A stretch of 64,000 bases of DNA from the NCBI RefSeq assembly GCF_035084215.1, contig NC_090351.1, positions 33,666,001-33,730,000 of the forward strand. The letters are read 5' to 3'. Shown in pieces: positions 1-64,000 of the stretch. Position 1 is the stretch's first letter. Each line of letters begins with the position of its first letter. Below the pieces are notes generated by a model. That model worked only from the letters and a program-made list of their open reading frames with translations, had not been told where the DNA came from and did no database searches. The stretch comes from Heptranchias perlo. Lineage: Eukaryota. The position numbers were made by a program, and so were the translations under genes.

Positions 1-1247
1 TGGTGTATTTGCAGAACAGTTTGTTCCTTCTTATTCATCCTCAGATTTCCTCTTTTTGTGTTTGGGAAACAAGAGGTGAAGATGGTTGCTTGGACAATTT
101 TAAAAAGTCTGTATCCATGTCCGAGTGAGACCTCCTCAGCCAGTTACTATTGTTCTAGGAGCTGTATGGCTGGTGAATTTAACTGTCACAGGCCCATATG
201 AGCAAGACTCTGCTTGCTACTACCTGCTACTACATCCCCTCTCACTATTCTTCCAGCCCCAAACCCACACCACAAGTCAAACGTACAGTGGAGTGACACT
301 AAAGATTTGGAGCGTAAGTTATAACTGGGCGGACAGCCTCAGTCTACTCTGAGCAAGAAAGCACAACCTGTGGTGTTTGCAAGAACACCGCAGAGCAGTG
401 TATCAATCACATCTGAAACTTGCGATATCCTGTGTTATCTTTATAATGCACACTGGTGAAACCTGTGGGGTGGTTTTGGTTTGTTTTTCTGTGGTGATGT
501 CCCACACTATGTACCTTGGCTTGTCACCTTGGTTTCTCAATAATTTTTTTAAAAAAATTGTTAGTCTGTGGAAAGAACACTTCTTCTTTCCTACATAAGA
601 ATAATTATTTCTTAATTATTTTTAATATTTATTTTCAAGTTATTATTCTCTCCTATTGCCCTAACCAATTTATTCTTCTCTTTGTATTGTATCAGAAGCC
701 TCGATGCTATGGCCGCTTGAAGTGGTCCCAACTCTATTTAAAGTGGTTCTGCAATGTCCTCGGGCTGCGAGTACAGTGGAATTGATCCCACTTACATGTA
801 GGTGATGTTAAGAGCACCAGGAAGGATGGAGGAAGAATTGTGCATACACAATTTATGTGCACGCCGTTCTTTAAAGGGTACAATTGCACCTTATATTTTC
901 TGGCGACGGAGCTTCCCAGTTGGTTTGTATGGGTGGGCAGAAAAAAATGGGAGCCAGAGATATCCGGTGGGGGCGTCCTTCTACATCAGCCAGCATTTCA
1001 TTTCTGGTGGAGCCCTCGGAAAAGCACTTCCTGACTAACACCACCTCATTTATATAACAGGACTGCCGCTCAATATAAAATGGGCATAAATATTCTTCGA
1101 GTTCTCCATGAGGAGTACAGCCGGCTGGTGGGATGAACGTTGATTTGTTGAATTTCTTTCAAGCAAGAGCTGGGCCTGTTTCTGGCTGGGGCGGAGATCA
1201 CCTCGTACAAGAGGTTGGTGCCTTGTAACGTTAATCAGGGCTAGTTT

Positions 1248-2275
1248 CATAAGAACATAAGAACATAAGAAATTGGAGCAGGAGTAGGCCAATCGGCCCC
1301 TCGAGCCTGCTCCGCCATTCAATAAGATCATGGCTGATCTGATCCCAACCACAAATCTAAAGAACACAAGAAGTCGGAGCAGGACCCGGCCACATAGCCC
1401 CTGGGCCCTCTCCGCCACCCACAGGGCATTGACCGATCCGAACTCAGCTTCATGTCCAATTTCCTGCCCGCTCCCCATAACCCCTAATTCCCTTTACTTC
1501 TAGGAAACTGTCTATTTCTGTTTTAAATTTATCTAATGATGTAGCTTCCACAGCTTCCTGGGGCAGCAAATTCCACAGACCGACCACCCTCTGAGTGAAG
1601 AAGTTTCTCCTCATCTCAGTTTTGAAAGAGCAGCCCCTTATTCTAAGATTATGCCCCCTAGTTCTAGTTTCACCCATCTTTGAGAACATCCTTACTGCAT
1701 CCACCCGATCAAGACCCTTCACAATCTTATATGTTTCAATAAGATCGCCTCTCATTCTTCTGAACTCCAATGAGTAGAGTCCCAATCTACTCAACCTCTC
1801 CTCATATGTCCGCCCCCTCATCCCCGGGATTAACCGAGTGAACCTTCTTTGTACTGCCTCGAGAGCAAGTATGTCTTTTCTTAAGTATGGAGACCAAAAC
1901 TGTATGCAGTATTCCAGGTGCGGTCTCACCAATACCTTATATAACTGCAGCAATACCTCCTTGTTTTTATATTCTATCCCCCTAGCAATAAAAGCCAACA
2001 TTCCGTTGGCTTTCTTGATCACCTGCTGCACCTGCATACCAACTTTTTGATTTTCTTGCACTAGGACCCCCAGATCCCTTTGTACTGCAGTACTTTCCAG
2101 TCTCTCGCCATTAAGAAAATAACTTGCTCTCTGATTTTTCCTGCCAAAGTGCATAACCTCACATTTTCCAATATTATATTGCATCTGCCAAATCTCCGCC
2201 CACTCACCCAGCCTGTCTATATCCCCTTGCAGGTTTTTTATGTCCTCCTCACTCTATACTTTCCCTCCCATCTTT
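1248..2275 (-). mobile_element. CR1 LINE 3' fragment
   Basis: ORF 1450..2184 matches the CR1 ORF2 C-terminus (KCEVMHFG, RPHLEYC, RGDLIE); (TTCTTATG)n tail. Confidence 0.95.
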
Positions 2276-5018
2276 CGATCACCTAAGGGGGGGTCGGAGA
2301 GGAATTTACCATATTTTTTCCCCTAATTGGCCTGGGTTTTATCTGTTTTTAATGCTTCTCCCAGGGGAATGTCAGTATTGTGATACATGAGGCACCACAA
2401 CTGTATGGGACAGACTGGATGGACCAGAAGGCCTTTTCCTGTCCCTTATTTTTGTGATTTATGACAGTAATGTTTGGTTGAGCATACACAAGGAGGGACT
2501 GTGTGAACAAATTTTAAATGCGAACTAGTGCAAGCTATATTTCTGTTATTTAACCCAACATTAAATCACTTTGAGAATCTGAGGTAAAACATTTCAAACT
2601 GGCTGAAAAAACGTAACGAAATGAATTAAGATGCTCCTTGTATCCCGTATTTTAATTTGAAATCCATGTGGTTTCTGTCTTCCAACAGAAAAGGATTTTT
2701 GCTCATTAAAGGATGCTATGAAGAGTGTAGGGAATATTATAGACTTTGGAGAGCAATAACTCAGTGAGGTTCATGTTCTACCACTTTTAAACCTTGTTCT
2801 GTGTGTGCATTTTGCTTCCTGTTTAAATAGGTTTTAAGTTAAAATGGTGAGGTAAACATGGTTAAAGCAGCACAACTTTAAATATATAGGGGTATGAATT
2901 TGCCTGGACCCAATGCACGAGCTTTAGTTACCTGTTGTGCTTCCACAGGCAGCTAGCGTTTTTGAACTGCACAAAGGTAAGTCTCGGGCATGGCGGGGTA
3001 ACTGCTCCTCCTGGCTTCACAGGAAGGTTTAAAAAACTAACCTTTCATTGAAGAATCCTGAGCGGGCCAGGCCCAACGCCTGAATAATGGCCCAATCCAA
3101 TTTCCGCATGGGTGTTTTTCATGTTTCCTTTGAGTGCAGGACGTTGGTCCGCGAAATTGGGCCTCAGTGCACCAGTTTAAGTGCAAAACAGGCGTGAACG
3201 AGGTCCAAGTAATTATGAAGAGCCAAGGTCATCCAAATTGGCTATCTTGAGTTTCTAGGCACATCGCCAAACTATACCCAGTTTGAATGCTTTCAAATTA
3301 ATTTTGACCGGTGCCTTTATTAAATGTGCAGAGGAACAAAATGTTTTTACCCTATGCAAGATACCATTTTCTTTGCCAGAACAATGAGTCAGAAGCAATA
3401 GGATGGCATCTATATTGGAACGACATCAATGAGGAAAGATGTGTGAAACTATTTTAATATTTGTGCTTTCTTTTTTATCAGACCTGGTATTGTTGGGAGA
3501 GTCTAGCAAAGGGGGTGAATTATCTGTGATAGACATTTCCCATTTTAAGATAATACTGGATAGATCCAGAAGATTTTAGAATGCTAGGAATATTGATAGA
3601 CCAATCTAAAGCCATCTGCTTCTGTTTAGGGCTCTTTATATAATCTATTCACCGTCAAACATACTGACCATTCTGTCTCACTAATTGTGGCTTTATAAAA
3701 TTCAGAGTATTTATGTTAATTAGGAGATGACAGTATTGCAGGAAATAACAGCCATTGTTATTTGTCTCTTAAAATACCTAGATAGTATTGGAAACATTTC
3801 AAAGATATTTAGATTTGCATCTAATTACATAAAGAAACAGTAAATAATTACAAAAAATAAGAGCTCAGCTTTAAAATTCAGCATGTGTCTGGAAAGTAGA
3901 ACTGTACTTAGAGATAAGCTAGGTGATATGAGCTGTTTCATTGGGCTTTTACAATCGTTTAGAAATGGGCGTTAGGAAAGCAGGAATGGAGCCAAAATGA
4001 GGTCTTCTGCTTGCTAATAGTATCTGGCATTTCCCAAGGGTACAAAAAATAAACAAATTTAGCTTATTATCAATAGAGAGAATATTTCATTACATAAAAA
4101 GTCAGTTAAATCAATCAATCAGGAATACTTATAAAAAAGCAGAATCTTGCAACTAATCTGCTGCTAACTGGTTTAGTGAGTTTAACACGCAAGGGGTTGA
4201 AAGTCCCCTTTTAGTCAATGTGAGTATAAAGCTTGTGTTGCTTACTTTATACAAACGGTGACATGTTCATACGAATCAACAAAGGCAGGAATTTCTCCCC
4301 ATGTCAGATTTTGTCACCACATTGCACAGGCAAGTTTTTTCAATGATTGGGAGCTAAAATCGCACCGGGGTTAACAGTAATTAAAAAAGGTAACAAGATT
4401 ATTTAACAAAAATGTTTACGTTCTGTTTCCGCTTTTGGGGAAGTTACAGGAAGTGCAGCATTTGAATGATTTCAGATGGTGATTACAATATAATGTCTTG
4501 TTTTTCACTGATTAGTTTCTCACACTTTGATGTTAAAAAAAACTCTGCATTAGGCTCTAACTCAAAATTAGTTGGTGTTTCTCAACCAATTCATTAACTA
4601 AAATTTTAACGAATAAGTTGAACAAGTCAGTACAGGCTAGATAAGCACAAATTGTACTACGTGTAATGTAAAGTCCCATTATTACAAATTCAGGATGAGC
4701 AGAAAAATAATCTGTCTGATCAGAGGGTTCATCTCATCCAGGTCTGAACTCCAAGCTTCACACCAATCAAGAAAATGGTAATTAAAGCAGGAGGTGTGAA
4801 TGGTTGAGTTTGTAATAATGAGGTTCCATTGTATTATTGGTAGTGTAAAATAGGCTTATTTATTTTTCTCTAACATTTTGAAAAGCAGTTAGAAGATATT
4901 TTTTAGTGTCTGACGTAACATCACAGGGTTTCACAACAGATCATGTTTCTGGTCCGACTGATGCAACTGTACGTTCCTATTATTTCCAAAAATACAAATA
5001 AGACTAATATTTTCTTAC

Positions 5019-5058
5019 CTGATAGGAAAGCAATAGACAGGAGAAGGGTAAAACCCAT
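5019..5058 (-). CDS. Leader exon (MGFTLLLSIAFLS) of a second, tandem paralogous receptor; its remaining exons probably lie left of the window
   Basis: Same 40-nt length, same phase 1 and same TATCAG|gtaagaaa junction as 34735-34774; no IgV exon recognised in 1-5000. Confidence 0.75.
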
Positions 5059-5739
5059 TTTTTAAATGTTTTACAACTCCACTTTTCGCACACAGATCTT
5101 TACTTCAGCGGCCCTGCTTCTGCACTGCAGTATCTAACCATTAATTTACTTCCCTTTAACACTTGTGAGATTGTGACCACTACTATAGCTGAGAATAGAA
5201 AGGACAGCTTTCAGTTGTGACACCCTCAGACCTTACAACATGTCTAGTTTGAATAAATAAGTACCAAGGCATTCATGGTACAACACGCTGGCGCTATATA
5301 AAAGCCTAATTGTTTTCTTTCTTAGCCTTGTTTGAAGAATTGAATCAACTGTTTAATTGTTAGTGACAAAATGACTGCTGCAAGTAGAGTTAAAATCTTA
5401 TAGCTTTTACAATCTCTATTAAATCATTTAAATTCTATACAGTGTATTCAATAAGATGTGCTTTGTGATTCACTTAATTTGTTTTTCACTTTGCTGTGCA
5501 GCATTTTACAAACTGGCCAGGACCATTTCTCTTTATGGGTTTATTTGTCTAAATGCAGAAGCACAACTTCGATGTTCTGAAAGTCTTGATGGGGATTTTC
5601 TAAAAATAAAATGGACTTGATAAATAATTAACCCTTAGACTTGTCCATTGTTATTCTGCAGAAGCTGCGTTTGATTTTTTTTCTGTTGTAATGAAAATTT
5701 TACAAATATACGAGGACTAACAAGGAAGAGCTAATTTGA

Positions 5740-8103
5740 CATTGCAGCAACTCGCCAAGTCTTCTTCGGCAGCACCTCCCAAACCCATGACCTCCACCAC
5801 CGAGAACTACAAGGGGAGCAGTCACATGGGAACACCACGGGAAGTTCCCCTCCTAGTCACATGCCTTCCTGACTTGGACATATATCCCCATTTCTTCAAA
5901 GACACTGGGCTCGATGTTACCAGGCCTGCGGGTTTCCGGCGGGTTGGGTTTCGGTAGCCTGGTCAACACGCTCGGTGAAATTATTGGGTTGCCCGCGCGA
6001 TCGTAGCAGGCAACCCACTAACAGGAATCAATTACCTGCTCCTCCGGGGTCCACGCTGCTGGTCTGCGCGTCGGGCGGGCTGCGCATGCGCAGTACAATC
6101 TGTCAGCTGGAGGCTCTCTAGTTAAAGGGGCAGTCCTCCACTGACAGATGCTGCAACCAATGGAACAAATTTCAGCATGGAGCAGCCCAGGGGGAAGGCT
6201 GCTCCCAGTTTAATGATGCCTCACCCCAGGTATCATCAGATGGGGTGAGGAGGAGGGCGAAGACAGAGATCTTCCACCCGGCGGGCGTGAGGAAGCGGCC
6301 AGCCTCTGCCACCAAGAAGGCCTGGCTCGAGGTGGCAGAGGGGGTCACCTGCGCAACCAACATATCGCCCACCTGCATACAGTGCAGGAGGCGCTGCAAT
6401 GACCTCAGTAGGTCAGCCACAGTGAGAACATGAAGTCTTTCCCCTACACTCCATCTGCCACAACACTGCCCCAACCCCACATCTCCTTCGGCACCGCCAA
6501 CACTACTCTGTCACATCACCCCTCATACCCACTCAAACCCCATCCTCATCTTACCTCCACCTACTCACCTCGCCAGTACTCATCCTGCCACTAACACGCG
6601 ACCCAATCCTCATACAATCTCATGGCTCTATCCCATACTCACCCTCTCGTGCATCTCCCTCACGGCCAGCCTCACTCAACCTGCCACCACCTGTGCTGCA
6701 GCCACAGGGCATGCATCACATATGTGCAGTAGGCAGCGTAAGGCAAATGTTTCGTGAGCATGAAGGGGGTGCACAAGGGTGTCGGAGGGTTTGCCATGGG
6801 TGGTACCTATATTGAATTTCAGAGCAACAAACAGCACACATTATATTGGCACCACCACTGCCATGTCTCCGCGAATACTGTCTGTTGTGTCCAATAATGC
6901 CCGCTCCTGGGTATCACTATGAGGACCCACCACTGATGCCACCCATCGTGTTACTGCAGAGTAGGTGCAGGTGTATTTGCAGGGCTCTTCCGCGCAGACC
7001 ACTGAGAGACATCGGTGGTGTAGCCGGCTGCACCCTGGAAGGATGCGAAGGAGAAGTTGTGGAGGGCAGTGGTGACTTTGGCAGGCAGGAGCAGCTCGGC
7101 ATGAAAGAGCCTGCACATGTCCACGACTACATGTCGAGTGAATCTGCGCCTCCGTGTGCACTGCTGCTCGGAGAGGTCCGGGGAGCTTCGCCTCGGTCTG
7201 TGGACCATGTGGCGAGGGTAGTGCCCTCTGCGATGCGTCTCTCTCTGTGGTAGCCCTCCCTCCTGCTGTGCAGGTGGGCGTGCAACAACCCCGTGTTGGG
7301 GGGCTCCACGTCTCTGCGGCGGACGGCGTGGACTGCGAGGCTGCTGGGGCTGGTCATGCTGTTCGTCCTCCGAGGGTGTCCACGCACCACCCATCTGGCC
7401 GTTGTTGGTCTGAGGGGTTGTGCAGGGTAGGTGGGTGGTTCCTCGGACTGGGGCTGCAGTTTCGTGTCGGTCTGTCCTCTGGCTTGGCGGGGGGTGGTGG
7501 GGGGCAGGGGTTGCCCTATGTGACGCGGTGGCCTCCTGCGTGGGTGAGGGCTCTACCCCGTGGGGTGCACCTTGGCACCTGCCACAGGCTGCTGGCTGCA
7601 ACACGCCTGGTTGGAGAGAGACTGTTTCCCCCAGTGTGGGAAACATGCTGCGATGCAGGTGAAATCCCACACTTCCTCTTTTGACAGCTGATTCAGCTCA
7701 TTAACTGACCTCAACAAGCAAGGTAAGTACTCTCAAGTGGAACCCCGCTGGCTTTAATTGCCTGCGGGATTCCCACCAGCGGGGGCCACGCACGCAGCCC
7801 CGCACGTCATCAGGGAACCCGGAAGTGCTCGGGATCGCGGCGCGATCCGGTCACGTGACCTCGTATCGGGATTTTTGGGGCCCCCCCGCTGGAAACCCGC
7901 AGGAAACCCAACCCTAAAATCGAGCCCACTGGGTCAAAATCCTGGAACTGCCCATCTAACAGCACTGTGGGAGAACCTTCACCACACGGACTGCAGCGGT
8001 TCAAGAAGGCGGCTCACCACCACCTTCTCAAGGGTAACTAGGGATGGGTAATAAATAACTGTCTTGCCAGCGACTCCCACATCCCAAGAATGAATTAAAA
8101 AAA
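5740..8103 (+). mobile_element. 3' end of a CR1/L2-group LINE (same family as 50228-51236), split by a Harbinger insertion
   Basis: 5740-5906 and 7931-8103 join into a sequence colinear with the reverse complement of about 50230-50570. Confidence 0.85.
5907..7927. mobile_element. Non-autonomous PIF/Harbinger element with convergent Myb/SANT (+) and transposase (-) remnants
   Basis: TIR GGGCTCGAT.TTA / TAAAATCGAGCCC; TSD ACT (5904-5906, 7928-7930); KAWLEVAEGV...QCRRRCNDL (Myb/SANT-like); KVTTALHNFSFASFQ (HARBI1-like). Confidence 0.9.
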
Positions 8104-8264
8104 GATTACTCTCAGTGCAGATGTTATTTTCCAGTAACTTCTTAAGTCTTGTGGCAATGTGCTTCTCAGATACATTTTTAAAACAACAAAAATAACATGT
8201 AATAAAAATTAAGGGACAACTGGTCCCTTTCACCTCTTAGTTAGCCTTTCACCTCTGGAATGTA

Positions 8265-9266
8265 GGGCATGATTTTAAATGGGAAAAACGGGTGGGTTGG
8301 GGGTGGGGCAAGCAGTAAAAATTAAAAAAATCTAAAACCTGCCTCCAACCAGCCCATTTCCGGTTTTCACAGAGGCAGGATGAGGAGCGGGCGACCAATC
8401 TGCTCTCAGGAGGCGGGTCGGTCAGTGAAGGCTTTCAAGGAGGCTGTGGGCCTCCATTTTGACAGGTTTTTGGGGGCCGGGATTCCCGGGCCTTCTGATT
8501 CACGCCACGTGAGAGGAGGGGGGAAGGCCCGAAACAGCAGGTGGGCCAGGAGAAGCAGGAATGCTTCCCCTAGGCCCAACAAGCTTACCTGCCTCCACCC
8601 TACAAATGCGATTGACTGACCTCCCCCCACGATCTCTGTTCCCCCTCCCCCACGATCTCCGTTCCCCTCCCCCACGATCTCCGTTCCCCTCCCCCACAAT
8701 CTCAGTCCCCCCCCCCACGATCTCAGTTCCCCTCCCCCACGATCTCAGTTCCCCTCCCCCACGATCTCCATTCCCCCCGATGACCCCTGAGCCCCAAGAT
8801 CTTCAATCCTTGACCCCCTGATGACTGACTCACCCTTCGATGAGTGACTCCCGCTTCGATGACTGAGCCCCTCCGATGACTGAACCCCCCCTCCGACGGC
8901 TGCTCCCCCCCCCCTCCGATGGCAGCCCCCCTCCGATGTCAGACCCCGCCTCCGATGACTGAGCGCCTCCAATGACAGGTCCCCCTCCGACAACTGATTT
9001 CCCCCCCCCCCCCCGACAACTGCCCCCTCCTCCGATGACTGAGCCCCCCGATGACTGATCCTCCTCCCGGTGACCCCCCCCCAACCCATCTAACACTTAG
9101 CTGAACATGACCTCTTCCTCCTTCTTCACCCATCGGACTGAGGCCAGCCTGTCAATCAGGCCGACCTGTGGGGTGGGAAAAATATAAAAGAAGTCCTGAC
9201 GTCAAAATTCTTCCGGGTTTCCCGACTGGAATTCCTCTGCCGCCGCCTCCCGATAAAATCATGCCC
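8265..9266. mobile_element. Harbinger-type MITE with internal C-rich minisatellites
   Basis: Perfect 13-bp TIR GGGCATGATTTTA; flanks GTA/ATA; arrays of CCCCACGATCTC and CCTCCGATGACTGA. Confidence 0.85.
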
Positions 9267-9757
9267 ATAAGTTCACATCCAGCCCAGACTGATGGAGTGA
9301 AAGTCTCCTCTGTTGGCTATATGTGTCCGACATACAGCTTCAAACTGGTTCTCTGTGGGCATGAGCCTATTATATGGCATGTTTTAGCATCAGATTTAGC
9401 ATCACTTGGAGAGGCCTTGGAAAATTTGGTGCAGAAAAAGAAATGGTGTAAACGATGCTTCTCTGAGCTTGGGGCAGAGCAGAGGAAGGTTTATTCTGCA
9501 TCGAGCTGTGTTGTGTTTGTGATGAGAATACTTAATGCTAATACTCAATGTGTGAATTTGGAAAGTGTTCAGTTTTTCAAGCTGCATTATGAAAAATTCA
9601 ACGAAACAAAAAAAGTAACCTATGTAGCCAGAAGCATTTGATTATAGGAACAGTTTTGCTAATGCCTGTTTTAAAAATTAACTTCTTATGCTCCCCTGAT
9701 GGCAGTTAGTTTATCCAGTGAGTAGTCGATCTTTGTAGACCAGCAGAGTCCCAGGTT

Positions 9758-10220
9758 CATAGAATCATAGAAACTTATGGCACAGAAGGAGGCCATTCGG
9801 CCCATTGTATCTGTGCTGGCCGAAAAAGAGCTATCTAGCCTATTCCCACTTTCTAGCTCTTGTTCCGTAGCCTTGTAGGTTATGGCATCTCAAGTGCGAT
9901 GAGGTTTTCTGCCTCCACCACCCTTTCAGGCAGTGAGTTCAAGACCCCCACCACCCTCTGGGTGAAAATAATTCTCCTCAGCTCCCCTCTAATCCTTCTA
10001 CCAATCACTTTAAATCTATGCCCCCTGGTTATTGACCTCTCTGCTAAGGGAAATGGGTCCTTCTTATCCATTCTATCTAGGCCTCTCATAATTTTATACA
10101 TCACAATTAAATCTCCCGTCAGCCTCCTCTGTTCCAAAGAAAACAACCCCAGTCTATCCAATCTTTCCTCATAGTTAAAATTCTTCAGTCCTGGCAACAT
10201 CCTCGTAAATCTCCTCTGTC
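9758..10220 (-). mobile_element. CR1 LINE 3' fragment
   Basis: ORF 9880..10317 contains RRFTRMLPGL...RGHRFKV; TTCTATGA tail. Confidence 0.9.
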
Positions 10221-11224
10221 CCTGGTCTACACTGAGTAAGCAGATCTCAGTCAAGGCAGCGATAAGAAGAATTATAATTGGCCTCAACGTCTTTGAGAAA
10301 TGGAGGGGAAAAATCAACTGAGAACACTAGATCGTGGAATTAACCATATAGATTAAATTCACCCACCAATCCATGCTCCAACCTGGGAGCCAGGCTTGAT
10401 GGAAGCATGGGCTGGAGAACGATGCTACAGAATCATGTTGCAGTCCTATCAATGAGTCTTTCTGCTGGGAACACAGGGTCAGTGCTTTATCCCACAGAGT
10501 ACATCTTACAGTTGCTGGTCATATGGTCATAGCCGGCCATGGACAGGGTATCACTGACAGGCAGCAGATTCCCTTTATGATGCCGCTTAAGGGAGATTTT
10601 TTTGACAACCTGTTTTCAACCTTTCTCCCGCCTGCAGTTTCAAAGCATAAAAGTACAGAAAGAAAGAGTAATTTGAAAAACGATTATTAACTACAATGAT
10701 CATGAAAGCCCATTGCATGTGTGCTGCCTTGGAGCATGCCTGGTGTGATGCAGTGGATTCATCTTCATCCTTATCCCTTTCTTGGGGCATAGCCTTTGCC
10801 TGTCTTCGTGGGGCAATGTGATCAAATGGGCCTTGTTCTTAATGAATGCCACCCAACAGGTAAAATTGGGTCTGCCTCTCAGCTGCTGCTGAAGCATGTT
10901 GGAAAAGGTCACCTGTAGCCTCGGTGATGCATACTCATTGAATTGAGCGCTCTCCCCTGTTGATGCCTGAAAGCATCCAATGATATTAACAAGTAGTGTG
11001 GTATCCTTTCCACTGAAAACACCATCTGTATGTTGCTGTTTAGTTTCAGGTATTCTTCAAGATGCTGAAGTAAGTTTAAGATTGCATCCCTATTGAGTGG
11101 CAGCCTCCTAGCATGATGTTCCTTGTTGAGGTACAGGCAATGACCTATTTGCAGTATTCGCCCTGCATTGGGTAGTAGCGATGCTGAAAATCCACCTCCT
11201 GTGGTACTTGAACCTGCTGGACTG

Positions 11225-11542
11225 TTCCATCTTTCGGATGAAAAGTTAAACCGAGACTCTGTCTGCTCTCTCAGGCAGATGTAAAAAATCCCATGGCACT
11301 AGTCGATGAACAGCAGGGGAGTTCTCCCCGGTATCCTGGCCAATATTTATCTCTCAACCGACATCATTAAAGTAGATGATCTGGTCATTATCTTATTGTT
11401 GTTTGTGGGACCTTGCTGTGTGCAAATTGGCTGCTGTGTTTCCTACATTACAACAATGACTACGCTTCAAAAGTATTTCATTGGCTGTAAAGCACTTTGG
11501 GACACCCTGAGGTTGTGAAAGGCGCTATATAAATGCAAGTCC
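11225..11542 (+). mobile_element. Deu-domain SINE (SacSINE1/AmnSINE1-like), 5'-truncated
   Basis: GTTAAACCGAG...ATCCCATGGCACTA...CCTGGCCAATATTTAT core and AAAGGCGCTATATAAATGCAAG tail; family recognised from memory. Confidence 0.8.
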
Positions 11543-12102
11543 TTTGTTTTTCTTTCTTTCCAGCTCCTTCTCTTCCTCCAAATTATCAATATCCACACTG
11601 CAGAGTTCCTCTTTTAGTCTGGCATGGCACAGACACGATGGGCCAAATGGCCTCCATCTGTGTTGTACATTTTCTATGTTTTCTATGTTTCTAGTCAATA
11701 CATCCTTCTCACCACTTGAACTCTACTGGCCCCTTATGGTGTTTTAGGTAAGAGAAATTAGCATAATGTCATAATAAAGTAAATTCTCAGCAAGTTTGCA
11801 TGTTCACCATCAATTTCTGTTTAACAAGCATTCAATAAACAAATAAAATAATAACAGGCCTGGGTTAATATGTATTACAAATATTAACCCCTGGGGGAAG
11901 TAAGGGCTAAAGAGTACAGCCACTGCATTAATACCAACTCACATAACTATCACCCCATGGCACACATTAGCACTAGTGCAATAGCCCTGACACAATAACC
12001 CCATCGATATGATATACAAAAACAGAAAAAAGAAAGGAATAAGACGGCCTCGTATAGTGCAAGTGGTAAATCTTCAGCCTCTCAATCTGGTCTTTTTTTG
12101 AA

Positions 12103-12470
12103 CTGGGTGGCATAGTGGGTTAATACTGTGACCGTTCACATCTGGCACTAGTGGTTGAATCCAATCTGCACTATGTGATAAAAGTCTCCTTCCAGTGCTG
12201 GCTCAAAGAATCCTGTTTGAAATGAGTTTGGCAGACTATACCCATAGTTTCTAATATGTTCTGGTCCACAACATAAAACTAGCTGTGATTCAGCATGCAT
12301 CAGCACCGAGGTGGATATCAGACCCAGCGCCCATGAAGTTTGCTGGTGTGGAAAATGGAAAATGAAATCATGCCTGCACAACAGTAAGTGATCTTCAGAG
12401 GCTGAAGATAAGGAACCTTGTTGAGGTAGAGCAGAGGGAACTTCATTTTTCATTTGGTGATGCTGGACCT
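12103..12470 (+). mobile_element. Old tRNA-headed SINE resembling LF-SINE
   Basis: GGCATAGTGG A-box, GGTTGAATCC B-box and TGAAATGAGTTTGG body. A related copy at about 8243-8264 + 9270-9560 is split by the MITE. Confidence 0.5.
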
Positions 12471-13279
12471 AACACGATGGTCCTCAATGTAAAAAATATT
12501 CCACTCCTCTACACAGTTAACTCTCACCTTGACCTGAATATAAATTCAATCAAACAAAATTAAAAAGAAGGCCTTTTGTCTGAGACTCAGGACTGTCAGG
12601 ACTGGCTGTGCCAGTGGAATTTGATGACAGTTGTCCTTTTACAATCAGTTGACGTTAGATGAAGTGCCAGATAGAGGTGATTTGTTTCATATTGAAAAGG
12701 GGGAGGGAGGAGTGGCACTGTTGGCCATGAATGTCCTTGAGCTACTCAGTAATCAGTGGCATCGATGGCCATGGCATCAGAGTAAATAACTTCTCTACCT
12801 TCTGCGACAGTGTTGGACAGCAGGTGATAAAGAAATGAAAATAAGTTTAAAAATATTACAAAACTGCAATGTTCTCTTCTGCAAAGCAGTTGAAACACAT
12901 TTTGTTTATCATGAGTAGTCAGGATACAATGGGGTCATTTGTTTATTGAATAACAATTAATTTCGCAATAGTAGGTGACCTAACAGAAAAATACATTTGA
13001 TTTTTAGGACAAAGTTGCAACAACAACAGTTATGAAGCAAAAAAAAAAGTGTCTTCAATTTACATTATAAAGCTAATTTCTGACTGTGCACTTCTATCAG
13101 AGAGCCTCACCCATCTGGAGTGTGCATCAGAAACTTGTGTGTTGCGCAGCACACAATTTTCTGACCATTACTTTGAATGATTGGAAAATCGTGCCAGTGC
13201 CTGAACTCCCAGTGAGGCTTTCCCAGCTGGTGAGGCTTCCTGGCACAAGGGCGAAGTCAGAAAATGACCCCAGGTGTAT

Positions 13280-13455
13280 ATTTCATGAAATTCCAGGGCG
13301 ATTCTCCCGACCTCCTGCCTTAACTTTGGCGGGAGATCGGAGAAACCTCTGGACAAACGGCGCTGTCCATTTACACCGTTTCTCTGGGGGTTCTGCCGAT
13401 CTCCTGATGAAGTTATGGCAGGAGATCAAGAGAACCTCTGAAGATTTTCCGGTCC
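13280..13455. repeat. Palindromic MITE-like element
   Basis: Nested inverted repeats (TCTCCCG.CCTCCTGCC / GGCAGGAG..C..GAGAA); a related copy lies at about 25103-25230. Confidence 0.55.
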
Positions 13456-15192
13456 ATAATATATATTGATAGTACAAACATATTGAATGGAAAAAAGGCA
13501 ATTCAGTTGTCAACGTTGATGTGTGATGAATCGATGCTTTGGTGAACCTTTATCCATTGTTAACCCCCAAATCCTTATTGTGCAAAAGCTAGTCATCGCT
13601 ATCACTATTGTGGCCTGAGTTTAAACTTGTAAGTCTAGAAATTGCGGTCAGTGTGACACTTTACACTGCAACAATTAAACAATGGTGGCGGTAATGTGGG
13701 ACTGCAGTGCAGTCATTGCTGCAGTAATGCATCGCTCACCTGATGCATTAATCTCGCCCAAAGAAAAGATGCAGTGAGTAACCTTCATTTAAAGATTCAA
13801 TTTTGTTTTCCACACTCTAGGTTTCGAGCATTGCTGGGACTCCTCTATCATTGGGCTTGCCAGCAGAAGTTAACTTTAATGGACACTAAATCATAGGCCG
13901 TGAGGGCGCAATTTTGCAACATTGGATCCTGGTTTGCACCAAGCGGAGTGCAGCTGAATTTTTACATTTTAGCTCTCCGCCCATAAATGTGGGTTTAACT
14001 AACCTTGTTAATAGTTTTAAATTGTACAGCAAGAGACAGTACAAAAGAGAATTAGTGACTTCGAAAGAACACAGCACAGTTATTGCACAATATCTGTCAG
14101 TCAGTCCATGCCGTACATATGGTGATTAAGGGCGTGATGAGGATAGTCTTGCTGTTCGGTTGACTGGACATTCTGCAGTGTACTGAAGGTGCTGATGTAA
14201 AGTTACAGATCCTATTGCCCTGGAAACAAAAAGCAAAGGAAGATTCATATTGCAAGCTTCATGTTAAGAGTCAATTTGCGCTTAGTTGCATAGAGTTACA
14301 TCGAGTCTACAGCACAGAAATAGGCCATTCAGCCCAACTGGCCTATGCCAGTGTTTATGCTCCACAAGAGCCTCCTCCTACCCCTTAGCAAGTACTACTT
14401 TATACACAGCCATTTAAAATGAAGATTGAAATTATTGTATTAAGAAAATGGGTTAAGAAAATAGGTCACTTTTAAATGTAGCACAAGCCGAAACTTTAAT
14501 CTTTTTCTGGGCTCATCAAGGTGAAGGACCGCAATGATGGCGAATAAGAATCCTTCCCTCCTCCTCTCACCCACCATCAGCATCAAGTTAGGTAATCTCA
14601 CATAGGCCATGCCATCCTGGTATTATTTACCCATTGATGGTTTGGCATTAGTTTAGTGTGACATAAAGCTGAAGTAGACTGTCTGATTAATTTGTAATCT
14701 TTCTCCATAAGTCCCCAGGGCTTATGGCGAGCGCGTTTTGTGCGAACGCAATTTACCCACTGTACGCAATGGCCGGTATAACATGGTAGCCCTATCACCA
14801 TATAACAAGTATGTTCCTTCTGTGTAGTGACCTTTTGCCCAGTTGTTTCCAGCTGCACTCTGATCTGCATCTTTATTTAAACAACAGTCAGTGCTTAGTA
14901 CAAACTGTAACTCCACACCACTTAAAGGGGATTAGAAGATTTTAAGTACACGAGAGGTAATTGAACATTAACAAGGTATTATTTACTTATTTACTTACTT
15001 ATGTTTGTTCTTGCATTTTGCATTCAGTGCACCTTAATGAGGTGCGAACTGGTGAGTAAGCACAGCTGTTTCTGCCTGAAATAACGGAGCACTTAAGACG
15101 CTATAACCGGCAACTTTGAAGTTGACATTAATGCTCAGGATAACGGTTCAGCCATTTAAGACTGAGATGAGGAGGAATTTCTTCACTCAGAG

Positions 15193-16441
15193 GAACAATA
15201 GGAACATAGGAACAGGAGTAGGCCATTCAGCCCCTCGAGCCCGCTCCGCCATTTGATAAGATCATGGCTGATCTGTGATCTAACTCCATATACCTGTCTT
15301 TGGCCCATATCCCTTAATACCTTTGGTTGGCAAAAAGCTATCTATCTCAGATTTAAAATTAGCAATCGAGCTAGCATCAATTGCCATTTGCGGAAGAGAA
15401 TTCCAAACTTCTACCACCCTTTGTGTGTAGAAGTGTTTTCTAATCTCACTCCTGAAAGGTCTGGCTCTAATTTTTAGACTGTGCCCCCTACTCCTAGAAT
15501 CCCCAACCAGCGGAAATAGTTTCTCTCTATCCACCCTATCTGTTCCCCTTAATATCTTATAAACTTCTATCAGATCACCCCTTAACCTTCTAAACTCGAG
15601 AGAATACAACCCCAATTTGTCTAATCTCTCCTCGTAACTTAACCCTTGAAGTCCGGGTATCATTCTAATAAACCTACGCTGCACTCCCTCCAAGGCCAAT
15701 ATGTCCTTCCGAAGGTGCGGTGCCCAGAACTGCTCACAGTACTCCAGGTGCAGTCTAACCAGGGTTTTGTATAGCTGCAGCATAACTTCTGCCCCCTTGT
15801 ACTCTAGTCCTCTAGATATAAAGGCCAGCATTCCATTAGCCTTCTTGATTATTTTCTGCACCTGTTCATGACACTTCAATGATCTATGTACCTGAACCCC
15901 TAAATCCCTTTGGACATCCACTGTTTTTAACTTTTTACCATTTTGAAAGTACCCTGTTCTATCCTTTTTTGATCCAAAGTGGATGACCTCACATTTGCCT
16001 ACATTGAATTCCATTTGCCACAGTTTTGCCCATTCACCTAATCTATCAATATCGCTTTGTAATTTTATGTTTCCATCAACACTGCTTACAATGCCACCAA
16101 TCTTTGTGTCGTCAGCAAACTTAGATATGAGACTTTCTATGCCTTCATCTAAGTCGTTAATAAATATTGTGAATAATTGAGGCCCCAAGACAGATCCCTG
16201 CGGGACTCCACTAGTCACATCCTGCCAGTGAGTACCTTCCCATTATCCCTACTCTCTGTCGCCTTTCGCTCAGCCAACTTCCTAACCAAGTCCGTACTTT
16301 TCCCTCGATTCCATGGGCTTCTATCTTAGCTAACAGTCTCTTATGTGGGACTTTATCAAATGCCTTCTGGAAGTCCATATAAATAACATCCATTGACATT
16401 CCCCTGTCCACTACTTTAGTCACCTCTTCAAAAAATTCAAT
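15193..16441 (-). mobile_element. Young CR1 LINE, RT and 3' end
   Basis: ORF 15280..16218 with GVPQGSVLGP and KFADD; near-identical to 54490-55730. Confidence 0.95.
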
Positions 16442-16748
16442 TAGGGGTGAAGGTCTCAGGATACGGGGTAGGGCATTTAGGACTGAGATGAGGAGAAATT
16501 TCTTCACTCAGAGGGTGGTGAACCTGTGGAATTCTCTACCCCAGAAGGCTGTGGAGGCCAAATCACTGAATATATTTAAGAAGGAGTTGGATAGATTTCT
16601 AGACACAAAAGGCATCACAGGATATGGGGAAAGAGCAGAAATATGGTATTGAGATAGAGGATCAGCCATGATCATATTGAATGGCGGAGCAGGCTCGAAG
16701 GGCTGAATGGCCTACTCCTTCTCCTATTTTCTATGTTTCTATGTTTCT
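16442..16748 (+). mobile_element. CR1 LINE 3' end
   Basis: RRNFFTQRVV-encoding segment; (TTTCTATG)n tail. Confidence 0.85.
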
Positions 16749-16749
16749 C

Positions 16750-18212
16750 TGGCTACAGGCATGGTGCTGGAGGACTGGAGGCCTGCTAACGTTGTACCAT
16801 AGTTTAAAGCGAGTAATTACAGGCCAGTCAGCCTAACCTCGGTGGTGGGCAAATTATTGGAAACAATTCTGAGGGACAGTATAAATCATCATTTAGAAAG
16901 GCAAGGATTAATCTAGGACAGTCAGCGTGGATTTGTTAAGGGAAGGTCGAGTCTGACTAACTTGATTGAATTTTTTGAGGAGGTAACGAGGAGGGTAGAT
17001 GGTGGTAGAGCAGCTGATGTAGTCTACATGGATTTTAGCAAGGTGTTTGATAAGGTACCGCATGGCCCACTGGTCAGAAAAGTAAAAGCCCATGGGATCC
17101 AAGGGAAAGTGGCAAGTTGGATCCAAAATTGGCTCAGTGGCAGGAAGCAAAGGGTAATGGTCAACGGGTGTTTTTGTGACTGGAAGGCTGTTTCCAGTGG
17201 GGTTCCGCACGGCTCAGTATTAGGTCCCTTGCTTTTTGTGGTATATATCAATGATTTAGACTTAAATGTAGGGGGCATGATTAAGAAGTTTGCAGATGAG
17301 ACAAAAATTGGCCATGTGTTTGATAGTGAAGAGGAAAGCTGTAGACTGCAGGAAGATATCAATGGACTGGTCAGGTGGGTAGAAAAGTGGCAAATGGAAT
17401 TCAATCCGGAGAAGTGTGAGGTAATGCATTTGGGGAGGTCAAACAAGGGAAGGGAAACACAATAAATAAGAGGATACTGAGAGTTGTAGAGGAACAGAGG
17501 GACTTTGAAGTGCATGTCCACAGATTCCTGAAGGTAGCACGGCAAGTAGATAAGGTGGTTGAGAGGGCATATGGAATACTTTCCTTTATTATCCAAGGTA
17601 TAGAATATAAGAGCAGGGAGATTATGCTTGAACTGTATAAAACACTAGTTAGGCCACAGCTTCAGTACTGCGTACAGTTCTGGTCACCACATTGCAGGAA
17701 AGATGTGATTGCACTAGAGAGGGAACAGAGGAAATTTATGAGGATGTTGCCAGGACTGGAGAATTTTAGGTATGAGGAAAGATTGGATAGGCTGGGAATG
17801 TTTTCTTTGGAACAGAGGAGTCTGAGGGGAGATTTAATTGAGGTGTCCAAAATTATGAGGGGCCTAGATAGAATGGAAAGGAAGGACCTATTTCCCTTAG
17901 CAGAGAGGTCAATAACCATGGGGCATAGATTTAAAGTGATTAGTAGAAGGATTAGAAGGGAGCTGAGGAAATTTTTTTTCATCCAGAGGGTGGTGGGGGT
18001 CTGGAACTCAGTGCCTGAAAGGGTGGTAGAGGCAGAAACCCTCATCACATATAAAAGGTGCCTTTATGTGCACTTGAAGTGCTGTAACCTACAAGGCTAA
18101 GAACCAAGAGCTGGCAAGTGGGATTAGGCTGGATAGCTCTTTTCTGTAAGGCACAGGCACGATGGGCCGAATGGCCTCCTTCTGTGCCATAAATTTCTAT
18201 GATTCTATGATT
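16750..18212 (+). mobile_element. CR1 LINE RT to 3' end, frameshifted
   Basis: ORFs 16962..17465 and 17510..18100; (TTCTATGA)n tail. Confidence 0.95.
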
Positions 18213-18299
18213 ACCCCCCAACTCCATGAACCCTTATCTTGTGTAACAACCTTTCATGTGTCACCTTATCGAATGCCTTTTGAAAATCCAAACATACTA

Positions 18300-20570
18300 T
18301 ACTATAGAGAGCAAAGACTACAGGGAGGATGGGCAAACATACCATGGCACTGTGGTACAGGAGGCCATTCAAGTTGGGGGAGTAAAAAGGAATGTGGTAG
18401 TGGTAGGGGATAGTATAGTCAGGGGGATAGACACTGTTCTCTGCAGCCGTGACCAAGAGTCCCGAAGGCTGTGTTGCCTGCCCAGTGCCAGGGTTAAGGC
18501 TATCTCCTCGCAGCTGGAAAAGAACTTGAAACATGAGGGGGAGGATCCAGTTGTTGTGGTCCATGTTGGAACCAATGACATAGGTAGAACTAAGAATGAG
18601 GTTCTGCTGAGACAGTTTGAGGAGTTAGGGTCTAAATTAATAAGCAGGACCTCAAAGGTAATAATCTCTGGATTACTACCTGAGCCACTACCTGTGCAAA
18701 TTGGCATGGGGACAGACAGATCAGAGAGTTAAATATACGGCTCAAAAGATTGGTGTGGGAGACGGGTTTTGATTCATGGGGCACTGGCACCAGTACTGGG
18801 GAAAGAGGGAGCTGTTCCATTGGGACGGGCTCCACTTAAACCGGGCTGGGACCAGTGTCCTGGTGAATCAAATAACGAGGCTGTAGATAGGGCTTTAAAC
18901 TAAAAAGGGCGGGTGGGAGGAAGGTGAGGGGAAATTTAGAAATCTAATGAGAAAAGTCAAGGCAACAGAGCAGTGTAATGATTTGGGTAAAGATAAGCAG
19001 AGTGGCAAAAAGGGACAGAAGGTTTAAACGGTAATAGTGTATCAGCTAATAAGGTCAAAGCAGGGAAAATGGTAAAAAGTTAAAATTAAGGCTCTTTATC
19101 TGAATGCATGGAGCATTTGTAACAAGATAAATTAATTCATTGCACAAATAGAGATAAATGGGTTTGATCTAATAGCCATTACAGAGACATGGTTGCAATG
19201 TGACCAAGGTCGAGAACTAAATATTCCGGGGTACATGAAATTTCGAAAAGACAGGCAGAATGGAAAAGGAGGGGGTGTAGCCCTAATAATAAAAGATGAC
19301 ATAAGGACAGTGGTGAGAAAGGATCTTGGCTCGGAAGATCAGGAAGTAGAATCAGTATGGGTGGAAATAAGAAATAACAAGGGGCAGAAAACATTGATGG
19401 GAGTAGTTTATAGGCCCCCTAATAGTAGTTATACTGTTGGACAGAGTATTAATCAAGAAATAATAGGAGTTTGTAACAAAGGTAATGCAGTAATCGTGGG
19501 GGACTTTAATCTTCATGTAGACTGGACAAATCAAATTGGCAAAGGTAGTCTGGAGGATGAGTTCATGGAATGCCTTCGAGACAGTTCCTAGAGCAATACG
19601 TCATGGAACCAACCAGGGAACAGGCTATTTTAGATCTTGTATTCTGTAATGAGACAGGGTTAATTAGTAATTTCACAGTAAAGGATCCTCTGATGAAGAG
19701 CAAATATACATTCCATTGAGAAATGAAAACTCCACGGGAAAAGCGATTCATCTGTGGCTAATTAAAGAAGTTAAGGATAGTATTAGATTAAAAGAAGAGG
19801 CCTATAATGTTGCTAAGAAGAGTAGTAAGCCTGAGGATTGGGAGAGTTTTAGAAACCAGTGAAGGATGACCAAAAAATTGATAAAAAGGGAGAAAATAGA
19901 ATATGAAAGTAAAGTAGGAAGAAATATAAAAATGGATTGTAAGAGCTTCTACAAGTATGTAAAAAGGAAGAGAGTAGCAAAAGTAAACATTGGTCCCTTA
20001 GAGGCTGAGACAGGAGAAATTATAAAGGAGAATAAGGAAATGGCAGAGACATTAAACAAATATTTTGTATCTGTCTTCACAGTAGAAGACTCAAAAAGCA
20101 TACCGGAAATAGTGGGGAATGAAGGGGCTAATGAAAGTGAGGAACTTACAGTAATTAAAATCCGTAGAGAAAAACTACTGGGGAAACTAATGGGACTAAA
20201 AAAGCCGATAAATCCCCTGGTCTACAGCCTACGGTTCTAAAAGAGATGGTGGATACATTGGTTGTGATCTTCCAAAATACCCTAGATTCTAGAACCGTCC
20301 CAGCGGATTGGAAGGTAGAAAATGTAACCCCGCTATTCAAGAAAGGAGGAAGAGAGAAAACAGGGAACTACAGGCCAGCTAGTCTGTGGTTGGGAAAATG
20401 CTGTAATCCATTCTTGAGAAAGTGGTAACAGGGCACTTACAAAATCATAATATGATTAGGTAGAGTCAACGTGGTTTTATGAAAGGGAAATCGTGTTTGA
20501 CAAATTTATAAGAGTCTTTTGAGGATGTAACTAGCAGGGTAGATAAAGGGGAACCAGTGAATGTCGTATA
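18300..20570 (+). mobile_element. Degenerate CR1 LINE: ORF1 SGNH/GDSL esterase, APE endonuclease and start of RT
   Basis: VVGDSIVRG...VVHVGTND (ORF1); AITETWL, GVVYRPP and VGDFN (endonuclease); NYRP. Confidence 0.92.
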
Positions 20571-21260
20571 GTATAGATTTATAGTGTACGTAGTATAGTA
20601 CACATAATGTAGATATTATGATAGGGAGGAAATTCCAGAGCGTGGGATCTAGGTGGCTGAAGGCACGGCCGCCAATGGTGAGATGGAACTCATTCTAAAC
20701 TCTAAATCTCATTATCATAGAAATAATAGTGAGCTTTCTGGATCCCCCCAGTTTGATCTTGTGGATTGTTGGTATAGTTGCCATATGATAAAGCTTTTTT
20801 ATATTGCTTATGTGGTTGCTCTTCAGAAACCACCTGATAAGTTTACTGAGTACATCCCCAATGTACTTTGGGCCATTTTTAAATGTTTTATTTGATTTTC
20901 TGTAATAATCCTTCCACTTTAGTAAAATATTAAATATTAACATACATAATACACTCAATATAAAGTGTGCCAACATAAGTTAATTATATGGCACCATATT
21001 TTTAAAAAAATAATAAATGCTAGCTGCATTTTAAGATTTAAGATTTGAAAGCTGCTTGACTGTTTCAACAAAAAATCATCCCTAAATATGATCTCAATAT
21101 AAGATAAAATGGGGCATGTTTCCTTCAGAAATATGTTGTGCTTATTGTTCTGTTATCCTTTTGGAAATGTTTATGATGAATAAATTTCAAAGAATTCTTC
21201 CAAAGTTTATGTTGTTAAGCTAGAAGATAAAAAAACAACAACTTACCGGTTTTTCTTCAC

Positions 21261-21360
21261 CTATATTTTCAGTTTGACCAAAATGGCCCAAACAAGCAGA
21301 ATGGCAAAGAACACCCAGCGTAGAACGCTCCATGTAAAATAGTACTGAGAATTCTTTTGC
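21261..21360 (-). CDS. Exon 4, transmembrane exon with intramembrane Arg (YYFTWSVLRWVFFAILLVWAILV-KLKI*)
   Basis: Acceptor tcttctatctacccag|; TAG at 21263-21261; a canonical CG|gtaagt donor follows at 21247/21246. Confidence 0.88.
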
Positions 21361-24300
21361 CTGGGTAGATAGAAGACAGAATGGTTTAATCTAAATAGTT
21401 CCTCTTTCTGGAACTTCCTAAACGTTCAGGATTACCTTGAAGGTGTGAATCATTTGGTTACACGTGTGGTGGAAAGATTCTGCTTAGGAGCCCCTGGAGC
21501 ACACTGGGAAATTACGCACCACGGCCCGTGAGATTCTACCTATTAAAATTAGCGGACAGAAAATATCGGGTTGGAAGGTCCGCTATCTCCCAGGATCTGC
21601 TCTTAGCCTGTGCCAGGAGTGCTGAAGTGGAAAATCATCCCCTTATTTCTCCCGATAGATATGGGGCATGATTTTAACCCCAAGGAACGGGTGGGTTGGA
21701 GGTGGTGGGGGGGCGGTGGGTGGCAGTAAAAATTTTAAAAGTTGGGAGCAAGAACGAGTCCCGGCTCCAACTCCAACGCATCTGGGTACGTGCGTGTTTC
21801 AGAAGCCCAGAAGTCCCATCGGCAATTAAAACCGGCGGGCTGACATTTAAAGGGGGAATTAAGACAATTGAAGTACTTAAATCAATTAAATTTGTGGGGA
21901 TTGAGGCAGACAATGATTTTAACTCTACCTGAACGTGTCTCCTGTAGCCTCTGAAACACGCCATGGAAACGGAGGTGAGTTGCAGCCGGCAGCCATTTGG
22001 ACATTCATACCAATGATTGACAAATGGGGATAAAAGGTGAGTTTTTGAGGCAGGGCACTCAGTTCTCTCAGACAAACATTTGGCTGGGAGTTCTTTGTGT
22101 TTAGACTCAGATTTCTTTGTTCACAGTCAGAATTCTTCTGTTCAGATATATTTGCCTGCATTTTGGACCCCCTCAAACCGACACCATCAGGATGGGGGGC
22201 GGGGGTGGGTGGGTGCAATGGATGTATTGCACTACATCTGAGGAGGAGGCACATCACCATCTGCGCCAGGCATGGCATGCAGTTCTGAGAGTTGCAGCTC
22301 CAGAAGACAGAGGTGTGCCACAAGGACCTGCAGAAGAGCAGAGAGGGTAACAACGGAAGGGCCGTCGTCACAGGAGCTACCACCCTCGTGAAAGGGTCGA
22401 CAGGCAGTGGCTGAGCTTCCTGGACCTCTCTGAGGAGCAGTGCCTACGAAGTCTCGGATTGAGTTGCCAGGTGGCTGCAGCCATCTGCAGGCTCCTTCAT
22501 GCAGAGCTGCTCCCGACTGGGCCTGGTGACCACGCATTGCTCGTCGCAATTAAAGTCACCACTGCCCTCAACTTCTTCAACTCTGGATCCTTCCAGGGCA
22601 CCACCGGTAACATCACCGGGATCTCTCAGTCATCTTTCCATAAGTGTACACGACAGGTCACAGTTGGCTTGTTTGCCAGGGCATCCCACTACGTCAACTT
22701 CCCCATTGGCAACATCAGCCAGACTGAGAGGGCAATGGGTTTCCACTCTCTGGCTGGCTTCCCATGGGTACAGGGTGCAATTGATTGCACATACATAGCA
22801 ATCCGAGCACCTCCACACGAGCCAGAAAAGAATATCACTCTATCATTGCGCAACTGGTTTGCGACCACAGTAAGAGATTTCTGCAGGTGTGTGCCAAATT
22901 CCCAGGCAGCCGCCATGATTCTTTCATTCTGCGTGAATCCAACATCTCGGCCCTCTTCCATGCACAAGACAAACTTAAGGGACGGCTCCTTGGAGACAAG
23001 GGATACCCCCTGCAGACGTGGCTCATGACACCTGTGAGGTATCCCACCAGCGAGGCGCAGAAGTGGTACAACAATGGTCCCAGCACCACCAGGTCTGCCA
23101 TAGAGCAAGCCATAGGACTGCTGAAGATACACTTCCAGTGCCTGGATCGATCTGGGGGAGCCCTTCAGTACTCACAGGCGAGGGTGTGTAGAACAATACT
23201 CATGTGTTGCATCCTGCACAACATCGCTCAACAGAGGGGGTTACCGGTAGATGAGGTCCCATACACCCCACAAGCAGTCGCACCTACCATCAACACTGAA
23301 GAAGATGAGGAGGAGGAGGAGGATGACGATGGGCGAACCATTGGCGAAGCAGCGTCTCACCTGGCTGCTCGGCGTGCCGGGGAGTCACTCATACTTGATA
23401 AATTCTCATAGGGAGATCTGCAAAGTGACTACAACCAGGTACTCAGGCCACCTGTAATGATCACCACAACCACTTCTGGGTTTAACCCAGGCAGGTTTGT
23501 CTGCGTGTGGACAACAGACACCAGGAGGTCCCACCCCCACTTAGCTGGCAGGCCAATACTTGAAAGGGCAATGTACCCCATTGAGATACTGGTGGTACTT
23601 AATATTTTGTGTTTTGGACAATTAAAATAAATTTAACCTTACCGTCCGGGTTTCCCATCGCTTCCGAATCACGTTAAGCGAAAACAGGCGGGAAGGGCCA
23701 GATCCATGAGGTGAATGCCTTTATTTCACTGCTTGTGGGCCCGGAGGAGCAGGAGTGCTTCATCCAAGCCCATCAAGCTCACCTGGCCGAAAGAAACCCC
23801 GCGATCGGTGCCCCTCCCCCCCCCCCAACAATGGTGGACCCCAACCTACCTCCGACTCTTCACCCGACATCCAGCGACCTCTGATCTTCTTCCCGGCCCC
23901 TCCCCCGATCTTCTTCCCGGCCCCTCCCCCGATCTTCTTCCCAGCTCCCCAAACTCCCATGCCCGCTTACCTTCCGAGTTTCGCACCCGAAAATCTTCTC
24001 CCCCACCCACCCACCCCGCTGCCTTCCCGGCTCGAAGTTAAAATTTACCCCATGTAACTTTACGTAATATCACCTGTTCTACACTATCGCACAAAGTTAA
24101 AATGATTTTGCTACTGGTGCAAAAAATGCATTTCGTTCCACAGAAAATGAGATTCCACACTTTGGGCAAACATTCACCTGCACATCCCCAGAGAAACAGG
24201 TGATAGCGATTCGGCAGCCTCTTTCACACTATCGCACAAAGTCAAAATTACCCCAAACACTCCCAGATCAGGTATAATATTGGATTAGACATAGGGCAAG

Positions 24301-27300
24301 CATCCATTACACTGACTAAACATCTGAATTTCAGGGGTAGATTTTGAAGTCTATCGCTTGGCCGAAATGGGGCACGGTAGCGCCCAGAAAATGGTGGGGA
24401 ATGACTTACCACCTCGTTCCCGTCGTCGCTGTGGCCTCCTCAATCTTCCCCCGGGGCCTACCGCTGGGCAGCCAGAGCTCCCTCCCCCCCAACCCCGAGT
24501 CAGGATGTAGAACCTTTGAAAATGCAAATCGGGACTGTATGACGTACATAGGACCCCATTTGCTATTTTGGGGTAATAATGCACAGAGTGTGCACTGCGC
24601 CAATCTCCCTCGGTGTCAGCTGGCCGTCCGGCCAAAGAGGGGCCCACAGGTAAGTTTTACTGTATTTTTATGGGACCGGGAGGAGCAGAGGTGCTCGCCC
24701 AGGCTCCATAAAAACCAACCTGTGCTGCTGTCACTTCGGCTCCCCCCTCTCCCCCTTCCCGAAATCAGACCACCCCCCCCTAACGGACCTACCTTCTTCT
24801 GGTGCAGAGGCCGGCTGGCCTGATCCGATGTTGAATTTTTGCCTGCAGGCCAGCCGGCCTGAACCTGCAGTTGTACCAGGCCTACCGTCAACACTATCTG
24901 TTGGCTGCCCAACTGGCTTCACTGGTCGGACACCGAGTTAAAATCCAGCCCTCAGACCCAGGAGAGAATCCCTTATTGCACCAATGGTATATTTTCATTT
25001 GCCACCCCCAATGTTACCTAATAATGTTGAATTATGTACTAGAATGGATTACCATGACATACAAATGGAGCTCTGATCACTCAGCTTTAGCTTAAAGATC
25101 TCGGGGTAGAATTCCCTTGGAGCTTCTCCCAATCTCTTGCAGTACCTTCTGCAGGAGATTGGTGGTAACCCCAGAGAGGTGGTGCAAACGGCCGTTACAG
25201 TGGGAGATCAACAGCAGAAGTTCCAGGCGCTGTTCACCTCTTCGCATGATGGAAGTCTACGAAAGTCTGATTCACCCAAGAGTCCTGCATCTTATCAAAA
25301 TGTGCAAGAAATATGTTCTAAAAAGGTATTTTAACCTGTCGCAAACTGATTTACGGGGGCAATTTTAACCTAACCCCCCTGTCGGGAAGCTGACGGGATC
25401 AGGCGCAAAGTGGTTTTACACCCTGCCTGATTTTACTCTTCTTTGAAGTCAATGGAGAACAGTATTGGGTGGTGTGTAAAAACAGTGTTCCACCTGATCC
25501 CGTGGGTTTCCTGCCTGCTGAGTTAGGTTAAAATTACCCCATCGAGTCTACAGCATAGAAACAGGCCATTTGGCCCAACTTGTCTATGCCGGTGTTTATG
25601 CTCCACACAAGCCTCCTTCCACCCATCTCGCCCTACTTTAGTTTCTATTGATTTCAACAGGAGAGATGTAAAACAGGCGGCCGATTCACTATCATGCATT
25701 TAACACTATCGCACAAAGTCAAAATTATCCCCTTTGTTTCTGATACTGGCGGAAAAAATGCTTTTTGTTCCACAGTACTGACACTTTGGGCAAACATTTA
25801 CCTGCACCCCCTCCCAGAGAAACAATAAAGATCTCTCATATGGCTGTAGGATATTACACATTATTACAGTTGTGCAGATACAGAACAACTGCTCAGAATG
25901 GACCAGTTTAAGATAACGTGTGACATTTACCTTTGGGTTTCCTTGTCTGACAGATAATCTGAGAATGAGGGAAGTAACTTGTCAGCTGTTAAAAATGATA
26001 TAAATAATTTTTATTAGATTTTATCACCAATCTTGTGTTACACATTCAGCCTAAACCATCAGAGATAAATTTATCCTAATTAGCAGTAAAAAGATAGAAA
26101 ATTTGATTTATATAGAATAAGTACCAAAATTAAACACTTTGTAGTTTTTTCACTATTCTGCTGGTTTATTCTTATCTGAATTATAACTTTAACGTTCCAC
26201 TGAAAATTTTGGAAATTTGCAAAATATATAATAAATCGTACAGCAAACTATATAACTTTGTCATCTATCAAAAATGTATAGCTGAAAAATGTACACAATA
26301 ATAAATGTATATTCAGGCCTTACCTTCATTAACTTTAAGTTTTACAGGACTTAACAGGTCCAGAAAATATCTTTCAATTCCACACCAATACCAGCCTTGA
26401 TCGTTCACTGTTAATCGTTCCATCGTGACTGAAAATTCTCCTGCTTCATTATCAGCTGTAGCTGTTATTCTGCCATCAGAGTTTACCTTCCTGGGGCCTT
26501 GGGTTTGTATTAGAACAGTACAGGCTTCCCAGGCATGCCCTCTGCACCAGTATTTTTGATAATTGCTGTAGTATGTGTCATATGTGCACGTGATATGGAC
26601 TGATTGTCCCACTGATCCATTTACTGCATCTGGTCCAGTTATTGTAGCGCGTGTAACTGTTAGGTGTGAAAATATAACACACGTTTTAAAGTACAATGAA
26701 AGTAAAAAAATGTAACAGTTTAATAGCATAGAATATATATAAACTTTAAATATGTGTATTAAATATCATCAACTTATTCTCCCAATTTGATCATTCTATT
26801 GGTATGTTTGAGGGTCCTCTGCTCTCTTTTGCAAAGAAGTACAGAGAGTTTTCTTTATTGAAACCCTGCTCTCCTTGCGGAGATATGACGTAAACATTGA
26901 TGAAAATTGATCAGCAGTTTCATGTATGAAAATGTGTACATGGAACATTAACCCCCAAAGGTTTACAAACAACAATACGGCCATTCCACACACTTCAAGA
27001 ACATTTTGTAAACAATCTGTAATAATTAATATTAATCAGAAAAAAAGACAGATCATCATATCTATGCCTCACTGTCATTGTGCAGGTGAAGGTATTCGCA
27101 ATAAGATGATTACATCTAACTTCATCCTGAGATGCTGGTCGTTATTGCTCCTATTGCTCACATTCCATCTCATGCAGTCACTCTTCACTGATCCGTAAAT
27201 GTACATCCTGCTCCTTCTCAAAAGCCAGGTGGAAACAATATTTTTTTTTGAGGGGGAATCCTATCAACATAAAATCTACACTGATATCTTCATCTATATT

Positions 27301-38210: not shown

Positions 38211-41200
38211 GCCCATTAGACTTAATACTCACACTATAAAACTGATGTGTTCTTTTTGAGAGTTACAGAATTGATTGGTGTTATACTTATCTTACATTAA
38301 GTGCAATGTGAGTAAAGTGTCTTGCCATGAGTCATTAGTTACTGCTGCTTAAGAAGTAAAAGACGATAATATGACTTGGAATTACATAGGAATTACAAAA
38401 TGGAAACAGGTTGTTCAACCAATCAGTCCTAATCCCACATGCCTGCCCTGTTCCAATATCCCTTTATTCCCTTTTCTTTCAACCACCTATCTAATCTATC
38501 CTTAAATGTTGACACGGTCTCTGCTTCAACCACTAACTCTGGTAGTGGATTCCATCGCCTCACAACCCTCTGTTTAAAAATGTTTCTCCTGATCTCTGTC
38601 CTAAATTTCTTACATTTAATCTTATTTACGTATTGTTCTAGTCACTTCAATCACTGGAAACAGTTTCTATCCACCATCTACTCTGTCCTATCCCTTTGTG
38701 ATTTTAAACACCTCTATTAAATCACCCCTTAATTTCCTCCCTTCCAATGAGAACAGCACCAAATTCAGAGGAGAGCTTAAAAAAAAGACAAATGTAATAA
38801 GGGAGTTGAAAATAAGCTTAAATGCTCTTATACCTAAATATCCACTCCCTCCACCACCGGCACACCGCGATTGCAGTGTGTGCTATCTACAGGATGAACT
38901 GTAGCAAGTCACCAAGGCTTCTTCAGCAGCTCCTCTCAAACCCGTGACCTCCAGCACCTAGATAAGAATATACGAACAATGACGGACAAGAAACGACCCT
39001 CTGGTCCATCCAGCCTGTCCCACACAATTGTGATACCTTGTGCATAACAATATATACACTCCCCACCCCACACCATGTGATCTCCTGGGAGAGGCGAAAA
39101 AACCAGATAAAAACCCAGGCTAATTTGGGGGAAATTCCTCTCTGACTCTCTTGGCGATCAAAACTGTCAACAGGAACACAATCTATTCCCTTCATCATCT
39201 TATAAACCTTAATCAGATCACCCCAGTCTACGCTTCTCTATAGTGTAAAATCCCAGCTCTTTTAGCTATCTTGATAACTTAGATGCTTTAACCTCTGCAC
39301 TCCATGCAGTGAAGGTACTCCCACAGTGCTGTTAGGTAGGGAGTTCCAGGTTCTTGGACAAGGGTAGCAGGCCCATGGGAACACCACCACCTCCACCTTC
39401 CCCTCCAAGTCACATCACCATCCCGACATGGACATATATCGCCGTTCCTTCATTGTTGCTTGGTCAAAAACCTGGAACTCCCTACCTAACAGTGCTGTGG
39501 GAGAATCTTCACCACATGGACTGTAGAGGTTCAAGAAGAAGGCCCACCACCACCTTTTCAAGGGCAACCAGGGATGGCCAATAGTCTTGCTTGTGACACC
39601 CATATTCAGAGAACGGATTAAAAAATATATTAATGTAAGGAATATTAAGCTCCTTAAGACTATTGTACTCCTTCTCATTCTATAGAAAAGTACTTACGCT
39701 GCAAATATAACACTCCCAGTAGAATGAGCCATGAAAGTCATTCCTGTGATGGAAAGGAATGAGCAAAATATCAATGTTTAGCATTAAATATTATTCAATA
39801 GATGGAAAAAAATATTCTTAGAGCCAACACGTCAGGAGTGAGCGAAAAGGGTTTGAAAATGTAAGTGAAGTTAGTGAAAAATAAAGATTGTGAAACTCAC
39901 TAAAATACAACTGCACCACACTTGAGGACTGTAAAGCTATAGTTTGTTTGTAGTGATTTAATTTTTAACCAGTTTTTTAGGCTGGTTGTGCAACAGGCAA
40001 TGGCAGCACAAGTCAGAAGAAAAATCAGCCAAAATATAGCGAAAGAAATGTGATCAAAACAGTTGAAATAGCCTCAGAGTATCAGCGGACCCCACAAATA
40101 ATATTCTGTGGAGATTTTCACAAATTGGGTTATTCTGGAAGAATTGGGTTAAGAAGTGCTGGATAATCGAGGTTCAGTCAGTAAAGCAAGTTCAGTGACC
40201 TCCAAATTCTGCTGCCTTTATACCACATGTTTCGGGCTGTGTTTATTATTCTGTTTCTGGCGCCCTTCATTCTCTCCCTTGTTATTTTTAGAATTGCCCC
40301 TTTTTGAGAACTTTTTTTCTTCTAAGAAGAAGGAGCTTTCAGCCGTTTACTTGGTCTACTTTTTCCTTCCACATGGGTCAGGAGGGATAAAAGCTGATTT
40401 TGACTTCACAAAATGATTAAATCCAGTAAGAAAATGTATTAATAAAGAATAATATAAATGGGACTAGAAATAAATGGGGGGATTAAAAATTACAAAATGT
40501 TTTGTCTTCCAAAAGGAGGTTTTCTATTGATAGAGTATATTCAAAAAAAGTTAGCAGTAAAAATTTTACTGACCAATAATAAATAATGTAAGAAGCTCAT
40601 ACAGGTTTGTATTCAGAACCACTTTTAAAACCCCTAGTGTAGAGTTCAGACTTTCAAGTACATAACCATTATTTAACCTTTAAATTCCTGGAACTGATGC
40701 TGCAACAAAAACAGCAGCTATGTTACTAAATCCAAAGTACCAGTATACTGTCCCGCAAACATACAGCCATGTAACCTAATCTAATATACTCTCCTATAGG
40801 CACTAAGGCATGTCACCAAATCCAGTGTACCACACTACTCTCTCGCAAGCACCCTTCAATCAAATGTACATTTGCCTCATAAAATATGTGGTAATTCATT
40901 GTAGTGCATCAAGGGTTAATAGTGTTTTTTCATTATTTATTCAGGTACCTGGGGCTAGGACAGCACACCTCAAGAGTGTGGCTGAAAGTCTCCTCTCTCT
41001 GGTGACCACGAGGATTCCAATTTTCACACTGCTACAATGGGCAGCTGGAAGTAGAAGGTTTAAGCCGTGACGTTTATTTTAGCATGACCAGTTGGAGGTC
41101 CTTAGTTTTGATAAGAAAATCCTCCTTCCTGCCTCGTGTCAAGAACAGTTAGGCTAAAAAAATCAAAGGAAATAACTGAAATAACCTCAAAACTTCCTTC

Positions 41201-41394
41201 TTGAAAAACTAGATTTAAATCTAATGAAACTAGCAAAAGCCAGTTTCCAGTTGAACTGATTGCGTAAAATGGGAAGTGAAACATTTATGCTCAAAATAAT
41301 TTCCGCTTGTGTTGTAACAACAAAAATAGTAAAGTATTCTATAGACACATAAATAACAAGAGAAAAATCGGGATGGGACAGGGCCACTGAGGGT

Positions 41395-42625
41395 TACACA
41401 CAATAAACTCGCAGGTAATGACAGTGAAATGGCAGAAATATTAAATAATTACTTTGCCTCAGTATTTACCAGGGAGACTAACAAGGTGGGCCTGACATTA
41501 GAAGATGAGATCAAAAAAGATATAAAGACATTTAAGATAGAAAGGGGGGAGATAATTGATAAACTTATCAAACTTAGAGAGGATAAAACCCCTGGTCCGG
41601 ATGGATTGCATCCGTGCATATTAAAAGAAGTTAGGGAAGAGATAGCAGAGGCACTATTACATATATATAAAAATTCAATAGAAAAGGGAATGGTGCCAGA
41701 GGACTGGCAGACAGCTAATGTGATTCCTATATTTAAAAAGGGAGATAGAACAAGTCCAGGGAACTGTCGACCAATTAGCTTAACGTCGGTGGTAGGAAAG
41801 ATAATGGAATCCATACTCAAAGATGTAATCGAAAAAACATCTAGAAACCGAAAATATAATAAAGTCAGCACAGATCTCAAAAGGGAAGACCATGCTTGTC
41901 CAACCCTATTGAATTCTTTGAAGAAGTAACAGAAAGGGTAGACAAGGGTAATGTAGTAGATGTAATATATCTGGATTTTCAAAAGACCTTCGATAAGGTA
42001 CCGCAAAGTAGACTCATGACTAAGGTCAGAGCATGTGGAGTCAGGGGACAAGTAGCAGAATGGATAGCAAGCTGGCTACAAAACAGAAAACAGAGAGTAG
42101 GGGTTGGAGGTAGTTACTCAGACTGGCAAAAGGTGGGAAGTGGTGTTCCACAAGGATTGGTGCTGGGACCACTGTTGTTCTTTTTTTTTATTCGTTCATG
42201 GGTTGTGGGCATCGCTAGCAAGGCCGGTATTTATTACCCATCCCTAATTGCCCTTGAGAAGGTGGCGGTGAGCCGCCTTCTTGAACCGCTGCAGTCCGTG
42301 TGGTGTTTATTCTTATTGTGACTTTTTTTAGTGAGATTTTACAATTGAGTGGCTTGCTAGGCCATTTCAGAGGGCAATTAAGAATCAACCACATTGCTGA
42401 GGGTCTGGAGTCACATATAGGCCAGACCAGGTAAGGATGGCAGGTTTCCTCCCCTAAAGGACATTAGTGAACCAAATGGGTTTTTACGACAATCACCACT
42501 TACATAAATGATTTGGACTCGGGAATCGGAAGTACAATTTCAAAATTTGCGTACCACCCCAAATTGAAGGGCATAGTTAATGCTGAGGAGGAATGCAACA
42601 AAATACAGGAAGACATTGATAAACT
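41395..42625 (+). mobile_element. CR1 RT fragment interrupted by a short retroelement at about 42181-42495
   Basis: PGPDGLHP, DFQKTFDKVP and GVPQGLVLGP, resuming as YINDLD after the insert. Confidence 0.9.
42181..42495 (-). mobile_element. Head-plus-tail derivative of the LINE at 62140-64000
   Basis: The body matches 62258-62450 and the tail matches 50228-50352. Confidence 0.8.
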
Positions 42626-43647
42626 CCTCTTCAGCTACAAGGGTGGCAGAACTTTGTCCAGTTGGAACAGGGGCTTAGGGTCATTTGAATGGTATTGGTC
42701 CACTCTAACTGCTGCCCGGTTGTCCGCCTCAGTTGGGGTGCATGGTGGGGGGGTGAGGTGTCACGACACCTGCTGTAGCGTAGAGTGGCCGGTGAAGATT
42801 TAAAACAAACTTTTCTTTTTTTAAAAATTAATGTTTCCTCGATCAAGTGCACTCATCAAGGCAACCGTTGAAAAGTTTAATCCTCCTTAGCGCCCGTATT
42901 TGGGCAGACATATTGTACGCCTGCTCTTGTTTTGGGCAGGAAGTGGCTGGGAGCTAGTGAGGTGGGCCAACGCCCAAATTTCTTCCCCTGCCTACCCAGG
43001 TTACACCAATTTACGGAAGAAGAAATTTGGCCCTTGTATGTCCAAACTTGGGTGAAGAAAATGATTAGCGAAAAAATGACTTGCTGTTACTTTTAGGGTC
43101 TCTCTTTGCTTTCTGATTGATCCAGCAGAAGCCAATCAGATTGCCCGACCGTGCTCAGCACCAGGAGATGAGTGCGGGCACCCAATTTGAGAGGCGGCAA
43201 CAGAAGGTCAGTAAGCGGCAGCCACAGGGGTGAATGTCCAACCGTCTTGGAGCGGGTCCTTGTTATACATCGAGAACTGTGGCCCGGGCTTGGATTATCT
43301 CCTGAGCAATACCACAGAAGATCTACTAGTCATATATAAAAATAGAGCAATGGTGCTGTGGTCATTTTAGAAATGGCTACACTGTACATCGTGTATTTAT
43401 TTTCTGGGTGGACACTTTATTTGATGCATCTTCCTACATTTTGGAGTAGATGTTCTATGTTATGAAAATACATTCCCCATTATGCTAGACAGGAAACAAC
43501 TGTAATAATGAATCATGCAAGTTGTGGTTATCTATTATTCACAAAATGACATACTCTCACATCCAGTGTCTTGCTGCATCATCAAACCTCATTGAGCCGA
43601 GAAATTGCTGTTGGCAATATTAACAGCTTTGTCTACTGTTTTATCAG

Positions 43648-43836
43648 ATGATGTGGAGATGCCGGTGATGGACTGGGGTTGACAATTGTAAACAATTTTA
43701 CAACAACGTTCACCTGAGGAAGGAGGAAGCCTCCGAAAGCTTGTGAATTTAAAATAAAATTGCTGGACTATAACTTGGTGTTGTAAAATTGTTTACAATT
43801 GTCAACCCCAGTCCTTCACCGGCATCTCCACATCAT
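43648..43836. mobile_element. Penelope-derived fold-back element with 58-bp arms enclosing a hammerhead motif
   Basis: 43648-43705 is the reverse complement of 43779-43836 with 1 mismatch. Confidence 0.85.
43709..43747 (+). ncRNA. Minimal type I hammerhead ribozyme motif
   Basis: TTCAC-CTGAGGA-A-GGAGG/AAG/CCTCC-GAAA-GC-TT-GTGAA: stem I, CUGANGA core, stem II, GAAA and a palindromic AAGCTT stem III. Confidence 0.7.
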
Positions 43837-44787
43837 TAAAATATTAGGCAAAAGAATGTCGTGGCATTCATCCACCAGCATCGCTAAGAGTAATTTCTTG
43901 GCTTTGATCCTAAAATTAATCTCTTATTTTGTAACTCAATTGCAAAAAATAGATCTTTATTACAGTAACTTACGATCCCTATCAGAAAAGTGACTGCCTC
44001 TGTCTCCTTAATCTTGTGTCATCTGGCAACGTATGCTTTTCAGAGTCAGGGTCTGATGTACTTCTGTGGGTCCCACAAGATGGTCTGTTCAGGTTCAAAT
44101 TTCAGACTTGCTATTCTTGAGGTGAAGAATGAATTGATCGGCCAGGGCGCAAATCTGGCGGTAACGAATCGGACGGCCATTGTACACCCCGCCCGATTTT
44201 CCTTTCCAAAATGGCGGGGTGTGTGACGAGCGGCCGATCTCCTACCAAGCGTTTTGCGACTCCGCCGAAGTTGAATTTTACCCCTAAAGTGGACTGTTCC
44301 TAGTGGACTGGGGGTTTTTCTTATCAGCCCACGTTAATAACACTTAACGTGACGAGGAGGGGAAAATTTATGCCATGAAAACATGGAGCACATACGAAGG
44401 TGGATTTAATCATAATGTGTAGCGGTAATGGGGACCGCATGTGAATGTGGAGTAAGCATGAGAGCTGATAATGCGATCCTGCAGCACTGCTGTGCTTTGA
44501 GCACTGCTGCCCTGTATTAAAAAGGGCTGAGTGCTGTTCAGCACCTGGTACACAGGACACCCACTCAGCATCTGGAGCACTGAGACCGGGTGCACTCACT
44601 GTGTGCTAGGCTCACTGGAGCCTTGCGTTTCATTCAGTTCGCCCCATAATACACTTGAGTCCTCCCTATGAATCTGGAGAAACCTCCCACGTTAAGTACA
44701 CACCGTCCCTCACTCTAACCCTGCAAAAACACCAGCATTAGTACATCCATCCTGGCCAATATGATGACTGAGATTAAGGAGAGTGCC

Positions 44788-44995
44788 TTAGGTGCTGCAC
44801 ACAGCAAGAGTGAGCAGGCACAGGAGGAACAGAGGATCAGCTTGTGTACTCCTCAGCTGACAAGGACACCAATCCGATCTAAAATTAATTGTAGCATATA
44901 TTACAGATTCTGACTTGTGTGGAATGTAACAGTTCTTTGCTTCGGCAGCGGGCTGGTTTTCAAACCGTAAATTTGCATAAATAGGATCATTAACA
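44788..44995 (-). CDS. Probable terminal cytoplasmic exon of an inhibitory receptor (DPIYANL ... SVIYATI)
   Basis: Acceptor ttttcttaataatcag| (phase 2). VIYATI fits the ITIM consensus; a second motif IYANL has its Tyr 27 residues upstream; minus-strand AATAAA at 43961-43956. Upstream exons were not found in the window. Confidence 0.6.
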
Positions 44996-45074
44996 CTGAT
45001 TATTAAGAAAATGTCATACACATTTAAAATCTACATATTTTTATTATAATCAAAATATTATAAAGAGGAGAAAT

Positions 45075-47045
45075 AAGGAACCTTGATGACCTCAGGACAT
45101 CCCAAAGCACTTCACAGCCAATGAAGCACTTTTGAATTGTGGCCACTGTTGTAATGTAGGAAACGCAGCAGCCAATTTGCGCACAGCAAGATCCCACAAA
45201 CAGCAATGAGATGAATGACCAGATGATTTGCTTTTACTGATGTTGGTGGAGGGATAAATATTGGCCAGGATACCAGGGAGAACACCCCTGCTCTTCTTCG
45301 GAATAGTGCCAAGGGATCTTTAACGTCCACCTGAGAGAGCAGACGGGGCCTCGGTTTAACGTCTCATCCGAAAGACTGCGGGCGCTACATTGGGCCATGT
45401 AGCGCCCGTTGTTTCGGTGCTGCACAGCCTCGCTGACATCCAAGATAGCGTCTTGGATGCGCACATATATTTCCTGCGTGATGTGCGCCAAATGCAATCT
45501 TGGTATAGGAGTTAGCGCAGGCTCAGATAACGAACGCTGTAAAGTAGGGAGAAAATGGCTTCAATCAGTGTGCAACGCTGATTTAAAGTGATAGATACCA
45601 TTTTGGGACTTAACGCTCAACTCGACGCACAGTCTTAACCCGACCATCTGAACGTGTCTTAGAGTGCCGGGAGGACCCCCCACTAGCGCTATTTAAAGGG
45701 ACTATGCAGGATTTACAGGTTAGTGGTTGGATTATTGCTTCTGGCTGCCGAGACATTTGTAACTGTTTTTGGAGGTCTCCTATACTTGAATACTAGGACT
45801 AGGGGACATAACATTTAGAGCCAGGACGTGCAGGGGTGAAGTTAGAAAATGCTTCTACACGCAAAGGGTGGGAGACGTTTGGAACGCTCTTCTGCAGACG
45901 GCAGTTGATGCTAACTCACTTCTGAAAGTTAAATCTGAGATTGATAGATTTCTGTGAACCAAGGGTATTAAGGGATATGGGGCTAAGTTGGGTATATGGA
46001 GTTAGGTCAGAGGTCCACCATGATCTCATTGAATGGCGGAACAGGCTCGAGGGGCTAAATGCCACTGCCACTTGCTGCCTCTTGATATGCGCCACCTTCT
46101 CCTGCAAGAAAGAGGGACAAGAAAGTGTGTCTGGGTGATGTGCCTGTCATGGTTGAATAGCTGCCAGTGTGTGTGGCCTGTGAGTTGTGGGTGTGCAGCT
46201 TGAAACTGTGGTAACGTGTAAGGGTGAGAGGAAGCATTTGGTTGGAAGAGTTGAGTACTGATGGAAAGAGTTTGTTGGTATGTGGGTGATGGGGGGGTGT
46301 AGTGTGTGGTGCAGTTGGTAGGAGACGCCACTTGACAGTTGACCTCACTCACCTTGACCACTCATATCAAAGCATTGAACTTCTTCCTGCACTGCCATCC
46401 ATGTTCATGATGCTGTGCGCCTGGCGTTGACTTCGTCCCCCGCTGCCCCCCACTGCCTTTTGGATATATGTCTGGAGGGCCTCTTGCCCCCCCCCCCTCC
46501 CCCACTCGGATATAGGATGTCGCTCCTTCTGTTCACCTCTTGCACCAAGGTCTCTAGTGCATCAGCAGAGAACCTTGGTGCATGCACTCTCGGTACCAAC
46601 TCAGATCAGCAGATTGGCGAGGTCTGGCTTGCAGATTGGAGGATGTGGGATTTAGTAGTGTGCAACCGTTATTGAATGTTTCAACATAACTCTTCAGTGT
46701 GTAAACATAGGGATGCGACCTGCATCTGTGTTTTACGTGTGCGACGTCTGATCTCTGTTCAGACTCCGTGCAGACAGGAGACTGTTATTTTCAGCAAATA
46801 ACGGGGTCCCTTTAAGAGATTGAGCTCCCTCTGGTGGTGGAAAGTGCGAATCACATTGATTCCACGTGCAAGGCCTGGAATGGAACGCTGATTGCAGGTA
46901 AGTCTTGGGATGGGCTGAAACTTGCGTCCTGCCTGCGCAGGGGCCATTGGGCGTGGGGTAATAGCGCATCACGGCTGCCTGCACCCAAAAAAGACCCCTG
47001 TCCAATATTCCCCCCGGCATCTCCGACAGTGCAGCACTCCCTCAG
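45075..47045 (-). mobile_element. Deu-domain SINE split by a Harbinger insertion
   Basis: ...CATCCGAAAGAC (to 45376) resumes as GGCATCTCCGACAGTGCAGCACTCCCTCAG (from 47016). Confidence 0.8.
45380..47015 (-). mobile_element. Non-autonomous Harbinger with a Myb/SANT remnant and an internal CR1 3' fragment
   Basis: Ends GGGCGCTACATTGG / CCAATATTCCCCCC; flanks TGC/GGC; APRFSADALETLVQEV...QW...EVNA; CR1 tail at about 45795-46060. Confidence 0.8.
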
Positions 47046-47345
47046 CCTAGATGAGAGGTTCCCAAATGGAGGGGCCACGCTCCCTCCCCCACCCCCAGAA
47101 GGGCGCGGCAAGGATATGGGTGGCTGGGCGGGGGACAGCATTTGTAGGACAGGCTGGCTGAGAAGGAAAGCCACTGATGCAACCTTGCATAGAGGAGGTG
47201 CATTAAAAGTCTGAATTTCTTTACGTTTTAAAGGAACTGAGCAAATTTATGTTTGAATTCAAAGAAAAGGTATATACCGATGCAGCCTCACATAGGGCAA
47301 TACTAGCACAGTGTGGGATGTTTGAATTCCCACTGATTTTTAGTA

Positions 47346-48020
47346 GCACAAATGTAAGGAGTCTTACAACACCAGGTTATAGTCCAACAGTTTTATTTGA
47401 AATCACAAGCTTTCGGAGGCTTCCTCCTTCGTCAGGTGAGTGTGGGATTCCATAAAAGTACAGCATATATAGTCAGAGAACAATGCCTGGTGATTACAGA
47501 TAATGTTTCCAACTGCCCGTTATCAAGGCAATCAAAGGACTTGAATGGTGTTCAGACAGGGAAACATTACATACAAGACTACCGAATACACAAACGGTCA
47601 CAACACAAAGACAGAGAAAGAGAGAGACACACACACCCAAAAGGCAGAGAAAGAGATAGAATGACCAGTTGTATTAAAAACAGATAACTTTTTTTCCGCT
47701 GGTGGGGTTACGTGTAGCGCGACATGAACCCAAGATCACGGTTGAGGCCGTCCTCATGGGTGCGGAACTTGGCTATCAATTTCTGCTCGACAATTTTGCG
47801 TTGTCGTGTGTCTCGAAGGCCGCCTTGGAGAACGCTTACCCGAAGATCGGAGGCTGAATGTCCATGACTGCTGAAGTGTTCCCCGACTGGGAGGGAACCC
47901 TCCTGTCTGGCGATTGTTGCGCGGTGTCCGTTCATCCGTTGTCGCAGTGTCTGCATGGTCTCGCCGATGTACCATGCTCCGGGAGGGCATCCTTTCCTGC
48001 AACGTATGAGGTAGATAACG
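47346..48020 (-). mobile_element. Penelope-like element: GIY-YIG endonuclease and terminal repeat
   Basis: In-frame VIYLIRCRKGCPPGAWYIGETMQTLRQRMNGH...HF...EQKLIAKF...GLNRD (48019-47708). Confidence 0.92.
47403..47439 (-). ncRNA. Minimal hammerhead ribozyme motif in the Penelope terminal repeat
   Basis: TCAC-CTGACGA-A-GGAGG/AAG/CCTCC-GAAA-GC-TT-GTGA. Confidence 0.7.
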
Positions 48021-48165
48021 TAGTGGCACAGTAATTGGACCCATAGAGAGTTTCTAGCATTCCCTATTTTTGTGGATATTTAAGACAGTTTTTTGTGATT
48101 CTGTATGCAGTTCCACACTTTGGCCACTGCATGTCTCTGCAGCCAGCTGTGGCCTGTTTCTCCAT

Positions 48166-48895
48166 GGGCCCGATTTTGCTGTAACAATCGCTGAGGTTAT
48201 CAGGGCTCGCCGTTATTCATGTGCAAATCGGACTGTAACATCCAGCGGCCGCACATGGGAAGTTAAACGTGGAAATCTGGAAATTGCTGTCTGAGACGCG
48301 ATGCTGCTCTAAAAGCTGCGCGAAAACAGCATCTCTCTGTCAGGCTTTCTGTTCAATTGCGTGAAGTTCCTGTACTTACCTCATAGATATGGACTAAACT
48401 CGCCAAAGAAAGTTAGGGCTTGTCTATTCCAGTGTAAGTACCATTTTAACGATGTGGTAAGTCTTAATTACTGTCAATCAACATCTCTGACACTGAAAAT
48501 TAACTTTTACAAGTGTAGAGTCGCATTCCTTCAGGTGTCAATTATTGTTGGACATTTAAAAAAAAAGTAAATAACTTTTTTTCTTTTTTTTTATCTCCTT
48601 CAATTCTATCTCTTAATTCAGTCTTTCTTTCCCTCTCTTTATTTCACTTTCTGTACCCGATTTGACATTGAATTCACGAATCTAACTTACACTTCCTAGT
48701 TCAGTCTCTTTGCAATGCTTCAATCTGATTGGTTAAAGAGATACCCAGTTGCTTGCCCTGTTCACACAGGTCTCGGATGCCCGGGAGAGGGCGCCGTGCT
48801 TTTTGGACCTCTAATTTACAGGAACTTGCCGTGCAAAAGGCTCACAGATAGTCTGTGGGCAAGTCTCATTCACTGCTCACAGCAAAATCAGGCCT
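48166..48895. mobile_element. Harbinger-type MITE
   Basis: TIR GGGCCCGATTTTGCTGT / ACAGCAAAATCAGGCCT; no clear TSD. Confidence 0.7.
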
Positions 48896-49314
48896 AGTGT
48901 CTCACTATGCTGTGTTTGTTCAATCTTAAGTATTGTCAGTAAAGTAATTATAATAAATTTTCCTTATTCCCAGCAGAAAAAAACCCTGCAATCTTCCAAA
49001 TGACCTTTGCTCCCTGGGCCTGACTTGGGCTTCCTGTTTAAATAAAATCCCAGCTAAGAAAACCATCAGTCCCACAAACCTTTCCTTTAATCTGCACCCT
49101 CTCTGAACGATAGTTTTTCCAAGCGTTTGCACCGACTGGAAAATCTGAGCCTCCTTGATGGTACACTCCCTCCTGAAGGCTCCCTGTCGCTGAGCACAGT
49201 TGGGAAATTACCTCCGTGGCTCTAACTTACTTATAGAACTGAACTGTTTTTATTGGTGAAAATAAGATGAGTAGGGCCGCAACTGAAATTATTAAGAGAC
49301 ATGAATGATATTTT

Positions 49315-49733
49315 TAAAATATTCATTCTTGGGATGCGGGCATCATTGGTAAGGCCAGGATTTATTGCCCATCCCTAGTTGCCCTGAGAAGATGGTGGTG
49401 GTGGGCCTTCTTCTTAGACTTCTGTATAGTGGTTTGCCATAATTGAATAGCTTGCTAGACCGTTTCAGAGAGCAGTTAAGAGTCAACCAAGTTGGTGTGG
49501 GATTGGAGTCAGGTATAGACCAGACCGGGTAAGGACGACTGGTTTCCTTCCCTGAAGGACATTAGTGAACCAGTTGGGTTTTTAGGACAATGCGACAGCT
49601 TCATGGTCACTTTTATTGATACCAGCTTTTTATATCCAGATTTTTAAAACTGAATTCAAATTCTCAAATTGCGATGGTGGGATTTTGAATTGCGGTTCTC
49701 TGGATTACTAGTCCAGGAACATAGCCACTACAC
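49315..49733 (-). mobile_element. tRNA-headed SINE sharing its body with the 5' end of the 62.1-kb LINE and its tail with the 50.2-kb LINE
   Basis: GTGTAGTGG A-box, CTGGA-CTAGTAA-TCCAG stem-loop, B-box-like ATTCAAAATCC. Confidence 0.8.
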
Positions 49734-50227
49734 ATATGGATGAAGTTTGTTATATCACTTAGACAGGACTTGTAGAATTCAACTGGACATGGTTGTAGGT
49801 TGCGGAGTTTTTCTGGATTATGTTTGGGGAAAATTTCAAAGGGCTTTATCTTGGAGATTTAATTGTGACTAGTCGATCTCTCATGGTGCTGCAGTATCCA
49901 GCTCGAGCAGGATTAGAAAACAGGAGGACAATCAGACCCAGGTGGGAGGAGGGGAAGGGAGAGGATAGGGGAGAAGGGAGAGGGTGGGGGGAAAGGAGAG
50001 GAGGGGGAATACGAGGGGCACTGGACTGGAGTTTGAAGAAGCTTTGCCTATAGGAAGGACATCCAACAAGAAAAAGAAGAATCTCGAGTTACGAGAGCTG
50101 TTCACTCTTTACTGCCTTGATGCTGAAATCCTTGGTTTAAGGTTGTATGTATTGCTTGATGCTGATGTGAACTGTTAAATCATTAAAATAGCTTTTGATT
50201 ATATAAAATGCAGAGTAGCATGGCTTT

Positions 50228-51236
50228 CTTTTTTTTAATTCATTCATGGGATGTGGGCGTCGCTGGCGAGGCCAGCATTTATTGCCCATCCCTAATTGCC
50301 CTCGAGAAGGTGGTGGTGAGCCGCCTTCTTGAACCGCTGCAGTCCGTGTGGTGACGGTTCTCCCACAGTGCTGTTAGGAAGGGAGTTCCAGGATTTTGAC
50401 CCAGCGACAATGAAGGAACGGCGATATATTTCCAAGTCGGGATGGTGTGTGACTTGGAGGGGAACGTGCAGGTGGTGTTGTTCCCATGCGCCTGCTGCTC
50501 TTGTCCTTCTAGGTGGTAGAGGTCGCGGGTTTGGGAGGTGCTGTCGAAGAAGCCTTGGCGAGTTGCTGCAGTGCATCCTGTGGATGATGCACACTGCAGC
50601 CACAGTGCGCCGGTGGTGAAGGGAGTGAATGTTTAGGGTGGTGGATGGGGTGCCAATCAAGCGGGCTGCTTTATCTTGGATGGTGTCGAGCTTCTTGAGT
50701 GTTGTTGGAGCTGCACTCATCCAGGCAAGTGGAGAGTATTCCATCACACTCCTGACTTGTGCCTTGTAGATGGTGGAAAGGCTTTGGGGAGTCAGAAGGT
50801 GAGTCACTCGCCGCAGAATACCCAGCCTCTGACCTGCTCTCGTAGCCACAGTATTTATATGGCTGGTCCAGTTCAGTTTCTGGTCAATGGTGACCCCCAG
50901 GATGTTGATGGTGAGGGATTCGGCGATGGTAATGCCGTTGAATGTCAAGGGGAGGTGGTTGGACTCTCTCTTGTTGGAGATGGTCATTGCCTGGCACTTA
51001 TCTGGCACGAATGTTACTTGCCACTTATGAGCCCAAGCCTGGATGTTGTCCAGGTCTTGCTGCATGCGGGCTCGGACTGCTTCATTATCTGAGGGGTTGC
51101 GAATGGAACCGAACACTGTGCAGTCATCAGCGAACATCCCCATTTCTGACCTTATGATGGAGGGAAGGTCATTGATGAAGCAGCTGAAGATGGTTGGGCC
51201 TAGGACACTGCCCTGAGGAACTCCTGCAGCAGGAGT
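50228..51236 (-). mobile_element. CR1/L2-group LINE, RT C-terminus and 3' end
   Basis: ORF 50292..51317 with GVPQGSVLGPTIFSCFINDL, MFADD and RSVMEYS; A-rich tail. Confidence 0.92.
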
Positions 51237-52093
51237 TGACTGACTGTTGTCCAGGTTCCCTACAGTATGCCCAGTGAAATGAGGTACTCTGTGATCCCAC
51301 CAGGGGGTCCAGGGCAAGGAAGTGGCCAGGACACCTCAAGAAAGGTTAGAGTTTTTTCTTTCTATTGGCCCTCTTACAATGTGGGCTGAAGTTGCGGGGG
51401 GCGGGGGGAGGTGGGAGGGGATGGTATCCTATGTGAATTCTCTGGGAGGAGGGGCCTGGGTGGACAGGTGCCAGAGTTTCCTGCTGCATGGGGCAGGTGG
51501 ACATTGGAAATGGGTCTTTAGTGGCATGGGCACCTGCTGGCCCCAAGGGAATTAGGTACCCTCCCATTGACCCCACAAAATCTGGCAGGGTCAGTGCTGA
51601 AAGGCACCAACGGGCGCGATCCTGGTGTAACTGCTGGGATCACGGCCAATAGATTTCCAGGGCCACCATATCTAGGGAAATGGTACTAGTGTTTCAAAGT
51701 AAATGGAATGGTTGTAGTCAAGGAAGGAGGATGGTGAGACAACGATAGTAAACATCTATAAACCAAACACTTAACGCAGAAAGTGAACAACACAATGGTG
51801 TCTGTATATTTTATACACCACAAGAATTTCCAGACCATGAGGTGATATTTTTATTCATCCAAAGCCTAACCTCCTGTCAAACACCACAAAATAATTCATC
51901 ACACCATCTCACCAACTGAACACATGACTCACGTACAACAAAACCCACAGAGCAGAAGGTCAGTGCACGGCTGGTTTTGTTTCTTCTTAGTTTAAATATA
52001 TCTCACATTTTTAATAGATTTGTTCCACTCATTGAAACACAATTGTAAACAATTTTACAACACCAAGTTATAGTCCAGCAATTTTATTTTAAA

Positions 52094-52132
52094 TTCACAA
52101 GCTTTCGGAGGCTTCCTCCTTCGTCAGGTGAA
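52094..52132 (-). ncRNA. Minimal hammerhead ribozyme motif
   Basis: TTCAC-CTGACGA-A-GGAGG/AAG/CCTCC-GAAA-GC-TT-GTGAA. Confidence 0.72.
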
Positions 52133-52161
52133 CGATGTGAAAAATCACATCGTTCACATCG

Positions 52162-52200
52162 TTCACCTGACGAAGGAGGTAGCCTCCGAAAGCTTGTGAA
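52162..52200 (+). ncRNA. Minimal hammerhead ribozyme motif
   Basis: TTCAC-CTGACGA-A-GGAGG/TAG/CCTCC-GAAA-GC-TT-GTGAA; the only difference from the minus-strand copy is in the stem II loop. Confidence 0.72.
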
Positions 52201-53324
52201 TTTAAAATAAAATTGCTGGACTATAACTTGGTGTTGTAAAATTGTTTACAATTGTCAACCCCAGTCCATCACCGGCATCTCCACATCATTGAAACACAGG
52301 TATTTGAGGTTTTTTAATATGTACTTTGTTGACAAATATTTTATCACAGTTGAGTTTAATTCCAACTTGGCAGTTTTCATTTAAACAAATGCAAACAGCT
52401 TGATCAACAAATATATAAACATTTCAAAAATATGTTCCCATCTTGCAACAAAATAATCACCATTCAAACTACGATGACAATAAACAGTATGACTTTGACT
52501 GCTTATTATCAAGTGGAATATTTCCTCGTGTCGTAGCTAAAAGAGCCTTAGTTATTCAGAGAGGCTTAAAGAGCTGGGTCTATTTACTCCAGAGCAGCAT
52601 AGACTTAGAGGTGACCTGGTAGAGATATATAAAATAACGAAAGGTCTGGATTGCGTGTCTATTGATAGATTATTTCAGTTTGACAGATTGGGGATGACCA
52701 GGGACATGCATTTAAACTACACAAATGTAGGAATAGGCTAGATGGTTGGTGGTTCTTCATTTCCCAGAGAGCAGTGAGCCTCTGGGATGTGGTGCAGGCT
52801 GGTGAGGTGTGTGCTGACTCTCTGTGTACCTTCAAGAGGAAGCTGGACGGTTCTTGGCTAGAGCAGAGACTGAATCACACAGGAGGTAAGTGGAGTAGCA
52901 ATTAACGTATACATGATTAATGTGACCATCGAGGTTCTGCAAAGAGATTTCGAGGAGCTAAATTCTAGATGAAGGAGCAGAACCTCCAGGGTAGTAATCT
53001 CTGGAATACTCTCAGTGCCACGTGTTGGATCTGACAGGGAGAGAAAGATTAAGATTGTCGACTCATGGCTGGAAAGATGGTGTAGAAGAGAGGTTTTCAG
53101 ATTCTTGGGCTATTGGAGCCACTTTTGAAGCCAGGGAAGGCTGTACAGATGGGATGGCTATCACCTAAACCAGAGAATCACCCAGATCCTTGTGGAAAGG
53201 GTAAAGAGGGCAATGGGGAAAGATTTATAAACTGGTTGGGACCGGGTGTGGGAGGGGAAAATCCACATTGTAAGACAAAAAATGGGAGAAAAGGACCAGC
53301 AGGACATGTGAGCAGGTTGGGGAC

Positions 53325-53780
53325 AGTCCGCCGTTGCTCGTAGGTGGCATTCTCACCTCTGAGTCAGAAGGTTGTGGGTTCAAGTCCCACTCTAAAAATG
53401 TGAGACAATAATTCAGGCTGACAGGTCAATGCAGTACTGAGGGAGCGCTGCACGGTCAGAGGTGTCGTCTTTCCGGTGAGAAGTTAGACCGAGGCCCTGA
53501 CTGCCCTCTAAGGTGGAGGTAAAAGATCTCATGACACTATTCGATGAAGAGCAGAGGAGTTTCCCCGGAGTCTTGGCCAATATGTATCCCTCAATATTCA
53601 TCACTAAAAACAGATTATTTGGTCACTATCTCATTGGCGTTTGTGGGACCTTGCTGTGCGCAAATTGGCTGCCGTGTTTCCGACATTACAACGGTGACTA
53701 CAACTCAAAAGTACATCATTGGCTGTAAAACACTTTGGGACTTGCTGAGGTTGTGAAAGGCACTATTTAAAAGCAAGTCT
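53325..53780 (+). mobile_element. Near full-length Deu-domain SINE
   Basis: tRNA-like head with GGTTCAAGTCC B-box, Deu core and L2-like tail. Confidence 0.85.
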
Positions 53781-54489
53781 TTTTTTCATTATGTTGTCCA
53801 TTTTTCTTTGTCTCCTTTGTTCCATTTATGCACTACATTTAGCACAGAAGGGCTGACTTTGTGAGCTGTGCGCTATATATGCTGGTTAAGTGTTTAGTCT
53901 GATGTTCGACAAGCGGTTCAGCAGCATGATTGCAGATACTTTCTGACCGGCTCATCAATTCTGCATCTGTTAGAATGCCTTTGTTGATCACAAAAATTAC
54001 ACTGAGCAAAATACTTCATTCCTGCTTGTGTGTTAGAAGGCACAAAAGTAATATCTAAATGCTAGTAAAATGTGTTACACAGTCTAATCCTGTTAATTTG
54101 TAGTTGTTTTCTGCACTAAAAAATTGGAATTATCCAGTAATATAGCATATCCCTTTGTACCAAAGGTATTAAGGGATATGGGCCAAAGGCAGGTATATGG
54201 AGTTAGATCACAGATCACCCATGATCTTATCAAATGGCGGAGCAGGCACGATTTAAGTAAAGCAATTTAAGTAAAGCAACAGTGTAGACTATTGGTGCAC
54301 AGAAAAAAGTTAATATAATTCAAATTAAGCAACATCAAATGAACAGAAGTGGACTGTTTTATGATTGACTGGCCTGACTACGGTTGTTACCTTTTGCCAA
54401 ATCCAAAACCCAACAGAGACAAGGCAATAGGCAATAAGCATATTGGGCGTGTGATAGGAATGTGGTTTCAGGAGAACCCAACTGATGTT

Positions 54490-57430
54490 AGGAACAGGAG
54501 TAGGCCATTCAGCCCCTCGTGCCTGCTCCGCCATTTGATAAGATCATGGCTGATCTGTGATCTAACTCCATATACCTGCCTTTGGCCCATATCCATTAGC
54601 ACCTTTGGTTGCTAAAAAGCTATCTATCTCACATTTAAATTTAGCAATTGAGCTAGTATCAATTGTCGTTTGAGGAAGAGAGTTCCAAACTTCTACCACC
54701 CTTTATGTGTAGAAATGTTTTCTAATCTCACTCCTGAAAGTTCTGGCTCTAATTTTTAGACTGTGCCCCCTACTCCTAGAATCCCCAACCAGCGGAAATA
54801 GTGTCTCTCCATCCACCCTATCTGTTCCCCTGAATATCTTATAAACTTCGATCAAATCACCCCTTAACCTTCTAAACTCTAGAGAATACAACCCCAATTT
54901 GTGTAATCTCTCCTCGTAACTTAATCCTTGAATTCCGGGTATCATTCTAGTAAACCTACGCTGCACTCCCTCCAAGGCCAATATGTCCTTCCAAAGGTGC
55001 GGTGCCCAGAACTGCTCACAGTGCTCCAGGTGCGGTCGAACCAGGGTTTTGTATAGCTGCAGCATAACTTCTGCCCCCTTGTACTTCAGTCCTCTAGATA
55101 TAAAGGCCAGCATTCCATTTGCCTTATTGATTATTTTCTGCACCTGTTCATGACACTTCAATGATCTATGTACCTGAACCCCCAAGTCCCTTTGGACATC
55201 CACTGTTTTTAACTTTTTACCATTTAGAAAGTACCCTGTTCTATCCTTTTTTGATCCAAAGTGGATGACCTCACATTTGCCTACATTGAATTCCATTTGC
55301 CACAGTTTTGCCCATTCACCGAATCTATCAATATCGCTTTGTAATTTTATGTTTTCATCTACACTGCTTACAATGCCACCAATCTTTGTGTCATCAGCAA
55401 ACTTAGATTTGAGACTTTCTATGCCTTCATCTAAGTCGTTAATAAATATTGTGAATAATTGAGGCCCCAAAACAGATCCCTGTGGGACTCCACTAGTCAC
55501 ATCCTGCCAATGTGAATACTTACCCATTATCCCTACTCTCTGTCGCCTTTCACTCAGCCAACTTCCTAACCAAGTCAGTACTTTTCCCTCGATTCCATGG
55601 GCTTCTATCTTAGCTAACAGTCTCTTATGTGGGACCTTATCAAATGCCTTCTGGAAGTCCATATAAATAACATCCATTGACATTCCCCTTTCCACTACTT
55701 TAGTCACCTCTTCAAAAAATTCAATCAGGTTTGTCAGGCACGACCTACCTTTCACAAATCCATGCTGGCTCTCTCTGATTAACTGAAAATTCTCGAGGTG
55801 TTCAGTCACCCTATCTTTAATTATAGACTCCAGCATTTTCCCCACAACAGATGTTAGGCTAACTGGTCTATAATTCCCTGGTTTCCCTCTCTCTTCTTTC
55901 TTAAAAAGTGGAGTGACATGTGCAATTTTCCAATCTAGAGGGACGATTCCTGAATCTAGAGAACTTTGAAAGATTATAGTTAGGGCATCTGCAATGTGCT
56001 CACCTATTTCCTTTAAAACCCTGGGATGGAAACCATCTGATCCTGGGGATTTGTCACTCTTTAGTGCTATTATTTTCTTCATTACTGTTGCTTTACTTAT
56101 GTTAATTTTATTGAGTCCCTGTCCCTGATTCAATATTAGTTTTCTTGGGATTTCCGGCATGCTATCCTCTTTTTCTACTGTAAATACTGACGCAAAGTAA
56201 TTGTTCAACATGTCTGCCATTTCCCCATTGTCAATGACAATATCCCCACTTTCAGTTTTTAAGGGGCCAACACTGCTCCTGACCACCCTCTTTTTCCTAA
56301 TATAACTATAAAAGTTCTTTGTATTGGTTTTGATATCCCTTGCAAGTTTCTTTTCATACTCTCTTTTTTTGCTCTTACTATCTGTTTTGTGACCCTTTGT
56401 TGATCTTTGTATCTTTCCCATTCGCCAGGATCTGTGCCATTTTTTGCATTTTTGTATGCCCTTTCCTTATGTCTTATACTGTCCCTTACCTCTTTAGTTG
56501 TCCATGGCTGCTTTGTGTGGCAAGTAGAGTTCTTGCCCCTTAGGGGTATAAACCGATTCTGTATCACATTAAATGTTTCTTTAAACATTTCCCACTGATC
56601 ATCAGTCGTTTTACCCATTAACAGATTTGCCCAGTTTACTGTGGACCGTCTGTCTCATCCCATTGAAGTCGGCCTTACCCAAGACTAGAATCTTAGAAGC
56701 TGATTCACTTTTTTCCCTTTCAAACACTTCATTGAACTCGATCATGTTATGATCGCTATTGGATAGATGTTCGCACACAGTTAAGCTGTTAACTAAATCT
56801 GGTTCATTACTCATTACTAAATCTAGTATGGCTTGCCCCCTTGTTGCCTCCAGGGCATACCGCTGTAGAAAACTATCCCGGACACACTCAAGAAATTCAC
56901 TACCTTTCTGACAGTTGCTAGTCTGCTTTTCCCAATCTATGTGAAGGTTAAAGTCCCCAATTAAGACCACTATGCCTTTGTTACACGCTTGTCTAATCTC
57001 TGCATTTATACAATCTAGCACTTCAGAGCTGCTGCCAGGGGTCCTATACACAACTCCCACTATAGTCTTAGATCCTTTCCTGTTTCTCAATTCAACCCAT
57101 AAGGTCTCTGTTGGCTGCTTACCTCTCGTTATATCCTCCTTTATCATTGAAGTGATTTCATCTCTAATCAATAAGACTACTCCTCCCCCTCTTCCATTCT
57201 CCCTTTCTCTCCTGTAGACCTTATAACCCGGTACATTTAGTTCCCAATCCTGACCATCCTGCAGCCATGTCTCAGTAATAGCTATCATGTGATACCCTCC
57301 AATTTGAATTTGAACCTGTAGTTCATTTAATTTATTCCTTATACTCCGTGCATTTGTATATAGAACTCTTAGTTGGGCCACACATCCTAGCCTGACCTTC
57401 AGCTTTGATGCTGGGTTAATCGCCTTACGC
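54490..57430 (-). mobile_element. Young CR1 LINE, near-complete ORF2 (EN+RT) with frameshifts
   Basis: ORFs 56611..57381 (YTNARS, AITETWL, GDFN, SDH), 56259..56618 and 54703..56421 (KFADD); possible TSD CCAAC(T)GATGTT at 54478-89 and 57430-40. Confidence 0.96.
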
Positions 57431-57449
57431 CAACGATGTTGTATAGCTG

Positions 57450-58030
57450 TCAGAATGATACCAGGGATGAAGGACTTCAGTTATGTGGAGAGACTAGAGA
57501 AGTTCTAGTTCTTATTAGAGCAGAGGTTTTTGATGAAGTAAATAAGGAGAAACTGTTTCCACTGGCAGGAGGGTCAGTAACCAGAGGACACAGATTTAAG
57601 TTAATTGGCAAAAGAACCAGAGGGGAAATGAGAATTCTTTTTGCGCAGCAAGTTGTTATGATCTGGAATGCACTGCCTGAAAGGGTGGTGGAAGCAGATT
57701 CAATAGTAACTTTCAAAAGGTAATTGGATAAATACTTGAAAAGGAAACATTTGCAGGGCTGTGGGGAAAGAGCGGGGGAGTGAGACTAATTGATAGATTT
57801 TTGTTTGGCAAGGGTATTAAGGGTTACGGAACCAAGGTGGGTAGATGGATTTAAGATACAGGTCAGCCATGATCTAATTGAATGGCGGAACAGGCTCGAG
57901 GGGCTAAATGGCCTACTCCTGTTCCTATGTTCCTATGTATTCCTATTTTCCTATAACTGTTTCAAAGAGCCAACATCGGCATGATTGGCTGAATGGCCTC
58001 CTTCTGTGCTGTATGATTCTATGATCCTAT
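57450..58030 (+). mobile_element. Nested CR1 3' fragments
   Basis: KLFPLAGGSVTRGHRFK; two separate tails (TTCCTATG and TTCTATGA). Confidence 0.85.
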
Positions 58031-59480
58031 GACACACATTGTAGGCAGGTAGATAGATATGTGTTACTGGCAGCAGTAAGATGAACACATGCACATTCCT
58101 GTAGGCATCTGTAGACTTAAACCATTAACCTAATGATGGTACTGACTGAGGTCACGTGCATCTCCCAAGAATTGAGCACATAAACTAAGCTAAGGCTTCA
58201 GTGCAGTAGTGAGAGAGTGCTGTATTATTGGGGGTGCTGTGTCATTTGGATCAGACCTAGTTGTGCCATAAGGGACTCTCTTGTCCAGCTTCAGCGTGCT
58301 GGAGGATTGCATTAAGAGACCCTTGATGCAGGAAGTCGTGGAGCTCATGGTGTCCAGAGGTCTGCTCTCAAGCTGATCACTGGACATGGCCGAGGGTGCA
58401 GGAGCATGGCTGGAGTAGGCATGGGTGAAGCTGCTGTCTCTTGGGGTGATACCACATCCAATTCCCACTCAAATGCCAGTAGATGCGGCAGAAAGCAGGC
58501 ACGATCGCAGCCACCACAGCAGCGGATGTGGTGGAGGCAACTGTACAGTCATTTGAGGAACCAGCACAAAATGTTCAGGGCCAGTAAAACGCAGCAACCA
58601 GCCACCACTTGTATCTATTTATTGGGAGGAAACACTTGGGTGAAGGAGAAAGCAAATGCAGAGATGTACACCATCCACTTTCAATAGTGAGAAGTATTGG
58701 GACAAGAAAAACTGAACTTGCATATATTTATACAACAAATGGAAAATAAGTTGTTTGCACTTTATATTTGAACTTTGCTTGGATCATTTTTTTTTTGCTT
58801 GTGTTGAGTAAGGTAGGAGCATAGCAAGGAGAGGCAGCCACGGTGGCTGAGGTAACGCAGAGGACAGTGATGGTGATGGGGGTTTTGGTCATGTACACGT
58901 GTACGGCAGGGTTCTTTAAGGGGGCAGTCCAGGCACTTAGCTGAATGTTTCTTGCACAAGCACCTGACATGCTATTCGTGACTGAAAAAATGTTTTAGGG
59001 ACCACATGCTCCCCTTCAAGATGCCAGTGGTATGTTGTGTTGTTATTCTAGTAGCTGCATGGGTGTAGTTATATCTACACTCTTCTGACAATAGTCACAT
59101 AAGAACGTTATTGCCCATATCTGAAGACGATTAGCCTTGGTCACCGAGGGGCCATTCCTGAAGACTGAGTTTGCTTTCATATGCTGGTACAGAGCATTCT
59201 CTTTCTATTTGCATATGCCCACGGCATTATTCCATGGGTTCTGGCTGGTCACATAGTTGCCATTCATCACCACCTGAACTTTGGGAAATCCACCAATATG
59301 GTAGAATTGGACTGCGCTGTCATGCCACTGTTGTGTTTCAGTAGGAAATGTGATGAAAGTGTTGGCCCTGCTGACCAATTCAATAGTCACCTGCTTCAGT
59401 CACCTACATTGTACATTGGCGTATGTTGCAAATGCCCCCTATGGTATCCTGGAAGCAATAGAAGGCATGAGACTAGAATG

Positions 59481-59690
59481 ATAAGAACATAAGAACATAA
59501 GAAATAGGAGCAGGAGTAGGCCAATCGGCCCCTCGAGCCTGCTCCGCCATTCAATAAGATCATGGCTGATCTGATCCTAACCTCAAATCTAAATTCATGT
59601 CCAATTTCCTGCCCGCTCCCCGTAACCCCTAATTCCCTTTACTTCTAGGAAACTGTCTATTTCTGTTTTAAATTTATTTAATGATGTTGA
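59481..59690 (-). mobile_element. CR1 3' tail, same subfamily as 1248-2275
   Basis: Near-identical to 1250-1345 and 1450-1540. Confidence 0.85.
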
Positions 59691-60544
59691 CCTTGACTGC
59701 CACTAGCAATGCTGTCCCTGTGATTGAGGTCAGCTGCATGTCTGTACGCAGCAGAAGCAACTCCTCTGTTTCCTGCTGAAGCTGTACCTGTGAAGATAGT
59801 TCTCTGATATCATCGAGCTGTGCCTGAGTTTGTTAGTTACCATTGCTTGGATAATCTTGAGTGTGGTCAGTCCACCATTGGTAGAATTAATCTCCCTGAC
59901 ATCCCTAGCATCTGTGACCTCCTCCAACAACCTCAGTACTCTCTGTACCCCAGACTCTGGCCTCTTCTGCATCTCCCGCTCCCTTTGCTCCAACCTTGGT
60001 GGTCATGCTTCAGTCGTCCAGACCCACAATCAGGAATTCCCTCTACCTTGCCACCTCCCACTTTTTATTTAAGACACTCTTAAAACCCAACCCATTGTCC
60101 ATTTTTTTTTATGATCACCCCTCTCTGAGGTGCCTTGGGATGTTTATCTACATTAAAGGCGCTACATAAATGCTTGTTGTTCTTCTTATGTTTCAACCTC
60201 TTCTATCGAACTCCAAGAGGGGAGCACTGAATGCAGTCTCGATAACTTTCAAATAAATTGCTAAAACAATGAATGGAGCAGTCCATCTGCAAGAAAACGC
60301 TCCTTGAAAGTTCAGCATGTGTCTGTCTTTAGCCATAAGTTACTGAGCTCATGATTCATGTCATGGAACAGTTAATAAATGACACTGTTGCACAGAATTT
60401 TGGGCGAGGCACAGTAAGAACAGAAAATAATGGACTTCCTCCCTTTATTTGCATTTTTCCTGCTGACAGAACTATTTCCACCAGTTGGAAAGTCATCTCA
60501 TTATCTTCTCATTTGCCCTTTTGCAGTATAAAGATTGAACTTAG

Positions 60545-61615
60545 GCACATAAGAACAGGAGTGGGCCATGCAGCCCTTCAAGCCTCTTTCGCCATTCAAT
60601 TGGATTGTGGCTAATCTGTATCTCAACTCTATTTCCTGCCTTTGTTCCGTATCCCTTAATACCCTTACCCAACTTCAGAAAATTGCAACTTTCACTCCAT
60701 TATTTAAGAAGGGGGGTGGGGGGGAAGAGAAAAATCAGGTAACTACAGACCTGTGAGTTTAACATCAATTGTGGGGAAGTCACTGGAATCAGGGACAGAG
60801 TGACTGAGCACTTGGACAGGTATGAGCTTCGATCCAGTTATGTGGATAGACTGAAGAAGTTGGGGTTGTTCTCCTTAGAGCAGAGAAGGTTGAGAGCAGA
60901 TTTGATAGAGGTGTTCAAAATCATGAGGGGTCTAGACAGAGTAGAAAAAGAGAAATGTTCCCATTGGCGGAAGGGTCGAGAATCAGAGGACACAGATTTA
61001 AGGTGACTGGCAAAAGAACCAAAGGCAACATGAGGAAAAACTTTTTTACGCAGCGAGTGGTTATGATCTGGAATGCACTGCCTGAAAGGATGGTGGAGGC
61101 AGATTCAATCATGGCCTTCAAAAGGGAATTGGATAAGTACTTGAAGGGCAAAAATTTGCAGGGCTATGGGGAAAGGGCAGGGTAGTGGGACCAGCTGGAT
61201 TGCTCTTGAAGAGAGCTGGCATGGGCTCGACAGGCTGAATGGCCTGCTGCTGTGCTGTAACCATTCTATGATTCCATGATTCTAATCTCTTGTGCGGAAC
61301 CTTCTGGAAGTCCATATAGACAACATCCATAGACACTCCCCTATTCTCCAATTTCAACTAGATTAGTCAGATATGACCAAACCTTCTCAAATCCATGCAG
61401 ACTCTCTTTGATCAGCTCAAACCTGTCCAAGTGCTCAGTCACTCTGTCCCTGGTTCCAGTAACTTCCCCACAATTGATGTTAAACTCACAGGTGTATAGT
61501 CACCTGGTTTCTCTCTCCATCCCTTCTAAAGTAATGGAGTGACAGTTGCAATTTTCCAACCCAGAGGCACAATTCCCAAATCGCGAGAGCTTTGGAGAAT
61601 TATGACTAATGCATC
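60545..61615. mobile_element. Mosaic of CR1 fragments in both orientations
   Basis: RT pieces at 60677-60828 (+) and 61285-61615 (-); a 3' end at 60835-61283 (+). Confidence 0.8.
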
Positions 61616-62139
61616 TCTTTATGTGTCGGGGGGAACCAGTGTCAGTATTTTCATGAAATACTCTTCGAAGTAGGGGCTCCAAATATGAGTCATTTTACTG
61701 TTTTGGAAACAGCTTGGAAATATCTGAGCCTGACATCTCACTACCCTTACTGATTTGAGCACCTTCTCCAAAATGATGGATGCATCATTTAGTTCAGACT
61801 ATTCAGGTAGGTCAGTGGGAGAGTGTCCAAATAGTCCTAAGCAGCACCCATAAGTGCTTTTGGTTTCTATTATTTACAGCTCAGAATAAAACCAGTTAAA
61901 CTCTGAGCCAAAATCCTCAGCGCCAGTGAAGAGCTGACCATCGCAGAGTGCAGCATAGGGATGGCCCAACTAACCCACCGTTTTCTCAGAGCGTATGTCA
62001 GTGGACACCCCGGTTCATACAGCAAGTTGAATTAGGCTCTCAATATTAGGGAGAATCCAATTCAGTCTGAGCTTCCTAATGTGTCAAGAAATATTGTCAA
62101 GTATCTGATTCGCTTTTTGGACAGATTCCAATATTTGAA

Positions 62140-64000
62140 TCCGGAGTCATGAGTTTAAATCCCGCCAAGGCAGCTGGGGAATTTAAATTCAATTAATTAA
62201 TTAAATAAAATCTGGAATTAAAATACTAGCATCAGTAATCGTGGCCATGAAACGACCGGATTGTCGTAAAAACCCATCTGGTTCAATAATGTCCTTTAGG
62301 GAAGGAAACCTGCCGTCCTTACCCGGTCTGGCCTATATGTGACTCCAGACCCACAGCAATGTGGTTGATGCTTAAGTGCCCTCTGAAATGGCCTAGCAAG
62401 CCACTCAGTTGTAAAATCTCGCTTAAAAAAAGTCAGAATAAGAATAAAACCGGACGGACCACCCGGCATCAGACCACTAGGCACCGGACACGACAAAGAC
62501 AAAGGCAAACCAAGCCTAGTCGACCCTGCAAAGTCCTCCTCACAAACATCTGAGGACTTGTGCCAAATTTGGGAGAGCTGTCCCACAGCCGAGTCAAGCA
62601 ACAGCCTGACGTAGCCATACTCACAGAATCATACCTTACAGCCAATGTCCCAGACTCTTCCATCACCATCCCTGGTATGGCCAGTCCCACCGGCAGGACA
62701 GACCCACCAGAGGTGGTGGTACAGTGATATACAGCCAGGAGGGAGTCGCCCTGGGAGTTCTCAACATTGACTCTGGACCCCATGAATTCTCATGGCATCA
62801 GGTCAAACATTGGCAAGGAAACCTCCTGACGATTACCACCTACCGCCATCCCTCAGCTGATGAATCAGTCCTCCTCCATGTTGAACACCACTTGGAGGAA
62901 GCACTGAGGGTAGCAAGGGCACAGAATGTACTCTGTGCGGGGGACTTCAATGTTCATCACCAAGAGTGGCTCGGTAGTACCACTACTGACTGAGCTGGCC
63001 GAGTCCTGAAGGACATAGCTGCTAGACTGGGCCTGCGGCAGGTGGTGAGCGAACCAACACGAGGGAAAAACTTACTTGACCTCGTCCTCACCAATCTACC
63101 TGTTGCAGATGCATCTGTCCATAATAGTATTGGTAGGAGTGACCACCGCACAGTCCTCATGCAGATGAAGTCCCGTCTTCGCACTGAGGACACCATCCAA
63201 CGTGTTGTGTGGCACTACCACTGTGCTAAATGGAATAGATTCAGAGCAGATCTAGCAGTTCAAAACTGGGCATCCATGAGGCACTGTGGGCCATCAGCAG
63301 CAGCAGAATTGTATTCCAGCACAATCTGTAACCTCATGGCCCGGCATATTCCTCACTCTACCATTACCAACAAGCCAGGGGATCAACCCTGGTTCAATGA
63401 GGAGTGTAGAAGAGCATGCCAGGAGCAGCACCAGGCGTACCTAAAAATGAGGTGCCAATCTGGTGAAGCTACAACTCAGGACTACATGCATGCTAAACAG
63501 CGGAAGCAACATGCTATAGACAAAGCTAAGCGATTCCACAACCAACGGATCAGATCAAAGCTCTGCAGTCCTGCCACATCCAGTCGTGAATGGTGGTGGA
63601 CAATTAAACAACTAACGGGAGGAGGAGGCTCTGCAAACATCCCCATCCTCAACGATGGCGGAGTCCGGCACGTGAGTGCAAAAGACAAGGCTGAAGCGTT
63701 TGCAACCATCTTCAGCCAGAAGTGCCGAGTGGGCGATCCATCTCAGCCTCCTCCCGATATCCCCACCATCACAGAAGTCAGTCTTCAGCCAATTCTATTC
63801 ACTCCACGTGATATCAAGAAATGGCTGAGTGCACTGGATACAGCAAAGGCTATGGGCCCCGACAACATCCCGGCGGTAGTGCTGAAGACTTGTGCTCCAG
63901 AACTAGCTGCGCCTCTAGCCAAACTGTTCCAGTACAGCTACAACACTGGCATCCACCCGACAATGTGGAAAATTGCCCGGGTATGTCCTGTCCACAAAAA
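62140..64000 (+). mobile_element. 5' part of an APE-type LINE with a SINE-like head and no ORF1; runs off the window
   Basis: VLLTNI*GL, AILTESYL, TTYRHPS, AGDFNVHH, LDLVLTN, GRSDH, GPDNIP..VLK, WKIARVCPVHK. Confidence 0.88.

Follow-up and report, generated by a model that had tools for sequence, protein, structure and literature searches.

A Heptranchias perlo genomic window that probably lies within a shark cluster of MDIR-type activating and inhibitory receptor genes

The window analysed here, a 64,000-nucleotide stretch of the Heptranchias perlo genome, is enclosed by a cluster that spans 350 kb and comprises about 15 CD300/pIgR-like genes, all on the minus strand. With 18 V, 11 C2, 10 Arg-transmembrane and 5 neutral-transmembrane exons, the cluster is a multigene assembly of activating-type (Arg-transmembrane) and inhibitory-type (neutral-transmembrane) genes, in which modular mixes of domains give V, V-V, V-C2 and V-C2-V-C2 layouts, and in a scan of 150 among 624 candidate frames its flanks contained members of the AdoHcyase, G-alpha and CCD48 families. 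Inside the window lie a complete gene (gene B), the leader exon of a second (gene C) and a segment with tyrosine motifs at 44.9 kb (Table 1), and these are the three minus-strand elements of the original prediction, each where it had been placed. A further short exon-like piece has no convincing match among 275 family N-termini; its surroundings (39620-40168) have no contig cover in three same-sample runs, a gap that was not counted as evidence.

Table 1. Positions of the features within the window and what each assignment is based on
Feature	Position	Strand	Basis
Gene C leader exon	5019..5058	-	XP_067863717.1 (P0004) mapping
Gene B exon 4 (transmembrane exon, W-S-V-L-R-W)	21246..21360	-	spliced contigs, 3/3 runs
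Gene B exon 3 (stalk, 55 nt)	25931..25985	-	AG/GT ends and frame
Gene B exon 2 (CD300/pIgR-type V domain, C-x7-C second cysteine pair)	26324..26656	-	Pfam, fold, splicing
Gene B exon 1 (leader, 40 nt)	34735..34774	-	spliced contigs
Exon-like piece, 46 nt; hydrophobic leader-like frame without in-frame ATG	39698..39743	-	
Probable orphan family-type last exon (YxN motif and ITIM-like motif)	44788..44995	-	profiles, frame

Gene B (34774-21261, minus strand) encodes a 175-residue tailless protein with one V domain and a transmembrane Arg, from four coding exons with AG/GT ends and no internal stop, and its splicing is seen in contigs from three runs of one sample, which bears out the complete tailless receptor that had been predicted. 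Upstream of exon 1, the contigs are colinear with the DNA to 34865 and 35247. The spliced exon 2 matches Pfam V-set (E=7e-17) and shows the extra C-x7-C pair in a CD300/pIgR/TREM-like V domain, a feature of MDIRs, and exon 3 agrees with a 56-letter gap between the V and transmembrane pieces of the contigs. In exon 4, the Arg codon occupies 21320-21318, and the stop (21263-21261) is followed by a splice donor into the 3' UTR. The transmembrane segment reads S-x-x-R, not N-x-x-R: Asn occurs in two of nine B-type segments, and N-x-x-R is present in skate MDIR and in the cluster gene G1, while the Arg itself is invariant across the transmembrane segments.

Among named proteins, gene B is closest to an MDIR, with which it shares leader, transmembrane segment and end. 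Gene B and skate ABC86795.1 (P0212) are identical at 67/110 positions of the V domain (61%), 91/164 overall (55%) and 9/13 of the leader, both end 16-17 residues after RW, and ABC86795.1 groups with B and C in a single clade (99/98); this comparison with named MDIRs covers ABC86795.1. MDIRs have been described as multigenic activating/inhibitory receptors (PMC3031540). Those of the clearnose skate have the same leader-V-short stalk-Arg transmembrane-stop layout as gene B and are likewise clustered as a multigene family that includes activating and inhibitory members and combines V with C2 domains, but the species is another, the genomic map is resolved here, a recent nine-gene Arg-transmembrane V-C2 array and an orphan tail exon are found here, and gene B has Ser where the skate transmembrane segment has Asn. 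Gene B might instead be a tailless decoy, or a pIgR/Fc-mu-receptor-like chain that captures immunoglobulin or another ligand, and merely compete with gene C. The closeness of pIgR domains in sequence and fold, the few residues beyond the membrane and another possible role for the Trp-rich family transmembrane segment speak for such a chain; we nevertheless hold it to be unlikely, given that the transmembrane residues W, R, W, F, L, W are invariant in 9/9 aligned sequences (from a lizard as well as from sharks and rays), as would suit a face that binds a partner, that the fold search with the gene B V domain has CD300lf/CD300f as best matches (TM 0.87-0.91) and ranks CD300 structures above pIgR, and that gene B has a single domain and no transport tail. 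We regard gene B as a likely activating ("on-switch") receptor of immune cells.

Gene C continues past the left edge of the window (G000:C30:33664618 down to 33655460). The exons of the annotated protein XP_067863717.1 (P0004) all map to it, leader, stalk, transmembrane segment and last exon being 100% identical, and the V exon on which the original prediction had staked its second leader follows 1.4 kb beyond the edge. Gene C comprises a V domain, a short stalk, a neutral transmembrane segment and a tail with two ITIM-like motifs (VTYATV and TEYSTV), and is a likely inhibitory sibling of gene B. The leaders of the two genes are indeed of one length (40 nt each, 25/40 identical) and share the TATCAG|gtaagaaa junction; the V domains are identical at 66/110 positions (60%), and the DNA is 75% identical across 840 nt (V, intron and stalk). 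A shared ligand is not assured, because the V domains are only 60% identical. By their sequences, B- and C-type genes are present across both sharks and rays; B-type V domains do not form one clade in a free tree, with monophyly not rejected (p-AU 0.154).

The 44.9-kb segment is an open frame (44994-44788, minus strand) preceded by an AG at 44997-44996 that encodes DPIYANL (44988-44968) and SVIYATI (44907-44887). Frame and motifs are as had been predicted, but only SVIYATI has a hydrophobic residue at Y-2, whereas DPIYANL, with Pro at that position, departs from the ITIM consensus. Two-motif frames are not above chance in the window (10, where 100 resamples average 8.0), and a strict two-tyrosine pattern (1 against 0 in 200 resamples) was not counted, having been set after the sequence was seen. 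The frame is assigned to the family because of its matches to family profiles, not because of the motif pair: a family-tail profile places it next after four intact tails (E=0.0042 among 28,459 frames), a DNA profile gives E=0.016 and the first profile, built on four sequences, only E=0.17, values that lend modest weight to family membership. A chance look-alike in non-coding DNA, unrelated to the family, would explain the frequency of loose two-motif frames, the score of the first profile and our failure to find flanking homology to other cluster genes, but is hard to square with a frame that is the top non-intact match, lies on the strand of the cluster and has a higher score than the genuine degenerate tail at -64 kb; we consider it very improbable.

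What the 44.9-kb exon lacks is a gene. Neither protein HMM nor DNA HMM nor tblastn of 275 proteins detected a V, C2 or family transmembrane exon in 35.3-78.3 kb, so that the ITIM-tailed gene expected at this place has no ectodomain and transmembrane exons of its own within the 33 kb that separate it from the stop of gene A, and the inhibitory role passes to gene C, the "third paralog" of the original prediction, and to gene A, an inhibitory-type gene beyond the right window edge. Eleven hydrophobic frames in 45-78.3 kb (eight in repeats, three unique) do not match the family transmembrane segment, and a tail-like fragment at 49.8 kb was discarded at a chance-level score (E 1-4). The 44.9-kb frame extends 32 residues beyond its last motif, compared with 2-4 residues in 16 of 17 tailed family proteins (the exception being a merged model), and its last 12 codons enter DNA with dispersed look-alikes. 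A homolog search with a 40-residue tail segment returned nothing and a genome search only the segment itself; 44012-45085 lack contig cover in the three same-sample runs, which again was not counted as evidence. Because no V, C2 or family transmembrane exon precedes it before the stop of gene A, and because it reads through past the usual stop, we take the 44.9-kb exon for a probable orphan relic, left behind by an inhibitory gene that has otherwise been lost.

Gene A ends in its own stop (extended position 78388), so that the 44.9-kb segment is not its usual terminal exon. It could still be a used alternative last exon, 33 kb past the normal end of gene A, in one of two forms: the cytoplasmic exon of A could be joined to a phase-0 acceptor at 45030, so that the inhibitory tail would differ, or the phase-2 donor of the A stalk to the AG before 44995, giving an ectodomain with a hydrophobic end and no transmembrane segment, that is, a secreted or lipid-anchored decoy. 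In favour of this, no stop interrupts the frame for 68-80 codons, the acceptor at 44995 has a low pyrimidine content (11/19) that one genuine acceptor of the family nevertheless matches, and polyA-like hexamers follow at 44410 and 43961. Yet the 45030 acceptor is poor (7/19 pyrimidines), every family last exon examined with a clear AG is of phase 0, the tyrosine motifs would be of no use extracellularly, a database search for proteins with three 5-mers in common with the segment found none, and the hydrophobic end overlaps dispersed-repeat-like DNA; we give such usage little credence and retain the orphan relic.

Outside the window, gene A and nine Arg-transmembrane V-C2 genes provide the closest inhibitory/activating pair. 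Gene A differs from the Arg-transmembrane gene G4 at 2/316 nt in V and 6/327 nt in C2, and the two are 97.5% identical over 9.2 kb as far as the stalk, beyond which their transmembrane exons differ; gene A is likely inhibitory through the tyrosine motifs of its tail. In the V-C2 array, pN exceeds pS in 13/15 non-independent pairs (three with uncorrected p<0.05), a weak hint of excess amino-acid change. As assembled, the sequence contains five near-identical 17-kb units. Paired receptors are characterized by sibling genes in a cluster whose ectodomains are closely related while their signalling modules are opposed, and judged by V identity (99% for A/G4, 60% for B/C) such siblings are present here. 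The presence of Arg-transmembrane and ITIM-tailed siblings supports a locus of the paired-receptor type, as originally proposed.

Several known systems resemble the cluster in part. Mammalian CD300 (CMRF35) likewise has one V domain with C-x7-C, which is the closest in fold (TM about 0.9), inhibitory genes clustered with tailless siblings, and a last exon with YxN followed by a terminal YST-type motif, but V identity is only 31-42%, and the cluster uses an N-terminal transmembrane Arg, unlike CD300, whose activating members use Lys or acidic transmembrane residues (CD300a and CD300f are inhibitory, the others activating). V-C2 ectodomains are not known from CD300. LILRA/LILRB, PIR-A/PIR-B and Xenopus XFL show the same division between N-terminal transmembrane Arg with a short tail and neutral transmembrane segment with an ITIM tail, and near-identical ectodomains on opposite anchors as in A and G4, but have C2-type LRC/FcR domains, no CD300-type V domain and another locus. 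The similarity to pIgR/FCMR/FCAMR lies in the V domain (34-38%) and in IL10 and PFKFB family genes on the cluster contig; these are not adjacent but 4.7-5.4 Mb distant, and gene B, with one domain and no tail, does not have the several V domains, transport tail and place beside IL10/PFKFB2 of pIgR. A Tweety-family gene neighbours CD300 in human; exons of this family, the sole CD300-neighbourhood marker tested, were found on contigs C25, C26, C686 and C817 and not on the cluster contig, C30. By these markers, synteny with mammalian CD300 or PIGR, which had been suggested as a check, is not shared. A lone related V gene is located beside IL10, PFKFB and ATP5PB-family markers.

In view of the exon structures, the splicing of gene B, the transmembrane and tail motifs, the homology to skate MDIR and the cluster map, all of which are observed, we consider it quite probable that the window represents the central part of a shark MDIR cluster in which B likely activates, C and A likely inhibit and the 44.9-kb exon is probably a relic. 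Tailless gene B would recruit an ITAM adaptor through its transmembrane Arg and so activate leukocytes; on the LILR/FcR-like paradigm, the partner of the Arg would be the Asp in a dimer of FcR-gamma/CD3-zeta type, with signalling through Syk/ZAP70, and the tail tyrosines of C and A, phosphorylated by Src kinases, would recruit SHP-1/2. Arg-transmembrane LILRs couple to FcR-gamma and ITIMs signal through SHP (PMC10679719), and users of FcR-gamma carry NxxR transmembrane segments (PMC2413239). Genome searches found one zeta-family (CD3-zeta-like) adaptor exon and no separate FcR-gamma locus, and a complex prediction of the gene B transmembrane segment with a dimer of zeta-type adaptor segments (score 0.04) was counted neither way. 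CD300a and CD300f recognise exposed lipid; our guess for the ligands is that the B/C pair, old and conserved, senses a host signal that is itself conserved, for example such a lipid, and that the recent V-C2 array tracks changing, possibly microbial ligands, its inhibitory ectodomain having perhaps been copied onto activating anchors (one inhibitory gene, nine Arg-transmembrane genes). There is presumably a resemblance to a lipid-pocket motif, for which a literature search found nothing.

The locus is no new system, although an undescribed one had been proposed: Cannon et al. reportedly described MDIRs of the clearnose skate, activating and inhibitory, in 2006, gene B has the layout of these receptors, gene C is an annotated RefSeq protein and the neighbouring genes are already in RefSeq. 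The proposed lineage specificity holds for the recent V-C2 array but not for the B- and C-type genes. On a broader and rather doubtful reading, the cluster would be the surviving ancestral locus of the whole CD300/pIgR/TREM/TMIGD3 group, located on one shark chromosome between IL10/PFKFB/ATP5PB-family markers and NFYA, and would evolve at two speeds, with an activating/inhibitory pair already fixed before sharks and rays diverged and a young array with an activating copy that bears the V domain of the inhibitory receptor almost unaltered. The value of the locus is modest but real: it provides a genomic map of the little-studied MDIR family, in which B and C form a conserved, probably activating/inhibitory one-V pair, a simple target for adaptor, phosphatase and ligand assays, and A and G4 record a recent ectodomain copy between inhibitory and activating genes, the event thought to drive the turnover of paired receptors.

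Across the 664 kb around the window that we analysed, 18 V and 11 C2 exons, all on the minus strand, extend over 350 kb; another 200 kb scanned on the right-hand side yielded none of either kind. Scans for transmembrane (TM) segments and leaders indicate about 15 genes: nine V-C2 genes with a TM arginine (Arg-TM), one of them four-domain; gene A, an inhibitory-type V-C2 gene beyond the right edge of the window; gene B, a tailless one-V receptor with a TM arginine; gene C, which begins at the 5058 leader; and, still further to the left, three genes with a neutral TM, in one of which a stop precedes the last motif. The features named in the original prediction are real, and the cluster is of the paired-receptor type. 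Gene A encodes 418 aa and carries four tyrosine motifs in its last exon, which has its own stop, and the two-domain Arg-TM copies are open in 7 of 7 tested. The last exon of a two-V gene has a stop before the final motif and several altered tail tyrosines; RefSeq model XP_067863879.1 fuses this gene with the next. By self-comparison, repeats cover roughly half of the window, whose long frames resemble fragments of retroelements and transposases. Harbinger-type transposase-like frames lie in the last intron of gene B and near the gene C promoter; LINE-like fragments are numerous elsewhere.

Coordinates of features in and around the window (extended-window numbering runs beyond its edges)
Feature	Position	Strand	Description
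Window	G000:C30:33666001-33730000
Gene A	93574-78388 (extended window)	minus	complete: leader, V, C2, stalk, neutral TM, short cytoplasmic exon, last exon
Gene A, then nine Arg-TM V-C2 genes upstream	G000:C30:33744388-33918700 (extended window 78.4-252.7 kb)
Five 17-kb tandem units	G000:C30:33760000-33845000
Gene G3	207450 (extended window)
Two-V gene, last exon	-63950 to -64125 (extended window)
Gene B coding exons	34774-34735, 26656-26324, 25985-25931, 21360-21261	minus	AG/GT ends
Gene B stop to splice donor	21246-21263
Harbinger-type transposase-like frames	22351-23411; 6100-7700
Exon-like piece	39698-39743
Short tyrosine-motif frame	~49790-49845
PFKFB match	contig C30, 28.16 Mb
ATP5PB-family match	contig C30, 28.73 Mb
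Lone related V exon	contig C30, 28.75 Mb (G000:C30:28751475-28751753)
IL10 match	contig C30, 28.88 Mb
NFYA match	contig C30, 35.29 Mb

G4, one of the Arg-TM V-C2 genes, differs from gene A at 2 of 316 V bases and is 97.5% identical to it across 9.2 kb reaching the stalk. This likeness is the clearest paired-receptor signature here, and it is located outside the window. Five copies between A and G4 have in common another V variant, and since the V of G4 is nearly that of A while these intervening copies differ, recent conversion or duplication is suggested. V exons are identical in five Arg-TM copies, whose tandem units are 97.9-99.9% alike (two at 99.92%), so the copy number of the five is uncertain, the units reflecting either a change in copy number that is very recent or an artefact of the assembly. 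pN exceeds pS in 13 of 15 non-independent pairs, three nominally significant, and diversifying selection in the V-C2 genes is weakly indicated. In G3, another Arg-TM gene, the V exon reads KHLC against KYWC in its siblings, with loss of the core Trp, and the domain may fold poorly.

Within the window, the four-exon model of gene B yields 175 residues without an internal stop. One sample, presumed to be RNA, has three runs whose contigs join the exons: two runs contain the leader, V and TM pieces, the third run those of V and TM, and the 56 letters left between V and TM suit the stalk exon. The contigs extend ~0.8-1.2 kb beyond a splice donor ~15 bases after the stop, which places the 3' UTR on a further exon. 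Pfam places the V domain in the V-set, and its model (pLDDT 90) best matches CD300lf/CD300f structures (TM-score 0.87-0.91), followed by pIgR. The transmembrane segment starts W-S-V-L-R-W, with 17 more residues to the end of the protein. The original prediction called for a V exon after the 5058 leader, and one lies 1.4 kb past the left edge of the window. It belongs to gene C (XP_067863717.1, 253 aa, a protein whose source record names Heptranchias perlo), which has an uncharged TM and a tail with VTYATV and TEYSTV, and shares 60% V identity and 75% DNA identity across V, intron and stalk with gene B; gene C, rather than the exon at 44.9 kb, is therefore the likely inhibitory sibling of B.

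The 44.9-kb segment, proposed earlier as an ITIM-tailed gene, does contain DPIYANL and SVIYATI. The next gene upstream is gene A, and the interval separating the two, 64% covered by repeats, has neither V nor C2 exons, whether whole or degraded, nor any TM exon of the family. The segment matches the second half only of the last exon typical of the family. Of 17 family proteins examined, 16 stop within 2-4 residues of their final tyrosine motif, whereas this frame extends for 32, its end entering DNA that has similar copies on two further contigs. Frames with two tyrosine motifs are no commoner than chance gives (10 observed against 8.0); of 28,459 frames, a profile of 34 database tails ranked this one first behind the four intact tails (E=0.0042), with E=0.016 for a DNA profile and E=0.17 for a smaller profile. 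We regard the segment as probably a relic, a tail left behind by an inhibitory gene since lost; that it is an alternative exon of gene A or a chance frame is less likely. A short frame 5 kb upstream resembles the central tyrosine motif in the tails of the family, at a chance-level score. An exon-like piece has a strong donor and a hydrophobic frame of leader type, shifted by one base relative to its ATG, and may likewise be what is left of a gene now lost.

In a scan of 150 of the 624 candidate frames flanking the cluster, matches were to AdoHcyase on the left and, on the right, to CCD48 and a pair of opposed G-alpha exons. The lone CD300/pIgR-like V exon lies 14 kb from the ATP5PB-family gene and 130 kb from IL10, and is a candidate TMIGD3- or pIgR/FCMR-related gene. 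The marker genes are neighbours of human CD300, TREM and PIGR. These loci are on chromosomes 17, 6 and 1, respectively, according to bioRxiv 10.1101/2022.04.21.489081 and PMC8674843. Tweety-family exons are on contigs other than the cluster's, and the PFKFB, ATP5PB-family, IL10 and NFYA matches on the same one. Synteny of the cluster with any single one of the three is thus not demonstrated, but it shares a chromosome with markers of three related loci.

In the LILR pattern, as described in PMC10679719 and PMC2413239, tailless receptors with an N-terminal TM Arg engage an ITAM adaptor, whereas SHP-1/2 are recruited by ITIM tails. Every signalling step proposed here is inferred from this pattern: gene B would recruit an ITAM adaptor and the ITIM-tailed genes SHP-1/2. 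Neither the TM Arg nor the Trp flanking it varies among the aligned TMs (9 of 9), and the genome has one zeta-family adaptor exon, nearer CD3-zeta than FcR-gamma. Among proteins of sharks and rays that resemble genes B and C, 8 of 10 of the B-type and 15 of 15 of the C-type retain an Asp behind two mostly hydrophobic residues in the last V loop, an arrangement reminiscent of the lipid pockets of CD300a and TIM proteins. CD300a/f bind PS and PE (PMC8674843); PMC10768021 and PMC9652883 contribute an ITIM consensus and nomenclature only.

The system was proposed as the best candidate for an undescribed one in the window, but it belongs to a known family. A profile search returned the 164-aa 'modular domain immune-type receptor [Raja eglanteria]' (MDIR; ABC86795.1), which gene B matches at 9/13 leader, 67/110 V and 91/164 positions over the whole length, and also in the TM motif and end. 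MDIRs of skate and zebrafish are multigenic activating/inhibitory receptors resembling CD300, TREM and pIgR, according to PMC3031540, which cites Cannon et al. 2006 and lists MDIR2-4 as ABC86796, -97 and -99; from this numbering we infer that ABC86795 is MDIR1. No study of a shark MDIR locus was found in the literature searched, which included few subscription papers. B-type and C-type proteins were recovered from sharks as well as rays. The C-type V domains form one clade (support 100/97 and 99/95 in two trees), whereas the B-type V domains are not one clade in the free tree, a single clade of them not being rejected (p-AU 0.154). As the C-type clade holds shark and ray proteins, the B/C pair appears, by this phylogeny, to be older than the shark/ray split. 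CMRF35-like proteins of a lizard and further members of the family share the W-x2-L-R-W TM motif, so among jawed vertebrates this activating anchor may be an old one.
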